Shown one piece after another: positions 1 through 64,000 of a DNA stretch of 64,000 nt. The stretch's first letter is position 1; each line of letters opens with the position of its first letter. The translations under genes were made by a program, and so were the position numbers. This stretch comes from a virus (lineage: Duplodnaviria; Caudoviricetes): the IMG/VR virus record IMGVR_UViG_3300005673_000057, positions 11,041-75,040 of that record. One strand, 5' to 3'. The notes under the pieces were generated by a model. That model was not told the origin of the DNA. It saw only the letters and a list, made by a program, of their open reading frames with translations, and ran no database searches.

Positions 1-1
1 C

Positions 2-835
2 AAGGAAGACCCGGAAGCATTCTGGCGGCATCGTAAGACTATTCATCCTTGGCAGAAGGATGAATTCCTCAAGGCGCTGGAGAACAACGATCTGGTGCCG
101 GTGGCCGATCCAAACAATCCGACTTCATTGCATCGCATGGCAAAGGCTCATGCCATTATGCAAATGTCGGCGGCGGCTCCTCAACTTTATAATACTCAGG
201 CAGTACACACTAAAGTGCTGCGCATGATGAGCGTGGATTCGCAGGGGCTCTTCAATCAGCAGCCCACGCCACCGCCGCCCGACCCGCGCATGGAGGCTAT
301 CAAGGAGAAGGCCAAGGCTTCGCAAGCTCAGGCCCAGATGGAAATGCTGCGTGAGCAGATTCGCATCGAGACCGAGAAGGCCAAGCTTCTGGATCGTGCC
401 GAGGAGCGTAAGTCTCGCGAGAAGATCGCCCAGATGCAGACCCAGCTTCAATTACTGCGGATTGAAGAGGAGTATGTCATTAATGAGCGCGAGGAGGATC
501 GCGAGTCATCCAAGGCGGCTTCGGAAATAGAGGTTGGCCGTGCCAAGGCGCAGTCGGACGTGGAAATTAAAACAGCTACGGAAGCGGCTAAGATTGAAGC
601 CCAAAGGGCGGCAAAAGCTCAGGAAATGGAGGCAGCGCGAGTTATTCAATCTCAAGAGATTGAGCGAGATAGAGAGCGTCACCAGCATGAGATGGCAATA
701 GCTAGGGATAAGCACGCTGCTGAGATGCAAATGATGGCAGAAAAGCATAAAGCTGAGCTAGAACAAGCTAAGTTGCTAGCAAAAGCTAAGGCTGCTAGTA
801 TGCGCGCTAAGCCAAAGGGGAAATCGAATGGCTAA
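2..835 (+). CDS. Portal protein, C-terminal part (5' truncated by window edge)
   Basis: Frame is open from base 2 (KEDPEAFWRHRK...LVPVADPNNPTSLHRMAKAHAIMQM), followed by a long Q/E/K/A coiled-coil tail. Lies upstream of GroES, scaffold and capsid genes, as portals do in this architecture. Confidence 0.7.
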   Translation, partial: KEDPEAFWRHRKTIHPWQKDEFLKALENNDLVPVADPNNPTSLHRMAKAHAIMQMSAAAPQLYNTQAVHTKVLRMMSVDSQGLFNQQPTPPPPDPRMEAIKEKAKASQAQAQMEMLREQIRIETEKAKLLDRAEERKSREKIAQMQTQLQLLRIEEEYVINEREEDRESSKAASEIEVGRAKAQSDVEIKTATEAAKIEAQRAAKAQEMEAARVIQSQEIERDRERHQHEMAIARDKHAAEMQMMAEKHKAELEQAKLLAKAKAASMRAKPKGKSNG

Positions 836-1277
836 GAACTGCGGGGAATGGGGCAGGGACAAGGCGCGTGAGCGCTATCAGTCTGGCGGTGAAGTGCCGC
901 TTCCTCCGCGTGACCCGCGCAAGATTGCTCCAGATAAGAAGGGGCAAATCAATATTGGCTCTGGGTCTGGCTATGCGCGCGGTGGCGCTACCGAGGGCTC
1001 CAAAAAGGACGTAGCTGAAGACAAGAAGCTAGCTAGGGCTTCTGGCATGTCCATGAAGACATGGGAGAAATCCGCAATGGATAAGGCCCATGATCGCAAG
1101 AGGGCCGACGGTGGCAGGACTGAACAGTTGTCCCAGAATATGGGGGTTACCCCAGCGGGGCTAGGTCGTGAATTGGCCTCCAACGCTGAGGCATCAGCGG
1201 CACTAAGGACCACTCCAGGTAAATGGCTTAATTTGCAGAATAATCCTAAAGCTAGGAAAAGAGGGGGTAAAACCTAA
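828..1277 (+). CDS. Basic low-complexity putative internal head protein with GG motifs
   Basis: Overlaps the portal stop. Motifs YQSGG, YARGG, RADGG, RKRGG. Confidence 0.6.
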   Translation: MAKNCGEWGRDKARERYQSGGEVPLPPRDPRKIAPDKKGQINIGSGSGYARGGATEGSKKDVAEDKKLARASGMSMKTWEKSAMDKAHDRKRADGGRTEQLSQNMGVTPAGLGRELASNAEASAALRTTPGKWLNLQNNPKARKRGGKT

Positions 1278-1474
1278 TGGCTGGCAAGGGCGATGGCATG
1301 GGGGCACCGAATCAGTCCGCCCCACAGAAGCTAGGCGATTGGGGTAATCTTCGTGGTCCAGGCTACGACAATGACGTAGCTAGCGACTGGCGACGCGGGA
1401 TGGGCCCTAAGCAGGCCGAAGGCAAGCCGGGCTTTATGCCCACGCCGTCTGGCAAGAACAGGGGGGCTGCATAA
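1277..1474 (+). CDS. Small Gly-rich hypothetical protein
   Basis: TAATG coupling on both sides; 65 aa. Confidence 0.6.
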   Translation: MAGKGDGMGAPNQSAPQKLGDWGNLRGPGYDNDVASDWRRGMGPKQAEGKPGFMPTPSGKNRGAA

Positions 1475-1806
1475 TGTCGCATCCTTACAAAGCTCATTCA
1501 GAGCAGGCCCACGGCAAAGCCCGCGCCAAGGAACTGACGCAGGGCTACAAGCGCGGTGGCGCGGTCAAGGGTGGTAAGACCACCATTAATATCAATGTAG
1601 GTAAGCCCGATCTCCCGACTGGCGGCATGCGTCCTCCACTCGCGCCGCCAGTACCTCCCGGCCCTCCTATGGGGGGTCCTCCACTCCCTCCTGGGGGGGC
1701 CGGTCCTTTGCCCGGTATGAAGCGCGGTGGTGCCGTTAAGATGACTGCTGGGGCAGAAACCGGGGTTGGCCGGGAGCAGAAGGCGGCAATCCAGAAACGT
1801 AAGTGA
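1474..1806 (+). CDS. Basic Pro/Gly-rich putative internal head protein
   Basis: KRGGAVK occurs twice; poly-Pro/Gly linker; coupled start. Confidence 0.6.
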   Translation: MSHPYKAHSEQAHGKARAKELTQGYKRGGAVKGGKTTININVGKPDLPTGGMRPPLAPPVPPGPPMGGPPLPPGGAGPLPGMKRGGAVKMTAGAETGVGREQKAAIQKRK

Positions 1807-1809
1807 TTC

Positions 1810-1995
1810 GTGGCAAGAGCTAGGCTTTTTGCACTCTTAGAAGAGCGGATTAAGGACGCCTCTGATCGGGCCCTTCAGGATATGGGGGAAGCCCGGTGCA
1901 AAGACTATCCGGCATACCTGTACCAATGTGGATATCTTTTAGGTATGAAGGAAGTTATTATATTAATGGACGAAATCGAAAAGCAGAGGGAATAG
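1810..1995 (+). CDS. Small helical hypothetical protein
   Basis: 61-aa ORF (GTG start) filling the gap in a tightly packed operon. Confidence 0.55.
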   Translation: MARARLFALLEERIKDASDRALQDMGEARCKDYPAYLYQCGYLLGMKEVIILMDEIEKQRE

Positions 1996-1998
1996 TGC

Positions 1999-2385
1999 AT
2001 GGCCTTTGTAACGGCTGCGAAGATCGAGGCAATCAGTCAGGCTAAGGACCCCAAGAAGGCGATTATCGACGCCGTAGGCGATCTCTCCAAGGAGAGTGTG
2101 CTTTGGGACCTTGTTTTAGTAGGCACCCACATTCGGTCTGAAATGACCAAGGGGGGCATTATCCGACCCAAGGAAAATGTCGCCGAGGATGCCTATCAAG
2201 GCAAGGCGGGGGTGATTCTCAAATTCGGCGAAGGTGTTGATAACATTTGGAATTTGCAGGTTGGTGACTGGATTGCATATTCCATTAAGGATGGAATGTC
2301 GGTCACCATTAATGACACCCCATGTCGCCTGATCCCATACGAGAAAATCCGTATGAAGGTTACCGACCCGAACATGGTCTTCTAA
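1999..2385 (+). CDS. groES: GroES-like co-chaperonin
   Basis: D-x-V-L-V...TKGGII-x-P mobile-loop motif, G-x-I-L-K-x-G and VGDW-I-x-Y pattern of Cpn10. Confidence 0.75.
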   Translation: MAFVTAAKIEAISQAKDPKKAIIDAVGDLSKESVLWDLVLVGTHIRSEMTKGGIIRPKENVAEDAYQGKAGVILKFGEGVDNIWNLQVGDWIAYSIKDGMSVTINDTPCRLIPYEKIRMKVTDPNMVF

Positions 2386-2386
2386 A

Positions 2387-3433
2387 ATGGCTAGACCCCG
2401 CATAGTACGCACCAAGGAAGAGGCTGAGGCCGTCCCCTTGGACCAGCCGATTCAGATCGCGCTGACTGACGAATCCGAAATCGAAACCAAGCAGGAGCCT
2501 GAAGATAGGGACGCGCAGGCGCGGCAGGAAGCAGAGAAAAAGCCAGTTGTTGCTGCTGTTGACAGAGACGATGACGAGCAAAAGCCAGATATCTCTGCCC
2601 TGCAAAAGCAAATCGCCGATCTTCAGAAGGCAGAGAAGCTTGCTCAGGATCGTTATGAGGCCGAGCGTAAGCGTGCTGAAGAGGCTGAGCGCAGGCGCAA
2701 CGAAGTCCAGACTGAGAATACTCGCTTCCAAGAGGAAACTTCTCAGGCCCAGTACGACGCCATTGTTAATGCCCTAGAGGCATCGAAGGCAGAAGCTGAG
2801 GCCGCAGAGCGGGCTCTGGAGCGCGCTGAATTCGATGCCGATGCCAAGGCTAAGTCGGATGCATATCGCAGGCTGGCCCGCGCGGAAGCCAATATTACGC
2901 GGCTTGAGGATGGCAAGGCCGCCTATGAGGCTAGGATTGCGGAAGCTAAGGCTAGGCCGAAGCAGGAGCCCGATGGGCCCAAGTTGGATGCCTTCGAGCA
3001 GGCAATCTCCAATATGCCACCACTGGTCAAGGACTGGATGCGTCAGCACCCAGATTACATGACTGATCGGCGCAAGAATGCTAAAATTCAGGCTCTACAT
3101 TACGATGTAGAGGAAGAGGGCCATGCCTTTGGCACCCAGCCATATGTCGAGGCGATGGAAGTCAAACTTGGAATGCGTGAGGCTCCCAAGAAGGCTGAGG
3201 AGCAAGAGGAAGAGCAGCAACAGAGGATTACCGTAGTGACGCAAGCCCCTCCGACTCGGGACATTCCATCGTCTTCTACTGGTAAGCCAGCTTCCTCAAC
3301 GAAGGTTACCCTTACCGCAGAGGAGCGGGAGATCGCACGGCTTAATGGTATTACCGAGATCGAGTATGCCAAGCAGAAGCTGAAGCTTCAGGAATTAAAA
3401 CGTAACGGACATTATATTGAGGGGGCACGATAA
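2387..3433 (+). CDS. Putative capsid scaffolding protein
   Basis: Acidic coiled coil with a C-terminal LTAEEREIARLNGITEIEYAKQK helix; position before the capsid genes. Confidence 0.65.
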   Translation: MARPRIVRTKEEAEAVPLDQPIQIALTDESEIETKQEPEDRDAQARQEAEKKPVVAAVDRDDDEQKPDISALQKQIADLQKAEKLAQDRYEAERKRAEEAERRRNEVQTENTRFQEETSQAQYDAIVNALEASKAEAEAAERALERAEFDADAKAKSDAYRRLARAEANITRLEDGKAAYEARIAEAKARPKQEPDGPKLDAFEQAISNMPPLVKDWMRQHPDYMTDRRKNAKIQALHYDVEEEGHAFGTQPYVEAMEVKLGMREAPKKAEEQEEEQQQRITVVTQAPPTRDIPSSSTGKPASSTKVTLTAEEREIARLNGITEIEYAKQKLKLQELKRNGHYIEGAR

Positions 3434-4071
3434 TGCCTAAGAAGGGACAAACATGGTCTCCTGAGCAGCGGGAGAAAATCCTTGCTGCAAAGCAACGGCG
3501 GAAGGCGATGACGGATGAACTCACGCCCAAGCCTGCGCCTGAGATGCCCCCGCGCCAGCGCATTCAGTATGAGCCGGTCAAGGCTGCACCTTCTGGTGCT
3601 AAGTGGCAAATGAAGGCAGGTAAGTGGGATACCGATGCCTTTGGGGATGTGGATAGCAATCTACGCCCGCTGGAGATTCCAGTGGATGATATCCCCGATG
3701 GGATCACCCTACAGTGGGTGACGCATTCGGTACGTGGTGCCGAGGAGCCGCAGCGCCGCGCCAAGTTTGAGCAGGCGGGATGGCTCCCGGTCCATCCTGA
3801 AGACTTTGATGGCCAGTTTGATGGCCGTTGGGCCTCAAAGGGCGTGACTGGTGAAATCCAGTATGATGGCTTGGTATTGATGGCCAAGCCCACGGAGCAG
3901 GTTAAGAAGTCCAAGGAAAGGGACCAGAGGGCTGCCCGCAGGCAGGTGCAGATCAAGGAGCAGGCCCTTTATGGCGGTGAGATTAATGCCATGGGCTCTG
4001 ATCATCCCAGCGCTCTACGCACCAATAAGATTAATCGCAGCTACGAAAAGATGGTAATCCCTGAAGACTGA
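3433..4071 (+). CDS. Conserved head-module hypothetical protein
   Basis: 212-aa ORF coupled to the scaffold gene; globular C-terminal half (LQWV...GWLPV...GLVLMAKP). Confidence 0.6.
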   Translation: MPKKGQTWSPEQREKILAAKQRRKAMTDELTPKPAPEMPPRQRIQYEPVKAAPSGAKWQMKAGKWDTDAFGDVDSNLRPLEIPVDDIPDGITLQWVTHSVRGAEEPQRRAKFEQAGWLPVHPEDFDGQFDGRWASKGVTGEIQYDGLVLMAKPTEQVKKSKERDQRAARRQVQIKEQALYGGEINAMGSDHPSALRTNKINRSYEKMVIPED

Positions 4072-4082
4072 GTATTGGGGTA

Positions 4083-4112
4083 TTGACTCCAATATGGGAT
4101 TACCATTATAAG
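4083..4112 (+). promoter_or_regulatory. Candidate sigma70-type promoter for the capsid operon
   Basis: TTGACT-N18-TATAAG in the 160-bp intergenic gap. An imperfect inverted repeat (TATTGGGG/CTCCAATA) overlaps the -35. Confidence 0.45.
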
Positions 4113-4233
4113 CGAATCATCCCTGCTAAAGGGATAGGGCGAGCCGCCCAAAGAATATACCCCACGCGCCGTGGTCTCTTCCGGTAGTTAGCCAATAGTG
4201 GCTGCTACGATAGGGGATAGGAGCCCACGGACT

Positions 4234-4860
4234 ATGGCGAACACTTTCGCACCTTTCGGTTTCCGCTCTTTTGGCCATCAGGACGGCTCTGCGCCGACTA
4301 TGGGCCTTTCTCGCTATTTCATGCTGTCGAGCGACACCGCCGCGTGTTTCACGGGCGATGTGGTCGTTAACTCGTCAGCAAATTATGGCTACATCAATGT
4401 AGCGGTGGCTGGTCTCAATGCCACCATCAAGCCGCTTGGTGTATTCGCCGGGTGCGAATACTACAATTCCAACGTCCAGCGCAAAGTCTGGTCGCCCTAC
4501 TTCCCCGGATCGGTCGGCTCTTCCAGCCCTGTGACCGCATATGTCATTACCGACCCGGAAATGACTTACATTGCCCAGGCGAGCACCGGCACTGTGGTTG
4601 GTACGAGTCTTATCGGCCGAAACATCGCTTGGACGGTTGGCTCTGGCAATACCACTAATGGTCAGTCGGCTTCGTACCTTAATTCGAGCCAGACTGGTAC
4701 GGCGGCTTCGTCCTTTATCTGGCGCGTTGTCGATAGCTATTCGAACTTTGGCCCTCCGGGTGCCAATGGCACTTCTACCAGCGAAGGTGGCGGCATCCTT
4801 GTTGTCCAGCCGGTTGGTTGGATGCGCAATACTGTGACTCTGACGGGTGTGAGCACTTAA
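4234..4860 (+). CDS. Putative capsid decoration/cement protein, Ser/Thr-rich
   Basis: AGGAG RBS then ATG at 4234 (MANTFAPFGF...). GDVV and GVFAGCEY motifs, as in proteins that precede the major capsid gene in such phages. Confidence 0.6.
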   Translation: MANTFAPFGFRSFGHQDGSAPTMGLSRYFMLSSDTAACFTGDVVVNSSANYGYINVAVAGLNATIKPLGVFAGCEYYNSNVQRKVWSPYFPGSVGSSSPVTAYVITDPEMTYIAQASTGTVVGTSLIGRNIAWTVGSGNTTNGQSASYLNSSQTGTAASSFIWRVVDSYSNFGPPGANGTSTSEGGGILVVQPVGWMRNTVTLTGVST

Positions 4861-5822
4861 TGATCGCTACTGCCGCCCATATCGGATTTCTTGGCCCTCT
4901 TTCCCGGAAGAGCGGCCAAGATTTCGGCTGGGCTTTTTCCAGCGGCGACTTCGGCTGCTATCTTGGCTACGAGCGCCTCGTCGATCTTGTGCGGTCGTCC
5001 ATTAAACCAATCCTGAACATTTCCGGCCCTCGTAACCCATTCCAGATTCTCGGCTCTGGCGTCAGTCCTGTCTTCGTTCTTATGATGAACGGTATCAAGA
5101 CCGTTAGGATTAGGGACAAAGGCTTGGGCAACAAGTCGATGAACCAGAAAGGTTTTGGTGGAACCGTCCCTAGCAAGTTCGACTTTCGGGTAGCCGCTGG
5201 CGGCACCAAGTTCTCTAATTCTGGATCGGATGTGACGGTTCCTTCCGTGACCATCGTCGATGGTTCTAGGAAGGCTTGCGATGCGGCCCAAGTTGCTTAC
5301 TTGGTAGAGCCCCTCGTACCCCAGGATATCGCGCCACTCCTCTCCTTCAAGGTTCTCCATAACCGGGGTCAATTCGGGGAAAAGTTCGAAAACAATCTTT
5401 TCGACGTAAATCATCTTAGCTTTTCGGCTGTTTTGGATACCGAGGTAGGCGACAAGATATCCATTGTTTCTGGAAGTCTTAAGAATCTTCGCGCCGATAG
5501 CACGGGTAGCTCCGTGCAGTCCGTGCGCTGTGATCCTGCTGCCGCGCCTAACTCTGGCGTGACTGGAAACCTCGTAGCCAGCGTGGCCGGGGACTGGCTT
5601 CCATACCTCGCCCGGCTCGTTAAGCAGGGCCTCTGCTATATCTGGGAAAAGTTCGTTAACCTTGCGTCGCACATTGACGCGCAACCGCATTCCCATGCGG
5701 AACAGGTTAGCGCGCCCTCCGTCGAGCGGAAGGGTCTTACCACTAGAGTCTCGAACCTCCCCCTGGTCAGATATCAGGTAGTTCGGGGCTTCTGGGATCG
5801 GAAGCCATCTGGCTTCGATCAT
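4857..5822 (-). CDS. Free-standing homing endonuclease, NUMOD4 repeats + HNH
   Basis: Repeated E-x-W-K/R-x-I/V-x-G-x-x-G-x-Y-x-V-S units. HRLVAQAFVPNP...VHHKNEDRTDARAENLEWVT. Antisense within the late operon. Confidence 0.85.
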   Translation of the reverse strand: MIEARWLPIPEAPNYLISDQGEVRDSSGKTLPLDGGRANLFRMGMRLRVNVRRKVNELFPDIAEALLNEPGEVWKPVPGHAGYEVSSHARVRRGSRITAHGLHGATRAIGAKILKTSRNNGYLVAYLGIQNSRKAKMIYVEKIVFELFPELTPVMENLEGEEWRDILGYEGLYQVSNLGRIASLPRTIDDGHGRNRHIRSRIRELGAASGYPKVELARDGSTKTFLVHRLVAQAFVPNPNGLDTVHHKNEDRTDARAENLEWVTRAGNVQDWFNGRPHKIDEALVAKIAAEVAAGKSPAEILAALPGKRAKKSDMGGSSDH

Positions 5823-5856
5823 TTTTCCACCCTAGGTGCCGGTTGCTCATTAGCCA

Positions 5857-5885
5857 CACATACTGGTTTGTGTGGCGAATGTCAA
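5857..5885 (-). promoter_or_regulatory. Candidate promoter for the antisense HNH gene
   Basis: Minus strand TTGACA-N17-TATGTG, overlapped by an 8-bp perfect inverted repeat (5853-5876). Confidence 0.45.
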
Positions 5886-5926
5886 GTGGCGAATAACTCA
5901 GCCATTTCAATGGCAGGAGGTGCCAG

Positions 5927-6841
5927 TTGCCCGTAGCTCTTTCAGCCATCCGTGATTTGTTGTTACCTGGCCTCTGGGGCATCAGTGGCCGATATCCCAT
6001 GATCGAGCGGCAGTGGCCGAGCATCTTCAAGCAGACCGACTCGAACATGGCCTTGGAGCGCAGGACTGCGGTGCGCTTCCTTGGCTTTGCCCAGCTAAAG
6101 CAGGAAGGCGCTCCCACCTCGTTCGATAACGCGGCTGGTCAGCGCTATACCTACAATGCTGAGCACTTTGAGATTGGTCTTGGCTACGCGATCACCCGCA
6201 AGGCCATTGACGACAATCTCTACAAGAGCGAATTCGGCCCCTCCAACGACGGCCTTATGGAGTCGTTCAAGGAGACCGAGGAAATCTACGCCGCGAACGT
6301 CTTCAATACTGGCACGACTTATAATGCCAATATTGGTGGTGACGGCGTGGCACTGTTCTCGACGGCGCATCCTATCGACCAAGCGACCATTGCGAATGAG
6401 CCGAACCCGGAAGTCGATCTCAACGAGACTTCTCTGCTCAACGCCTGCACTACCATTCGCGGTACGTGGCTTGATAACGCCGGTCTCAAAATCCATGCGC
6501 GTGGCCGCAAGCTGATCGTTCCTTACCAGCTTGAGCCCATCGCGATCCGACTGTTCCGCTCCGAGCTTCGGCCCGGTACGTCGCAAAACGATGTCAACGC
6601 GGTCATGCACATGAATGAAAGTCTTAAGGAAGGCTTCATGGTGTGGGATTATCTCACTTCGGCTTACGCATGGTTTGTGCTCACGAATCATGAAGGGTTG
6701 ATCTTCTTCAACCGCAAGCCGTTTGAGACGGACATGAGCGTTGAATTCACCACTGATAACCTGCTGGTAAAGGGATATCAGCGTTATGTTCCTACCTACT
6801 ACGATTGGAGGGCATGTTGGGGCACCTTCCCTGTCGCCTAG
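5927..6841 (+). CDS. Major capsid protein (TTG start)
   Basis: AGGAGGT RBS 5 nt before TTG; in-frame TAA at 5894 excludes an upstream ATG. 304 aa with strong high-expression codon bias (C-ending codons). Sequence pattern (RKLIVP..L, AWF, F-x-R-KP..MSVEF-T-N...Y-R) resembles Mu gpT-like capsid proteins. Confidence 0.8.
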   Translation: MPVALSAIRDLLLPGLWGISGRYPMIERQWPSIFKQTDSNMALERRTAVRFLGFAQLKQEGAPTSFDNAAGQRYTYNAEHFEIGLGYAITRKAIDDNLYKSEFGPSNDGLMESFKETEEIYAANVFNTGTTYNANIGGDGVALFSTAHPIDQATIANEPNPEVDLNETSLLNACTTIRGTWLDNAGLKIHARGRKLIVPYQLEPIAIRLFRSELRPGTSQNDVNAVMHMNESLKEGFMVWDYLTSAYAWFVLTNHEGLIFFNRKPFETDMSVEFTTDNLLVKGYQRYVPTYYDWRACWGTFPVA

Positions 6842-6862
6842 TATGCAGTATTGATTAGAGCC

Positions 6863-6903
6863 CCAGTAAGGGATATATAGGAGAAATCCTAACCCCTTAC
6901 TGG
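6863..6903 (+). promoter_or_regulatory. Stem-loop partly occluding the RBS of the downstream HNH gene
   Basis: CCAGTAAGGG...CCCTTACTGG 10-bp stem with an inner TAGGA-GAAA-TCCTA hairpin. The 3' arm includes the start of the GGAG RBS at 6902-6905. Confidence 0.55.
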
Positions 6904-6912
6904 AGAAATAGA

Positions 6913-7425
6913 GTGAGCCTGACACAAGAGAGACTGATGCAATTGCTGGACTACAACAAGGAGACGGGTGAATTCCGCCGCAAGGTGCAGGCGGGGGCAT
7001 ATGACCGTTTTCCGGTTGGGGGCCTTGCTGGTTGGCTTAATAAAGAAGGATATCGGTATATCCGAATTGATGGACGGGTATACCGCGCATCTCGTTTGGC
7101 CTATCTCTATGTAACTGGCTTATGGCCAGTCGAGCAGATTGATCACAAGAATTGTGATACATCAGATGATCGTTGGGATAATCTTCGCCCGGCGTCTCAG
7201 TCCCAGAACAAACGAAATAACCGCCTGCGCAAAGATAGCAGCACTGGCTACAAGTGCGTGGTGTACGACAAGGCTCGTGACAAGTATCGCTGGCAGGTAG
7301 TCGTGGACGGGAAGCGCCGCAAGTCTGGCAAGCGATTTGACACCGCCGCTGAAGCCTTTGCTGACTATCAAGCCCGGCTCCCCGAATTCCATGGTGAATT
7401 CGCTAACGATGGAGGCCCTGTCTAA
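6913..7425 (+). CDS. HNH-AP2 homing endonuclease
   Basis: LTQERL..LL-Y..ETGEF, RLAYLYVTG-WP..QIDHKNCDTSDDRWDNLR; AP2-like C-terminus ending FHGEFA. Confidence 0.85.
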   Translation: MSLTQERLMQLLDYNKETGEFRRKVQAGAYDRFPVGGLAGWLNKEGYRYIRIDGRVYRASRLAYLYVTGLWPVEQIDHKNCDTSDDRWDNLRPASQSQNKRNNRLRKDSSTGYKCVVYDKARDKYRWQVVVDGKRRKSGKRFDTAAEAFADYQARLPEFHGEFANDGGPV

Positions 7426-8426
7426 TGGGTATCACTGCTCTTTCTGGGCCATTCCTCCAGTATGGAATCACGACCACTGGTTCCACTGATGGTCTGACCG
7501 GCCGAGATGTGGAATATAACGATCAGCGTGCTCCCATGCTTGCCGATCTTGGCAATGCCATGTTGGACCCGCGCACCTTTTACACTTATGCGCCTGGCGG
7601 CGCGGTAACCAACAAGGTCTACGGCTTCTACGGCGGCGTTGGCTACGTTGATTATCTGCCGCTTGCAGCGTCTTCGATTTCTATCGTCAATGACACTGGT
7701 AGCTCTGGAGATAGTGAGTTTACGCTTGTCACTGCCTCTTCGGCTCTTGGCACGTATTCCACGACTTTGATCGCTCCCGAGAGCGGGGTGACGCTCACCA
7801 GTGTCCTGACTTTGGATAGCTCTGACGACTCGTACATGGTCAACGCCTTCGGGCAGACTGCTACGGTCAATACTTGGGCCCCTGGTGGTGGTGCTGGTCG
7901 CTGCATTGCGGTATATACTGCTAGCTATAGTGATAGCCCTGTCACGGTAGAAGGCCGGGATATCTATGGCTATAAGATCAGCGAAAAGATCGACATTAGT
8001 TCGAATGGTTCTGTAACCTCGTCATTCGGTGGCATTGGTCAGAAAGCATTCAAGTACATTCTCGGGGTCTATAATAGCTCTGCCCCGACTAGCACTGGCA
8101 TTAAGGTCGGCACGACTAATCGGTTTGGCTTCCCGATGTATGTCCCATATTATGGGATGAATATCAGCGTCCAAGTCGCTTCGGTCGCCACGATCAGCAA
8201 TGCGCTAGTACCGCTGACTTCGGCCAACGCCATTCTTGGCTTGGCTTCGACGGCTACGGCTAACTCTACCAATGCGGACGTGCGCGGCATTTATATTTCA
8301 TCTGTCACGGCAGATGGTATATATCGCCTTCAAATGCGCGTCACTCCTGCGGCTTCGGCTGTTGTTACGATCTCTGCAACCAATGTGGCTCCGCTCTTTG
8401 GTGCTACGCAGTACAGCAGCTTCTGA
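7425..8426 (+). CDS. Ser/Thr-rich putative virion structural protein
   Basis: 333 aa, beta-rich, low charge; follows the capsid gene and takes its RBS (GGAGG) from the HNH 3' end. Confidence 0.6.
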   Translation: MGITALSGPFLQYGITTTGSTDGLTGRDVEYNDQRAPMLADLGNAMLDPRTFYTYAPGGAVTNKVYGFYGGVGYVDYLPLAASSISIVNDTGSSGDSEFTLVTASSALGTYSTTLIAPESGVTLTSVLTLDSSDDSYMVNAFGQTATVNTWAPGGGAGRCIAVYTASYSDSPVTVEGRDIYGYKISEKIDISSNGSVTSSFGGIGQKAFKYILGVYNSSAPTSTGIKVGTTNRFGFPMYVPYYGMNISVQVASVATISNALVPLTSANAILGLASTATANSTNADVRGIYISSVTADGIYRLQMRVTPAASAVVTISATNVAPLFGATQYSSF

Positions 8427-8436
8427 GGAATAGACT

Positions 8437-8619
8437 ATGGCTCATAAGGGCATCAAATCCACTCCGTTGGCTTCTGGTAGCAAGAAGGTTGCTGCTGAGG
8501 CTAGGTCCACGAAGGGCGGGGGCACGGGGGCTGATCGGTCGCCTTATTCGTCTGCTGGTGGCGGTAAGGCGACCGCCAACCCCTATTCGAGCGCTGGCCG
8601 GGGCACTCGCGGCCGATAA
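8437..8619 (+). CDS. Small basic Gly/Ser-rich protein with PYSSAG repeat
   Basis: GAGGA RBS; SPYSSAGGG and NPYSSAGRG. Confidence 0.6.
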   Translation: MAHKGIKSTPLASGSKKVAAEARSTKGGGTGADRSPYSSAGGGKATANPYSSAGRGTRGR

Positions 8620-8635
8620 TTTATTGGGGCCGTAA

Positions 8636-9274
8636 ATGCAGCCTATCGTTGTTACGAAGAATCTTAGTGCGGCATCTTCGGCTGGTATCGGCACATTCTC
8701 GTCAGCGGAAACCTCAGTAACGGTGAATTCCTCTTCGCTTGGGACTGCTAGGCGCATTGTTGTCTGGGGTTCTACAAGTGTAGCTACGACTTTCACCATT
8801 GTTGGCACGAATGGTGTTGGTCTTCCCATCTCGGAGGTTATAACTGGCTCTTCCGTTGGTGCGGCCGTAGCAACCACTCAGGACTTTCTTACAGTGACTT
8901 CTGTCACTCTTGGTGCGGTTGTGGCCAGTACGGCTGGTTACGTTGGGACCAACACTCAGGGCGGCACCCAATGGCAGATTATAGATACATGGCGCAACCC
9001 AATTAATGTTGGGTTCAATGTTACCCCAACCAGCACCTCTGTTGTGGCAAGCTTGGAATATACGATGGACTACCCATCGTATAGTACGGCATCTAAGTGG
9101 GCTGGCCAGAATCCAAATTCAGGGCCAGTAGCCGTGGTCTCTACTGCCTGCTCATCGGTTACTTCTGCTACCAACGGCAGCATTTCTTTCCCTTTTGCTG
9201 CTTGGAGGGTTACCCTTACGAGCACGTCGTCGGGGGCTGGGTCGGTTAATGCCACAATTGTCCAAAGTGGGTGA
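8636..9274 (+). CDS. Very Ser/Thr-rich putative virion protein
   Basis: 67 of 212 residues are S/T by manual count (about 32%); almost no charged residues. Confidence 0.6.
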   Translation: MQPIVVTKNLSAASSAGIGTFSSAETSVTVNSSSLGTARRIVVWGSTSVATTFTIVGTNGVGLPISEVITGSSVGAAVATTQDFLTVTSVTLGAVVASTAGYVGTNTQGGTQWQIIDTWRNPINVGFNVTPTSTSVVASLEYTMDYPSYSTASKWAGQNPNSGPVAVVSTACSSVTSATNGSISFPFAAWRVTLTSTSSGAGSVNATIVQSG

Positions 9275-9281
9275 TTCCTAC

Positions 9282-9310
9282 TAGATAGAGGGCAATAGAG
9301 GTGGTATAGG
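9282..9310 (+). promoter_or_regulatory. Candidate internal promoter before the transferase-like gene
   Basis: TAGATA-N17-TATAGG in a 66-bp intergenic gap. Confidence 0.3.
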
Positions 9311-9340
9311 CCCATTAGGCACAATCCCTAGAGGGTACTA

Positions 9341-10198
9341 ATGGGCAAGCTCACCCCCACATTCAAAGACCAACAGGCCGCCGCCAATGGCGGCATTCAC
9401 GTTATCCCTCCCCATGAGCCGCTCCCCGGCGAAGTGTGGGTCTCCTCTCCTGGAGAGGTCCTAGGCAAGAAACCAGAGGTGGAGGTGGTGGCAGAGCCAG
9501 CCCCACTTAAGGTTGCTTTAATTGGCACCGCGCCCTCCAGCCGCATGCTGGCTCCATTTAATGATCCTTCATGGCAAATCTGGGCGTGCTCGCCGGGTAA
9601 TCAGGGCCAGCTACCGCGTGTGGATATCTGGTTTGAGCTTCACGGCAATCTGCTCTGGCCAGAGAATATCTCCTACGGGGCTCCCTATCTGGAGTGGCTC
9701 AAGACCCTGACTATCCCTGTGATGATGCAGGACAATAAGCTGGTGCCGAATGCTACGCCATTCCCGATGAGGGAGATGGTGGATAAGTTCGGGCCCGACT
9801 TCTTCACCTCCAGCTTTGCGTGGATGATGGCCCTAGCCATTGACCGTGGGGCCAAAGAGATTGCCCTATTTGGCATAGATATGGCGTCGCGTGAGGAATA
9901 TATTCTTCAGAGGCCGGGCTTCTATTATTTCAAGTATCGGGCTGAGCAACTCGGGATTAAGGTGTGGGCCCCGAATGAATCTGATATTATGCAGTCGCCG
10001 GGGCTGTATGGATTCTCGGAGGTTACGCCGTTTGGCCGCAAGGTCTTGACGCGGAAGAAGGAGCTTCAGGATCGCGTCAATGCTGCCAAGCAGCAAATTG
10101 CTCAGTTGCAACATACAGTTACATATTTAGATGGTGCCCTCGAAGATATCGACTACGTGAGTCAAATCTGGGGTGGAGTGCAGAGACATGAAACCTAA
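9341..10198 (+). CDS. Putative CMP-nonulosonate-dependent glycosyltransferase (CstII/GT42, Maf/DUF115-like fold)
   Basis: KVALIGTAPS and FTSSFAWMMALAIDRGAKEIALFGIDM parallel the CstII motifs KKVIIAGNGPS and ITSGVYMCAVAIALGYKEIYLSGIDF (recalled from memory); C-terminal coiled coil. Confidence 0.55.
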   Translation: MGKLTPTFKDQQAAANGGIHVIPPHEPLPGEVWVSSPGEVLGKKPEVEVVAEPAPLKVALIGTAPSSRMLAPFNDPSWQIWACSPGNQGQLPRVDIWFELHGNLLWPENISYGAPYLEWLKTLTIPVMMQDNKLVPNATPFPMREMVDKFGPDFFTSSFAWMMALAIDRGAKEIALFGIDMASREEYILQRPGFYYFKYRAEQLGIKVWAPNESDIMQSPGLYGFSEVTPFGRKVLTRKKELQDRVNAAKQQIAQLQHTVTYLDGALEDIDYVSQIWGGVQRHET

Positions 10199-10326
10199 AA
10201 ATGATATGCCGACATGGCTAGTGCGGGATACGTTCTGTATTGGCGATGACGCCAGAGAGCGCTTATGAGGAGGCGAGCAAGTTAGCCAAGGAGCTACACG
10301 GGGAATTCTACAACGCTGGGGGCTAA
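10188..10326 (+). pseudogene. Internally deleted HNH-AP2 endonuclease remnant
   Basis: ATG overlapping the previous gene end (MKPKNDMPTWLVRDTF...). In another frame AYEEASKLAKELHGEFYNAGG*, matching the C-termini of the intact HNH-AP2 genes here (AKEFREELHGEF, AMERLHGEY). Confidence 0.55.
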
Positions 10327-10337
10327 GTCTAGGGGGA

Positions 10338-11921
10338 ATGTCACTAACCGTTACACATCCATTTGTTAGTCTGATTGCAGATAGCGGCAATACGTCGCTG
10401 GTGCAGCCGTCTGACTGGAATGACGATCATACTGTAGTTGGCGATGCTACTGCCACGACTGGCTATGTGTTGGTCGGTCAGGGGGCTGGTAGTGCGCCGA
10501 TCTGGTCCTCCAGCTTCCCCAGCATTATCACATTCCCAGATGGCGCAGTCGGCGCTCCCGGCATTGCATTTACCAATCAAACCACGACTGGCTTTTATCG
10601 TATTGGCTCTGGCAATGTTGGCCTTAGTCTTGCTGGCACTCTTTACTACAACTTCAATACTACGTCATTTTCCCCTGGAGCGAACGATCAGTTTTCTCTT
10701 GGTGTAAGCGGGACCGCGTTCGCTGATCTTTTTCTCGCTACTGGCGCGGTCATAAATTTTGGCGCTGGTAATTATGTTTTAACGCATTCTGCCGGGAATC
10801 TAGTTGCTACTGGGGGACCATTTACTGCCCCATCATTTATTCCATCTAGCTCGACGGTCCCGACGAATGGGATGTATTTGCCAGCGGCAAATACCATTGG
10901 CTGGGCCATTAATAGCACTGCTGAATTGCAACTGACTGCAAGCGCCTTGGCTCCTTCAACTACGGCTGGGCTAGATCTAGGAACAACATCCTTATTTTTT
11001 GGAACTGGGCACATAAATGCCATTTTAGCAGATGGTTCTGCTGGCAGAACTTGGCAGATAAATAGAGCCACAACTGGGGCTGGTCAGCAGCTTATTATCA
11101 GCGCTGGTGGGGCGCAATCTGGCGCTACTGACACAGCAGGCGGCGGATTACGACTTCGTGTCGGCGTTTCGACTGGCACGGCAAATACCGCTACCGCAGC
11201 CATTCAGCTTTACAAGCCGGGCGCGTCTGGTTCGTCCGACAACTCGATCTACAATGCGATCCTGTGTGCCTATACCGCCATCAATATGTCGGCGAACGAC
11301 AACGCGACGGCATGGCAGTTCAACGAGGCGGTCAACGGGAACGCAAGGTTTTATCTGAATATCATCCCGGTCGGCGCCGTCAATACGTCCGCAGGCTACT
11401 TCACCTTCTATGACAACTACGGTGACGGCTCGACCGGCTCTGCCAAGCAGGGCTATCAGCAGATCAATGGCATCGCCACCATCATCGGTGGCATGAAAAG
11501 GGTATCGTCGGATTTTGCCAAGACTTCTGATACCACATTGGCCAATATTACTGGGCTATCGATTAATGCTGCTGCCAGTAGGACCTATTTATTCGAGGCC
11601 ATCCTTTATACAACCTCAAATGTGGCCGGTGGCGTCAAATTTGCTATTGCGGGCACAGCCACTGCAACATCAATTGTTTATCAAGCCGTACTTTGGGATG
11701 GAGTTGGGACGGCAACGGCAGTTGGAACATCTAGGGCAGCAGCTTTGGCGACAACCGTTGGTGATGTTACGGCGGTAACTACCGCGTATGTGAGAATAAC
11801 TGGGACAATTACAGTGAATGCTGCGGGTACGTTAACGGTACAGTTTGCTCAGAATGCAAGCAATGGTGCCGCCTCTACGGTTCTGCGTGGTTCAACCTTT
11901 AATGTTTGGGAAGTAGTATAA
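10338..11921 (+). CDS. Tail fibre/spike-like virion protein
   Basis: N-terminal LVQPSDWNDDH motif, DGAVGAPGIAF-T-GFYR repeat typical of fibres; G/T/A/S-rich; mosaic codon usage. Confidence 0.65.
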   Translation: MSLTVTHPFVSLIADSGNTSLVQPSDWNDDHTVVGDATATTGYVLVGQGAGSAPIWSSSFPSIITFPDGAVGAPGIAFTNQTTTGFYRIGSGNVGLSLAGTLYYNFNTTSFSPGANDQFSLGVSGTAFADLFLATGAVINFGAGNYVLTHSAGNLVATGGPFTAPSFIPSSSTVPTNGMYLPAANTIGWAINSTAELQLTASALAPSTTAGLDLGTTSLFFGTGHINAILADGSAGRTWQINRATTGAGQQLIISAGGAQSGATDTAGGGLRLRVGVSTGTANTATAAIQLYKPGASGSSDNSIYNAILCAYTAINMSANDNATAWQFNEAVNGNARFYLNIIPVGAVNTSAGYFTFYDNYGDGSTGSAKQGYQQINGIATIIGGMKRVSSDFAKTSDTTLANITGLSINAAASRTYLFEAILYTTSNVAGGVKFAIAGTATATSIVYQAVLWDGVGTATAVGTSRAAALATTVGDVTAVTTAYVRITGTITVNAAGTLTVQFAQNASNGAASTVLRGSTFNVWEVV

Positions 11922-12893
11922 ATGACATTGCCAGCGCTTCTTACTCAAAATCCGGTCATAGGACCTTGGAATTACCTATCCATTGGATGTGGTCTGGAAA
12001 ACTGGTATGGCACGGGAACAAGTCAGGGTGGTATTTCCCTATATGCAGGGACGCCCGGAACAGTCCTATGGGTCGGACACGGGCAGGAGAATAATAACCC
12101 AGTTTATTTCATTACAACCGGAAGCCTGCTTTCTCCGCTTGTCCAGTATCAAACTTATTATGTCCGAAATAAAACACTGGACACATTTGAACTAGCTCTC
12201 TCGCCGGGTGGTGCATCAATCGCACTTACTGGCATTGCGGTCGGCTGGCATACGGCCCACTCCGATTGCACGCAGATCGTCTACACGCCGCCGAACTCGA
12301 CAACGGACACGATCTACAAGGTGATCTCTACTGGCGGCGGGGCGGGAGGTCAGAAGGGCAAGGGCGGGGGTGGTGCTGGTGCAACGGTCATCGAGTGCCT
12401 GTCGGGCATTCCGGCCAATACGCGATTGGTATTCATTAACGGCTCGGCTGGTCGCGGGACAGGCTTGGAAAGCTCGCCGGGCACGCCGTCCAGGGGCACG
12501 AATAGCACGCTGATCTATGGCGGTCCAGGACTGATCCCGAACGTCCCGACGAGGTTATGGGAAGCGACGGGCGGCAATCTCGCGATAGACGAGGCTGGCG
12601 GTCAGGGCGGGGACATTTCCGCTCTCGGCGGTCAGTACAATCTAGCTGACGGCACCGGGCCGTGCGTCAAGCAATCGTCGTGGGGAGTCAACGGCGGCAG
12701 CGGCACGAACTGGAGCACAAGCGGGACGCTCGGCGGCGCTTCTTATTGGGGTGGCGGGTTTAGCGGGGCTGATTTTCCGTCAGCAGCGGAGGGCGCAGGC
12801 GGCGGCTTTGATCCTTACGCGGCTTTGGGCGGCGTTGGATTTGAGGGCTATCATGGTAGAAACATAATTTGTGTTGTATATGGCCCCTTCTAA
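11922..12893 (+). CDS. Glycine-rich fibre-associated virion protein
   Basis: GGGAGG..GGGGGAG glycine-rich domain; N-terminal YYV-N-T-DTFELA-S-GG module. Confidence 0.55.
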   Translation: MTLPALLTQNPVIGPWNYLSIGCGLENWYGTGTSQGGISLYAGTPGTVLWVGHGQENNNPVYFITTGSLLSPLVQYQTYYVRNKTLDTFELALSPGGASIALTGIAVGWHTAHSDCTQIVYTPPNSTTDTIYKVISTGGGAGGQKGKGGGGAGATVIECLSGIPANTRLVFINGSAGRGTGLESSPGTPSRGTNSTLIYGGPGLIPNVPTRLWEATGGNLAIDEAGGQGGDISALGGQYNLADGTGPCVKQSSWGVNGGSGTNWSTSGTLGGASYWGGGFSGADFPSAAEGAGGGFDPYAALGGVGFEGYHGRNIICVVYGPF

Positions 12894-12913
12894 AGGAAAG
12901 GATAGCGTTTCAT

Positions 12914-13243
12914 ATGAAGCCAAAAATAGACTTCAACGCTAAATTCAAGGACTTAGACGGTAACGAAGTGAAGGACCGTCAGATGGGTCTTGACGGTAAG
13001 TTCACAGAGAGTGTGGCGACATTGGGGCGGGTGGCTGCCAATGCTCTTTTGGCTATGACCGATGAAGACAAAAGCATGACCGGGGAAACCAAGGTCAAGC
13101 GCTATGATCTGGCGATGCGTGTTGTCAAGGGAGAGACTTCCCTGAAGGCAGAGGAGATTGCGGATATTAAGGCTGCCATTGGCAAGCACTATACGCCGCT
13201 GATTGTAGGGCAGGCTTGGAAGATGCTTGATCCGGGCGAATAA
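12914..13243 (+). CDS. Conserved phage protein, possible fibre assembly chaperone
   Basis: MKPKIDFNAKFKDLDG...TLGRVAANAL...KVKRYDLA...IGKHYTPLIVGQAW pattern, downstream of fibre genes. Confidence 0.5.
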   Translation: MKPKIDFNAKFKDLDGNEVKDRQMGLDGKFTESVATLGRVAANALLAMTDEDKSMTGETKVKRYDLAMRVVKGETSLKAEEIADIKAAIGKHYTPLIVGQAWKMLDPGE

Positions 13244-13467
13244 TGGCAAACCGAGGAGCCAGAGTCTCTATTATAGAACTGGCTCCCGTTTACTCGGCAC
13301 TATCCGGTATAGAAACGGCATTTCCTGGTTTTAATGGGGCATTTCAGGTAGATGCATTTAACAGAAATGCATTCTGGACTGGTTCTGCCGCAGATTCCGG
13401 TCAGGCTACTGTATCTATTATTGAAATAAGGCCAGTATTTGCTAATATCAGCGGCATCGAGAGCTAA
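13243..13467 (+). CDS. Small virion protein with internal duplication
   Basis: VSIIELAPVYSALSGIET and VSIIEIRPVFANISGIES flank AFQVDAFNRNAF. Confidence 0.5.
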   Translation: MANRGARVSIIELAPVYSALSGIETAFPGFNGAFQVDAFNRNAFWTGSAADSGQATVSIIEIRPVFANISGIES

Positions 13468-13482
13468 TGGGGGTGCCGGGGG

Positions 13483-13767
13483 ATGCCGATTAATGTCCTC
13501 GAAGGGAATTCGGTAAAATTCGTGGTGGAGTTTATCTCCAGCGCCACCGGAAACCTTGTCTCCCCCACATCGGCCTCCATAACGATAGATTATTACGTGT
13601 CCGGCGTGGCGACTTCCACGACAATTACCCTAACCCAAGAAAACAGCTTCTGGACAGCCACATGGAGTAGCGCTGGTGCCGATCTTGGTCTTGTGACGTG
13701 GAGCACGGCTTCGTCTGAGACCACTAATCCGGCAGCCACTGGCGATCTCCGTATCATCGACCCATAG
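13483..13767 (+). CDS. Small Ig-like virion protein
   Basis: Alternating beta-strand pattern, Ser/Thr-rich, GGGG RBS. Confidence 0.45.
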   Translation: MPINVLEGNSVKFVVEFISSATGNLVSPTSASITIDYYVSGVATSTTITLTQENSFWTATWSSAGADLGLVTWSTASSETTNPAATGDLRIIDP

Positions 13768-13776
13768 GGGGCTTAA

Positions 13777-14472
13777 GTGGTTGTAAATACTTCTAAATCA
13801 TACGAATTTAACCCATCTTTGGGCGAGATGACGCTTGAGGCTTTTTCTCGTATCGGCATTCGTCCGTCAGAAGTGACCACGCAGCATATGTACCACGCCC
13901 GTCAGTCGGCTAACCTTGTGCTGTCTGAGTGGTCCGTACTCCAGCCAAACCTCTGGGAGGTTGGTCTTCAGTCTGCGCCCCTTATTGAGGGCAGTGCGAC
14001 ATATAGCGTTCCAGCCGAAACTGTGATGATTCTTGATGCTTATATTTCAACTGGCCTGACGGGCGACCAGCAGGATCGCTATATCATACCGATTTCACGC
14101 ACGGAGTATGCTTCCTATCCGAATAAGGAGCAGCAGGGCTTCCCGACTGTTTATTGGTTCGACCGCTTGATTTCCCCGACGTTTACTCTGTGGCCAGTGC
14201 CAGATGGCAATGGGCCGTATGTCCTGAATTACTATAGTGTGCGACAAACTCAAGATGCCGTCCTTGCCGGTGGCAAGACCATAGAGATTCCATATCGTTT
14301 TCTTGATGCATTTGCGGCGGCGCTGGCATGGCGTCTATCCGAAAAATATGCTCCTCAACTTGAGCAAGCCATGATGGCCAAGATGGAACGTAGTTGGCGT
14401 ATTGCGTCTACCAATGACACAGAAAATGTGAATCTCTATATCGGCCCGATGCTTGGCGGATACTATAGATGA
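13777..14472 (+). CDS. Head-tail adaptor / tail tubular protein A-like
   Basis: EAFSRIG...ARQSANLVLSEW...NLW, ISRTEYAS-PNK-QQGFPT-YWFDR and EIPYRF-DA-AA-LA-RLS patterns. Confidence 0.6.
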   Translation: MVVNTSKSYEFNPSLGEMTLEAFSRIGIRPSEVTTQHMYHARQSANLVLSEWSVLQPNLWEVGLQSAPLIEGSATYSVPAETVMILDAYISTGLTGDQQDRYIIPISRTEYASYPNKEQQGFPTVYWFDRLISPTFTLWPVPDGNGPYVLNYYSVRQTQDAVLAGGKTIEIPYRFLDAFAAALAWRLSEKYAPQLEQAMMAKMERSWRIASTNDTENVNLYIGPMLGGYYR

Positions 14473-15257
14473 GCTTCCGCCCGCAAGGCCGCTTTACAGT
14501 TGACCCTACCAGCCCAAGGGCGCGCGGGGCATGCGACCGTTGCGGAGCACACTATCAGCTAGATCAGCTAAAGTGGCAGTTTCAGTACGCTGGCGCGCGA
14601 CTTCAAAATTTGCGCATTCTCGTGTGCCGGTCCTGCATGGATGTGCCACAGGCGCAGTTGAAGGCCATCATCCTTCCGGCCGATCCGTTGCCGGTAATGA
14701 ACCCGCGCCCAGAAAACTATGTGCAAGATAACAATCCAATTTCTGGAATTGGGCAGAATGCCAATCCAGCGCTTGCTGGCACTAATATTGGTACACTGAC
14801 ATGGGGTGGCGGGACTTATTCTGCCTTTGACGGCAACACCAACAAGCCATTCCAGTTTTGTGCGTATATTGGTGTCTCTGGGAGCAGCTATGGGAATTGG
14901 GTTGGGAAAAATTGGGCGGCCGATCCTTCAGGGGTTAGCACTCCTTCGGACCTGACGGAATCCACTCTCTCGTACACAGCCAATGGCTTCACTGTAACTG
15001 CGCCGAATGACACCACATTTTTGGTTGGGTCCACGGCCGCAGTAACTTATCGCTTCCAAGGATCGTCTGACGCCAGCACATGGACGACGCTATACACCAG
15101 TGCTACGTCTGGTGCTGTTGGTCAGGAGATCACGGTCGATAGTCTTTCTGGTACAAACTACCAGTACCACCGCATCGACTTTGTTGGCGATGGCTCTAGG
15201 GCGATTGCCGTAGCGCAATTGGAGATCAATGTAAGCGATGGAGGGGCCAATGCTTGA
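14469..15257 (+). CDS. Virion protein: N-terminal Cys4 zinc motif plus C-terminal discoidin/F5-8C-like domain
   Basis: CDRCG...CRSC; YRFQGSSDASTWTTL...YQYHRIDF...VAQLEI. Confidence 0.55.
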   Translation: MSFRPQGRFTVDPTSPRARGACDRCGAHYQLDQLKWQFQYAGARLQNLRILVCRSCMDVPQAQLKAIILPADPLPVMNPRPENYVQDNNPISGIGQNANPALAGTNIGTLTWGGGTYSAFDGNTNKPFQFCAYIGVSGSSYGNWVGKNWAADPSGVSTPSDLTESTLSYTANGFTVTAPNDTTFLVGSTAAVTYRFQGSSDASTWTTLYTSATSGAVGQEITVDSLSGTNYQYHRIDFVGDGSRAIAVAQLEINVSDGGANA

Positions 15258-15456
15258 AGATTGGTCTCTTTGGCTTTTTTGGTTTCTTGGGGCGTTTGGC
15301 TCATTTTTGGCTATTGAGCTTACCCGGTTTTTTACTGGCGGGACTACTCTTACTGGAGTAGTTAGATCAATCTCACAGCGCTATCCGTGGACGATAGGTG
15401 GCATCTTGGCGGCCACTATTGTTTTGTTTGGGCATTTCTTTTTAGGGTGGCTGTAA
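15250..15456 (+). CDS. Small two-TM membrane protein
   Basis: Two hydrophobic stretches; GGAGGGG RBS. Confidence 0.5.
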   Translation: MLEDWSLWLFWFLGAFGSFLAIELTRFFTGGTTLTGVVRSISQRYPWTIGGILAATIVLFGHFFLGWL

Positions 15457-15457
15457 A

Positions 15458-16174
15458 ATGTCTCTTACATATACCACGTATGTGGATCAGATCGCCAACC
15501 TGCTCGTGATTGGCTCTACTGACTCCAATTTCCTGACGATGCTGCCGGGCATGATTGACTATGCCGAGGGCAGGATTTATCGCGAGCTAGACCTTCTGGC
15601 AACGTCCGTCACCTTTTCATCGCAAGCGCTAACGGCAAATAGCAGGACGTTAGCGCTATCGACGGCATATGGAAATCTTGTGCCGGACAATATCAATGTT
15701 ATCACGCCTGCTACTGCCACCTCCATCAGCGGCACTCGCGTGCCTTTAGTGGCGACTACGCCAGATGTGATTGACGCCATTTGGGGTAAGAACAATTCCA
15801 ATACTGGGACGCCGCAATTCTGGGCCTTTCAAGACAATGACACGATCATTGTGGGGCCATCTCCGGATGCTGCGTATCCGGTGGAGGTGCGTGCTATTCA
15901 GCAAAATCCAACGCCATTATCGTCTACCAACACAACGACGATTTTGACGGAGATGCTGCCAGACTTGTTTATTGCGGCATCCATGGTTTTCGGGTCGGCA
16001 TATCAGCGTGACTTCTCTGCGCAGGGGGATAATCCGGCACAGGGCATGTCATGGGAGAAGACTTATCAGGACTTGAAACAATCTGCTGAGTTCATGGAAC
16101 TTCGGAAAAAGTACCAAGGTCAGGGTTGGACCGCAGACCAACCTAGCAATGTAACGTCGCCGCCGAGGGTCTAG
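15458..16174 (+). CDS. Phage adaptor / head-completion protein
   Basis: MSLTYTTYVDQIANLL...MIDYAEGRIYRELDL, GTPQFWA, VGPSPDAAYPVE, PDLFIAAS patterns. Confidence 0.6.
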   Translation: MSLTYTTYVDQIANLLVIGSTDSNFLTMLPGMIDYAEGRIYRELDLLATSVTFSSQALTANSRTLALSTAYGNLVPDNINVITPATATSISGTRVPLVATTPDVIDAIWGKNNSNTGTPQFWAFQDNDTIIVGPSPDAAYPVEVRAIQQNPTPLSSTNTTTILTEMLPDLFIAASMVFGSAYQRDFSAQGDNPAQGMSWEKTYQDLKQSAEFMELRKKYQGQGWTADQPSNVTSPPRV

Positions 16175-16178
16175 CATC

Positions 16179-18233
16179 GTGCCGATGCAGAGCGTACAGC
16201 TTCGTCCCGGTGTGAACGTCGAAAGGACTCTTTCGGCGAACGAGGCTGGCGTCTCACAATCTCAGCTTATTCGCTACAAGGATCAGATGATCCAGACGTA
16301 TGGTGGATGGTCGCAGTATGTGCCATTCACCGTGCCGTCAACCGTGCGCGCCTTGCATGCATGGCAAGATGCCGCAGGGGATACCCACTTGGGTGTTGGC
16401 GCTACTGCCAATCTGGCAGTCATCACCAATGGCTCCAATGCCGACATTACGCCGCAGACGGCAACTATCGACTCATCGGCAGACTTCAGCACTACAAACG
16501 GGTCTCAGACGGTCACTGTCTCGATCCCGAACAGTAGCGGCTATCCATCTGTTTACAGTACCGTGTTTTTCAATACTCCGGTGAGCATTGCCGGGCAGAT
16601 CATCAGTGGTGCTTATGACATTGTGAGCGTGCTTAGCACGATCTCGTTTACAATCAGCCTGACCGACGCCGCTACTGCGACTTCCACAACTCGCACATTG
16701 CCGACTTTCACTTCAACGGCAAATAGCGCCACTATCTTTGTGGACTTCACCGACAATAACTATCAGTCAGTGACTGGTCTATTTTATCCATTCTATGCTG
16801 CAACGACACTGACTTCCAATCAGATTGTGGAGGGACCGTACCAAGTATCATCCATCATTGATTCGACAAGGTTTACTATCAACGCGGTAGCTCAAACTAC
16901 TGCGTCAGTGGGCCCCATTACCATGAATAGTTCATTGGTGCAGGCCAAGTTTTATGTGGCCATTGGCCCTGCCGCCAACAATGTCGGATATGGATCAGGT
17001 GGTTATGGATCAGGTGGTTATGGCGGCGTTGTTACTGGCGCTACTCCAGTAGCTGGGACGGCGATTACTGCTACTGATTGGACAATGGATAACTGGGGTC
17101 AGGTGTTGATGGCATGCCCAGAAGGCGGCCCGATCTACACATGGTCGCCAGACAGTGCATTGCAGACGGCTCAAGTTATCAGTGAGGCCCCATTCTTCAA
17201 TGGTGGAATCTTCATTTCCATGCCGCAGCAGATTCTGGTGGCGTGGCGCTCTTGCCAGCTAAATCCAGACAGGACTACAGGGGGCTGGTTGGCGCAGGAT
17301 AATCTCTTGGTGGTGTGGTCAGATGCCGAAGACTATACCAATTGGGAGCCGACGAATGCTACGGCTGCTGGCTCATTCCGCATTCCAACCGGCTCAATCA
17401 TTATGGGTGGCTTGCAGGCCGCCACTCAGGGCATCATTTGGACTGACGTTGATGCATGGAACATGCAGTATGTCGGTGGTGATGTTATCTTCAGTTTCAA
17501 TCGTCTAGGCTCAGGCTGTGGTCTGATTGGGAAGCATGCCGCAGGCACGCTAAGCGGCACTGTGTATTGGTGCGGCACAAGCAACTTCTTTACCTTGGGA
17601 AGCAGGGGTGTCGAGCCAATCAATTGCTCGGTCTGGGATTTCATTTTCCAGAATCTCAACACGACGTATCAATCCAAGATTGTTTGCGCCACGAATACGG
17701 CCTTCAACGAGGTCATGTGGCTCTTCCCATCGGCTACCAGCACTGGCGAGAATGACTCGTATGTGAAGTTGAATGTGCTGGAGAATGCGTGGGATTATGG
17801 GGTTATGTCCCGCACGGCATGGTTTGACGTGAGCGTGCTTGGCAATCCTATCGGTGTGGATACCAATGGTACGATCTACCAGCACGAGACAGGCACATCG
17901 CTAACCGGGGTTACTTCTCCGAACTTCAGGACCGGCTGGTGGTCCATTGCTGACGGCAACGAGATATCCTTTGTGGATTGGGTGCTGCCGGACTTTATCT
18001 GGGGCACTTATTCTGGGACCAAGGATGCGTCACTGACAATGACTTTCTACACCGTGGATTATCCGGGTGATACACCACGGACCTATGGCCCCTATACAGT
18101 TACGTCGGCAACGGAGTATATTAACCTCCGTGCTAGGGGCAGGCTAATGTCTGTACTGATTACGTCAGGGAATCCGCAGTTTTTCCGGCTGGGCCGGGTG
18201 CGGTTTCGTTGGGCATCTTCGGGGCGAAGATAA
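16179..18233 (+). CDS. Tail nozzle / DNA stabilisation protein (P22 gp10, T7 gp12-like)
   Basis: 684 aa beta-propeller-like; WTMDNWG, WSD-ED..NW-P, GCGLIG, NEV-WLFPS and GR-RF-W...GRR terminal pattern. Confidence 0.65.
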   Translation: MPMQSVQLRPGVNVERTLSANEAGVSQSQLIRYKDQMIQTYGGWSQYVPFTVPSTVRALHAWQDAAGDTHLGVGATANLAVITNGSNADITPQTATIDSSADFSTTNGSQTVTVSIPNSSGYPSVYSTVFFNTPVSIAGQIISGAYDIVSVLSTISFTISLTDAATATSTTRTLPTFTSTANSATIFVDFTDNNYQSVTGLFYPFYAATTLTSNQIVEGPYQVSSIIDSTRFTINAVAQTTASVGPITMNSSLVQAKFYVAIGPAANNVGYGSGGYGSGGYGGVVTGATPVAGTAITATDWTMDNWGQVLMACPEGGPIYTWSPDSALQTAQVISEAPFFNGGIFISMPQQILVAWRSCQLNPDRTTGGWLAQDNLLVVWSDAEDYTNWEPTNATAAGSFRIPTGSIIMGGLQAATQGIIWTDVDAWNMQYVGGDVIFSFNRLGSGCGLIGKHAAGTLSGTVYWCGTSNFFTLGSRGVEPINCSVWDFIFQNLNTTYQSKIVCATNTAFNEVMWLFPSATSTGENDSYVKLNVLENAWDYGVMSRTAWFDVSVLGNPIGVDTNGTIYQHETGTSLTGVTSPNFRTGWWSIADGNEISFVDWVLPDFIWGTYSGTKDASLTMTFYTVDYPGDTPRTYGPYTVTSATEYINLRARGRLMSVLITSGNPQFFRLGRVRFRWASSGRR

Positions 18234-18457
18234 TGGCAGCATCGTTATCCGATCTATACACGGCGTTTCAGAATGGTGTGCAGGCGTTGCGTGCCATTAA
18301 CACGACATTGGGCAACATATTCCCGGAGGTGACTGCCAACAGTACGGTAGCAGCTACGGCTGGCACCATTACTTTCACTTCGTCGCAGGCTCTTGGGTTT
18401 ATGCTTGTCGAGTTGAGTTCTGGTACTACGGTCAAAGTCCCGTACTATTCGGAATGA
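18233..18457 (+). CDS. Small virion protein
   Basis: TAATG coupling; ends KVPYY as in fibre-associated proteins. Confidence 0.5.
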   Translation: MAASLSDLYTAFQNGVQALRAINTTLGNIFPEVTANSTVAATAGTITFTSSQALGFMLVELSSGTTVKVPYYSE

Positions 18458-18461
18458 TGCC

Positions 18462-20345
18462 ATGCCATTGATCAAGTCTGGATCGAAAAAGGCGGTATCG
18501 TCCAATATCCGGCAATTAAAAAGTGAAAAATATCCACAGAAGCAGGCGATAGCAATCGCGCTCGATGTAGCTCGGCGCGCTCGCCGCAAGGCAGGTGGCG
18601 GTGCGGTTGATGAACTTGTGCCGCCGCCACGCACGCCAACGCAGATGCCGGAGGAGTGGAATGAGGCTGTGCGCAGTGCCGCTGGCCGCATCGCCAATAC
18701 ACTTGCAGCGCCGGGTCGCGCCATGCAGGGTGGCTATTCTGTCAAGCCAACTGTGCCTGGATTATGGAGCGAGGAGGACGAATTTAGGCAGCAACATGCC
18801 CAACGTCAGCAAGCTGAGGATGCTGCCGCCCTTGCGCTGGATGTGGCGCAAGCCCGCTTCCCATTTGCCAAGTCTGGTGAGTCAGGTGTCTTTGGCGGGA
18901 AGCTGAAGCAGCCGGGTATTAAGGCTTACCACGGCAGCCCGCATGACTTCGACCGCTTCGACATGAGCAAGATCGGCACGGGGGAGGGCGCGCAGGCATA
19001 CGGACATGGGCTGTATTTTGCGGAGAATCCCAAGGTTGCCGGTGAATACCGCTCTAGGCTCGCTCCCGGTGTCGAGATGCAGGTCGGCGGCCAGCCGTTT
19101 AATGCTGATGATCCGGTCCATCTAGCGTCGTCATACCTGCATATGTTTGAGAGGCGAGGGAAATCGAGAGAGGATATTGCCCGCATTCTTCGAGAAGAAA
19201 CGCCGTATAGCACAGGCGCGCACGAACAGGCGGCGCAGCTTATTCTCGGCGGCAAGGAACTCCCGAAATACGGGCAGCGTGAAGCCGGCCGCATGTACGA
19301 GGTCAACATCAACGCCCATCCCGATCAGTTCATTGACTGGGATGCGCCGCTCTCAAAGCAACCGAAGCTCGAACAGACCATGCGCCGCATTGGCGCTGAT
19401 CCGACAGGCCCAGGCTTTGAAGGTCCACTAACCGGCGCGGAAGGCTATCGCGCACTGCAAAACAAATACTTCCTCGACCAGATCGCCGGGCGCGGAACCA
19501 ACATCCACCCCGACGAGGTGAACGCTATCGGCACTCAGGCTGTCGGCAAGATGGCGCAAGAGGGCATCCCCGGCATCAAGTACCTAGACCAAGGCTCCCG
19601 CAATATCGGGGCAAATCCGGCCTATGCCGAACGGCTCCAATCCCAGTTGGATGAGGCGTTAAAAGCTGGGAACAGCAAAAAAGCCAGCTTGATTCAGGAC
19701 GAACTAAATTCCTTGCGGACGAAGGAAACGCGCAACTACGTCGTGTTCGACGACAAGCTAATTGATATACTGAGGAAATATGGGGTTGCATCAGTCGCTG
19801 CGCTCCCGCCTGCCGTACAGGCGTCTTTAGGGCTACTACAGGAGGGGGAAGTGAAAAAGGCAGATGGTGGCGCTGCGATGCGGCGCACAATGCAATATGC
19901 CAAGGGCGGCGCTCCACGGGTGCCCGGCCCTAGCTTCTTCCAGAGGGATGCCAATCGTGCTCTGTCGCGTCAAAGTGGCCTTATCAAGTCGGTGGTGCCG
20001 GGCAGGACTGACAAGCACCCCATGCGGGTGGCCAGTGGCAGTTACGTGATTCCGGCCGATGTGGTTAGCCATCTGGGGCAGAATAACACGCTTGCGGGTG
20101 CGAAGTTCCTGAAGCGCAAGTTTGGTGGCGGTGGCGCTATCCAGTTTGCCAATGGCGGCGAGGTGCCGGTTCCGGTGGATATCATAGCCGCAGGTGGTGA
20201 ATTCGTGCTCAGTCCTGAGCAGGTAGCTGCGGTCGGTAAGGGGGACTTAAAGAAGGGGCATAACGCACTGGATAAGATGGTTCTGGATACCAGAAAGCAT
20301 CATATCAAGACGTTGCGTAAATTGGCTCCTCCCAAGAGGTCTTAA
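18462..20345 (+). CDS. Putative internal virion/ejection protein with ADP-ribosyltransferase-like (polyvalent-protein) domain
   Basis: AYHGSPHDFDRFDMSKIGTGEGAQAYGHGLYFAE...GIPGIKYLD...NYVVFDD; N-terminal MPLIKSGSKKAVSSNI module; C-terminal GSYVIPADVV and GGEFVLS repeats. Confidence 0.6.
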   Translation: MPLIKSGSKKAVSSNIRQLKSEKYPQKQAIAIALDVARRARRKAGGGAVDELVPPPRTPTQMPEEWNEAVRSAAGRIANTLAAPGRAMQGGYSVKPTVPGLWSEEDEFRQQHAQRQQAEDAAALALDVAQARFPFAKSGESGVFGGKLKQPGIKAYHGSPHDFDRFDMSKIGTGEGAQAYGHGLYFAENPKVAGEYRSRLAPGVEMQVGGQPFNADDPVHLASSYLHMFERRGKSREDIARILREETPYSTGAHEQAAQLILGGKELPKYGQREAGRMYEVNINAHPDQFIDWDAPLSKQPKLEQTMRRIGADPTGPGFEGPLTGAEGYRALQNKYFLDQIAGRGTNIHPDEVNAIGTQAVGKMAQEGIPGIKYLDQGSRNIGANPAYAERLQSQLDEALKAGNSKKASLIQDELNSLRTKETRNYVVFDDKLIDILRKYGVASVAALPPAVQASLGLLQEGEVKKADGGAAMRRTMQYAKGGAPRVPGPSFFQRDANRALSRQSGLIKSVVPGRTDKHPMRVASGSYVIPADVVSHLGQNNTLAGAKFLKRKFGGGGAIQFANGGEVPVPVDIIAAGGEFVLSPEQVAAVGKGDLKKGHNALDKMVLDTRKHHIKTLRKLAPPKRS

Positions 20346-20863
20346 TGACAACTACACCTTCGATTGTACGCATAGCTGGGCCCTCTGACCGCCGAGAGAT
20401 TTGGCGTCTGTTTTTACAGGGCCATAAAGAGAATGGATTATTTGAACTGGACCCGCATCGCGTTGACTGGTGGATTACCAGAATGGTGCAGCCAGAAACC
20501 ATTCCGCCATGGGACACGGGGCCACGCGGCACGATAGGGGTTATTGGGCAGGTGGGGAACCTGGAGGCTCTGGCATTTCTGACCATTGGGGGCTTCTGGT
20601 ACTCCAGCACGAGGCATTTGGAGGAAATGATCGTGTACGTGGACCCAGAATGCCGAAAGTCTGGTCATTCAAAGGCTCTTATTGAGTGGATGAAGCAACA
20701 GAGCGTAGAAACAGGATTGCCACTATTAACTGGCATCATTTCTACTACTAGAACAGAGGCTAAATGTAGGCTATACGGAAGGCTGTTACCGAAGGTGGGC
20801 GAGTTCTTTTTCTTTAATGGCAAGGGCAGCGTACTGGGGTCTAGTGTAGCTATTACAGCCTAG
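20345..20863 (+). CDS. GNAT-family acetyltransferase in the ejection module
   Basis: IVYVDPECRKSGHSKALIEWMK acetyl-CoA-binding motif A. Confidence 0.7.
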   Translation: MTTTPSIVRIAGPSDRREIWRLFLQGHKENGLFELDPHRVDWWITRMVQPETIPPWDTGPRGTIGVIGQVGNLEALAFLTIGGFWYSSTRHLEEMIVYVDPECRKSGHSKALIEWMKQQSVETGLPLLTGIISTTRTEAKCRLYGRLLPKVGEFFFFNGKGSVLGSSVAITA

Positions 20864-20882
20864 AGGGGGCGAGCGGGGTCAG

Positions 20883-23525
20883 TTGGGGTCAAAAGGCAGC
20901 AATACCACAAAGGAGACGCAGAGCTATCAGGCTGATCCGCGTGCAGCAGCCTATGCTCAGTGGTTGTCTGGTCAGGCTCAGACCCTCCCCGGCCAAGGGG
21001 CTGTTCCACTTCAGGGGGTAGAGGGATTTTCTCCTGACCAGTTGGCAGCCTTTCAGGGTGTCCGTAATGTGCAGGGCACCTATAATCCATATGCCCAAAG
21101 GGCCGAGGCCCTGAATGCGGAATATGGGCGTGGCCTCGATTTTGATCGGGTGCAAGATTATTACAATCAGCTTTCGGCTGGTCCGCTTGCTCAACTTCAA
21201 AACCAGCAACGCGCCCAGATGGCGCAGACTACGCGCAATGCTGTCCAGCAGGCCGGGGGCACTGGGGCCAGCCGTATTGGTGTTACGCAGGCCAATCTAG
21301 CGAATCAGCAGAATCTTGCGACCGGAGCCCTGCAATCTGGGTTGCTTGGTCAGTCAGTAGGGGCCTTCCAGAACGATCTGGCTATGAAGGGCGCTGCGGC
21401 GGCTCAGGAAGCCAATCTTGGCATGGGGCATACCGCCCAGAATTATAATGACCTAGGCCAGCTTTATGGCATCGGCTCTGCTCAGCAAGGGCTTGGTCAG
21501 TCCAGACTCAATGCGCTGTATCAGCAGGGCATGGGTCAGTACCAAAATCCCTATCAGAATCTTCAGTATCAGGGCGGCATCCTTTCTGGTCTTGGCAACA
21601 TATTCAAGGGTACCGAGACCACGACCAAGGAGGTGCCAGAGGCAAGTCCTTGGGGCACGTTATTGGGTGCGGCTGGTGCTGGTCTAGGGGCCTACTTTGG
21701 TGGGCCAGCCGGTAGTGCCGCGCTCGGCAGCTTATTCGGTGGTGGCAGCAAGGGGAGTGGCGGGGGCTACGGCAATTCTCGTGGTGACTGGAACCCGAAT
21801 GTGCCGGGTGGTCGCTATGCTGTTGGCGGCGCTGTGAATCCATTTGGCGGCGGTCCACGTAGCGATCTCTTTAACCAGATGGTCAAGGAGTATTTCCCGA
21901 AGAACAACTCGATGGTCAATCCCTCTGGCATTGGGGCTGGCAATCCATTCGGGCAGATGGTGCCGGGGCAGCCTGCCTTTGCGAATGGGGGTAAGGTCCC
22001 TCATGGCTATGCTACTGATGGTGCAGTAGTAGACGACTTCGACACTCGCTTTGGCGATATTCCAGCACCAGACTTGTATGATCCTGGCGTAGCGGCAAAT
22101 CGCAATGCTTTGCGAGACGCTGGCTATAACAGCCCATATCGCATGGAGCCGATGTCAGAGGGTGACGACGCCGCGCCGCCACTTCCGCAGGCTCGGCCAC
22201 CCTTTGAGATGTTTCCAAATCGGAATCCATTACGGAGAGAAGCACCGGCTGGTGAGGAGCAGTATGCGGAAGGAAGCGGAGATGCAACACCTGCTGGTGG
22301 TAGCCAGCTTCCGCCCATGCCAGATACTGGATTCCAGGCACCAGAGCGCAATCCATGGGGCGCTGTCATTAATGCGGTTGGTGCGGCCCTTGGTCAGCAT
22401 GGTAAGCGTGGTCCAACTGGACATCTAGATTCTGGCACCGTCTTTGGGCAGGCGGCCCGTGCGGCTGGTGCCGGTCTTGATGCTGGCATGAAGACCCATG
22501 CGGCCGGACGTGAGGAAGACCGCAAAAATTACGAGATGAAGCTTGCTGGCGAGCGTCTTGCAGAGCAGGCCGCAATGGCGCGTCTGCCTTATGTGGAAAT
22601 GACTGAGGCTCAGAGACAGGAGCGTGGCTTTAAGGAGCGTGAGCTTGCGTTAAAGGAGGCAACCCCAGTACCATTTGGTAGGAATATCTGGGGTCAGCCG
22701 ATTTACGCTATTCGCGATCCCAAGACCAAGCAGATGCTGGATACTACGACCGGAAAGCCGGTCGATATGTCTCAGTTGGATGATAGTGAAGAGGCTCTTC
22801 GGCCAATGGCGACCGCTATCGCCAATTATGAAATGGCTCCACTCTCCCCGTACAAGGCGGCTACGCCTGTTGGTGCCAAGATTGCATCCATGATCAAGGG
22901 TATCAATCCAACTTGGGACTCCAAGCACTACTCGGAGGCGCAGAAGACTATTAACTCATTTGCCACTGGCGTTGAGGGTCGCACTGCCCGTTCGATGAAC
23001 GTCGCTATCGACCACTTGACCTTGGCGGATGAACTCGGAAAAGCGCTGCAAAATGGCGACATTCAAGCCATTAACGCTGTGCGTAATGCGTGGCGTACTC
23101 AGACTGGCCAAGAGGCCCCCACTAACTTTGAGGCCGTGAAGTCGATTGTGGGCGGCGAAGTGGCCAAGGCTGTTATTGGTTCGCAATATGCCCTGCAAGA
23201 TCGCGAAGAGCTTCGTGCTCAATTGAAGGCGGCCAGCAGCCCGGCTCAGTTGGCTGGCGTTATTGCCAACTACAAGCGACTGATGGCTGGTCAGCTAATT
23301 GGTTTGGAAAAGCAGTATCAAGCCGGAACGCGGATGAATAACTTCCGCGACAAATATCTGACTCCAGAAGCTCGCAAAGAATTGGATGGAATGAGCACGG
23401 CAGAGCGTTCTCATGTCACTCTGCCGCCAGAAGCTCAAAAGATGCTCAAGGAGGGGCAGGTAACTACATTCGGTAATGGCCAGAAATGGACTCTCAAGAA
23501 CGGTAAGCCTGAGAGGGTGCAATAA
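20883..23525 (+). CDS. DNA ejection/transfer protein (TTG start)
   Basis: 880 aa; Gln/Gly/Ala-rich N-terminus (MGSKGSNTTKETQ), GAAGAGLG membrane-like segment, helical C-terminal domain. Confidence 0.6.
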   Translation: MGSKGSNTTKETQSYQADPRAAAYAQWLSGQAQTLPGQGAVPLQGVEGFSPDQLAAFQGVRNVQGTYNPYAQRAEALNAEYGRGLDFDRVQDYYNQLSAGPLAQLQNQQRAQMAQTTRNAVQQAGGTGASRIGVTQANLANQQNLATGALQSGLLGQSVGAFQNDLAMKGAAAAQEANLGMGHTAQNYNDLGQLYGIGSAQQGLGQSRLNALYQQGMGQYQNPYQNLQYQGGILSGLGNIFKGTETTTKEVPEASPWGTLLGAAGAGLGAYFGGPAGSAALGSLFGGGSKGSGGGYGNSRGDWNPNVPGGRYAVGGAVNPFGGGPRSDLFNQMVKEYFPKNNSMVNPSGIGAGNPFGQMVPGQPAFANGGKVPHGYATDGAVVDDFDTRFGDIPAPDLYDPGVAANRNALRDAGYNSPYRMEPMSEGDDAAPPLPQARPPFEMFPNRNPLRREAPAGEEQYAEGSGDATPAGGSQLPPMPDTGFQAPERNPWGAVINAVGAALGQHGKRGPTGHLDSGTVFGQAARAAGAGLDAGMKTHAAGREEDRKNYEMKLAGERLAEQAAMARLPYVEMTEAQRQERGFKERELALKEATPVPFGRNIWGQPIYAIRDPKTKQMLDTTTGKPVDMSQLDDSEEALRPMATAIANYEMAPLSPYKAATPVGAKIASMIKGINPTWDSKHYSEAQKTINSFATGVEGRTARSMNVAIDHLTLADELGKALQNGDIQAINAVRNAWRTQTGQEAPTNFEAVKSIVGGEVAKAVIGSQYALQDREELRAQLKAASSPAQLAGVIANYKRLMAGQLIGLEKQYQAGTRMNNFRDKYLTPEARKELDGMSTAERSHVTLPPEAQKMLKEGQVTTFGNGQKWTLKNGKPERVQ

Positions 23526-25531
23526 TGGCCGACTGGGATGTCGTGAGCACAAAGCCGATTGGCGAATGGGATGTTGTAAGTGATGCGCCAGAGACTAAGG
23601 CGGATGCTCCCGCTGTAGGGCTTACTGACCGGCTCAAGTCATTTGGATCACACATGCTCAATAAGGCCCCCATGGGTGGCTATGGGGCGCGGGTGCTTGC
23701 TCAAGTGCCACTTGGCGTAGCTCGTGAAGCCATTGATATGGTGAAGGGCGCTGCCCCGGCCATGCTCGCTGAAGCGCAGGCCATGAACCCAAATATGAAG
23801 TTGTCCCAGCAGGACAACTCACTGTTTGGGGAAGATGCCGGGACTGAGGCGCTACGCCCTGAAGTCTATGAAAAGCAGGGAGAACAATTCAAAAAGGATG
23901 TTGGCATAGAAGGCGCGATGACGCCGCGAAATTTGCCAGAAAAGATGGCATCTGCGGCTGGTAAGGCATTGCCATGGGCCCCTCTTGGGGCTGGCCCAGA
24001 GGGTGTGTTGCCGATGGCGGCCATTCAGATGGCCAGCGGCGCATCTGGTGAGGCAGTGCATGAAACATTTCCTGAGCTTGGCCCATGGGGTCGAGTTCTA
24101 GGCTCAGTTGTCGGGGCCTTGGGTGCAGATAAAGTAGCCAATGTGCTGATGCGCGGAACGAGGCCACAGGAATTTGGTATCCCGCTGACCAAGGGTCAAA
24201 GGATGCTATCTGAGGAGCATCCTAGAGCGCCGTCACAAGTTGCACTGGAGGAGGATATTCGAAAGGGCGGTAAGGGCTACCCTGCTCAAGTGTTAATGAA
24301 TCGTTTCGACCAGCAACAGCGTCGTGCTGCACAGGATGCCGTGGAAGAGGTCGGAGAAGGTTTGGGTGGTCTTCCGCAGACTGCTGGAGAGGCTGGTCAT
24401 ACCGTTGACGAGGCTCTCAAGGTAGAGGCTCAGCGCCGTCAGGCCATGGGCTCAAAGCATTATGAGAGCGCTGCCGCTAGAGAAGCCACAGTCCATCCAG
24501 AAGCTGTAGAGGCTCTGCCACTTAGGACGCAGTTGGCACTAGAGAGTGATGGTTTTAGGCTTTCTGATATGAACAATATATCGCATCCGCAGTCCTTGCG
24601 GATGCTTGGCATTATCGAAAGATACAGCAATAGTGGCAAGGATATTTCTACTCGGTCTATGGAGGCAATACGCAAGCAATTCGTGAAGATTTTTCCAAAC
24701 ACGCGAACGGAAGATGGTCTCGCGGCCAAGATCATCAAGGACTCGTATGATGAATGGGAGCATGGCGTTGTCGTCAATAAGTTGATAGCTGGCGATCCCA
24801 AAGCACTGGATGATCTTGTGCAGGCTCGTGGCTATTGGAGACAATATAAGGACATGACCGGGCGCACCAAGGGTGCGGATGCAGTCATTGCTAAAATAGT
24901 AAATGGTGAAAAGACTCCTGAGGAAGTAGCCAATCTTGTTATTGGGGCATCTTCTGCTGGCGGTGGTAGCATGGCTTCGGCTGTAATCCAGCGCATTAAG
25001 AGCATTCTGGGTCCTGATAGCGATGCTATCAAGTCTTTACGTCAGGCAGTTTTCGACAAGTTAGTGCATGATAGAGCCAGTGTTCATGAGGTTGCCGAAG
25101 AAACCGCGCGCACTCCTATCCAGATAGCGCGACAGATAAAGAAGTTCCTACATTCTGATAGTAGCGCTCCAGTGGCTCGTGAGCTTTTCTCTGCGGAAGA
25201 GCGTCGGCATCTTAATGATCTGGCAAACGCTCTTGGCCGCACCACGCCTAAACCAGTTAATCCATCAGGTAGTGGTTCTACTGCTGCAAGATTGGCTCTG
25301 CCACTAGCACAGGTATTTGGCGGTCTTGGTATCGGGGCAGCAGGGCACTACTACACAGGTAGCCCATATGCCTATGCGATGGCGGCGGCACCATGGATTC
25401 GCGATGCAAATGCTGTCAGGCAGGTATTAAATGCGACTAGGGATGTTCCAAAGAATGTCATCCCATACCGTCGCGCTGTTGCGCCCGCATTGGCCCGTGA
25501 GGGTTATGAAATGGCTACGGGGGAGGAATAA
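23525..25531 (+). CDS. DNA ejection/transfer protein
   Basis: 668 aa helical; WDVVS repeat at the N-terminus; hydrophobic Gly-rich segments; position before the fibre/lysis genes. Confidence 0.6.
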   Translation: MADWDVVSTKPIGEWDVVSDAPETKADAPAVGLTDRLKSFGSHMLNKAPMGGYGARVLAQVPLGVAREAIDMVKGAAPAMLAEAQAMNPNMKLSQQDNSLFGEDAGTEALRPEVYEKQGEQFKKDVGIEGAMTPRNLPEKMASAAGKALPWAPLGAGPEGVLPMAAIQMASGASGEAVHETFPELGPWGRVLGSVVGALGADKVANVLMRGTRPQEFGIPLTKGQRMLSEEHPRAPSQVALEEDIRKGGKGYPAQVLMNRFDQQQRRAAQDAVEEVGEGLGGLPQTAGEAGHTVDEALKVEAQRRQAMGSKHYESAAAREATVHPEAVEALPLRTQLALESDGFRLSDMNNISHPQSLRMLGIIERYSNSGKDISTRSMEAIRKQFVKIFPNTRTEDGLAAKIIKDSYDEWEHGVVVNKLIAGDPKALDDLVQARGYWRQYKDMTGRTKGADAVIAKIVNGEKTPEEVANLVIGASSAGGGSMASAVIQRIKSILGPDSDAIKSLRQAVFDKLVHDRASVHEVAEETARTPIQIARQIKKFLHSDSSAPVARELFSAEERRHLNDLANALGRTTPKPVNPSGSGSTAARLALPLAQVFGGLGIGAAGHYYTGSPYAYAMAAAPWIRDANAVRQVLNATRDVPKNVIPYRRAVAPALAREGYEMATGEE

Positions 25532-25533
25532 CG

Positions 25534-26520
25534 GTGGCCTCAACATATACCAGCAACTTAGCTGTCGAGAAGCCGGGCTCTGGCGATTATTCCGGTACGT
25601 GGGATACGCCGGTCAATGCCGACTTTGATGTGTTCGACCGCGCATTTGGCACCATTCAGTCGATTGACTTGTCGGGTGGCTCGTTGACGCTTTCGACGGC
25701 TCAGACGCGCTCTGCCATTTTGATGTTCACGGGTGCGTTGCCGTCCAACGTGACGGTCACTGTTCCGGGTCTTAGCTCTGCGCCCGGCACCACGATCAGC
25801 GGCAAGACGTATGTGGTGGAAAATCTCTGCACCAATACGTCGGCGTACACGGTAACCATCCAGACGACGTGCGCCAGCACTGGATCGCGCTGGGTGGTAT
25901 GTGCGCCGCCATACGATCCTACGCAGATCATGATCGAGGGTACTAACTCGTCCAATAATGGGTCCATTCGCTATATTGGACTCGATAGGGTCGGCACCCT
26001 CTGGGATTATGCGGGCTCCAGTGTGCCAAACTGGGTGAGTGGCTGCACGATCCCGCCGTATCTGAATTGCGACGGCACTACGTTTTCGTCAGCAACGTAT
26101 CCGGCGCTGGCGACAATTCTGGGAAGCACTACGCTGCCGGATACGCGGGGCCGCTTCCGTGCCACTCTCAATCAGAGTCAGTCACGCATCACGTCTGGTT
26201 CTTCTACGGGTGGTGTAGACGGTGATACCAACTTTGCTTCTGGTGGGTCACAGACTACAACGCTATCCAGCCAGAACGTGCCTTCTGTGCCGATTACAGA
26301 CCCTGGGCACACGCACGAAACTTCTTCTGGCGCTCGCTTCCTTACCAATGCGTCAACAACTGGGACAGTTGTTTATGATGGCGGCGTAAACGCATTGACG
26401 GGAAGTACCATTACGGGGTCTCGTGTGACGGGTATCACGGCCGGTAGCACGTCGCCGACCAACTTCAGCAACATCCCTCCGGCAGTCATCATAGGTCTTA
26501 CCCTTATCAGGTCAGCATAA
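25534..26520 (+). CDS. Tail fibre / tail-collar domain protein
   Basis: MASTYTSNL..E-PG-GD..GTW N-terminus; YLNCDG..FS...YPALATILG...LPDTRGRF tail-collar motif. Confidence 0.7.
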   Translation: MASTYTSNLAVEKPGSGDYSGTWDTPVNADFDVFDRAFGTIQSIDLSGGSLTLSTAQTRSAILMFTGALPSNVTVTVPGLSSAPGTTISGKTYVVENLCTNTSAYTVTIQTTCASTGSRWVVCAPPYDPTQIMIEGTNSSNNGSIRYIGLDRVGTLWDYAGSSVPNWVSGCTIPPYLNCDGTTFSSATYPALATILGSTTLPDTRGRFRATLNQSQSRITSGSSTGGVDGDTNFASGGSQTTTLSSQNVPSVPITDPGHTHETSSGARFLTNASTTGTVVYDGGVNALTGSTITGSRVTGITAGSTSPTNFSNIPPAVIIGLTLIRSA

Positions 26521-26882
26521 TGCGCTATGCCATTGCGGTGATGCTGTGGCTCTTGATGCCCGCAAGTGCGCAGGAATTACATCACCACGAGGGCATGACT
26601 GAGGCTGTTGACCGTTTCTATAGTTACTGGCTCCAGCCGAATAATGGCAACAGGCGGCATACTGGCTGCTGCAATCGGATTGATTGCTACCCCACTGAGA
26701 CGAAGACGATTGGCGGAAACTGGTGGTTTATGCACCGGGAGACGCGCAGTTGGTTGCCTGTGCCAAGCAACAGGGTAGAGCACCTACAGCCCGATCCGAG
26801 AGAGAGCCCAGACGGGCGGTCCCATGTGTGCGCCCGGCCAGATGGGTATGTTTACTGTTTTGTAGCGGGGACAATGATATGA
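26520..26882 (+). CDS. Secreted Cys-rich small protein
   Basis: Signal peptide (MRYAIAVMLWLLMPASA); CC..DC...HVC...YCF. Confidence 0.6.
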   Translation: MRYAIAVMLWLLMPASAQELHHHEGMTEAVDRFYSYWLQPNNGNRRHTGCCNRIDCYPTETKTIGGNWWFMHRETRSWLPVPSNRVEHLQPDPRESPDGRSHVCARPDGYVYCFVAGTMI

Positions 26883-27109
26883 TCGAATATGTGGTCTTTT
26901 TTGTATTTCTGATCCTACAAGGTGCTCCAAAGCCCCTGACATTCGAGCATAAATTCGATACTCTAGACGAGTGCCTCTTTGAGGTCAGGGAGATTTTGAA
27001 GCGCCCTCCCAACGATGTTACGACCAAGGGGGGTGTGCTACAGGCTGGTTGTGCGATAAAGATGGAGCCAGCGGTGAAGGGGGAAGCTACCGATGGCAAA
27101 CTACCGTAG
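26879..27109 (+). CDS. Small exported protein with two Cys
   Basis: Hydrophobic N-terminus; FDTLDEC...AGC; ATGA coupling. Confidence 0.45.
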   Translation: MIEYVVFFVFLILQGAPKPLTFEHKFDTLDECLFEVREILKRPPNDVTTKGGVLQAGCAIKMEPAVKGEATDGKLP

Positions 27110-28169
27110 TCTGGTCCCTGGGGGCTTTTACTCCTCTCCAGATCATAGGGGTGAAGTCAATCCCTCGATATGGTCCAATAATCCGGGTGCCATTAATGGC
27201 GATGCGGCATGGGTAAAGGGCGAGCCCGGCTTTGTCACGACTGTCAGGATTGGTGGCGGCAACCCCATCGCGGTCTTCGAGACCCCGGAGCAGGGGGTGG
27301 CACTCTGGTACAAGCTGATTCTGCGCTATCGGGCCGCTGGGGTGAAGACGCTTCAGGGCATCGTCAACCGATACGGCGGCGGTCAGGACTATTCACAATA
27401 TGTCAAGTTTGTGGTCAATAAGACCGGATATGCTGCCGGGAAGGAAATCGACCCTAACGACTTGAATGTTATGCTGAATCTGGCCAATGCCATGTTCTGG
27501 TATGAGGCTGGCAAGGAAACGCCGGTTAAGGATGCCCAGATCATCTATGGCTTTCAGTTGGCTCAGGGGGTCAAGCGGCCAACGACCGAGGTCCCGAAGC
27601 CGAAGGACGCTGGCGGTCTATTAGAGACGATTCTGCGCATTTTGGGCTGGCCTTGGAATGGGCCCCTCAAAAAGAAGGAAAACGCGCCAGCGGGCAATTC
27701 TGGGGCTTCTGGGGGCACCCCACCGTGGCTGGCAACCATGCGGGAGATCACCGGGACCAATGAGTACCCCGGCGGTGCGGACAATCCGACTATCCTAGAG
27801 TGGCGAAACTATATCGCGCAGAAATACCCGGAAATGGCCTCATATGTGGCAAATTATACCCATGACAGCATTCCGTGGTGCGGACTGACTGTTGCCTACT
27901 GCATGGCCAAAAATGGTATTCGGCCGGTCTTTGGCTCAGGCGATCTTAATCGCTTCCTGTGGGCCCAGGCATGGATGAAGTTTGGCGTGGCGTGTGAGCC
28001 CAAGTTGGGGGCGGTCATGGTCTTCACCCGGAATGGTGGGGGCCACGTTGCTCTTTATGAGGGTGAGGAAGGCAGCTACTATCTGATTCGTGGTGGGAAC
28101 CAGTCGGATAGTGTAAATGTGACTCGGATGGCCAAGAGCAAGTTTACGGGGGCTCGCTGGCCAGCATAG
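27093..28169 (+). CDS. Two-domain endolysin: lysozyme-like N-terminus plus TIGR02594/NlpC-P60-type C-terminus
   Basis: NNPGAI...FETPEQG...YEAG; PWCGL-V...W..FG...GAV-VF-R-GGGHV..Y-G...GGNQSDSV. Confidence 0.75.
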   Translation: MANYRSLVPGGFYSSPDHRGEVNPSIWSNNPGAINGDAAWVKGEPGFVTTVRIGGGNPIAVFETPEQGVALWYKLILRYRAAGVKTLQGIVNRYGGGQDYSQYVKFVVNKTGYAAGKEIDPNDLNVMLNLANAMFWYEAGKETPVKDAQIIYGFQLAQGVKRPTTEVPKPKDAGGLLETILRILGWPWNGPLKKKENAPAGNSGASGGTPPWLATMREITGTNEYPGGADNPTILEWRNYIAQKYPEMASYVANYTHDSIPWCGLTVAYCMAKNGIRPVFGSGDLNRFLWAQAWMKFGVACEPKLGAVMVFTRNGGGHVALYEGEEGSYYLIRGGNQSDSVNVTRMAKSKFTGARWPA

Positions 28170-28179
28170 GGGGTAGGGG

Positions 28180-28509
28180 ATGGTTGGGCTCGCAATTAAC
28201 GTCTTTCTGCTTGCTGTTGGCGCGTACATCGTTTGGACTTTCTCGCGGGAGTACAAGGAAGCCAAGGGGACGATGTGGGAGCGCGCACTAGAGGCATCGC
28301 GTGATAGCGCGGTTATCCTCTGGTCGAAACTGGTGATTGTCGGCACCGTCTTTGTGAATGGTGTCGCTTATCTGGCCAGTGCTCTGGATGCTGGCACGGT
28401 CGAGCAGATCAAGGTCTATCTTCCTGTGGAGTACGTTACCGGCTTCATTGTGGTGGTCATGATCATCACAATCGTTGCCCGGCTACGCTCCATGCACGGC
28501 AATGACTGA
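28180..28509 (+). CDS. Putative holin (multi-TM)
   Basis: Three hydrophobic segments directly after the endolysin. Confidence 0.5.
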   Translation: MVGLAINVFLLAVGAYIVWTFSREYKEAKGTMWERALEASRDSAVILWSKLVIVGTVFVNGVAYLASALDAGTVEQIKVYLPVEYVTGFIVVVMIITIVARLRSMHGND

Positions 28510-28789
28510 CCTTATTACCCAGGGCCTGAATAATTGGCTGACCCACACCTGGGCCAGCTTCTACGATCCTTTTTACGCCTACATTGCCTTGGGCGTACTT
28601 ATCATTCTCATCGCTACACTGATGGCGTGGTACTTCAGCATCTTGCGTCCCATTGCGGGAGCCATATTCGTCGGTGTCATTTCCTTTCTTGTCGGCATGC
28701 GCAAAGGGCAGCATGTCGAGAAAGATAGACAGGAAGCGAGAGGGGATAATAGAGATATCGAGCCATCTCGTGAGAGGTGGCCATGGTAA
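28502..28789 (+). CDS. Lysis-cassette membrane protein
   Basis: Two TM segments and a charged C-terminal tail. Confidence 0.45.
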   Translation: MTDLITQGLNNWLTHTWASFYDPFYAYIALGVLIILIATLMAWYFSILRPIAGAIFVGVISFLVGMRKGQHVEKDRQEARGDNRDIEPSRERWPW

Positions 28790-29004
28790 GAGATCAGGAC
28801 GATAATGGGGTACAGCGATCTTTAGGCCGGATTGAGTCAGGTGTGGACAGTCTAAAAGACGATGTAGCCAAGCTAATATCGCAACTAGAAAAACATGATG
28901 AAAAGATTGGTGCCTTAGAGCGCAAGCAGCATTGGTATTCTGGATTTGCTGCCGCCATAGGGACTATTATTGGGATTGGGTCGGGACATTGGACTAGGTT
29001 CTGA
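28783..29004 (+). CDS. Coiled-coil + C-terminal TM protein (holin/XhlA-like)
   Basis: Heptad repeat followed by a hydrophobic tail. Confidence 0.5.
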   Translation: MVRDQDDNGVQRSLGRIESGVDSLKDDVAKLISQLEKHDEKIGALERKQHWYSGFAAAIGTIIGIGSGHWTRF

Positions 29005-29029
29005 CAATCCATAGGGTGGGAGAGTCTGA

Positions 29030-29977
29030 TTGAGTCATCCAAAGGGGACGGACGCCGAAGTGATGGAGTTAGTCCGTCGCTATGGCAAGACAGAGGCCGC
29101 CAAGCGTCTAGGCGTCCATATCAGGAATATTAATGCGAGGTGTCGGAACTTAGAGCAAAAGTACGGTCAGGACGTAACCCCTCCGCACCATAATTCCCAT
29201 AATGCTCTTGCTACCTATCCCGGCGTTCTTCAATTCAATATCCAGTCTGGCTCAATCATCATTGGCTCCGACGCTCATATAGAGCCGGGCCCCCCGTCTA
29301 CCGCCATGCGGGCCTTCGTTCACTTCATCAAAGAGATGAAGCCGAAGTGCGTCATTCTAAATGGCGACGTAATGGACTTCCCCAGAATATCAAAACATTC
29401 TCCGATAGGGTGGGAGAAGATGCCAGAGCCAGCCGCAGAAATAGAGGCGGCACAGGAGCAATTGTACGAGATCGAAAAGGCTGCTGGCAGAGTGGAAAGA
29501 ATATGGACCTTGGGCAATCATGATGCTCGTTTTGAATCGACATTGCATCGCTTAGCGCCAGAATATGCCCACATTAATGGCGTTCATCTCAAAGACCACT
29601 TTCCATTATGGTCACCTTGTTGGAGGGTGGATGTTAACAAAGACGTGGTGGTAAAGCACAGATTCAAAGGTGGTATTCATGCTACCCACAATAACGTCTT
29701 GTGGGGAGGCAAGAGCTTCATCACTGGGCACCTTCATTCTCTTCAAGTCCGGCCATTCAGTGACTATACAGAAAACATCAAATGGGGCGTCGATACTGGA
29801 TGCTTAGCAGATGTCGGAGCCAGAGCTTTTCTTGATTATACCGAGGCAGGGCCCAAGAATTGGCGTTCCGGCTTTGTTGTTTTGACCTTCCACAAGGGGG
29901 TCCTTCTTCAGCCAGAATTAGTCATAGTATATGACGACAACCATGTGCAGTTCCGAGGCAGTCTGATAAAGGTGTGA
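29030..29977 (+). CDS. Calcineurin-like metallophosphoesterase with N-terminal HTH
   Basis: SDAH, LNGDVMD, GNHD, GHLH motifs. Confidence 0.8.
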   Translation: MSHPKGTDAEVMELVRRYGKTEAAKRLGVHIRNINARCRNLEQKYGQDVTPPHHNSHNALATYPGVLQFNIQSGSIIIGSDAHIEPGPPSTAMRAFVHFIKEMKPKCVILNGDVMDFPRISKHSPIGWEKMPEPAAEIEAAQEQLYEIEKAAGRVERIWTLGNHDARFESTLHRLAPEYAHINGVHLKDHFPLWSPCWRVDVNKDVVVKHRFKGGIHATHNNVLWGGKSFITGHLHSLQVRPFSDYTENIKWGVDTGCLADVGARAFLDYTEAGPKNWRSGFVVLTFHKGVLLQPELVIVYDDNHVQFRGSLIKV

Positions 29978-30333
29978 GAATGCCAAAGCTAGTCATAACG
30001 CCAGAGATGATGGCTGCGGCCTATGATTATCTCGTAACCACGCCACCATTCTGTGATTGGAATCTGCCTGATAGCGAAGACGTTAGTTTTAAGGTATATC
30101 GTTCTATTAAGAATCGAGGTGATTGGTTCCGCATTGGCACCAAACACAGGATTCGCCTCTCATTGCATTATTGCAAATCCACGACTGCATTGATCGAGAC
30201 AATGGCGCATGAATTAATACACGTACATGAAGATCATAATAATTGTTCAGGCAAGGGGGAGCACAGCGCGGCCTTCAAAGCATGGGCAAACGAAGTCTGC
30301 GAAATTCATGGCTGGGACCCCGCGCTATTCTAG
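29974..30333 (+). CDS. SprT-like zinc metallopeptidase
   Basis: TMAHELIH (HExxH) and H...F downstream. Confidence 0.7.
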   Translation: MRMPKLVITPEMMAAAYDYLVTTPPFCDWNLPDSEDVSFKVYRSIKNRGDWFRIGTKHRIRLSLHYCKSTTALIETMAHELIHVHEDHNNCSGKGEHSAAFKAWANEVCEIHGWDPALF

Positions 30334-30401
30334 CGGTCCAAAACAAGCCACTACCAAGAGCATGCCGATACAGATCATTACGGTAACAAGGAGAATTTCC
30401 A

Positions 30402-30677
30402 TTGGTCTACTCCGAGAAGGATAAGTACATTTGTACTGTACGCAGTCAGGTTCGTGGTAGCGCCGATCTGATCGTAACCGATATCACGACAGGCGAGAGC
30501 CAAGTATGGCCGTTGCGCTGGCGTCAGCTACTCATGCTAAGTTACGAGTCGATAAAGGCGCTGGATAGTTGGCCGCTTAACGAGGTACGACAGTCCCATC
30601 AATTTTGCGCTTCCATTTTGAGCGACGAGAGCCCGGCATTGGAGGCCCCCGCTTCACCTTCAAGCCTAGATGTTTAG
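30402..30677 (+). CDS. Hypothetical protein
   Basis: Last ORF of the + operon, GGAG RBS, TTG start; overlaps the convergent HNH gene. Confidence 0.4.
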   Translation: MVYSEKDKYICTVRSQVRGSADLIVTDITTGESQVWPLRWRQLLMLSYESIKALDSWPLNEVRQSHQFCASILSDESPALEAPASPSSLDV

Positions 30678-30921
30678 ACCGTACACGGTTGGACTTCGCG
30701 ATTTTGGGTATGTCTTCGGTTCCAGTTTTTCTATTGTGGCATGACAAGCAGAGGCAGGCGGCGTTGTCGAGTACAGGCTCACCGCCAAAAGCATCAGGCT
30801 TGATATGATCAAGGTGCCATTTACCAGGATAAAGAGTTGCCGTACATTCATCACATTTTCCTCCACATCTTTCCCAAGCTTGTAGCTTGGTCTTTTTACT
30901 AAATTCCTTGCGCCTAGTCAT
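30577..30921 (-). CDS. HNH endonuclease (McrA-like, Cys4 zinc)
   Basis: CDEC...HLDHIKP...N...LCLSCHNRKT. Confidence 0.8.
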   Translation of the reverse strand: MTRRKEFSKKTKLQAWERCGGKCDECTATLYPGKWHLDHIKPDAFGGEPVLDNAACLCLSCHNRKTGTEDIPKIAKSNRVRSKHLGLKVKRGPPMPGSRRSKWKRKIDGTVVPR

Positions 30922-31438
30922 GACGAAGAAATTCTCCGTGAAGCTCTTCTCGAAATTCTTTGGCTAATTTTTCCGCTTCCTCAAGGGAGTTTGTTTTTGC
31001 TGTGAGCATCTTTCCATTCATGGCCACTTCTACGCGATATCCTGCTCGCCCTTTGATTGCGAACACTCCCTTCGGGAGCCCGTTCTTCCTTTTTTTGACT
31101 GAATTGCAACTATTCTGCCTTGGTGTTGCCAACCTTAGATTGTTAGCGCTGTTATCGGCACGATCCTGATTAATGTGATCGATGTGCATTCTTTCTGGTA
31201 TGATAGTTTGCCTAGAAATAATCCAAGCAATGCGATGAGCATAATGAAATTTCCCATCCATCCTTAGTCCGATATAGCCATTTGGCTGCTTTTTGCCTGC
31301 TACATTGCCAGCATTTCTTGTATTATATACACGCCAGCCCTTATTGGTCTGGAAATGGCCGCGCGGTCTCTCCTTCCACCGAAGTAGACCACTATAAGGG
31401 TCATAGTCGAGGCGGCTTTCGTAATATTCCGGTGTCAC
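30914..31438 (-). CDS. HNH-AP2 homing endonuclease
   Basis: YDPYSGLLRWK, AHRIAW, IDHINQDRADNSANNLRLAT, LPKGV...LHGEF. Confidence 0.85.
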   Translation of the reverse strand: MTPEYYESRLDYDPYSGLLRWKERPRGHFQTNKGWRVYNTRNAGNVAGKKQPNGYIGLRMDGKFHYAHRIAWIISRQTIIPERMHIDHINQDRADNSANNLRLATPRQNSCNSVKKRKNGLPKGVFAIKGRAGYRVEVAMNGKMLTAKTNSLEEAEKLAKEFREELHGEFLRHD

Positions 31439-31522
31439 GGCCTAACTTTCTTACTAAATTCTTTACGTATCATTTGTTCCAATATTGCGTGCGCGCTTGA
31501 CCAAGATCGTCCATCGGTGCCC

Positions 31523-31873
31523 TCAAGGCAGATATGTGATTACTTCGATGCCAGCCGCGCGTGCTTGGGCAACCATGTTGGTGGTGCCGTTCCGTCCGGG
31601 GAACGCCACGACCAGGTCGGGCTTACCCTCCACGATCATCCGCCGGTTGCGCCGGGGGCCGGCCGATTTTCCGTGTCGTTTCCAGTCAGCATTGAACTCC
31701 ATCACGGGAATGTTGTGTCGCCGGGCGTAAGTATCGGCCAGCATGTCAGCGCCTTGAGCATTGCCGTGGATAAGAACGTCGAACGGCTCTCGCGTCACCT
31801 GTAGCGCGGACAACAGTGTTGCGAGCGCACCGTAGTTGTCATAGTTCCTGCCGCCGCAGACTAAGACTCGCAT
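31523..31873 (-). CDS. SLOG/YspA-like (DUF2493) protein, copy 1
   Basis: MRVLVCGGRNY...IHG-A-GAD...ADW..HG..AGP-RN..M...KPDLVVAFPG..GT. Confidence 0.8.
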   Translation of the reverse strand: MRVLVCGGRNYDNYGALATLLSALQVTREPFDVLIHGNAQGADMLADTYARRHNIPVMEFNADWKRHGKSAGPRRNRRMIVEGKPDLVVAFPGRNGTTNMVAQARAAGIEVITYLP

Positions 31874-31915
31874 CGTGGTCCTCATTGCCGCCATTCGGTT
31901 CAAGGCAGATATGTG
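31523..31915. repeat. 16-bp direct repeat flanking the DUF2493 gene
   Basis: TCAAGGCAGATATGTG identical at 31523-31538 and 31900-31915. Confidence 0.85.
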
Positions 31916-32058
31916 CGGGGCTTCCCACCCCTGCTGGGGACTGAGGGGCGAACCCTCGTCCTCTGTCGGCTCGGAACGTTTCGTTGGCCGACCAACGGCG
32001 CAGACCCAACCGGCAGGTACTGCGCAACTTCCGTGGTGCTCATCACCGCCATGTGTGC

Positions 32059-32307
32059 CTAGTAGTTGAAGCAACGGCGTTGGTCTAATTGCGTCTGCCA
32101 ATCGTCAGCTAGTTTGTAGACCTCCATGAGCTTTGTCATGTTCGGTCCATTGTTCTGGTCCGCGATCTTCCGAGCGTCCTCGCCCGGCATTACGAACACT
32201 GGATAGTCTGACCAATCGAATGTGTCGCAGACCACGATCATGTGGGTCGCACCCTTCTCTTGGCCTCGGTGAAGCCACTGCGTTATGTCGTCCCTGTTGG
32301 TTGCCAT
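32059..32307 (-). CDS. Conserved phage hypothetical protein
   Basis: GAGGA RBS; MATNRDDITQW...GATHMIVVCDTFD-SDYPV-V. Confidence 0.6.
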   Translation of the reverse strand: MATNRDDITQWLHRGQEKGATHMIVVCDTFDWSDYPVFVMPGEDARKIADQNNGPNMTKLMEVYKLADDWQTQLDQRRCFNY

Positions 32308-32315
32308 CTCGGTCC

Positions 32316-32438
32316 TCATTGCCGCCATGGGCGACCGCAAAGGCCGCAGGTCGCCACTAGCCTCAGTTCCGCGTGGCAGGTCGGACAGACGCGCCCGAGC
32401 TTGATCCTGATCCAGCGTTTCAGTCGTCGCCACCACAT
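32316..32438 (-). CDS. 40-aa zinc-finger peptide
   Basis: Manual translation MWWRRLKRWIRIKLGRVCPTCHAELRLVATCGLCGRPWRQ*; GAGGA RBS. Confidence 0.45.
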   Translation of the reverse strand: MWWRRLKRWIRIKLGRVCPTCHAELRLVATCGLCGRPWRQ

Positions 32439-32719
32439 ATCGTCCTCATTACCGCGATTAGCGACAGGTACGCTTGGCTCTATACCACTTGAGCCAGCGC
32501 CCTATGGTCGGGCTTCGCGTTTTCCATTTCTTCCAGAGCTTCTTCATTCGAGCCACCCGAAGGCTTTCGCGAAAAACAGCGCGCTGGTCACCAGTAGCAG
32601 CACAGTTTGCGCATACCTGTGATACCCTCCATGGAAGTACGCACCGAACGCAGCAATCGCGCCGAAGCATCCGAAGAAACTTGCTAGACCAAATTGCAGC
32701 GTGGCCAACATCATTCTCC

Positions 32720-32983
32720 TCACCGCGAAATGTGATTTGGCTGCGGAGGCCAGCCCGTATTCCCGGCAGAGCACGAGCGCAGCGTCTTGGAGAGACCTAC
32801 CAGTGCAGCTTTGATGTCCCATCGTTCTGCCGGCAACAGTTCTGCGGCGGCTGCCACCATCATGGCGTTCCAAAGCGCGTTGTCGCCTCGGATGAAAACA
32901 CCCGGCCAGTCATCACCAAACTGCATCGGCCCCGTCTCCGGTCGCCCGGTCGGCAGTGGTGGTACCTGCGTGATCTCGGTCAT
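32720..32983 (-). CDS. Hypothetical protein
   Basis: GAGGA RBS; R-ETGPMQFGDDWPGVFIRGDNA motif. Confidence 0.55.
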   Translation of the reverse strand: MTEITQVPPLPTGRPETGPMQFGDDWPGVFIRGDNALWNAMMVAAAAELLPAERWDIKAALVGLSKTLRSCSAGNTGWPPQPNHISR

Positions 32984-33012
32984 GTCGTCCTCATAAACGC
33001 CCTTTGAGAGCC

Positions 33013-33246
33013 TTACCCAAGCAACTTCTTGCGCTGTTGCTCGATAATGGCCTCTGCTCGTGAGTACATATCAAAATCCTTGATCTTACCAGTATCCGAA
33101 TATGTACGGAGCTTGTAGTTGCCAGATTCATCCAGTACCACAATGACTATGGCCACTGGCTTATCCAGCTTCTTCTCGATCTCAGTAATGGCACTACGCG
33201 CATGTGCGGTCAGTGTGTCGTTGGTAGCAACCAGTTTAACGCTCAT
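33013..33246 (-). CDS. Hypothetical protein
   Basis: GAGGA RBS; ATGA coupling. Confidence 0.55.
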   Translation of the reverse strand: MSVKLVATNDTLTAHARSAITEIEKKLDKPVAIVIVVLDESGNYKLRTYSDTGKIKDFDMYSRAEAIIEQQRKKLLG

Positions 33247-33578
33247 ATCATCCTCATTTCTGCTCGTTTCGAGGCTTCTTGCCCCTGCTCCTCATGATAC
33301 TTCATCTTGCAAAACTCCATGCGTATCTTCAAGAGATTCGCATGCTTACGCGCCGCTACGATCTTCTCGATATGCTCTTGCCACTCCCGCGATGCCTTGA
33401 CTGCCATCTCGGCCTTGTTGACGGCGATATCTCCCATCACGGCCATGCGCTGGGAGAGGACGGCGCTGCGCGAATCCTCCAGTAAACTAGCAGCGGCCTC
33501 TGCGTCAGCCCATTGTTCCCCTATGATACGGAAGGTTTCGGACCATGGGAGTGTTTCATCTATTACAAATGGCTCCAT
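33243..33578 (-). CDS. Helical recombination-module protein (UvsY-like mediator possible)
   Basis: WADAEAAASLLE...AE..V-AS-EW..H...AR..AN-LK helical pattern next to an SSB-like gene. Confidence 0.45.
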   Translation of the reverse strand: MEPFVIDETLPWSETFRIIGEQWADAEAAASLLEDSRSAVLSQRMAVMGDIAVNKAEMAVKASREWQEHIEKIVAARKHANLLKIRMEFCKMKYHEEQGQEASKRAEMRMI

Positions 33579-34024
33579 GTCTTCCTCGATTTTATTGCCG
33601 AGACTGTCTGTCTAGAAATGCCAAAGTCTACAGCAATGAGGTGGTGCCTTCTTTCGTCGTCTCGAATATTCTTGATATCTTCTGGGCGCAACTTGCTAAG
33701 TGGATGTTTCTCCCCCTTGCGGTCACCATTGCGACTTCGGCCTTTTTTCGCTCGGTCTCTCATATTCTCTAAATGAGAGCCCAAGAAAAGATGGTCTGGA
33801 TTTACACAAATTGGATTGTCGCACTTATGACAAACACACGCACCAAGTGTGATCGGGCCATTGACCTCCTGATATGCGATCCTGTGTGCAAGATAGCTCT
33901 TGTTCCCAATCCATATAATTCCATATCCATCACCCTGAATAGCTCTTTCCCATAGCCAGCATCCAGAATTTGGCTCTGGAATGCAGTTATCAAAGAACTC
34001 TTCTTTTACCTTTCTGCGCTTCAT
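33563..34024 (-). CDS. HNH homing endonuclease with C-terminal HTH
   Basis: PEPNSGCWLW, AHRIAY, VCHKCDNPICVNPDHLFLG...NMRD; GEKHPLSKL...FGISRQTVSAIKSRKTWSHL. Confidence 0.85.
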   Translation of the reverse strand: MKRRKVKEEFFDNCIPEPNSGCWLWERAIQGDGYGIIWIGNKSYLAHRIAYQEVNGPITLGACVCHKCDNPICVNPDHLFLGSHLENMRDRAKKGRSRNGDRKGEKHPLSKLRPEDIKNIRDDERRHHLIAVDFGISRQTVSAIKSRKTWSHL

Positions 34025-34026
34025 GA

Positions 34027-34506
34027 CTAAAACGGTATTTGGTCCCCATCCATATCGTCATTGCCAAGCGGATCACGCTTCGGTGCCATTCCGCTTGATG
34101 CAGTCTTACCAGCAGGCACCAGCCCTCGCCGCCAGCCCATGCGTAGATTATTGGTGAGAAGTGCGATGCCCTCCGGGGAAGTATCAAGACTACCAGTGCC
34201 TGCAATGGCATTCATGACGCCGCAGACGAAGATGTTTTCCGATGTGGCTTCATCACGATTGCCGCCACTACCAGTATTCGATGGTACAGGTCCACCTAGC
34301 GCCTTGACGGTCTTAACGGTGTGGTATGTCTTGCCATTATAATCGCGGCTTTCGTAGGTGATCTCGTACTTGCCGCCCTTCGAGAACTGACCAAGCATGG
34401 CGGGAGCTACGCCGTAATAGTCTCCACCATCGGTCTTGATATTGCCCTGCTTCTTGCCTTCTGCCGGGGGGTTTACGTAGGCAACAGTCACGGTGGCTGT
34501 GTTCAT
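34027..34506 (-). CDS. Putative single-stranded DNA-binding protein
   Basis: OB-like beta-rich N-terminus and acidic-aromatic tail DDMDGDQIPF. Confidence 0.55.
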   Translation of the reverse strand: MNTATVTVAYVNPPAEGKKQGNIKTDGGDYYGVAPAMLGQFSKGGKYEITYESRDYNGKTYHTVKTVKALGGPVPSNTGSGGNRDEATSENIFVCGVMNAIAGTGSLDTSPEGIALLTNNLRMGWRRGLVPAGKTASSGMAPKRDPLGNDDMDGDQIPF

Positions 34507-35237
34507 CTTATGACTTCCTCGATTGTGGCGACAACGCCTTCAGGTAGGTGTCCCGTGGCTTTGCGGAATGCGCGAGCCTCGCTCAGGATGGTCTTAATCA
34601 ATGCCTCAGAGAGGCCCATTTCGTCAATGGCTTTATGCCAATTGTGGAGGACCAAGACTTCTTTATCTATGAGACTGATCGCTTTTTTGTAGCCACCAGT
34701 GACTTTGACGTGTGTGCCTTTCTCGGCGCGGGCTGCTTCCCTAACCGCTTTGTCATATTGTCCATACGATCTATCAGCCTCTTGAGTAGCCAAGGCGATA
34801 TTGACCACCTCACCAGACTTAGCAGCCTCAATAGCTTCTTGTTCTCTGTCTTCTGCTTCTCTAGCTCGTCGCTCAGCCTCCTCAACTGCTCGTCGCTTGG
34901 CATCTGCTTCTGCTTCCCGGCGCTCTCTTTCCGCCTTGATGAAGGCTGCGATGCGCTCCTTGAGTAGGTCTGCAACCCGCCTGAGCGTCTCGCGTGGAGT
35001 TTTGTACCTCTCGTTGATCGCCTTGACTTGCTCATTGAGCGGCCTCACCTGTTTATCGCGTTCGGATTCTGCGTCGGCTATTGTGGACGTGGCACGGTCG
35101 ATCAGTAGCTTGGCAGCACGGGCATCATCCTCAGTCTGAATGACCGGGTGATCCTCTAGAAATCTCCCGAGAGCCTCAGTCGTTTCTGCTGTAAATTCTA
35201 GAATGCTAGGAGGCGAATTGTGACCAATGGTGGTCAT
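34503..35237 (-). CDS. Coiled-coil protein of the recombination module
   Basis: MTTIGHNSPP start (ATGA overlap); long E/R/A coiled coil. Confidence 0.6.
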   Translation of the reverse strand: MTTIGHNSPPSILEFTAETTEALGRFLEDHPVIQTEDDARAAKLLIDRATSTIADAESERDKQVRPLNEQVKAINERYKTPRETLRRVADLLKERIAAFIKAERERREAEADAKRRAVEEAERRAREAEDREQEAIEAAKSGEVVNIALATQEADRSYGQYDKAVREAARAEKGTHVKVTGGYKKAISLIDKEVLVLHNWHKAIDEMGLSEALIKTILSEARAFRKATGHLPEGVVATIEEVIR

Positions 35238-35392
35238 ATATGCCTCCATACAACTCTATTTACTACGTGTCGTACATGACGACGACTTATGCCGAATCTC
35301 TGGGCAATTTCCTTATGATCTACATCATTTGCATGTAGCCGACGTATTTCAGTGACACTACTTTCCGTTAGCTTGGCATTTCCGTGTTTCAT
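35234..35392 (-). CDS. 52-aa stand-alone HTH protein
   Basis: Manual translation MKHGNAKLTESSVTEIRRLHANDVDHKEIAQRFGISRRHVRHVVNRVVWRHI*; similar to the HTH tail of 33563-34024. Confidence 0.65.
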   Translation of the reverse strand: MKHGNAKLTESSVTEIRRLHANDVDHKEIAQRFGISRRHVRHVVNRVVWRHI

Positions 35393-35398
35393 GACCAA

Positions 35399-35468
35399 GC
35401 CCTAACCCGCTTGGGGTCAGAAGTCAAGGACGAAAAGTGTTGCATTTTTGCCCACAGTGGGGTACGCC
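35399..35468. promoter_or_regulatory. Divergent promoter pair with operator-like sites
   Basis: Leftward TTGACT-N17-TAGGGC (35427 to 35399); rightward TTGCAT-N17-TACGCC (35440-35468); AACCC-N5-GGGTC at 35404-35418. Confidence 0.55.
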
Positions 35469-35495
35469 TTTAACCTGTATCAAAGAGGGAATGCC

Positions 35496-35684
35496 ATGAA
35501 GCTTGAGGAATATCTGATTAGAAATGCGCTGACAGATGAGGATTTTGCTCGGAAGATTGGGATCAGCAAGCACGCCGTCCGTAAGTACAAGTCCGGTGCG
35601 CGTGAGGTTCCAAGAAAATGGATTGTTCTGGAAATAGAGAAAAAGACCAAGGGGGAGGTTGCCCCCATAGACTGGTATCGCTAA
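35496..35684 (+). CDS. cro: Cro-like HTH regulator
   Basis: MKLEEYL...FARKIGISKHAVRKY..G-R-P...IE..T-GEV...DW (YdaS/Cro pattern); GAGGG RBS. Confidence 0.75.
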   Translation: MKLEEYLIRNALTDEDFARKIGISKHAVRKYKSGAREVPRKWIVLEIEKKTKGEVAPIDWYR

Positions 35685-35723
35685 ATATCGCACAGGGCTT
35701 CTGGAAGGGCTGGAACCGTAAGC

Positions 35724-36167
35724 ATGCGTCAGGACTTGTGGACAGAAGAAGAGATCAAGATTTTGGTCAGGCTATGGCCGGACGTGAACAAGACGCTACG
35801 AACGACGGATATAGGTGCCCTCGTGGGCAAGTCGAAGAATGCAGTGATTGGCAAGGCCGGGCGGCTAGGGCTTGAGAACAAGAAGCCCCTGCCCAGTCAG
35901 CCTCAGTTTCACGGGGAGCGCAAGAAGCGCAAGCCCCGTTCTGAGCGCATGCCTGCCGTCAAGGTCCGTATCGAGCCGATGGTGATCGAGCCGCCCGCAC
36001 CAGTGGATGGTGGCCTGGACATTATGCAGCTAGAGTCCCATCATTGCCGCGAAATTACCGGCTATGGCTACCCTGACTTGCTGGCACGGTACTGTGGACA
36101 TCAGAAGCGCGAGGGCAGTTCCTTCTGCCAATACCATTGGCAAAAGAACTTTGTTGTGGTGAAATAA
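35724..36167 (+). CDS. gcrA: GcrA-like cell-cycle regulator
   Basis: WTEEEI..L..LW...KNAVIGKAGRLGL N-terminus; L....CR-I...YCG......SFC-YH C-terminus. Confidence 0.8.
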   Translation: MRQDLWTEEEIKILVRLWPDVNKTLRTTDIGALVGKSKNAVIGKAGRLGLENKKPLPSQPQFHGERKKRKPRSERMPAVKVRIEPMVIEPPAPVDGGLDIMQLESHHCREITGYGYPDLLARYCGHQKREGSSFCQYHWQKNFVVVK

Positions 36168-36447
36168 GATATGGAAATCGTTGTTTTTTCAATCTTATGT
36201 GTGGGCCTAGGGTGGACCATCTTTGCACTCCTGCTTCCTGAATGAAGAAAGGATCGGCCAGTGTCCGAGACAGAAAGGCGGCTTCTTGAAGAGAAGGTTG
36301 CTGCCCTTCTCAAAGAGCGGGGCGTAAGGATTTTCACTAGTGCCTGTGGTTGCTGTGAGGGCGTTACATTTGCCCTTGAAATTGATGGAAAAATGATAGT
36401 CGATCACGAAACAGATTGGAATTTTTCCAATTTTTGAAAGCGCGTCT

Positions 36448-36819
36448 GTGGCCATACTCAGACTCCCGATTCCACCGTCAGTTAACGCGCTGTATTTCAA
36501 CAGGAAATATGGGAAGGGCAGGGGAAGAATCAAAACCCCAGCCTACCGTCGCTGGCTCAAAGAAGCCGATGGCTGGCTTCTTATACAGAAGCGCGGTCTT
36601 AAGAAGGTGGAGGGGCGCTGTGCTGTAGAGATTCGCATCCCACAAGTACGTGGTGACGCCAACAATTATCCCAAGAGTGTTTGCGATTTTCTCGTTTCCA
36701 GAGAACTAACAGACGACGACAAATTCCATGTGAAGGTATCGGTGGAAATCGTGACCGAACTTGATTGCTGCGAAATTTTCATCATCCCCCTTGACAACCA
36801 AACCCAAGGCGGGTTATAG
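36448..36819 (+). CDS. rusA: RusA-like Holliday junction resolvase
   Basis: LPIPPSVN..Y...D-NN..K...D-L...DD pattern. Confidence 0.7.
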   Translation: MAILRLPIPPSVNALYFNRKYGKGRGRIKTPAYRRWLKEADGWLLIQKRGLKKVEGRCAVEIRIPQVRGDANNYPKSVCDFLVSRELTDDDKFHVKVSVEIVTELDCCEIFIIPLDNQTQGGL

Positions 36820-36820
36820 C
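36791..36820 (+). promoter_or_regulatory. Promoter with palindromic operator
   Basis: TTGACA-N18-TATAGC containing AACCC-AAGGC-GGGTT (36801-36815). Confidence 0.55.
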
Positions 36821-36850
36821 CCAAAGTGTCGTACTCTCAAGGAGCAAGTT

Positions 36851-37297
36851 ATGAAGATTGATGGTCTTCCGGTTGTAGACGCCAAGGCTCCCATTCTCTT
36901 GTCAATCAGTGCGGCGGATATCCGCAGGGGGCATGGCCGTGACCCGGATTCATGTGCTGCTGCCGTGGCTTGCATGCGCCAGCTAGATTGCCGTGCCGCC
37001 AAGGTCCACATGGGACGCATCTACGTTCTCAACGGCAAGAAGTGGTATCGCTACCAGACGCCACAATCCATTCGCTCCGAAGTTATCGCCTTCGACCGGC
37101 GCGACTCCTTCAAGCCTGGGGTCTACAAACTCAATCCTCCAGCGGCCTCCAAGGTTGCATCGCGCGGCAAGCAGAACGGCACCAAGACAGGCCAGTCACG
37201 TCATGGCGGTCAGCGCAAGTACAAGCGCGCAGCGCCGCACTTTGTCGAAGGCGTGCGTGGCCGGATGCACGATTTCAGTCGCGACAAGCAGAAGTAA
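36851..37297 (+). CDS. Basic hypothetical protein
   Basis: GGAG RBS; GC3-rich codons; DPDSCAAAVAC motif. Confidence 0.55.
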   Translation: MKIDGLPVVDAKAPILLSISAADIRRGHGRDPDSCAAAVACMRQLDCRAAKVHMGRIYVLNGKKWYRYQTPQSIRSEVIAFDRRDSFKPGVYKLNPPAASKVASRGKQNGTKTGQSRHGGQRKYKRAAPHFVEGVRGRMHDFSRDKQK

Positions 37298-37328
37298 CGG
37301 ACCAACAACGAACCAGTGGAGAGGTTAC

Positions 37329-38417
37329 ATGGCTACAAAGGAAATTAGCGGGATCAAGTTGACCAACAGCGCCTTGGAGGAGGCCCCATCCGGGGATCTT
37401 ATTCTACGAGGCACGCTATCCACGGAATCGCTCAAGAATCTCAAGATTGATGAATATCAGCGTGAGGTTCTAGCGCGCTCCGGTAGTGGAGGCCGTGGTC
37501 CATCCCGCATTCGCAAGGGCATCGAGGCCGGGTCGCGGCTGCCGGACATTGAACTTGGCATGCGCGGTGAGAATTTCTCTGCCCATGGCAAGACTGTCAT
37601 TCTGAATGACCCTGTTTACATTATCGACGGTCTTCAGCGCGTGACTGCCCTTCTCGATCACATCGAAGAGCACGGCACCCCGAATGGGGCTCAACCGCTT
37701 GGTGCCACAATCTATTTCAATACGACGCGGCAACTTGAGAAGGAGCGATTCGCTATCCTTAACGGCCCCGGCCGGACCCCGGTTTCACCGGGCGTCCTGC
37801 TGCGAAACATTCGCGACAAGCACCCTTCGATCCTGACGCTCTATGGGCTGTCCCGCAACGACAACAGCTTTGCGCTTTATCAGCGGGTGTCGTGGGACCA
37901 GCGCATGAAGCAGCAGGAAATTCTCAAGGCGCTTCTGCTGGTCAAGGCGGCTCTGGCGCTCCATGGCGGCATCCATAAGCGTATTCTTGTGGAAAAGGGG
38001 AATGCGAAGCGGGATGAATCGCAGGTCAAGGACAACAAGGGGGCGGCTCAACTTGATCGTATCGCCAAGGAAATCGGCCTCCAGAATTTCCGCGAGAACA
38101 TCAAGGACTTCTTCGATATGCTGGATGACTGCTACGGCGTCCGCAATATCGAGTATGGCGAGGCCCAAGGCCATCTTCGTGGCAACTTCTTGATGACCAT
38201 CGGCACCTTCATTGCCAACAATCCCCAATTGTGGGATGCAAGCGAGCGGCGCATCAAGATTGATTCTAAGACGATGGAGCGCTTCCGAACCTTCCCGGTG
38301 AATGACCCGGAAATCCGGCGTCTCTGTGCGGCCGGTGCCTCGATGGTCCTGCCGGTGCTCTATCGGTATCTGCTCGATCACATGAACAAGCACAAGTCGA
38401 AGAACAGGTTCAAGTAG
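37329..38417 (+). CDS. ParB/Srx-superfamily (DGQHR-like) protein
   Basis: YQRE and IIDGLQRVTAL motifs; GGAGAGG RBS. Confidence 0.6.
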   Translation: MATKEISGIKLTNSALEEAPSGDLILRGTLSTESLKNLKIDEYQREVLARSGSGGRGPSRIRKGIEAGSRLPDIELGMRGENFSAHGKTVILNDPVYIIDGLQRVTALLDHIEEHGTPNGAQPLGATIYFNTTRQLEKERFAILNGPGRTPVSPGVLLRNIRDKHPSILTLYGLSRNDNSFALYQRVSWDQRMKQQEILKALLLVKAALALHGGIHKRILVEKGNAKRDESQVKDNKGAAQLDRIAKEIGLQNFRENIKDFFDMLDDCYGVRNIEYGEAQGHLRGNFLMTIGTFIANNPQLWDASERRIKIDSKTMERFRTFPVNDPEIRRLCAAGASMVLPVLYRYLLDHMNKHKSKNRFK

Positions 38418-38420
38418 GGC

Positions 38421-39071
38421 ATGCGACCAGAGAGTTGGCCCCAAGGAAGGTACGGTGTTATTTATGCTGATCCGCCTTGGAGTTTTCAATGCTGGGACGG
38501 CAAGCGGGTAGCCTCGCGCGGCTCTGTCACCCCATACGACACCATGGATATGGACGCCATCAAATCGTTGCCGGTAGCAGAACTGGCGGCAGATAATTGC
38601 TGCCTTTTTATGTGGATTGTCTGGCCCACAATGCCAGAAGCTCTTACAGTTATGGAAGCGTGGGGCTTCAAATACAAGACAGTTGGCTTCTGCTGGATTA
38701 AGGCAGATGCTACTCAAGTCGAAATGTTTGATGATTACATTGATCCCTACATGGGTCTTGGTTATTGGACTAGAGCCAATAGTGAGGTATGCTTACTTGG
38801 TACTCGCGGATCTCCAAAGCGCAAAAATGCTGACGTAAAGCAGGCTATTATTGAGCCCAAGCGTCAGCACTCCCGTAAGCCAGACTGTGTGTATGAGCGA
38901 ATCGAGCGTCTGGTAGATGGGCCGTATATCGAATTGTTCGCACGCACTCGCAGACCAAATTGGGATGCGTGGGGCAATCAAACGGAGATGTTTAATGCGC
39001 CTGTATCTAGGGGGTCCGATGCGCGGGATTCCACTCTTCAACTTCCCGGCCTTTCACCAAGCGGCGGCTGA
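38421..39071 (+). CDS. MT-A70 family N6-adenine methyltransferase
   Basis: YADPPW, CCLFMW, AWGFKYKT..F-W-K, GLGYWTR-N-E-CLLG-RG, HSRKP, IELFAR. Confidence 0.85.
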   Translation: MRPESWPQGRYGVIYADPPWSFQCWDGKRVASRGSVTPYDTMDMDAIKSLPVAELAADNCCLFMWIVWPTMPEALTVMEAWGFKYKTVGFCWIKADATQVEMFDDYIDPYMGLGYWTRANSEVCLLGTRGSPKRKNADVKQAIIEPKRQHSRKPDCVYERIERLVDGPYIELFARTRRPNWDAWGNQTEMFNAPVSRGSDARDSTLQLPGLSPSGG

Positions 39072-39345
39072 GCTACGCGCGCAAGGCCATGAAGTCTTCT
39101 CTCCGGCTGAGCGTGATAACGAATATCACGGCACCGATATTTCGGCTGGCAACCTAGCCGGTGACGAATCACAGGCGGCCAAAGAACATGGCTTTGATCT
39201 GCGTGAAGCGCTGCTTCACGATCTGACATACATCTGCAAGGAGGCTGAAGGCATTGCACTTTTGCCGGGATGGAAAAACAGCAAGGGCGCAACGGCTGAG
39301 CATGCCGTTGCCGTCGCACTAGGGCTTGTGGTGGTCGAGCTATGA
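38995..39345 (+). CDS. DUF4406 / nucleoside 2-deoxyribosyltransferase-like protein
   Basis: LYLGGPMRG...FNFPAF..AA..LR..G-EV-SPA...LPGW-NS-GA-AE. Confidence 0.75.
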   Translation: MRLYLGGPMRGIPLFNFPAFHQAAAELRAQGHEVFSPAERDNEYHGTDISAGNLAGDESQAAKEHGFDLREALLHDLTYICKEAEGIALLPGWKNSKGATAEHAVAVALGLVVVEL

Positions 39346-39674
39346 AGGAAATCTGGACCGGAGAGCGTCGTCGATTATTGTTTCGCGGCCTAGTCGAGCG
39401 CTTTGGGCCATTTGATGGTTGGCCGAGTATGCCACCATCGGATATCAAATTGGAAAAATATTGTTCTGATTTTGCTTCTCTTATCGGGGCATCTTCCCCA
39501 AGAGCGGTGCGGCATCAGATTAGATTCGCGATGCCAAACTCAAGTAAGAGGCTGTCAGCAGGCCACGCGAGGGCCGCGATTCTCAACAAGGCCGCAGCAT
39601 TAGAGGTTGGTTTTATCAGGCAGCGCCATATCCCGGATATAGTTGTTGTAAGTCCTCGCCTACGCAAGTCCTAG
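39342..39674 (+). CDS. Hypothetical protein
   Basis: ATGA-coupled 110-aa ORF. Confidence 0.5.
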   Translation: MKEIWTGERRRLLFRGLVERFGPFDGWPSMPPSDIKLEKYCSDFASLIGASSPRAVRHQIRFAMPNSSKRLSAGHARAAILNKAAALEVGFIRQRHIPDIVVVSPRLRKS

Positions 39675-39734
39675 CGGCTTGTCACTTGCTCCGAATCTTG
39701 CCAGTGTTCAGGTGGGCACTAGGCGAGGGAATCA

Positions 39735-40091
39735 ATGTCAGAACAGGGATACTGGGCGCTTGCCAGTCAAGCGCAGGCAGTAGGTGTCACACGCTCACGC
39801 ATGGGGCAACTAGCCAAACTCTGTAGCGACTACCAACGCGCATTATCCATACTAAGTTCCGCACTAAAGACCAAAAAGCCATCGGCCTATCTGGGCAAGG
39901 TCATGGCCAATCTCAAAGAAGAACAAGCCCCTCCTCAAATCCACATTCCACGGACTCACGAACCAGAAATAGTCTTGCAGGCCCGGCTACGCGGCTGGCC
40001 TGTGCGCAAAACTGTGCGCACAGATGGCTCACCGGGCTGGTTTGTGGCTGGCATTCTGTACGATCAGGGGGGTGCCGATGTCGGTGCATGA
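39735..40091 (+). CDS. Hypothetical protein, possible replication-initiator C-terminal-like
   Basis: GAGGG RBS; KKPSAYLGKVMANL helix, directly upstream of primase genes. Confidence 0.4.
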   Translation: MSEQGYWALASQAQAVGVTRSRMGQLAKLCSDYQRALSILSSALKTKKPSAYLGKVMANLKEEQAPPQIHIPRTHEPEIVLQARLRGWPVRKTVRTDGSPGWFVAGILYDQGGADVGA

Positions 40092-40377
40092 ATCTCCCAT
40101 TTCAATTACACCGTTTCAGATGATGCTCCATCCAGATTTTACTGGCTTGGAATTGGATGCATCGTTGCGGTCCTCTTGGCTTTCTATGTTCATGCAAAAT
40201 GGTTTACGTGAGGGAAATGAAGATGTCGGAGCCTGAGAAGCGATTTCATCTCGGAAAGTACGAGATCACCACTCGCGAGGTTGGCGACATTCCGGGATGC
40301 ATCCCGGCTCCCTATGACCCGACATTATGGGAATTGCTGGAGATGGCTAAGGGCCGATGGTCGCCGCCAAAGTCCAG

Positions 40378-40668
40378 ATGAAGACGTTAGCTGACTACGG
40401 CATCCACATACACAGGGGCATTACACACCATAAGATCAGGTGCCCTGAGTGCTCGCACAAGAGAAAGAAGAGCCATCTCAAGGACTTGGAAGTTAATCTA
40501 AAAGACGGCAAGTGGTTATGGTTTTGCCACCATTGTGGCTGGGGTGGAGGGGTGCTGGATGAAGCCGAAATTAACGCCGGAAGGCATCGCTTGGTTCAAG
40601 ACAAGGGGGATAAGCCAAGCGACTTTGGACAAAATGCCCGTAGGCATAGGTACGGTTTTCCAAGGTAA
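40378..40668 (+). CDS. Stand-alone primase zinc-binding domain
   Basis: CPECSHKRKK...L-V...W-W-CHHCGW-G. Confidence 0.7.
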   Translation: MKTLADYGIHIHRGITHHKIRCPECSHKRKKSHLKDLEVNLKDGKWLWFCHHCGWGGGVLDEAEINAGRHRLVQDKGDKPSDFGQNARRHRYGFPR

Positions 40669-42004
40669 ACCAGCGGTTTACTTCCAATATCGGGATGGTT
40701 GGAAAGCCCGCACTTTCCCAGACAAGAAATTTACTGCGGGTGGTGGATTTAAGGCGACTTTCTGGAATCTTGATGCTGTTTTGATGGCTAAGCCGGGGAC
40801 TGTGTATATCACAGAGGGCGAAATTGACGCCCTTGCCATAATTGAGGCTGGGATACCGGAATATCAGGTTCTCTCAGTCCCCAATGGGGCCAGAGATCGT
40901 CCGTCAGAAGACCCATTCTCTCAAAAAGGTTACGCCTACGCCCTAGATGCTCTGCGGGAGGGGCTCGGTCAAGTACAGCGATTTGTCTGGTGTGGCGATG
41001 CTGACGAGCCTGGGCTGATCTTGCGCGATGATATGCTCAAGGTCATCGGCGCGGCTCGATTCATGTATGTGACATGGCCAGATGGGGTGAAGGATGCAAA
41101 TGAAATGCTCCTCAAAGAAGGAGCGGAGGCCGCCCATGAGCTTTTGGTGCATGGGGCTATCCTGTGGCCTCAGGCCGGTCTTTATCGCCTCAGTGAGCTT
41201 CCTGCGGTCCCGCCACTTGTGATTTGGGAGCCCCCATTGCCTGGATTTGAAGGCAGGGTAAGACTCGCGCCCAGAACACTATCGGTAGTTACGGGTCAGC
41301 CAGGGGCGGGCAAGACGCAACTTTTTAGCGAAATATGGTTTAGGACAATCAAGAGTTATAACCTTGTAGCATGTATCGCGTCCTTTGAGACTGGTCCGGT
41401 GCCGCATTTGCGCCGTCAACTTAGGACGTTGTTAACAGGCCATCTAGAAACTGATTTAAGTGAAGCTGAGCGCAGTCAGGCAGATGCGTGGATAAATGAA
41501 CGCTATCTCTTTCTGTTGCACCCAGAGCAGCGCCCTACCCTAGAGTGGTTCTTAGAGTGCGCTGAAACTGCCGTTGTGCGACATGGGGCCAAGATCATTC
41601 AATTAGACCCATGGAATAGATTAGAAGCAACGCGCTCTCACCGAGAGAATGAGACCGAGTACATTGCTCGGTGTCTACGGTCGCTTTATGTCTTCGCGCA
41701 AGATATGGACTGTCATGTTCAGATTATTGCTCATCCAGCCAAAATGGACGGACCCCGCCGTGGTCAGCCGCCAACGCTTGAAGATATAAGTGGCTCCAAG
41801 CACTTCGAGAACATGGTAGACCAAGGGTTTGTGGTACATCGCCCTCAAATGTTTGAGGGCACTGACAGAAAGACTGAAACGGCTTTCTATCATAGGAAGG
41901 CTAGATTCGAGGATCTTGGGTTCCCATGTAAGATCATGCTGAGGTATGATCTCTCTCAGAGATGCTATGTTGGTATGAACGATGAAGCGCAGGAACTGGA
42001 ATAA
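40559..42004 (+). CDS. TOPRIM primase - DnaB/Twinkle-like helicase
   Basis: ITEGEIDAL..SVPNGA...GDADEPG...KDANE; Walker A GQPGAGKT; DPWN, HP-K, ISGSKHFENMVD. Confidence 0.85.
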   Translation: MKPKLTPEGIAWFKTRGISQATLDKMPVGIGTVFQGKPAVYFQYRDGWKARTFPDKKFTAGGGFKATFWNLDAVLMAKPGTVYITEGEIDALAIIEAGIPEYQVLSVPNGARDRPSEDPFSQKGYAYALDALREGLGQVQRFVWCGDADEPGLILRDDMLKVIGAARFMYVTWPDGVKDANEMLLKEGAEAAHELLVHGAILWPQAGLYRLSELPAVPPLVIWEPPLPGFEGRVRLAPRTLSVVTGQPGAGKTQLFSEIWFRTIKSYNLVACIASFETGPVPHLRRQLRTLLTGHLETDLSEAERSQADAWINERYLFLLHPEQRPTLEWFLECAETAVVRHGAKIIQLDPWNRLEATRSHRENETEYIARCLRSLYVFAQDMDCHVQIIAHPAKMDGPRRGQPPTLEDISGSKHFENMVDQGFVVHRPQMFEGTDRKTETAFYHRKARFEDLGFPCKIMLRYDLSQRCYVGMNDEAQELE

Positions 42005-42416
42005 ACACGCCAGCGCAAGGAGTGAATTAATAGCCGCCGCTTGGCTTTTAAAAAACGGATATGAGGTATTCAAGAATGTTAGCGCTCACGGGATAATAGA
42101 TATTGTGGCAATTAAGGATGGGACCGTGCTTCTTTTGGATGTGAAAACAAAGAATTCAAGACTTAGTAAGGAGCAAGCCGCCGCTGGCGTTAAATTTCTA
42201 ATTTATGACGAAAATGACAATTGCTACATAGATTGGAATCCCAAAGCAGCCTTTACTACAGATAAAATTATATGTCATGGCTGTGGAGCCACATTCGAGC
42301 CTAAGCACTCGCGACGAGCGAAATATTGTTCCAAACAATGCAGATCATCTTCTTTTAGGCAGCGCAAGTATGTGCCACTCTCGGATGGTCTTACTGCTGA
42401 GGACTTCGATGCTTAG
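41982..42416 (+). CDS. PD-(D/E)XK endonuclease with C-terminal zinc finger (homing-endonuclease-like)
   Basis: SELIAAAWLLKNGYEVF...IDIVA...LLDVKT; CHGCG..F...KYCSKQC. Confidence 0.7.
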   Translation: MKRRNWNKHASARSELIAAAWLLKNGYEVFKNVSAHGIIDIVAIKDGTVLLLDVKTKNSRLSKEQAAAGVKFLIYDENDNCYIDWNPKAAFTTDKIICHGCGATFEPKHSRRAKYCSKQCRSSSFRQRKYVPLSDGLTAEDFDA

Positions 42417-42681
42417 GGCAAAGTGTTTTTAGCCATCCACGGTTACTATCCAAGGTTCCAGGTTCTCCGCATTCTTCACAAATTTTTTCACATTCCCATT
42501 CAGCCTCTTGGATCAATCGGTTTATTTCCCCATGATTGCTTTCGGAATCATAGTAAATCCGAAGGCCGCCAAATTTCTCTTTGACCTGTCTTACCGTAGC
42601 TCCAAGAGCGTTAATGCTATTAACCGTCTTTTTGACAATTGGTTGCCAGCCGCGACCAACATGCTTTTCCCAGTCATTCAT
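42391..42681 (-). CDS. Conserved phage hypothetical protein
   Basis: GWQPIV...QVKEKFGGLR-Y...CEECG-PG...GWLKTLC..H. Confidence 0.65.
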   Translation of the reverse strand: MNDWEKHVGRGWQPIVKKTVNSINALGATVRQVKEKFGGLRIYYDSESNHGEINRLIQEAEWECEKICEECGEPGTLDSNRGWLKTLCPKHRSPQQ

Positions 42682-42695
42682 TTTACATGCTCCAT

Positions 42696-42938
42696 TCAAT
42701 GTGGCTTCTCTCGCCCAAGTGACTTGTCGGCCTTCTCTGCCTGATGGCGGATCAGTTTTTCCAGCCTTGTCACCACAGCATCAATGGACGAATCGTCGTT
42801 CCTGAAATGAACCAAGAAGCCCATTGCCACAGCCATGGCAATAAGGATATCTCCCACATTCAGGGATTCATCCTTGTTGTTAACTTGTTCTACAAAAGCG
42901 ATGAATCTCTCAGCCAATGCCAGATGCTTATCTTCCAT
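42696..42938 (-). CDS. Hypothetical protein
   Basis: Coupled ORF in the leftward operon. Confidence 0.5.
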   Translation of the reverse strand: MEDKHLALAERFIAFVEQVNNKDESLNVGDILIAMAVAMGFLVHFRNDDSSIDAVVTRLEKLIRHQAEKADKSLGREKPH

Positions 42939-43198
42939 TAGTTTAACTCCGGTATATCGATGTCTTCGCCAAGGCCGGAAAGGCCCCTGACCAGATCAAA
43001 GAGACATTCCTGTGCAGTTTCCAAGGGAACATCCTCTTGGCGGTGAGTATTGATGATATACGAAGCGACCAGGGCCAGCACGAAGATCGCATCCTGCGGA
43101 TTTGAGGATGCATCCTCCATGACCTCTACAACCTTTGAGGCCATCGGAGTCAGCCGCTCGAGGTCAGATGCGGCACTTGATTTCTGTTTCATTGTCAT
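42938..43198 (-). CDS. Hypothetical protein
   Basis: GGGAG RBS; TAATG coupling. Confidence 0.5.
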   Translation of the reverse strand: MTMKQKSSAASDLERLTPMASKVVEVMEDASSNPQDAIFVLALVASYIINTHRQEDVPLETAQECLFDLVRGLSGLGEDIDIPELN

Positions 43199-43224
43199 TC
43201 TCCCATAATGGTATTGTGGGCGGT

Positions 43225-43270
43225 GCAAAGCGGGGACAGGGGGACATTAAATCTCCCGCTTTGCTTTTTT
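43225..43270 (+). terminator. Hairpin with U-tract (antisense to the early operon)
   Basis: GCAAAGCGGG-N20-CCCGCTTTGC followed by T6; the loop is long for a canonical terminator. Confidence 0.4.
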
Positions 43271-43298
43271 CCCGCAGCCGCCCGCTACGGGGGGAGCC

Positions 43299-43532
43299 CT
43301 ATGCGAGCTTGTATTGCTCATTAAAGGCTTTGGACCGCGCATGAGGCAACGCAGCGATAGCAACCTTGCGAGCCTCTTGCGCAACCTTGTCATTTGGGTA
43401 GGCACGCAAATGACGAGTCAACTTGCGCGCCTTGTTCCAGCGATGCTGCCCATTGGCAAAGTAAGCGGCAATCCAGTGCTTTTTCTTGCCGATCTTGCCC
43501 TTACGGCCGCGTACCTTGCTTTGGGAAGCCAT
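43299..43532 (-). CDS. Highly basic small protein
   Basis: K/R-rich 77 aa; GGAG RBS. Confidence 0.55.
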   Translation of the reverse strand: MASQSKVRGRKGKIGKKKHWIAAYFANGQHRWNKARKLTRHLRAYPNDKVAQEARKVAIAALPHARSKAFNEQYKLA

Positions 43533-43546
43533 GTCTCCCTCCTGTG

Positions 43547-44980
43547 TTACACCACGACGTTGCGGTGGATTTCGCCCACCTTGGTATGGACTTCTTCCAT
43601 TTTGCCATTATGGACGACCTTGTGCAGCGACCGCGCCAGCGCCTCGGCCGGAGTCTCATCCTTGACCTTCCTGTTCAGCAGCGACAGATGGTTCTTCATC
43701 GTCTGCGCCGCAGTCAGCAAGTCAACCTCGGCAAGCATCTCGGCATTGCGGCCGATCATGCCCAACTTGGCGCGCTCCACACACTCCCGGATGGATGCCG
43801 GAATCTGGCCTTCCAGTTCCTTGCCCACGCGAGCAAGTGGCGTAGCATCCGGCAGTAAGCCAGCCGCATAGTAGCGCAGCAACTTCGCCACCGTCTCGGC
43901 ATTCGGAGCCCGCAGCGTAATGACGGCATCGAGGCGGCCGGGTCGCAGAATGACCGGATTGAGCTTTTCCACAAAGTTTGTGGTAAGCACAGTCATGATC
44001 TCGGCGCGCTTGGACACCACGCCGTCAATGGTGTTGACCAGATCATTGGCCTTTTCGTCGCGGATTTCGGCCACCCGGTCGATATCCTCGGCGAACACGA
44101 CGGCAGGCGCATACCGATTGGCGAATTCCAGCGCCGTCCGTAGACCTTGCACCTTGTCGAGCAGCACAAAGGTCCAGCCATTGAGTTCACAGATACGCGC
44201 CGTCAACTTCGCAGTCAGCGACTTGCCGGTGCCATATTGGCCTTCCAGCAGAACGCCGCGCTTGAGCGGAATACGATGTGCTCGGCAACGAGCCGTCTCG
44301 CGGATCGGCACCAAAATATTGGTATCAATCTGAGAGAGGATATCGGTATCAAAGAGCACGTCGTTCTCACTGATATCGGTCACGTCCATAAACGTGGGCG
44401 GATTGCTGGTGTCCAGATCGCCATTGTCATCGACGCCAAGGCGAATGGGCTTGCCGCGATAGATGCTGGATTCCTTGAGAATCTGGCGCGTCAAAGTGGC
44501 GAGTTCCAGCACCACATGACGGTCACGCTTCTTTATGGTCCCATGCACAATGAAACCAATCTTATTGTGGATCATGCATTCCACAGGGTCTTCAACGCCG
44601 GGAAGGCGCATCTGGCCAAGCGGGCATTGCACCACGTCCTCGTCATGGAATCCGACCTTGACGGAAAGCATCGTCGGCGGAATGTCGATCTGGCCGAAAA
44701 AAGTATCCATGACTTTCGTCTCGAAAGACGCAAAGCCGTACAGCTTCTGCATGGCACGCACGAAGGCCACAGCCGCGTCATGCGGATAGGCATCGAAACG
44801 CTCCATGACATTATAGGGCTGTTCCTCGTCCTGTTGCTTGCGCTGCAATGTGGCAATGGCCACCTTGAGCGGCATTGCCGCAGGATCGGCGGGCAGCGTA
44901 ATGGCGCGGCCCTTGTGTTCGATTGGCACGTCGAGCTTATCCCAAGTGCTATCCTTCTTCTTCTTCCCGTCATTTGCCAT
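43547..44980 (-). CDS. AAA+ ATPase (FtsH/Cdc48-type module, no protease or TM domain)
   Basis: GVLLEGQYGTGKS, VVFAEDID, LTTN, RPGRLD (arginine finger). Confidence 0.85.
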   Translation of the reverse strand: MANDGKKKKDSTWDKLDVPIEHKGRAITLPADPAAMPLKVAIATLQRKQQDEEQPYNVMERFDAYPHDAAVAFVRAMQKLYGFASFETKVMDTFFGQIDIPPTMLSVKVGFHDEDVVQCPLGQMRLPGVEDPVECMIHNKIGFIVHGTIKKRDRHVVLELATLTRQILKESSIYRGKPIRLGVDDNGDLDTSNPPTFMDVTDISENDVLFDTDILSQIDTNILVPIRETARCRAHRIPLKRGVLLEGQYGTGKSLTAKLTARICELNGWTFVLLDKVQGLRTALEFANRYAPAVVFAEDIDRVAEIRDEKANDLVNTIDGVVSKRAEIMTVLTTNFVEKLNPVILRPGRLDAVITLRAPNAETVAKLLRYYAAGLLPDATPLARVGKELEGQIPASIRECVERAKLGMIGRNAEMLAEVDLLTAAQTMKNHLSLLNRKVKDETPAEALARSLHKVVHNGKMEEVHTKVGEIHRNVVV

Positions 44981-45024
44981 AATGGGTATCTCCCGTTGTT
45001 TGGCGTTGTAAATTGTTGGGTGGT

Positions 45025-45054
45025 GGGCGTGTACTGTAGTAACACGCCCTTTTT
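45025..45054 (+). terminator. Hairpin with U-tract (antisense to the early operon)
   Basis: GGGCGTGT-N9-ACACGCCC-TTTTT. Confidence 0.5.
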
Positions 45055-45086
45055 AGCTACAGCTACCGCTGCCACCCACAGCGAAG

Positions 45087-45551
45087 TCAGTTCAACTTGC
45101 TCTTGCGAGCCGCCTCCAGAAAGGACTGGAGCGGAATCGCGCCCTCCCTCTCGATCCTGCGAGCGGCGCTCACCATGCCCTCGCAAACCACATTCTCGGC
45201 CTTGAGGCCGGTCAGTTTCTGGAAAGCCTCAACAGCCTCCAGCAGAATGGCCGGGCTGAAATTCAGCGCCAGCGCATTGTCACCGACAGGACCAACCGCC
45301 TTGGCAGCAAGCAGCGCCGCGAACATGATGGAGTCCGCCGTCACCTTGTCGTCCTTGGCCACCATAATGGCGATAGCTGCGAGTGGGCCAATCATGCACG
45401 CCGTCGCCATGGTCACCTTGGCCGGATGATTATTGTCAGGACAGCCAGCGGTGCAAGCCATCTTGACGAATTGCTGCGAAGCATTCACAACCGAATCCAG
45501 ATTGTGAACAAAGGCCGGATCGTCACCCATATTCTGCATTTCCATAGTCAT
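45087..45551 (-). CDS. Ala-rich hydrophobic hypothetical protein
   Basis: CGGGAG RBS. Confidence 0.55.
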   Translation of the reverse strand: MTMEMQNMGDDPAFVHNLDSVVNASQQFVKMACTAGCPDNNHPAKVTMATACMIGPLAAIAIMVAKDDKVTADSIMFAALLAAKAVGPVGDNALALNFSPAILLEAVEAFQKLTGLKAENVVCEGMVSAARRIEREGAIPLQSFLEAARKSKLN

Positions 45552-45593
45552 TCTCCCGTTTTTGTTTGTGCAACGTCAGTGACTAGCGCCACA

Positions 45594-46022
45594 TTATGCG
45601 GCTTCATCATCCCAGTTTTTAGCCAGCCATTCCTGAGGCTTGCCGGTGAAAATGTGGGCCTCCTTGTTCTGAACATTGAAAGGAAACGGCCCCGTTTGTG
45701 TGGTGCATTCGATTGTGGGCTTCGAGCCTTTTTGACCGCGAACGATATAGATGTACTCACACCAGTCATTCAATTCGCCGCCGGTCGGTTCCAGATAAAT
45801 GCCTCCTGGACCTTCCTTGAGGCCAAGAATGATCTGCGCAGCAAGGCACCCCATGCCGTTCGCGATATTGGTTCGCCCCGGTATGATGCCATTGACGATT
45901 TCCACGTCACAGAGCTTAGCAAGATCAAGGCCATGCCCCTCTGGATAGCCATCATATTGCCGATAAATACGGCAAAGCTCCTGATTGCCATCCATAACAA
46001 TAGTCAGACTGCGGGTGCCCAT
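45594..46022 (-). CDS. Conserved phage early hypothetical protein
   Basis: MGTRSLT...IYRQYDGYPEGHG...EYIY motif; CGGGAG RBS. Confidence 0.65.
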   Translation of the reverse strand: MGTRSLTIVMDGNQELCRIYRQYDGYPEGHGLDLAKLCDVEIVNGIIPGRTNIANGMGCLAAQIILGLKEGPGGIYLEPTGGELNDWCEYIYIVRGQKGSKPTIECTTQTGPFPFNVQNKEAHIFTGKPQEWLAKNWDDEAA

Positions 46023-46064
46023 TAGTCATTCTCCCGTTTGAATTTGGTACTTCCACTGGCTTAG

Positions 46065-46094
46065 GGTTCCACCCCGCCACGGGCGGGGGGAACC
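46065..46094. terminator. GC-rich hairpin
   Basis: GGTTCC-A-CCCCGCC-ACG-GGCGGGG-GGAACC, 13-bp stem. Confidence 0.45.
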
Positions 46095-46220
46095 TGTTGG
46101 TGTTGCCGATGCCAAATCAGCAGATGGATTAGTTCATTTTCATGCTGGAGTCTCCCGTCTTTGTTGTTTTGTAGTGTCTTGGCTACTACGATTGAAGCCT
46201 AACCCACATCGGGCAGCATG

Positions 46221-46490
46221 TCAAGCGGCATCTGGCAAAAAATCTTCGCAAGTTTTGCCATTGACCACGACTTGCTCAAGATTCAGCGGCCTGGAGCGAA
46301 AGTCTAGAAACAAAAACCTCGTCTTGGTCTGGACACCATTTAAGTCTGTTAACTCGATTGGTGCTGACCATGGCCAACGCGCCACGATAATAGTGTAGAT
46401 TTTTCGGTCGCTCAAAATCACAAGGGATGCGCCAGCGTTACCAACGCGAAGAATGATGGCATGAGTCCAACGAGTTTCAGGAATGATCAT
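46221..46490 (-). CDS. Hypothetical protein
   Basis: GGGAGAG RBS. Confidence 0.45.
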   Translation of the reverse strand: MIIPETRWTHAIILRVGNAGASLVILSDRKIYTIIVARWPWSAPIELTDLNGVQTKTRFLFLDFRSRPLNLEQVVVNGKTCEDFLPDAA

Positions 46491-46778
46491 TTCTCTCTCC
46501 CATTATTTTAGAATATGTTCACGCGCATAGCGCGCGCCGATTAGTTCTCTGGCATCGCATTGTTCATGGTATGGGGAGCCATCTTCAGCCGGCATTGCGG
46601 ATGTCTTTGTAGTCCAAGGCTATCGTCAGGAACGGTAGCATGAGCGCAATGCACTCGTTTTCCCGATTATGATAATAACCTGGAATCCAGAGACCCGGCA
46701 AAATACGAATGCAGCACGTCGGGCCAAGTCTCCAATTCAGCAACTTGCTATCTTGCCATCGCTTCTTATGCATCCCCA

Positions 46779-47237
46779 TCACTCCCCAAAATAGAAGCAG
46801 CAAGCATATGCGAGCATGGTTGCCTCTGCATTCTCGCGACTATGCGGCCCGTCCATGATAACCGGATAAAAATCAGTCCATGGCAGAAGCCAGTCCTGTA
46901 CCTGCATCACGGCAGTTATCGGCTCCCCATGCTCTGACAAATCCCCGACGATCTGCACCGCAGGGCCGCCCGTGCAAAGCAGGATGCGATATTCGCACGG
47001 CTTCTGCACTTCGCCAGCCCCAGGGCCATACCATCCGCTGCGAACCTCCACCGATAGCGCATCTTCATGGATTGCGCGCTCGGCATCTTCTACGGCTCCC
47101 TCGGCTTCCGCAGATGCCTCCGGTGAATATTCATGGGCGCGACGCGCTTCTTGCAGAGCCTCCACCATTTCCCGAATGTTGTCGAAACATGCTTGGCCAG
47201 ATTGCTTCGCATTGGCGAGCTTGTCAGTCTCAGTCAT
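46779..47237 (-). CDS. Conserved phage early hypothetical protein
   Basis: GGAGG RBS; YRILLCTGGPA..I-G-L...QDW..PW motif. Confidence 0.6.
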   Translation of the reverse strand: MTETDKLANAKQSGQACFDNIREMVEALQEARRAHEYSPEASAEAEGAVEDAERAIHEDALSVEVRSGWYGPGAGEVQKPCEYRILLCTGGPAVQIVGDLSEHGEPITAVMQVQDWLLPWTDFYPVIMDGPHSRENAEATMLAYACCFYFGE

Positions 47238-47747
47238 GGACGTTGCCCTCCAATAACAAGACGTTGCCTTGCTTAATTAGGGTGGCATTCTTGATATATC
47301 TCAAACTGATGCGAGTCCCAGGAAGCCACACCATAACCTCCAAATCGAGGTTTTCTGGCGGCTCAGTGTTTAGGGTTTCTTTCAATTCAGCGAGTGTCAT
47401 GGCTTCATTCTCCCGATTTAGCCATTGTGAATTACTAGCAGCGAGTCTGCGCTATCCAATATGGATATTGCGCCGATACCCCTCATCCTTGGCGAGTTCG
47501 GCATAGTCGCGACGACCGGCAGCGGACTCGCGCTCATAAACGCCCTGCACTTGCTTGTCCGTGCATCGGCGCAAGTAGGCGCGGAATTCGTCTTTGTCCT
47601 TTTGCGTCATTGTAGAATCTCCCGTTTCCATCTAGAGCAAGTGTAACCCATTTCGTGGCGCTTATCTACTCACGATTTGTTACAAAGGATAGACGCCACG
47701 GCATAGGCGATGATTAAAGCAGTGACCGCACAGATCAGACTCCCGGT

Positions 47748-47942
47748 TTATGCAGCATTACCAGTTTGAACATTGTGCTCAACGTGACATGCAATCCATG
47801 TCCCATCATTGCACCGGCCAATTTCGACGCGCGCAAAGGAAATATACCTTTCGCCACGTTCCCAATATTGACCGGCCTTGTGATATCCTTCCGCCTTCAG
47901 GAAGGACTGGGCATCGTGCTCGGTCTTGAAGGTTTTCCACAT
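47748..47942 (-). CDS. Hypothetical protein
   Basis: TAATG coupling. Confidence 0.45.
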   Translation of the reverse strand: MWKTFKTEHDAQSFLKAEGYHKAGQYWERGERYISFARVEIGRCNDGTWIACHVEHNVQTGNAA

Positions 47943-47945
47943 TGA

Positions 47946-48173
47946 TTAATCTCCCAAGACATAGTGGCGCAGATAATGGCCGCACGGGAAGCCAATTTGC
48001 TGGCCGCTTTCCAGTGTGACCAGAATGCAATCGTCGGTTTCTTGCTCTACTGTGTCCACGATTGCGAATTCGGATTCGAATATGGCGTTGTCGCGATATG
48101 GGTCAGCGAAAACATCCCCTTGCAGATCAAGCCAATGACCCGGTTTGATATCGGCCGCTTTGATTACCCACAT
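47946..48173 (-). CDS. Small SH3/OB-like hypothetical protein
   Basis: CGGGAG RBS; IKAADIKPG motif. Confidence 0.5.
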   Translation of the reverse strand: MWVIKAADIKPGHWLDLQGDVFADPYRDNAIFESEFAIVDTVEQETDDCILVTLESGQQIGFPCGHYLRHYVLGD

Positions 48174-48212
48174 TGTCAGACTCCCGATTGTTGATTGTGG
48201 ATAGAGGCCGCA

Positions 48213-49112
48213 CTAAGCGGCCATTGCATCGTCACGAAATGCAGGACAACCATGATCTCGCAATGACTGAATCAGGTGGTTTAATCCCCTAGATTCCGCC
48301 GTCGATTCGTCACCAAAAAACTTTTCATTAATATTCATGCTTGGCAGGATATACGTTCCATCGCGTGGCTTGGCGGTGTCAACTGTAGATAAAGTCCCGA
48401 AACCGGCCACATTGCCGGAGTCGTCGTCGGAATAGCGCGCGGCGAACACTAGACGGCGGAACATAGCAGTATGCCCCAGGGCAAACGCCGCGCGGCCGAT
48501 ATCCATATGGTCGCCGGGCTCTTTAACAGTAAAGGCGACTCCCACTAAGCCACCATTAGGGGCTCTTGACATGGCCATACCAATGACATGGCAGGAAAAG
48601 CCATTCCCCTCGATTGCGTCAACTATCGCGCAAACCGTGGCCGCTTTGTTAATAAAGCAAGCGGAGTCAACGCCACCTAACCCGCCGACATGGTTGATAA
48701 GCGTAATGATGGGACGTTGGCGCGCATTGACTGAGTCTAGTCGTTTCATATGCATGGGATTGCCCGCAAGATAGCGCGGGACATCCGGTATTGCTCCGGC
48801 CACGCCATAGCGAACATAGCGGCGCTGTGTCGGATTATTGACGTTAATCCGATCGCGCAATGCCGCCGCACGAGTCGCGCCTTCCTGCCAGCCATCGCGG
48901 CAAAGGCCAATGGCCTCTTGCAACGATTCCGTGCCATAAAAGTATGGGTCGGTTCCGAAACATTCCTTATCCCAATATTGAGATTTAGGAATATCTTTGA
49001 CGTGTTCGCATATGGACTCAGGCGAGCTAAAGGTTAGCCAAGATTGATGTGCATTCGCCATGAATGGCATCAAAGCCATAAGGTCAGGCGCATTGCCTTT
49101 TGATAGGATCAT
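48213..49112 (-). CDS. vWA-like partner of MoxR/CbbQ AAA ATPase
   Basis: GAIPDVPRYLAGNP-HM; beta-alpha vWA-like core (ITLIN...AIVDAIE..GF); immediately downstream of the MoxR ATPase. Confidence 0.55.
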   Translation of the reverse strand: MILSKGNAPDLMALMPFMANAHQSWLTFSSPESICEHVKDIPKSQYWDKECFGTDPYFYGTESLQEAIGLCRDGWQEGATRAAALRDRINVNNPTQRRYVRYGVAGAIPDVPRYLAGNPMHMKRLDSVNARQRPIITLINHVGGLGGVDSACFINKAATVCAIVDAIEGNGFSCHVIGMAMSRAPNGGLVGVAFTVKEPGDHMDIGRAAFALGHTAMFRRLVFAARYSDDDSGNVAGFGTLSTVDTAKPRDGTYILPSMNINEKFFGDESTAESRGLNHLIQSLRDHGCPAFRDDAMAA

Positions 49113-49140
49113 GTCGCAAGTCTCCCGATTGCGTTCTCAG

Positions 49141-49169
49141 TATGTAGCACGAAAAGGGTTAGCTGTAAA
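49141..49169 (-). promoter_or_regulatory. Early promoter
   Basis: TTTACA-N17-TACATA with TAACCCTTTTCGT in the spacer. Confidence 0.55.
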
Positions 49170-49177
49170 GGGACAAA

Positions 49178-49203
49178 CGCTAGGCGCATTGGCGCGCCTA
49201 GCG
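49178..49203 (-). terminator. Terminator after the MoxR-like ATPase
   Basis: Perfect 10-bp stem CGCTAGGCGC/GCGCCTAGCG followed by TTTG on the minus strand. Confidence 0.55.
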
Positions 49204-49210
49204 ATAGGAT

Positions 49211-50449
49211 TTAGTGAGCGTGGTTCAAAATGCGCCGTTTCAAATCGGCGTCTGCGCCTTTCCAAATGAAAGACTCCTCGCATTGGTCAAAGGACCAGCC
49301 AGCCGCTATCATCTTCGCGCCCATGATAGACGCGCGGGGCGAGACGATAACGCGCGCCTTTTCCGCCATGACGCCACGCCGGATAGCTTGCACGCGATCA
49401 ACCCATGAGTCGTTGCCCGCAAGCTTGCGCTCCAATACCGCGTCATAATCCCAAGTGAGGAAGGCGAAACGGTCAATGGTCGCGCCATCCAATTGCGTGC
49501 GCCCGACATAGGTGCGATCTGCGCCATTGCCATATGTGTTCGCATTGGCAATGATACGGAAATCTTTGTGACGTGGAACCGGTTTCGTGCTATCCGGGAA
49601 GGCCATATGGCCATTTGCGAGGCCAGCATTCAGGATCAGCTGAACGTCGGCAGAACCTGAATCAAGCTCCTCAGCGCAGAACAGGCCACCGTGCTCGAAG
49701 GCTTGGCGGAACGGAGTCGAGTGATAGTTTCCCGCGCCGTCCTTATAGCCGATGTATTCATGCGTGCCCGACGCCGCGCTTTGGATATAGAATTCCAAGC
49801 CAAGGGCATGTGCGCATTGTTCACCTGCTGTACTCTTGCCGCCACCGGCCGGGCCAACAAGCATTACGGGGATATTTTGCCCGATTGCCTCGATCACCTG
49901 CGGCAGCATTTTGTGAGCATGGCCATCGATTGCCTTGGCTTCCGCACCATTGACTGAGACTTTGACGGTGACGCTAGGCGAGTGTTTCGCGATCATGTCG
50001 GGCAATGTGGCAAGTCGCTGGTCAATAATGGCATTGACCATTTCGGGATTACATCCGCCCTTTGCGAGAATATCGGCCAGCACGCCAGCAAGCTTGCCAG
50101 CGTCATTGACCGCATGCGCGGCTTGAACATGCTCTACAGGCGGCGCGGTCACGGTAATGGCCGGTTCCACGGTTTCGTCGTCATCCGGTGCGCTGGCAGT
50201 CAAGCCTTGCGTTATTGCGTTGCGCTTGTGCCACTCCAGCCCGAATTCGGCTGTATCGGCGTAATTGTAGCAATTGACCAGTTTCCACTTTTTCATGCTG
50301 GCCGCGTATTGGCCGGGCAAGCCCGATGCCGTGGCCCATTTCCTGAGAAGCTTGTGTGTCTCAGGCGATATGTTTGACGGCAGATTGCCACGCGCATAGC
50401 CAATAGCGGCTATGGCCTCTTGTGGCGTCATGGATGGAGTGCGTGCCAT
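49211..50449 (-). CDS. MoxR/CbbQ/CobS-like AAA ATPase
   Basis: MLVGPAGGGKS, LFCAEELD, FRIIANANTYG, LDGATIDRF, SPRA. Confidence 0.85.
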   Translation of the reverse strand: MARTPSMTPQEAIAAIGYARGNLPSNISPETHKLLRKWATASGLPGQYAASMKKWKLVNCYNYADTAEFGLEWHKRNAITQGLTASAPDDDETVEPAITVTAPPVEHVQAAHAVNDAGKLAGVLADILAKGGCNPEMVNAIIDQRLATLPDMIAKHSPSVTVKVSVNGAEAKAIDGHAHKMLPQVIEAIGQNIPVMLVGPAGGGKSTAGEQCAHALGLEFYIQSAASGTHEYIGYKDGAGNYHSTPFRQAFEHGGLFCAEELDSGSADVQLILNAGLANGHMAFPDSTKPVPRHKDFRIIANANTYGNGADRTYVGRTQLDGATIDRFAFLTWDYDAVLERKLAGNDSWVDRVQAIRRGVMAEKARVIVSPRASIMGAKMIAAGWSFDQCEESFIWKGADADLKRRILNHAH

Positions 50450-50488
50450 TGTGTGATTTCTCCCGAATCCTAATGGTGGCGGTCTGAA

Positions 50489-50518
50489 TATGTAGGACGG
50501 AATGGGTTAGGCTGTCAA
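50489..50518 (-). promoter_or_regulatory. Early promoter at the head of the leftward operon
   Basis: TTGACA-N18-TACATA with TAACCCATTCCGT in the spacer. Confidence 0.6.
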
Positions 50519-50631
50519 TATGGAATATGGGAGATTGTGGAAAGCTTGATATGTCAGTTAGTTAGCGGTGGCGTGAGACATGGGCGAAACGCCATTGCGA
50601 GCAGGGCCCGAATGCGTTATAAGACAAGGCT

Positions 50632-51015
50632 ATGAAAACAAAGAGAAAAAAGATGCCGCCACGCTTTCCGAGTCGTCGGCATCCGTGGGTAAGCGTCTCG
50701 CACGCCGCGCTAATTGCGCGCGACCGATACGATCCCAAAACAGGCCTTTTTTTAGATAAAAGGACTGGCAAGAGACGCGGATTTGTGACGGCGCAGGGAT
50801 ATATTGCGATTACATTCCGTGGCACGCTGTATTTAGCACATCGCCTCGCGTGGTTTTATGTGCACAAGGAATGGCCGGACACGATTGATCACATTAATTG
50901 CAATAAACAAGATAATCGCTTGATAAATCTTAGAAACGTCACACAATCAGAGAACGCAAGGCATTATTATGGGGAACAACGCGCTATATGGGGCACGCAA
51001 TGGCAGGACCGTTAG
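50632..51015 (+). CDS. HNH homing endonuclease
   Basis: YDPKTGLF, YLAHRLAWFY..EWP..IDHINCNKQDNRLINLRNVT..EN. Confidence 0.85.
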   Translation: MKTKRKKMPPRFPSRRHPWVSVSHAALIARDRYDPKTGLFLDKRTGKRRGFVTAQGYIAITFRGTLYLAHRLAWFYVHKEWPDTIDHINCNKQDNRLINLRNVTQSENARHYYGEQRAIWGTQWQDR

Positions 51016-51560
51016 CAAACCCACGTCATGAGAGATTTGCCCAAGTGCTGGCATATGGCCTCGCACAATCGCCACGATGGACTCAAGCCAAGGCATACGA
51101 GACGGCAGGTTACAAGCCAAGTGACCGAAATGTGGCAGATGCAGCCGCGTCACGCTTGTTAAGGAAGGTTAAGCCGATACTTGGCAGGGTGCATGAATTA
51201 CAAGCCCAAGCATTGCGTAAGAAAAAGATCACGGTCGAGTCCATTGTGGAAGAGCTCGAAGAAGCACGGGACATAGCCAAGCAAGGCAATCAAGCCAATG
51301 CCATGGTCGCAGCAAGCACGGGAAAGGCCAAGATATTGGGCCTTGTGGTAGATCGCACAGAACAAGGAAAGCCCGGTGACTTCGCACAAGCCAATGACCA
51401 AGCCAATGTCGCAAAGATGCTATTGCGTAATGCAGGCATGGATGAGTCAGAGGTAAGTGAGGTGGCTTGCGCCGAAGCCCTCGAAGCCTTAGGCCATTTT
51501 AATGAGCGCATTGCCGCCATCGTCCAGGGCGCGCGCATGACCGGCACGCAAGCTAGCTAA
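51000..51560 (+). CDS. terS: Terminase small subunit
   Basis: LANPRHERFAQ...AYE-AGY...AASRLL...I..R..EL; A-MVAAS..KAKILGL pattern. Confidence 0.7.
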   Translation: MAGPLANPRHERFAQVLAYGLAQSPRWTQAKAYETAGYKPSDRNVADAAASRLLRKVKPILGRVHELQAQALRKKKITVESIVEELEEARDIAKQGNQANAMVAASTGKAKILGLVVDRTEQGKPGDFAQANDQANVAKMLLRNAGMDESEVSEVACAEALEALGHFNERIAAIVQGARMTGTQAS

Positions 51561-51987
51561 GCCACGCCGCCAGCGTGGCGTACATCTAAATCCCAGTTAA
51601 CTTGTTCTAAAGTCTGGGCTTTTTGCTGCGCTACCATATCTTGTATGTCTTCCTTCGTCCGCGCGCCATGTCTTAGCCGGACACTGGCCTCATGCCCCTA
51701 GGTATGCACATGAGTCATGGTGCACAATGCACCCACAATCGCCCATAAATGGACGCTGGCAAGCTTTGTAGTGTGTGAGCTAGGGTGACAAGGGTGCGCC
51801 CAGAATAACGCGCCACGGATTAATTATGGGAGAAAATTATGGGAAACTGGGTCCAGGCAGAACGGGGGGCCCAACCTCGGCGTCGGTGGGCCCCGGTCAC
51901 TGTGACTAAGGCCTCTCCAAAAAAGGACCCATTTTTCCCAGATGGGGGTCCCAGTACAGCAAAATATGATTAGTATTCCAAGTACCG
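51561..51987. other. Non-coding region after terS, candidate packaging/terminus region
   Basis: No ORF; clustered palindromes (GCCACGC/GCGTGGC, GGGGCCCA/TGGGCCCC, GTCAC-T-GTGAC, GGACCC/GGGTCC) and an ATTATGGGA direct repeat. Confidence 0.4.
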
Positions 51988-52509
51988 CTACCTGCGGTTG
52001 TGCAGGGCATATTCTCCATGGAGCCTCTCCATGGCTTCCTTTGCAGCTTCGGCTGCTTCCTGCTCAGTCGCAAACCACCCTATAATCCTGCGGGTCCCAT
52101 TGGCCTGTACCCGAACCTTATATTTCTTTCTGCCCTGTCTCTGCGGGTAGAAGCAGACATTCTTGTGCTTGGAGGAGGTTCCTGCGGCTTTCCGGTTCCA
52201 TCCATTCTGGAACTTGGTCACCTCCCTAAGGTTTTTGATCTTGTTATTGAATGGATCCCCATCTCGATGGTCTAGCAATGGGGCCCACATTCCGTGGTGC
52301 AGGAACCACGCTGCTTTGTGGGCTGGGACCCTAATTCTGCTGCCAGCAGCCTTAAATTCTAGTCTTGGCCCATTCCTAGTAGAGGGGTGAGGATTCTTTA
52401 ATCCCTTGATTTTACCAGTCTTTTTGTCAAAAAATAGGCCCGTTTCCGGGTCATAAGTCACCCTCTCCGTCAGAAGACGTTTTACAATTTCCACCCTCTC
52501 TGGGGTCAT
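51988..52509 (-). CDS. HNH-AP2 homing endonuclease
   Basis: YDPETGLF, AHKAAWFL..G-W...LDHRDGDPFNNKIKNLREVT; AP2-like tail ending LHGEYA. Confidence 0.85.
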   Translation of the reverse strand: MTPERVEIVKRLLTERVTYDPETGLFFDKKTGKIKGLKNPHPSTRNGPRLEFKAAGSRIRVPAHKAAWFLHHGMWAPLLDHRDGDPFNNKIKNLREVTKFQNGWNRKAAGTSSKHKNVCFYPQRQGRKKYKVRVQANGTRRIIGWFATEQEAAEAAKEAMERLHGEYALHNRR

Positions 52510-52688
52510 GGCTTACCGTGTTTTTTCCACCAGTCATAATGGCCCTGTTTATCGGCCCATTTATCGTACTCCCCCCATGTCTCTGAGGTGGGAGAGATTC
52601 GATCTGCAAGCCTGCCTACCCTGTCCATCTGGCTCTCCAGCCACATGGCTAGGCGGCACCTGATACAGTCAGTCCACCGCATACTCAT
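52506..52688 (-). CDS. Hypothetical protein
   Basis: ATGA coupling on both sides. Confidence 0.45.
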   Translation of the reverse strand: MSMRWTDCIRCRLAMWLESQMDRVGRLADRISPTSETWGEYDKWADKQGHYDWWKKHGKP

Positions 52689-53016
52689 GCCTTTATCTCT
52701 GCCACATAAGCCTTGTACTTGGCCTTGCCAGCCTCACTGACTGGGCGTCTGCCCAGTATCTCCTCGGGCATGCCATCCTCGCATTGTGGCGGGATAACTG
52801 CATTATGGGTGAGCCATGGGAACTGAGTGCAGTCACATGGCATCCCCTTCCATGGGCACCTAGTCACTGTAGGTCCTGGATACGGGGCTAAGGGCAGACT
52901 CAAGCTCACGGCGCAACCGCTCGATCTCATCCGCCGCCTCCAGGCCCATGTGGGCAGCAGCAGAACTGTCGTTGATGCTATAAGCCGTCCGCAATCTTGC
53001 CACAATGTCCTCTTTC

Positions 53017-53298
53017 TCAGTCATCGTCCTGCACCCTCTCCACTAGCTCCAGCACCTTCTCACCCCTGGAACGCCGGTCCATGATCATGGCAATGGCTTC
53101 CTCGTAGCCACCGCAATCCATTGTCATGTCGGTGCATAAGTCAATGACATGATCTACGGTAACCACCGCATCCTCATCCATCTCCTCCATTACCAATAAG
53201 AAAAGGCGAATGAGTGAGCTTGCCCCCTCTGGCAACTTTTCACGCCACTGGGAAAAGTTCGCACCGCGCTTGAACCTCATGCTACCATCAATGTCCAT
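53017..53298 (-). CDS. Acidic hypothetical protein
   Basis: GGAG RBS, directly downstream of the tRNAs. Confidence 0.5.
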   Translation of the reverse strand: MDIDGSMRFKRGANFSQWREKLPEGASSLIRLFLLVMEEMDEDAVVTVDHVIDLCTDMTMDCGGYEEAIAMIMDRRSRGEKVLELVERVQDDD

Positions 53299-53320
53299 TA
53301 TCGTTCTCCACTAAGCTAAC

Positions 53321-53395
53321 TGGTCCGAGTGGCAGGAATCGAACCTGCATGATCTCGCTCCCAAAGCGAGTGATCAGCCATTGACCCACACTCGG
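53321..53395 (-). tRNA. tRNA-Pro(UGG)
   Basis: CCGAGTG/CACTCGG acceptor, A73, encoded CCA; anticodon arm CTCGC-TT-TGG-GA-GCGAG; T-arm GCAGG-TTCGATT-CCTGC. Confidence 0.95.
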
Positions 53396-53399
53396 TAGC

Positions 53400-53474
53400 T
53401 GGTTGCGGGGGATGGAATCGAACCATCCACCTCTGGCTTATGAAACCAGCGCTCTGCCACTGAGCTACCCCGCC
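53400..53474 (-). tRNA. tRNA-Met(CAU) with fMet-like acceptor (Ile2 not excluded)
   Basis: GGCGGGG/CCCCGCA acceptor with 1:72 mismatch; D-arm GCTC/GAGC; CTGGT-TT-CAT-AA-GCCAG; T-arm GATGG-TTCGATT-CCATC; encoded CCA. Confidence 0.9.
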
Positions 53475-53764
53475 TTAACCTTGTCTTCCACCTGCTTCAG
53501 TATATCAGTAAATATACTGATATTAGTCTTCTTCACCGGACGAAAATAATCCGAGTGAAACTCGGTCTCAGTATATTTGATATCCTCTGGATTCACGATC
53601 TCCTCCAGCAGGAGATACGTGCCCTCCCCATCCTCATGGTTAATGACCGCACGAACATGATAGATGCGACCCTTTTGTGGGAGACTGTAGGTTTGTGGAG
53701 GCACCACATTCTTATCCCACCAATTGTCGTCAATGCACACCACTTCCTGCCCCACATAAAACAT
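53465..53764 (-). CDS. SH3-like phage hypothetical protein
   Basis: MFYVGQEVVCIDD...G-IY-V...F....FRPV; stop codon lies inside the tRNA. Confidence 0.6.
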   Translation of the reverse strand: MFYVGQEVVCIDDNWWDKNVVPPQTYSLPQKGRIYHVRAVINHEDGEGTYLLLEEIVNPEDIKYTETEFHSDYFRPVKKTNISIFTDILKQVEDKVKAG

Positions 53765-53860
53765 CGTCCTTCTCCACCTCTCGCTCTCTGTCCTTCTCTG
53801 CCTGCCAGCACTGACGGCAGAGCACATGATCGCTGTCTCGCGATTGCTTGTACTTGCCAT

Positions 53861-54268
53861 TTATTTTGGTGAGGATTTTCCTTCCGCAATCGCAGTATCG
53901 TTGTCGTGCCATTCTTCCCCCTCCTTAATCTCAATCACCCTGACCCCCGCAGCCTTGGCTATCTTGACCATGTGCGCAGTACCTGAGCCACCGGGGAAGG
54001 CAACGACTAAATCCGGCTTGCCTTCCTCCAGCATCTGCTTGTTGCGAATGGGCCCGGCAGCCGTGCCATGTCCTTTCCAGTCTGCGCGATATTCCTCCAC
54101 CAGAATATTGTGGCGGGCGGCGTATGTTCCTGCCATTGTATCAGCGCCAGTGGCTGCACCATGCATAATGCAGGAAAACGGCGCTTCCACGACTTGTAGG
54201 GCAGAAAGAACCGTCTTCAGATAATCGTATTTCCGGTAGTCGCGCCCTCCACAAACCAGTACTCTCAT
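53861..54268 (-). CDS. SLOG/YspA-like (DUF2493) protein, copy 2
   Basis: MRVLVCGGRDY...HG-A-GAD...ADW..HG-AAGPIRN..M..GKPDLVVAFPGG-GT. Confidence 0.8.
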   Translation of the reverse strand: MRVLVCGGRDYRKYDYLKTVLSALQVVEAPFSCIMHGAATGADTMAGTYAARHNILVEEYRADWKGHGTAAGPIRNKQMLEEGKPDLVVAFPGGSGTAHMVKIAKAAGVRVIEIKEGEEWHDNDTAIAEGKSSPK

Positions 54269-54438
54269 TCTGGCTTCTCCGGTTGTTCTTTCAGGCCATC
54301 GCAACAATGGCTCTTGCCAGTGCCACCACATTCCTCGCATGGAATAAGATAGCACCAACAATCCTCGCCATCCGCAGTGATTCCGTCAGGAGTTAGGCCA
54401 ACTACCATGCCAGTGCCGTGACACTTCTCACAATTCAT
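54265..54438 (-). CDS. 57-aa DnaJ-type zinc-finger peptide
   Basis: Manual translation MNCEKCHGTG...PCEECGGTGKSHCCDG...; overlap-coupled at both ends. Confidence 0.6.
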   Translation of the reverse strand: MNCEKCHGTGMVVGLTPDGITADGEDCWCYLIPCEECGGTGKSHCCDGLKEQPEKPE

Positions 54439-54736
54439 CCTTTGTCTCCATATCGGGCTTGGCTGTCATGTCGGGTTTTTGTGCCATCTCGGCCGCTATG
54501 CGCTCGGCCTTTGCCAGCTTCAATTTTCGGTAAGCCTCGACGATCCCGCGATCTAGCGGTAGAGCGTCGATCATCGCCAGCAGGTCGCCGACCTCTTGGG
54601 CCAGCACGTCGCTGTTGCGCCCGTACATGGGCTCAATTCGGTCAAAGCCGAAGCGCAGGCACTTGGTCGCGGCTTGGATGACCTCGCCGCATTCCTCAAT
54701 GAGGATGACGATTAGATCGTCGCGTTTGAGGTTCAT
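54428..54736 (-). CDS. MazG-like nucleotide pyrophosphohydrolase
   Basis: EECGEVIQA..K...E-GDLLA acidic motif. Confidence 0.65.
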   Translation of the reverse strand: MNLKRDDLIVILIEECGEVIQAATKCLRFGFDRIEPMYGRNSDVLAQEVGDLLAMIDALPLDRGIVEAYRKLKLAKAERIAAEMAQKPDMTAKPDMETKDEL

Positions 54737-55551
54737 TTCTCGGTTCCCATTGCATCAGCAAGTCCAGTTCGCAGCTTTCCGATTGCTTCGTCGATGGTCG
54801 CCCGCAGTGCGGCAACCTCACTATCTTGGTGATCGCAGGCGTCCTGCGGATCGCCGAGACTGTTGATCGCCTCGTACATCCAAGACCGCAGCCGCTCGAT
54901 CACCCCCTTCGCCTCGGCGAGCTTCAATTTCAGCGTTTCGATTTCGTGCTGCATTGTGGTTTTCAAATATTGATAGTCGCTGCGTTGCTGCGCCTCGGCG
55001 AGTTGGCGGGCGAGGGTGGAGACTGCTTTTTCATGCGCCACCAACGCATACCAATATTCAATCGCCTGTTCTGGACGAACCGCCTGTCCTGTGACACCAG
55101 GTCGATTCCATTCATGATGTCGCCGCTCGGCCTCCACCATGATTTCATCAATATTGAATGCCACCGCCTCGCCGTCGTCTCGGGTGTTGGTGCCGCTCCG
55201 TTTCGCCAACCGACGCTTTGCATCGGCGACGGATTCGGCTTCCTCTTCTCGAATGCGCCGGGCGTCGTCATTGTCTCGGGGGTTGGTCATCGGGGGCTCC
55301 GGCATAGGCTTCATGCTGATGTTGTAACGGCAGCCGTCCATCTCGATATCAACGTCGGCTTGGCCGCATCCAAGCCCGGCTCCGGTGATCTTTGCGCCTG
55401 CCGCAGTAACCGCTGCTTCCAGCCATTTGCGCATGTTCCAGAACGCTTCAACATCCATTTCATTAAGCGCAAATCCAAACGGGTATTCCGCTCGCCTGTC
55501 GGTCGGGTTGGTCATCGGGGGCTCATCTACCTCGTTAGTGACGCTGCTCAT
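54733..55551 (-). CDS. Mosaic accessory protein with duplicated start modules
   Basis: EPPMTNP occurs twice; GC-rich; Ead/Ea22-like coiled-coil C-terminus. Confidence 0.5.
   Translation of the reverse strand: MSSVTNEVDEPPMTNPTDRRAEYPFGFALNEMDVEAFWNMRKWLEAAVTAAGAKITGAGLGCGQADVDIEMDGCRYNISMKPMPEPPMTNPRDNDDARRIREEEAESVADAKRRLAKRSGTNTRDDGEAVAFNIDEIMVEAERRHHEWNRPGVTGQAVRPEQAIEYWYALVAHEKAVSTLARQLAEAQQRSDYQYLKTTMQHEIETLKLKLAEAKGVIERLRSWMYEAINSLGDPQDACDHQDSEVAALRATIDEAIGKLRTGLADAMGTEK
55280..55524. repeat. 20-bp direct repeat
   Basis: GGGTTGGTCATCGGGGGCTC identical at 55280-55299 and 55505-55524; 14/15 related copy at 55177-55191. Confidence 0.85.
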
Positions 55552-55876
55552 TCTCTTCAGCCTCCAAGGTATCTAGAGCCGCGACGGCAGAGGCCAGCGC
55601 TCCATTCTTTATTAACTCCGCACCGCTCTTGAGCGAGTCCCTGTCCATGCCCATGGCATTGGTTACCATGGCCAAGACTTCGCCACTGAATGAGGTAGCC
55701 ACCGACATGAGAACGGCGGCGATCATCTTGTCTCCCATCTTTTCATCGCCCATGGCTTCCCATCTGGCGACATTGCGCTCGATGGCTTCCCACAATTCAT
55801 CCCGCAAAATCGCCTGCTCCCTCGAAGCACGGACGCGCTGCTCTGCACTTGGCATTTTCATTTCTGATTCTCCCAT
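55535..55876 (-). CDS. Helical hypothetical protein
   Basis: ORF in the packed leftward operon. Confidence 0.5.
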   Translation of the reverse strand: MGESEMKMPSAEQRVRASREQAILRDELWEAIERNVARWEAMGDEKMGDKMIAAVLMSVATSFSGEVLAMVTNAMGMDRDSLKSGAELIKNGALASAVAALDTLEAEENEQRH

Positions 55877-56232
55877 GGGGGGGTGTAGCTATAGCCACGA
55901 ATGGACCGGAACATTTCCAGCGCCATGGCCAGCATATTATCGTGACGCTTTTTCTCTGCCTGAAGAATGGCAACCAGACCGACAAAGAGCACGTCATCGT
56001 CAGTCACATCGTCAGGCTCTGGCTTGTCCTTGTTTTTCATGGCCCCCAGACACATGGCGGCCCCCTGCACGAAGGTTCCTGCCATTTTCTGAGTAACGGC
56101 ATAAATGCCAGCCACACCAGCTATACTGGAAACAAGGTCCAGCGTCGGCGACATGGCCCTGGAAGTATCGGCAAAGACCTTCTTGTATAGGTCTTCAATG
56201 ATCTGCTTTTGCTCTTTCTGACTTTCTTGCAT
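55858..56232 (-). CDS. Helical hypothetical protein
   Basis: GGAGG RBS before ATG at 56232. Confidence 0.5.
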   Translation of the reverse strand: MQESQKEQKQIIEDLYKKVFADTSRAMSPTLDLVSSIAGVAGIYAVTQKMAGTFVQGAAMCLGAMKNKDKPEPDDVTDDDVLFVGLVAILQAEKKRHDNMLAMALEMFRSIRGYSYTPPWENQK

Positions 56233-56254
56233 GTCTTCTTCCTCCACATCCAAT

Positions 56255-56283
56255 TCTTAACCCATTTCGTACTTGACTGTCAA
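56255..56283 (-). promoter_or_regulatory. Leftward promoter inside palindrome TTGAC-T-GTCAA
   Basis: TTGACA-N18-TAAGAA; the exact 13-mer TAACCCATTTCGT at 56258-56270 also occurs at 47644-47656. Confidence 0.5.
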
Positions 56284-56327
56284 GCCCCCTTGTGAGACAG
56301 TACATGCATGAACTCGGGAGATATGAC

Positions 56328-56591
56328 ATGAAGATGGACGAAGCCATTGAGATCAAGAAGGGTAGCGACTGTCCAAACTGCGGCGAGCATCTTGACGCCT
56401 GCTCTGGTGTAGAAGCCCACGGCAAGGCCCCCTCTCCAGGCGATATCACTGTCTGCCTGTACTGCGGCCATCTGATGGCCTTCACCGACATTCTTGGCTT
56501 GCGTGTTCTCACCGAAGCAGAACTCAACGAAGTCTCGGATGATCCACGCATTATGGCGATCCAAGCGGCACGAAAGGATATAGGGCTATGA
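56328..56591 (+). CDS. Zinc-finger protein (CPNC...CLYC)
   Basis: CGGGAG RBS; P-PGD.TVC..CG.L..F...L.R motif. Confidence 0.6.
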   Translation: MKMDEAIEIKKGSDCPNCGEHLDACSGVEAHGKAPSPGDITVCLYCGHLMAFTDILGLRVLTEAELNEVSDDPRIMAIQAARKDIGL

Positions 56592-57148
56592 TTGTGGGAT
56601 ATATGCGTGTTTCCACTCATGGTCAGGACATGGCGCTCCAGAAGGATGCGCTGGAAGCCGCTGGCTGTGAGAAAATCTTCTCCGATGTCATGTCCGGTGC
56701 AAAGACTGATCGCCCCGGCCTCGATGAATGCCTGAAATTCCTACAAAAAGGAGATACCCTTGTTGCATGGAAACTTGACAGGGTTGGCAGGAATCTCCGA
56801 CACCTCGTTAATGTGGTACACGATCTTAGTGATCGCGGTATCGGCTTCCGCATTCTTACTGGTCAAGGAGCCGCCATCGACACGACTACCCCTGCTGGGA
56901 AGCTTGTATTTGGGATATTTGCTAGTCTTGCTGAGTTTGAAAGGGAGCTAATTCGTGAGCGCGTCAATGCCGGTATCAAGGCGGCCAAGGCTCGTGGCGT
57001 CAAGTTCGGCCACAACTCCGTAATTACACCGGATATGATCGAGGCAGCTAAGACTTCTTCCGTGCGCTCGGTCGCGAAGTCTTACGGGGTTTCAAAGAGC
57101 GCCCTTTATTCCGCTTTGGGAAACGAAGATCGGCGCATTTCCATATGA
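56588..57148 (+). CDS. Small serine recombinase (resolvase/invertase, Hin/Pin family)
   Basis: GYMRVST..QD..Q...L...GC..IF-D..SG...RPGL...GDTLV-WKLDR-GR; AEFERELIRER...G..FG; C-terminal HTH. Confidence 0.92.
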   Translation: MIVGYMRVSTHGQDMALQKDALEAAGCEKIFSDVMSGAKTDRPGLDECLKFLQKGDTLVAWKLDRVGRNLRHLVNVVHDLSDRGIGFRILTGQGAAIDTTTPAGKLVFGIFASLAEFERELIRERVNAGIKAAKARGVKFGHNSVITPDMIEAAKTSSVRSVAKSYGVSKSALYSALGNEDRRISI

Positions 57149-57277
57149 AATGACAGCCATAGCAATCTTCTACCACAAAACGAATCTGCCCTGAGAGCGT
57201 GAAAAACTCAGCCACAACTATGCCCTCATAGGTATAGCCCCTGGCTATAACTACAGTCACATTATAAGGTGGCTTGG

Positions 57278-57517
57278 TTACCATTTCAGCACCGGCTGAC
57301 CAGCCCTCGCATGCTCAAGGATAATGGCAAGGGATTCCAGCGTATAGATCGCCCTAGCATACCGCATCTGAGCATCCTTCGGCATGGCTGCCAGCGCAAT
57401 CTCCATCTTGTCAGCCCTGGCATATGACGAGTGCTGTATGGCATGAGCCTTGGTCATGTCGGGCTGCTCCACCATGCGTCGATCTTGGATATCGTAAAGC
57501 TCTGGAAGTTTGATCAT
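57278..57517 (-). CDS. Hypothetical protein
   Basis: MIKLPELYDIQ...; follows the broken HNH gene. Confidence 0.45.
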   Translation of the reverse strand: MIKLPELYDIQDRRMVEQPDMTKAHAIQHSSYARADKMEIALAAMPKDAQMRYARAIYTLESLAIILEHARAGQPVLKW

Positions 57518-57525
57518 AAGTTTTT

Positions 57526-58035
57526 TTATCCTGATTTCATATACTCTCCATAATGGAGAGATGCTGCTTGGCAATAAGCCTCATGAGCCTCCTCAGCGGT
57601 AAGAAAGTATCCTAAAGATATTTGCTTACCGTCATTGGCATAGATATATGCTTGGAATTTCTTCTTTCGCTTGTGATCATTTTTCTCGTACACCCCTTTG
57701 TAGCCTAGACGATTATTACATGGCGTAGTCCTGTTCCAGCTATTTTTCTGACTCGTGGCCTCACGTAGATTGGACCAACGATTATCATGTCAAATATTAT
57801 TGCAATGATCGATTTGCTCATCTGGCCAAGTTCCAGTCATATAGAACCATGCGAGCCTGTGCGCTAAGTATTTTTGTCCATATATCCATACTCGGATATA
57901 CTTATTTCTATCGGGTGCTCCAGCTAGTCCTCCACTTCTGGCTCTGCCGCGATTCTTGCGCCATTTGAACTCGCCAGTCTCTGGACTGTATATGAGATAT
58001 TCACGCAGCTTTTCCTGCGTCAATTCTACGGACAT
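57526..58035 (-). pseudogene. HNH-AP2 endonuclease with in-frame TGA in the HNH motif
   Basis: ...QIDHCNNI*HDNRWSNLREAT...YKGV...SLGYFLTAEEAHEAYCQAASLHYGEY. The stop is at 57790-57792 and the frame continues 88 more codons. Confidence 0.85.
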
Positions 58036-59149
58036 ACGCCTCTCCGACTTTATCGAAGGTATCCTTGATCTGCCGCCTCTGAGTTGAACTAGGGTCGTAC
58101 CCGCATACCTCAAAAGTACACAAGGATACATTATGAAGATGCTCAGCAGTTGGACAATGAGTTTTATATTTGCTAAAAGCCGGGAGATGATAAAGTGGCT
58201 CCACATACCCATAATTCATGGGTACACCCTCTGCTCTCATTGCCTGCACGAACCACTGGCGCTCTCGCTCCACAGTCAGCGCCCACATATAGTAGGCATG
58301 GTCGCAGTCCTCGCGAACCAGCGGCGGCACCAAGCCGGGATAATTGACAACGCACTCAGTCAAAAACTCAGCTAGCTCTCGCCTACCCTCTACCAGCCTC
58401 TTGACCTTGTTGAGTTGGGACAGACAGATCGCGGCCTCAACTTCGGTCATGCGAAGATTAAGCCCCACCGGATAGCCAGCAAGCTCCCCATGATTCCTAG
58501 CCATACGCATAGCATCATCAAGCTTAGGATCATCAGTGAGACAGACTCCACCCTCGCCGCATTGTATGTGTTTATGGCAATTAAAAGAAAAAACACCAAT
58601 GTGACCGATAGTTCCCGCATACTTCTTGCCCTCTCGTGCTAACCATCCCTGTGCATTGTCTTCGATCAAGAATGCATATCCACTCCTTATCTGATTGGAA
58701 TATAATGAAGGATGCCCAAACAGATTAGTTGTGATAACTACGTCTTCCTTATGCCCGCGCCACTCTTCCTGAGTAAATGTCTTTGGCTCCACATCGCAGA
58801 AGTTTATGTTTGCACCTAGAAAGGCCGGAGCCGCCGCAGTCGCGCTCATGGTAAGAGCGGGGACGGAAACGCAGGTTTCCTTCGTTACTCCACAGGCCAT
58901 ACTTGCAATGAGAAGGCCCGAAGTGGCACTGTTACACGCAACCGCGTACTTCGAGCCAAACATCTCGCACATCTGTTGCTCTAGCGCCTGCACCATGAGG
59001 CCGCCATTGCGCTGACCGCCCAGGAAGCCACTCAAGAAACCTCGTTTTATGACCCCAGTGGCTGCGGCAATTTCTTCTGGTCCAATACTATTATAAGGTC
59101 GCAGCGGGCTACTAACGGCAGGTTTCCCCCCATTGATCGCCAGAGTCAT
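58001..59149 (-). CDS. DegT/DnrJ/EryC1/StrS sugar aminotransferase (PseC-like)
   Basis: YAVACNSATSGL, FLIEDNAQG, GVFSFNCHKHIQCGEGG (PLP Lys), NLRMTEVEAAI. Confidence 0.9.
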   Translation of the reverse strand: MTLAINGGKPAVSSPLRPYNSIGPEEIAAATGVIKRGFLSGFLGGQRNGGLMVQALEQQMCEMFGSKYAVACNSATSGLLIASMACGVTKETCVSVPALTMSATAAAPAFLGANINFCDVEPKTFTQEEWRGHKEDVVITTNLFGHPSLYSNQIRSGYAFLIEDNAQGWLAREGKKYAGTIGHIGVFSFNCHKHIQCGEGGVCLTDDPKLDDAMRMARNHGELAGYPVGLNLRMTEVEAAICLSQLNKVKRLVEGRRELAEFLTECVVNYPGLVPPLVREDCDHAYYMWALTVERERQWFVQAMRAEGVPMNYGYVEPLYHLPAFSKYKTHCPTAEHLHNVSLCTFEVCGYDPSSTQRRQIKDTFDKVGEAYVRRIDAGKAA

Positions 59150-59772
59150 AGCAGCATTCCTTTTTGTTGAGCAAAAACGATGGGGTCTAGGGCTCTCTTT
59201 TTGAGATTACAGTCTGGACAAGTTGCTTGGATATTGGTTCTATGATTGGTGCCGCCCCCAGCTAGAGGAACAATGTGATCCACATGAAACTGTTGGCCAA
59301 GAATTTTCCTGCGACAATATGCGCATCTTCCTTTTTGCATCTGCAATATCTCTGCCAAGTCATATTTTGTAAATCTTCCAGGAGCATTCCGCCGTCTTGC
59401 GCCTCTCGTCTTCCACTTTAGTATAGCTTTTTCTGGATGCTTCTTGACATACCGCTTGCCGTACTCGGATAATTTTTCCCTATTCCTATCATTCCATTCT
59501 TTATAATAATCTGGTCTCCTCTCTCTGAATTTTCGCATTTTTTCGCGCTGCTTATCTTTGCCGCCCTCGTAGTAATATTTCTTTCCCAAATCTCTGACGT
59601 GCTGTGGGTCTCTCGCTCTATATCGGCGCACAGCATACTTGCGACAGTCGATGCATGAAAAGTTGTTCACCATTCGATACGTGACGTGCCCCATAGGGCA
59701 CTGTTTCCCGGTAAAATACATTCTCAGTCCAAGTCTGATCGCCTCCTGACGGCTGACCTTAGGACCCAGCAC
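59146..59772 (-). CDS. HNH endonuclease (Cys4, McrA-like C-terminus)
   Basis: YFTGK-CP-GH N-terminus; CAYC...HVDHIVPL..GGTN...NIQ-TC..CNLKK. Confidence 0.85.
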   Translation of the reverse strand: MLGPKVSRQEAIRLGLRMYFTGKQCPMGHVTYRMVNNFSCIDCRKYAVRRYRARDPQHVRDLGKKYYYEGGKDKQREKMRKFRERRPDYYKEWNDRNREKLSEYGKRYVKKHPEKAILKWKTRGARRRNAPGRFTKYDLAEILQMQKGRCAYCRRKILGQQFHVDHIVPLAGGGTNHRTNIQATCPDCNLKKRALDPIVFAQQKGMLL

Positions 59773-59983
59773 GGATCATGTCCTCCATCCGCTTAATGCG
59801 TAACTCGTATGATGCATGATTATCGCCGAGCCACCCGATGCATGCCGGGCATAGATTGAAGTCGGACATGCGCAATCGCTCCCGCACTGGCGGCGGCATC
59901 ATGTCGAAATCATCCATGTACAGCCAGCCTTCGCTGGCCTCAAGACACTTACCCTGAAAGCGCTGGCGCTTATCCTCTTCCAT
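59759..59983 (-). CDS. Hypothetical protein (DUF6525-like)
   Basis: MDDFD-MPPPVRERLR..DFNLCPACI motif. Confidence 0.45.
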   Translation of the reverse strand: MEEDKRQRFQGKCLEASEGWLYMDDFDMMPPPVRERLRMSDFNLCPACIGWLGDNHASYELRIKRMEDMIRAGS

Positions 59984-60139
59984 CTTCTCCTCCACGTTAA
60001 AGAGGGGTGGAGATTCCCGCCCCACCCCTCTGCGCATGGCTACCCTAGCAATAGCCACACTAGCGCGATGTTCGGGCGCACCGCGCCGAAGGAATGTTAT
60101 CGCGAACACCCCTTCTGTGCTGCCCTTAACCGGCCAGCA

Positions 60140-60376
60140 CTATGTCAGCCCTTTGCTTGGGCCCTCTGTGGATTGCTCCACAAAGCTCGTCAGCAAGCCC
60201 GTGATGCGCTTCACTGTACTCATGCGCGCTACCTTGGTCCTGCCCTTGTCCGTGAAGTATTCAGGATGATGCCTGACCGTATCCATGACTGCGCCATCTG
60301 CCAGCTTCCAGATCGCCTTATACAGCGCCTTGGTCTTCTGTGGTGGCGGCTTGTTTCTCCACTTCTTGCGAGCCAT
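60140..60376 (-). CDS. Basic hypothetical protein
   Basis: TGATG coupling. Confidence 0.55.
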   Translation of the reverse strand: MARKKWRNKPPPQKTKALYKAIWKLADGAVMDTVRHHPEYFTDKGRTKVARMSTVKRITGLLTSFVEQSTEGPSKGLT

Positions 60377-60603
60377 CAGATTGCTTTCAAGAGCACCCGA
60401 ACGGCATCCGCGAGGCGGGCACCGTCGTAAACAGTAACGCTACAATTATCAATCGTCCGTAGCCTTCTCTGAGCCTCCCCAGCATCGCATTTGCCAGAGC
60501 GCCGATCAGCAGCGATCTGCTGAATAGCAACGGCCTTCTCTTCCTGCCTCTTGAGATAGGCAAGCCATCGCTCGCACTCTGCCTTGGCTTCGACTAAATT
60601 CAT
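60376..60603 (-). CDS. Hypothetical protein
   Basis: ORF in the packed operon. Confidence 0.5.
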   Translation of the reverse strand: MNLVEAKAECERWLAYLKRQEEKAVAIQQIAADRRSGKCDAGEAQRRLRTIDNCSVTVYDGARLADAVRVLLKAI

Positions 60604-60612
60604 GGAAGAACG

Positions 60613-61485
60613 CTAACCCAATGCGGGCAGCTTGTCAAGCATGGAGCGTAGCTCTTCCACCGAAAGTCTGCGCGCAACGTCGCTGGTATTGCCGTGGTCC
60701 ATGCCCTCGTGGAGCTTTTCGTATTCTGGGAGACCAACAATCTCCATTTTAGCACCCATGGCCTCGGCCAAGTCACCAAGCCTGAATGCTGGCAATATGG
60801 GAATGGCAGGCTTGGATTGTGGCATGGTCTTCAGCGTGTTTAGCACCAAGTCCACAGCCTCGTCAGCCCACATCCAGAAGCGTGTCACCTCGGGGTCGGT
60901 CACGCGCACGGTATCCGTCACCGTTAGCACTTCACGCCAGACCGGAATGACCGAACCTGTAGACCCTGCCACATTACCGTATCTGGTAACTGAGTATCGT
61001 GGCCCACCCCAACCCCTAGTATTGTTAGCAGCCAGCACGATCTGCTCTCCCAGAGCCTTGGTCAGCCCATAGGGCGAGACTGGCTGAAACGCCTTATCGC
61101 TCGATAGATAAACTACCTTCTTGACCCCAGCATCTTTCGCGGCCTCCACCACATTGACCGTGCCATCCACGTTGGTCTTCACCATTTCTGATGGATTATA
61201 GTGCCCCACCTCAATGCGCTTCAGCGCCGCAGCATGCACAACGACTTCAATGCCCTCCATGGCCCGGCGCAAGCGCTCACGATCCCGTACATCGCCAATC
61301 AGAAAGCGCAGAGAGCCTGCCTTATCCAGGCTCCATAGCTCCTTGTTCATGAGGAATTGGCGGTATTCACCACGAGACAGAATGACAATCTTGCGCGGAG
61401 GCTTTTCCCAACTGAGGAGTCTTCGCACCAGATGGTTTGCGAAGAAACCAGAGCCGCCAGTTATGAGGATGCTATCAAATCCCAT
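60613..61485 (-). CDS. pseB: UDP-GlcNAc 4,6-dehydratase (PseB/FlaA1-like)
   Basis: ILITGGSGFF, I-ILSR-E..Q, LRFLIGDVRD..RL..AM-G..VVHAAALK, KTNV-G..NV, SSDKA..P...YG-TKA, TRYGNV-GS-GSVIP. Confidence 0.85.
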   Translation of the reverse strand: MGFDSILITGGSGFFANHLVRRLLSWEKPPRKIVILSRGEYRQFLMNKELWSLDKAGSLRFLIGDVRDRERLRRAMEGIEVVVHAAALKRIEVGHYNPSEMVKTNVDGTVNVVEAAKDAGVKKVVYLSSDKAFQPVSPYGLTKALGEQIVLAANNTRGWGGPRYSVTRYGNVAGSTGSVIPVWREVLTVTDTVRVTDPEVTRFWMWADEAVDLVLNTLKTMPQSKPAIPILPAFRLGDLAEAMGAKMEIVGLPEYEKLHEGMDHGNTSDVARRLSVEELRSMLDKLPALG

Positions 61486-61534
61486 GATAATGCAGTCCCC
61501 CTCTCAATATCTTTTGCAGCTATACGAAGCAGTT

Positions 61535-61930
61535 TCATCCATAGATCGTTGTTTCTTCTGCGGATTTTTGTGATTTTTTCAATTGTGTCCATTTCTTATG
61601 CCTGCTGCGATATTGCGCCATACGCCATTGTCGATAATCTGGTGCTGAATAATATCGGGCAAGCCATTCCCCACAATTCAGCAGTCTGCCAATCTGTGAG
61701 TATGATACATTCAGAGTCCTGAGATACCTCGATATCTCGATCTTGCAATCCAGTAAAGTGCCAGTGGCTCTGGCCATGGTCCTGACTTCAACAAGATCGT
61801 GTCCATACTTGTCCAGTATGGCCTGTACCCCGTCCTCATAGTCGGCGACGGACAGAGACCGCCACGGAGTCCCTCTGCGCAATGGAGCCGTCTTCGATTC
61901 CTGCTGCGATAGATCGTAGAGTATTGTCAT
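61535..61930 (-). CDS. Putative HTH protein (DnaA C-terminal-like); start uncertain
   Basis: EISRYLRTLNVSYSQIGRLLN helix-turn-helix; overlaps the end of the upstream gene. Confidence 0.4.
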   Translation of the reverse strand: MTILYDLSQQESKTAPLRRGTPWRSLSVADYEDGVQAILDKYGHDLVEVRTMARATGTLLDCKIEISRYLRTLNVSYSQIGRLLNCGEWLARYYSAPDYRQWRMAQYRSRHKKWTQLKKSQKSAEETTIYG

Positions 61931-63857
61931 ACGCTCGCACCACTCGCTTGATTTCGTTGTCCCGATGCATGAAGCCCAGATTGTTGCTATTGATTATCAG
62001 GACCCCGTTCTTTGCCATTTCTTCTCTAAATAAAGCTGCGATCTGACTGCCTCGCGCTTCGCCTGCATCCTCAAAACTAAATCGGGTGAGCCCTTGCAGA
62101 TAATGGCACACCATAGGAACATCGTGCTTGAGAATAAGGCGGAACATCTCGCCGTTGAGAAAAGCATTCTGGCTACGAATAGTCTCCACCACATTCTTTC
62201 TCTCCAGTTTATCAATACAGGCTATCGCAGCCGCGATACTAAGGCACTCGCCTTGGAATGTGCCAGAGTAGAAGATATTATCCGGCGGCTCCATCAAGCT
62301 CATGATATCGCGCCTGCCGCCAATGGCACTGATCGGCATCCCATTGGCCATGGCCTTAGAGATGCATGTCAAGTCAGGCTTGATGCCAAAGTGGCCCTGA
62401 GCCCCTCCCATGCCCCAGCGCGGCCATGTGATGATCTCGTCAAAGATCAGAATGGCGCCAGTCTCGTCGCACACATCGCGCAAGACCTGTAGAAATTCTG
62501 GATTGTCTTCCGGCTCTACGATGACACAGGCGTAATTTTCTGTTTTGATTTCTCGGATGGCATCTTCACAGTCGCCATGTTGTAGATTTCGTGCGAAAAT
62601 CCGAAAAGCAGCAGGAACGCCGCGACCACGATCACCAAAATCGCCAACAAAATCAGACCCCCAACCATGGTAACCACTGCTAAGAATGCCAGCACGCCCA
62701 GTATGGGCACGAGCAAGACGAACAGCAACAGTCGTAGCATCTGAGCCATTCTTCCCAAACCTCACCATCTCCATAGAAGGCAGGTGACCCTGTATTCGAG
62801 TCGCCAGTTGCCATTCTAATTCGGTTGCAAGGGAGAGTGTAACGCCGGAATCTAGTTGAGTGCGAACGGCGCGGTCAACGTCAGGATCGCGATAGCCAAG
62901 TATGACAGGCAAAAGCCCAGCCATGCAGTCCACGTACTCATTGCCGTCAATGTCATAGATGTAAGCACCGTCGCCATGCGAGACAAAACGCGGCGACTCT
63001 CCTGGAAATTGCACATAGCTCTTGGAGAACGTCTGTGCGCCAAGGGGAATGATCTCCCTTGCCCGCGCAAGAGCCTTCTCGGAGCGCGGATATGAGTACG
63101 TTCCTAGCTCTTCACTGTTAATGCCCTCATAGAAACGCTCATTTCGTGGGTGATGATTGTTGATGAAGCGAAGATTTGGCTCCTTATCGAGGATATTCAA
63201 GATATCTAGGTAGGAGCCATTCCAGTTCGACGGCAGTCTCTCGGCGATTTTCTGACAAAACTGCATGTCGTTGAGGGTATCGAGTACCCAGCGCTCCTCA
63301 TGCAGCCCTGGAATGGGGCAAGTCAGGGTCGCAGACTTAAATCTGGACCTGTTTCTTGCCATAAATCGCGTCACACAGTCGCGATCTGACCCCCTAGTGG
63401 CCTCCTTGTGCGCGATTTCCAGTAATTCCCGTGAGAAAATCTCAACATCGAGGCCATCCGGCCATGTCGGAGGGTCAATATTAGACGCATACTGCGCTCC
63501 AGCAGTCTTTCTGAGGCGAATTACCTCGCCAATGACCTGCGGATCGTGAAATGGGCAGTCGCCAGTGAGACGAAGCAGAAAATCAGGCTTGAAGTCATCC
63601 ACAACCTGCATAAATCTTGAAATAACATCGCTTTCGGAGCCGATAACTCCACGGATTCCCCACTCCACACTTTTATTTACAATAATGTCGTCGCTGGGCT
63701 GGTAAGACGTTGCCACAATCACCTCATCCACACCCGGCGCAGCTTGAGCGGCGTCAATGACCCATTTTAGTACGGGCTTGCCATTAAGGTTTTGGAGGAC
63801 TTTTCCTGGAAGACGCGAAGAACCCATCCTCGCCTGTATGACTGCTACCGTCTTCAT
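61836..63857 (-). CDS. SpsF/PseF-type cytidylyltransferase fused to class III (GSA-like) aminotransferase
   Basis: IQARMGSSRLPGKVL...RLTGDCPF-DP...WPDGLDVE...RW-LDT..D; then GAQTFSK...G...YD-DGNEY-D...FGKNGSDAT..AVRLAR..TGR...LIFDEI...SKAMANG-PISA. Confidence 0.88.
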   Translation of the reverse strand: MKTVAVIQARMGSSRLPGKVLQNLNGKPVLKWVIDAAQAAPGVDEVIVATSYQPSDDIIVNKSVEWGIRGVIGSESDVISRFMQVVDDFKPDFLLRLTGDCPFHDPQVIGEVIRLRKTAGAQYASNIDPPTWPDGLDVEIFSRELLEIAHKEATRGSDRDCVTRFMARNRSRFKSATLTCPIPGLHEERWVLDTLNDMQFCQKIAERLPSNWNGSYLDILNILDKEPNLRFINNHHPRNERFYEGINSEELGTYSYPRSEKALARAREIIPLGAQTFSKSYVQFPGESPRFVSHGDGAYIYDIDGNEYVDCMAGLLPVILGYRDPDVDRAVRTQLDSGVTLSLATELEWQLATRIQGHLPSMEMVRFGKNGSDATTVAVRLARAHTGRAGILSSGYHGWGSDFVGDFGDRGRGVPAAFRIFARNLQHGDCEDAIREIKTENYACVIVEPEDNPEFLQVLRDVCDETGAILIFDEIITWPRWGMGGAQGHFGIKPDLTCISKAMANGMPISAIGGRRDIMSLMEPPDNIFYSGTFQGECLSIAAAIACIDKLERKNVVETIRSQNAFLNGEMFRLILKHDVPMVCHYLQGLTRFSFEDAGEARGSQIAALFREEMAKNGVLIINSNNLGFMHRDNEIKRVVRAYDNTLRSIAAGIEDGSIAQRDSVAVSVRRRL

Positions 63858-64000
63858 GGTCGTGGCGTCCCATCTGACATACGGGTAATGGCCACATTCG
63901 ACCACATGACTATCTCTCTTAGTTGCCTGATAATATATGTCCTATCAGGACCTTCTGGCACGTAAAGGTTAATGTGTGCTAGAAACTGCCCAGCCGCCTC
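63854..64000 (-). CDS. Acb2/Tad1-like anti-defence protein, C-terminal part (5' truncated)
   Basis: Manual translation ...HINLYVPEGPDRTYIIRQLREIVMWSNVAITRMSDGTPRP*; the stop overlaps the next ATG (ATGA). Confidence 0.55.
   Translation of the reverse strand, partial: EAAGQFLAHINLYVPEGPDRTYIIRQLREIVMWSNVAITRMSDGTPRP

Follow-up and report, generated by a model that had tools for sequence, protein, structure and literature searches.

A phage genome encodes most of a pseudaminic-acid-type sugar pathway and a Maf/CstII-fold protein among its head genes, a candidate virion glycosylation system

Results

Head module and sugar operon of the phage

The phage studied here is uncultured, with a complete, circular genome of 75,040 bp; positions below refer to the window, i.e., the whole analysed stretch of 64,000 nucleotides. 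Its head module contains the following genes:

4234-4860, plus strand: Ser/Thr-rich (23.6%) protein, candidate for a head accessory role and as acceptor, encoded immediately ahead of the capsid gene
5927-6841, plus strand: major capsid protein (MCP; phrog_371; 64% amino acid identity to the annotated MCP of MW202675.1)
7425-8426, plus strand: Ser/Thr-rich (23.4%) all-beta protein, candidate acceptor, after the capsid gene
8636-9274, plus strand: Ser/Thr-rich (31.6%) small protein, candidate acceptor, directly upstream of the transferase candidate
9341-10198, plus strand: transferase candidate with Maf/CstII (GT42) fold (285 aa; unnamed family; from a structure model and structure searches)
10338-11921, plus strand: Ser/Thr-rich (22.4%) fibre-like protein (527 aa), directly downstream of the transferase candidate

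The sugar operon spans the origin of the circular genome and is larger than the first-pass annotation had it. Its main features are:

57526-58212, minus strand: split/truncated HNH endonuclease (phrog_99, 2.8e-29; truncated HNH_3), at the position of PseI in relatives
58001-59149, minus strand: PseC-like DegT-family sugar aminotransferase (DegT, 9.3e-53)
59146-59772, minus strand: HNH homing endonuclease between the PseC-like and PseB-like genes (Pfam HNH, 1.7e-12; phrog_1035)
60613-61485, minus strand: PseB-like UDP-GlcNAc 4,6-dehydratase (Pfam Polysacc_synt_2, 4.5e-70)
61836-63905, minus strand: SpsF-type cytidylyltransferase (N-terminal; CTP_transf_3, 6.1e-25) fused to a class-III GSA-aminomutase-like aminotransferase (7.3e-46)

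Further operon genes encode a GFO oxidoreductase, a methyltransferase, a formyltransferase and a GNAT. The PseB-like, PseC-like and SpsF-type cytidylyltransferase genes, originally named from the sequence alone, were confirmed by Pfam and NCBIfam matches, with NCBIfam scores below the cut-offs: the best match of the PseB-like protein was PseB TIGR03589 (272.7 bits, cut-off 407.75), that of the PseC-like protein was PseC (152 bits, cut-off 423.5), and the cytidylyltransferase also scored below its equivalog cut-off. The PseB-like protein shows 61.5% identity to a gene of the L061 lineage. Homing endonucleases are abundant in this phage genome.

Fold and motifs of the transferase candidate

The 9341-10198 product gave zero matches in Pfam and PHROG; PF01973 (Maf), PF06002 (GT42) and MptE-like Pfam models all failed to match. 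In the AF2 model (pLDDT 72), a disordered N-terminal stretch of 50 residues, bearing short motifs conserved across the family, precedes a Rossmann-type core (residues 52-219, mostly above 80) and a long C-terminal helix (residues 232-277); no membrane segment is visible, and the protein appears soluble. The first-pass annotation had noticed two hallmark motifs of CstII/GT42 and Maf transferases in this gene. Both motifs, KVALIGTAPSS and TSS...EIALFGIDMASREEY, proved to be invariant in the family, and the second aligns with the TSG...GIDFY...Y segment of CstII/PmST. The sialyltransferase-like fold also held against CstII, Maf and GT29-type structures: the top Foldseek matches were CstII (1ro7, E 2.5e-5), Cst-I and PmST (E 2.5e-5 to 9e-4, probability 1.0), while VIA-align gave a Z of 10.6 over about 153 residues for both Maf 5mu5 (rmsd 3.1 Å over 153 residues) and Cst-I 2p56. 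When the family profile was compared with PDB sequences, GT42 sialyltransferases were the sole enzymes matched (E 0.3-0.9), the matching region being the TS...G-I/V-D...E-Y motif. Sequence identity to GT42 enzymes is 14-18%. No counterpart of the catalytic His188 of CstII was identified in the family, whose invariant His101 sits elsewhere, and the residue that we take to be CstII Arg129, from the motif alignment and the CstII numbering, is presumably not conserved. The family is large, with at least 853 close homologs of this protein and 4130 clusters at 50% identity.

Association of the transferase with sugar genes across relatives

Complete relatives all carry CTP_transf_3, DegT and NeuB-type genes (10/10 for each), and the cytidylyltransferase/aminotransferase fusion (~680 aa) is kept in 13 of 14 relatives. 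In a wider sample of 20 more diverse records, counted on the eight that are at least 90% complete, CTP_transf_3 was found in 7/8 and NeuB in 6/8. Transferase and cytidylyltransferase co-occur in 17 of 18 near-complete genomes. In the divergent L061 and L062 lineage, where two tandem transferase paralogs are 32-33% identical to the protein of this phage, one strand carries, in order, the MCP, a small protein, both paralogs, PseB-like, DegT, WbuX, HisF2, CTP_transf_3, methyltransferase and NeuB genes. A natural fusion of an SpsF-type cytidylyltransferase and a transferase domain was found in P0263, its N-domain being 42% identical (E 5e-37) to the cytidylyltransferase domain of this phage. By comparison, the capsid-related outgroup MW202675.1 has neither the transferase nor the cytidylyltransferase, and only one of 50,697 deposited phage records is matched by this cytidylyltransferase type. 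Two complete phages, Microcystis phage Mvi-Yong1342-1 and G020, have a family member and no sugar gene at all. The transferase always lies in the head/packaging block on the late structural strand, in three different architectures, with some homologs preceding the terminase genes rather than adjoining capsid genes. Co-occurrence, contiguity, fusion and joint absence in the outgroup thus uphold the proposal that the transferase is coupled to CMP-nonulosonate genes, and together point to a strong link.

Ser/Thr-rich neighbours of the transferase

The three head-module neighbours are indeed Ser/Thr-rich, as noticed at first, compared with 12.4% Ser+Thr genome-wide (z of 5.1, 6.1 and 8.5 for 4234-4860, 7425-8426 and 8636-9274, respectively); the major capsid protein has 12.5%. 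However, another seven virion-module proteins are just as rich, and in the transferase-less MW202675.1 the proteins after the capsid gene still contain 24-27% Ser/Thr (17.6% in its homolog of the 4234-4860 protein). This enrichment, offered earlier in support of virion glycosylation, therefore fails the co-occurrence test and is not evidence for it. The 4234-4860 gene is conserved in 39-40 related loci. The 7425-8426 protein, found at 24 related loci, evolves fast (median identity 41%); its AF2 model (pTM 0.76) has no fold match in PDB and only uncharacterised phage proteins as matches in BFVD. The C-terminal part of the 8636-9274 protein is homologous to a 103-aa MW202675.1 protein, and no homolog of the 10338-11921 protein was found in the relatives' flanks. 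It is the constant place of the transferase in head/packaging modules that suggests virion proteins as its target.

Discussion

Overall, these results raise the possibility that a large group of uncultured phages combines a Pse-type nonulosonate (NulO)/CMP-activation operon with a Maf/CstII-fold transferase to glycosylate Ser/Thr residues of the virion, a reading to which we give a probability of about one half. A CMP-nonulosonate transferase might instead act on host LPS/LOS, capsule, flagellin, pili or S-layer, or on a non-structural phage protein; modification of a host structure would mean receptor masking or superinfection exclusion. The nearest solved relatives do act on LOS (CstII, Cst-I, PmST) or flagellin (Maf), the Ser/Thr-rich neighbours are not specific to transferase-bearing phages, and not all homologs adjoin capsid genes. 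We nevertheless regard this as rather unlikely, given that the transferase is on the late structural strand in the head/packaging block in every architecture examined, whereas phage surface-conversion genes usually occupy lysogeny or moron positions. The lack of a visible membrane segment in the soluble enzyme also argues against it, as does the apparent absence of an integrase-type lysogeny module, a small serine recombinase being the sole recombinase seen.

Whether the phage makes a CMP-activated Pse-like sugar, as first proposed, has a divided answer. The sugar family is right, because the synthase of relatives scores above the NCBIfam PseI equivalog cut-off (395, 384 and 379 bits versus 340.25). 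The phage's own pathway, however, is incomplete for want of a nonulosonate synthase: no NeuB/PseI was found anywhere in the complete genome, nor a NeuB remnant by tblastn (best E 0.13), and PseG was found neither here nor in the relatives' operons. The gene following the PseC-like gene is PseI in relatives and a broken HNH gene in this phage, and the small serine recombinase also sits where relatives have PseI. The sugar thus cannot be made by this phage alone, and the system must borrow a host synthase or be impaired. A decaying or host-dependent system, in which the genes left after PseI loss no longer give a CMP-nonulosonate and the transferase stands idle or draws on a CMP-sugar from the host (such as CMP-Kdo or host CMP-Pse), would explain these losses; a second complete genome (G028) likewise has the cytidylyltransferase without NeuB, and transferase homologs occur in phages without sugar genes. 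We consider it unlikely, since the transferase and the remaining pathway genes are intact open frames that keep family-invariant residues, arguing for continued selection, which would fit a synthase-supplying host.

It is improbable that the 9341-10198 product is no glycosyltransferase and only indirectly linked to the sugar genes. Its fold is shared with other nucleotide enzymes, namely the pyrophosphokinase MptE (HPPK; VIA-align Z 9.7), SteA (Z 8.4) and thiamine pyrophosphokinases (TPK; Z 6-8), and it has neither a GT42 nor an MptE-like Pfam match nor an identified catalytic base; however, sialyltransferases and Maf top both structure searches, GT42 enzymes alone are matched by the sequence profile, and the cytidylyltransferase fusion and NeuB-operon contiguity fit a CMP-sugar user, not a pterin or thiamine kinase. 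Attachment of the sugar to phage DNA, as a base hypermodification, is very improbable: although a preprint reports phage enzymes that put ulosonic (including Kdo-like) and other sugars on 5-hydroxymethylcytosine (bioRxiv 10.1101/2023.12.21.572611) and this genome is rich in homing endonucleases, the DNA glycosyltransferase described there has a GT-B fold unlike that of 9341-10198, the genome has no thymidylate-synthase-like hydroxymethylase, no TET/JBP dioxygenase and, as its only DNA methyltransferase, an N6-adenine MT-A70 type, and the transferase lies among head genes, not replication genes.

Under virion glycosylation, UDP-GlcNAc would be converted to a 4-amino-4,6-dideoxy sugar by the PseB-like dehydratase and the PseC-like aminotransferase, N-acylated by the GNAT or the formyltransferase, joined with PEP by a PseI-type synthase and activated to the CMP-sugar by the SpsF-type cytidylyltransferase, with tailoring by the fused class-III aminotransferase, the GFO oxidoreductase and the methyltransferase. 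The transferase, produced late alongside the head proteins, would then move the sugar in the cytoplasm from CMP to Ser/Thr of particle proteins, the likeliest acceptors being the fast-evolving head-associated proteins beside it. Compared with the bacterial CMP-pseudaminic acid pathway (PseB, PseC, PseH, PseG, PseI and PseF), the phage has PseB-like, PseC-like, GNAT and cytidylyltransferase genes in one operon and lacks PseI and PseG, the former being present in relatives; its cytidylyltransferase is SpsF/KdsB-like and fused, not a PseF equivalog. The additional GFO oxidoreductase, methyltransferase and formyltransferase genes suggest a tailored sugar derivative.

The closest parallel is Maf (PDB 5mu5; PF01973) of the flagellin glycosylation islands of Campylobacter, Helicobacter, Aeromonas and Magnetospirillum. 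Like Maf, whose central fold it shares, the phage transferase is accompanied by a cytidylyltransferase gene and by genes resembling PseB, PseC, PseH and PseI, is soluble and cytoplasmic, and is expected to modify Ser/Thr residues on a surface protein that self-assembles; the tandem paralogs of some phage lineages recall multiple maf genes. In contrast to Maf (~600 aa), it lacks the flanking domains, is virus-encoded beside capsid genes and presumably has a virion protein, not flagellin, as acceptor. With the GT42 enzymes CstII and Cst-I of Campylobacter jejuni and PmST of Pasteurella multocida (PF06002; PDB 1ro7, 2p56 and 9c08) it shares the G-x-x-P-S nucleotide loop and the T-S-x...E-I-x-L-x-G-I-D...Y motif, but these sialylate lipooligosaccharide, not proteins. 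Mycobacteriophage capsids and tail tubes are reportedly glycosylated by phage glycosyltransferases, in actinobacteriophages said to be ordinary GT-A/GT-B enzymes using host nucleotide sugars. There, too, the transferase genes are phage-encoded and adjoin structural genes, and the particle is proposed to end up coated with glycans; the phage described here differs in pairing a Maf/GT42-fold protein with a phage-borne nonulosonate pathway, a combination for which a literature search found no published description as a virion glycosylation system. With most of a Pse-type pathway and a sialyltransferase-shaped enzyme encoded among head genes, such phages probably decorate their own virions with sugar.

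Genome and structural module

The source record (75,040 bp, with direct terminal repeats) is rated 100% complete. The phage has no close cultured relative, the identity of its TerL to deposited phages not exceeding 40%, and bacterial homologs or prophages sought in genome contigs for host assignment gave no hits. The structural module lies on the + strand, with neck, tail and fibre genes reaching about 28 kb of the window; its landmarks are as follows (genome coordinates refer to the whole record).

Genome 6280-7938, + strand: TerL
Genome 9302-11875, + strand: portal
Window 5927-6841, + strand: major capsid protein (MCP)

Homing-endonuclease genes (HNH, HNH_3+AP2) are scattered between essential genes of this genome.

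L001 (locus of this phage) 7874-8413, + strand: homing endonuclease after TerL
Window 4857-5822, - strand: homing endonuclease between the pre-capsid gene and the MCP gene, on the opposite strand
Window 6913-7425, + strand: homing endonuclease between the MCP gene and the next head gene
Window 59146-59772 and 57526-58212, - strand: homing endonucleases in the sugar operon, one copy being split or truncated

Several other features were noted. The gene at window 50988-51560 (+) gives a Terminase_2 (small terminase) match of 26.5 bits against the Pfam cut-off of 26.1. Measured across the origin, some 24 kb separate it from the large terminase gene, which would be an unusual distance if the match is real. 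At window 48213-50449 (-), a DUF7192 protein adjoins an AAA_5 (CobS/MoxR-like) ATPase that PHROGs labels 'porphyrin biosynthesis', while a second AAA ATPase is found at 43547-44980 and an adjacent pair of tRNA genes, tRNA-Pro(TGG) and tRNA-Met(CAT), at 53321-53474 (-).

A sugar operon without its synthase

The three sugar genes claimed in the first-pass annotation proved to be real, as judged by their Pfam and NCBIfam matches.

Window 61836-63857, - strand: SpsF-type CTP_transf_3 cytidylyltransferase fused to a class-III GSA-aminomutase-like aminotransferase
Window 60613-61485, - strand: PseB-like Polysacc_synt_2 dehydratase, best NCBIfam match PseB
Window 58001-59149, - strand: PseC-like DegT aminotransferase, best NCBIfam match PseC

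All three fall under the curated equivalog cut-offs. The PseB-like gene has TIGR03589 as its top match (272.7 bits, cut-off 407.75), and the PseC-like gene has TIGR03588 (152.4 bits, cut-off 423.5; LegC-type, 132 bits). The CTP_transf_3 domain of the fusion protein is a clear Pfam match (88.7 bits), whereas the PseF model TIGR03584 gives 31.6 bits against a cut-off of 205.7 and KdsB-type models score higher, at 73 bits. Because the operon crosses the origin of the circular genome, it is longer than could be seen in the window. In transcription order, it starts with a GNAT acetyltransferase (genome 4065-4631) and proteins of 335 and 209 aa, continues with a formyltransferase, a SAM methyltransferase, a 93-aa protein and a GFO/IDH/MocA oxidoreductase (genome 85-957), and ends with the fusion protein, the PseB-like gene, an inserted HNH endonuclease and the PseC-like gene. 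Considered as a possible hidden synthase or PseG, the 335-aa protein was uninformative in the ESM Atlas (viral clusters only; poor model).

The GNAT acetyltransferase is PseH-like in kind; PseG was not recognised, the operon proteins having no PseG or Glyco_tran_28 match in Pfam or NCBIfam; and PseI is absent. A six-frame search of the complete genome with PF03102 (NeuB) found no match while its controls were positive, and tblastn with the synthases of four relatives (E <= 50) returned only noise (best E 0.13). A PseI/NeuB-type synthase is present in 10/10 complete relatives; in relatives it is the terminal operon gene, directly after DegT. In the studied genome this slot is filled by the split HNH gene (57526-58212) and then a serine recombinase gene (56588-57148), and the remaining operon genes are all intact. 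Since the synthases of three relatives exceed the curated PseI cut-off (395, 384 and 379 bits against 340.25), these data suggest that the family makes a Pse-type sugar and that the studied phage has lost the condensation step. Its pathway is thus incomplete unless the host supplies the synthase. The recombinase beside the relatives' PseI position (window 56588-57148, +) is small and of the resolvase/invertase type (N-terminal MIVGYMRVSTHGQD), and may mark a mobile insertion tied to the synthase loss.

The transferase has a predicted GT42/Maf-like fold

The transferase gene (window 9341-10198, +; 285 aa) lies in the head module. Its product matched no Pfam-A family in hmmscan at E <= 0.01, and hence neither PF06002 nor PF01973, and it obtained no significant name from PHROGs or PDB sequences. 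A six-frame genome search with PF01973 at E <= 10 found no match, with controls positive in nine genomes; a six-frame search with PF06002 also gave nothing, but its control was silent too, so that this result is uninformative. The transferase has more than 850 close homologs (60-80% identity) on contigs of about 75 kb, within a wider family of about 4,130 clusters at 50% identity that are nearly all metagenomic, and 126 diverse members of this family contained no relevant Pfam domain, PF01973 included.

An AF2 model built with 30 homologs had a mean pLDDT of 72, with the core (residues 52-219) mostly above 80, a disordered stretch of 50 residues at the N terminus and a long C-terminal helix. 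The top Foldseek matches of this model were CstII, Cst-I and a Pasteurella sialyltransferase (E 2.5e-5 to 9e-4, probability 1.0), of which 1ro7 gave E 2.5e-5, probability 1.0 and a TM-score of 0.40-0.47. With VIA-align, an independent method that aligns all against all, Cst-I (2p56; Z 10.6, 154 residues, rmsd 3.4 A) and Maf (5mu5; Z 10.6, 153 residues, rmsd 3.1 A) ranked jointly first among 48,161 chains, followed by the HPPK MptE (Z 9.7), SteA (Z 8.4) and thiamine pyrophosphokinases (Z 6-8). The sialyltransferase-like fold proposed in the first-pass annotation, a single Rossmann-type domain of the modified GT-A kind, is therefore borne out at the level of the predicted model, and so is the fold of the central glycosyltransferase domain of Maf.

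The two motifs picked out in that annotation, G62-T-A-P65-S66-S67 and T156-S-S...G178-I-D180...E186-Y187, were invariant among the 30 homologs. They correspond to the CMP-binding motifs of GT42 sialyltransferases, an N-terminal G-N-G-P-S loop and a T-S-G...G-I-D-F-Y...Y segment. Across the 126 diverse members, G62, H101, G178, E186 and Y223 were invariant, and S157 and D180 were at least 90% conserved. When the family profile was compared with PDB sequences, only GT42 sialyltransferases (9c08, 1ro7) were matched besides coiled coils, at the TS...EI.L.G.D...E.Y segment and at E values of only 0.3-0.9. In CstII, His188 is the catalytic base and Tyr156/Tyr162 bind phosphate. In this weak HMM alignment (E 0.3-0.9), Y187 of the transferase falls near CstII Tyr162; no His occurs in the region equivalent to the CstII lid, and the invariant His101 follows the third strand. 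Judged from its predicted structure, the transferase is a member of an unnamed family of the GT42/Maf fold class, without a match to the GT42 and Maf models of Pfam. LOS and flagellin are the substrates of the relatives with solved structures, which makes the host surface or flagellin a possible target of this enzyme as well.

Some members of the family show further features. Residues 1-50 (window 9341-9490) carry the short motifs LTPTF...NG...PHEPL.GE in the 75-kb family, with T5 and T7 invariant. Most proteins of the wider family begin at about residue 57 and so lack this extension, which could serve as a docking or capsid-targeting peptide. Among deposited phages, only the Microcystis phage Mvi-Yong1342-1 encodes a homolog of the transferase (32% identity; PP496355.1 34781-35584, or 5902-6705 in its locus L002). 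That gene immediately precedes the one for the small terminase, and its annotation as a 'type 11 methyltransferase' is probably a mis-annotation. A metagenomic protein of 504 aa (P0242) joins 270 N-terminal residues with a weak PhyH (2OG-Fe(II) oxygenase) match (E 0.0014) to a transferase domain, a hint that modification may be coupled to hydroxylation in some lineages.

Linkage of the transferase to nonulosonate genes

Glycosyltransferases and pyrophosphokinases cannot be told apart by this fold, but comparative genomics favours the former. The co-occurrence with Pse genes that the first-pass annotation proposed to test is supported by both related and diverse IMG/VR records. Among 14 related records, the cytidylyltransferase fusion, DegT and NeuB were each present in 10/10 of those at least 90% complete; among 20 further diverse records with a family member (24-94 kb), CTP_transf_3 was found in seven and NeuB in six of the eight with a completeness of 90% or more. 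For rough comparison, only 1 of 50,697 deposited phage records is matched by this type of cytidylyltransferase. Moreover, MW202675.1, a capsid-related outgroup phage (circular, 61 kb; capsid protein 64% identical), has neither the transferase nor the cytidylyltransferase. There are exceptions: Mvi-Yong1342-1 and two further genomes (G015, G020) have a family member without sugar genes, and the genome G028 lacks NeuB, as does the studied genome. Such phages could draw on CMP-sugars of the host.

In two divergent loci (L061, L062), whose transferases are 32-33% identical to that of the studied phage, one strand carries in order portal, scaffold or protease, MCP, a small protein and two tandem transferase paralogs, followed by PseB-like, DegT, WbuX amidotransferase, HisF2-like, CTP_transf_3, methyltransferase and NeuB genes. 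In a natural protein of 492 aa (P0263), the transferase domain is joined to an SpsF-type cytidylyltransferase; the N-domain of this protein is 42% identical (E 5e-37) to the cytidylyltransferase domain of the studied phage. The pyrophosphokinases (MptE HPPK, thiamine pyrophosphokinases) share the fold, which would allow an activity other than glycosyl transfer; however, this is unlikely because of the fusion protein and the operon contiguity. The linkage to cytidylyltransferase and NeuB genes and the cytidylyltransferase fusion lend indirect support to CMP-nonulosonate transfer, and the transferase is probably a CMP-nonulosonate transferase.

The L061 gene at 12721-13779 encodes WbuX (N-acetyl sugar amidotransferase; above cut-off) and that at 14693-15451 a WbuZ/HisF2-like protein, from which an acetamidino-modified nonulosonate is predicted in this divergent lineage; the operon of the studied phage instead has a formyltransferase and a methyltransferase.

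The acceptor

The first-pass annotation had pointed to three Ser/Thr-rich proteins of the head module (window 4234-4860, 7425-8426 and 8636-9274) when it proposed O-glycosylation of the virion. Their richness stands (23.6%, 23.4% and 31.6% Ser+Thr against 12.4% genome-wide; z = 5.1 to 8.5), but its value as evidence of glycosylation does not. Several other structural-module proteins also reach 20-30%, and MW202675.1, which has no such transferase, still shows 24-27% Ser+Thr in the proteins encoded behind its capsid gene and 17.6% in its homolog of 4234-4860. The argument thus fails the test of correlation across relatives that the annotation itself had proposed; being common in the structural module and kept in this outgroup, Ser/Thr richness gives no support to the model and was rejected as evidence.

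The three proteins show a median identity of 41-44% between relatives, compared with 79% for the capsid protein, and are gained and lost between relatives; exposed accessory proteins typically show such fast change and patchy presence. The 333-aa protein (7425-8426) is predicted to be all-beta (pTM 0.76), and its fold search gave no PDB match and only uncharacterised phage proteins, while that of the 212-aa protein (8636-9274) gave unnamed viral clusters only.

The position of the transferase gene is more telling. In three genome architectures it is always encoded on the strand of the structural genes and within the head and packaging block. Two of these have it behind the capsid gene; in the third it precedes the portal gene by 2-3 kb or immediately precedes the terminase genes. 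This constant position suggests the virion as the target, and we rate the chance that the transferase also decorates the virion at about even.

Attachment of the sugar to phage DNA, as base hypermodification, has precedent in DNA glycosylation, including a Kdo-like acid on 5hmC, according to a preprint (bioRxiv 10.1101/2023.12.21.572611), but the studied genome has no hydroxymethylase and no TET/JBP enzyme, the only recognised DNA-modification gene being an MT-A70-type N6-adenine DNA methyltransferase (window 38421-39071, +; 2.5e-28), and this explanation was set aside for lack of enabling enzymes.

Relation to known systems and significance

In its proposed working the system resembles the islands for flagellin glycosylation (a Pse pathway with Maf), but in a virus and beside capsid genes. 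The Maf architecture is multi-domain, a chain of about 600 aa that has helical domains at both termini; this build is absent from the 285-aa transferase, of which only residues 52-219 align, to 269-499 of a 632-aa chain. The likeness to virion glycosylation in actinobacteriophages is one of outcome only; we know of no virion glycosylation outside that group, and the proposed modification would be chemically different from theirs. In the literature searched, virion glycosylation with nonulosonates by a phage system was nowhere described. Overall, the observations of the first-pass annotation held up, and its interpretation is supported in part: the fold and the sugar linkage find support, while the Ser/Thr argument fails and the pathway of the studied phage is incomplete without a host synthase.

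At a probability of roughly 0.45, we propose that this widespread family is the phage counterpart of Maf, and that many uncultured tailed phages, equipped with it and with a phage-borne pseudaminic- or legionaminic-type pathway, O-link sialic-acid-like sugars to the proteins of their own heads or to their fibres. If so, the family would be a compact new group of transferases for nonulosonic acids, of which few are known to us, and sugar 'auxiliary metabolic genes' would be explained as core genes of these phages. Tailed phages of soil and water would then be routinely coated, by means of their own genes, with bacterial sialic-acid-like sugars, which would change the view of phage surfaces with regard to adsorption, stickiness to mucus or biofilms and mimicry of host flagella or capsules, and would bear on how the particles escape from grazers, from antibodies or from nucleases of the host surface.
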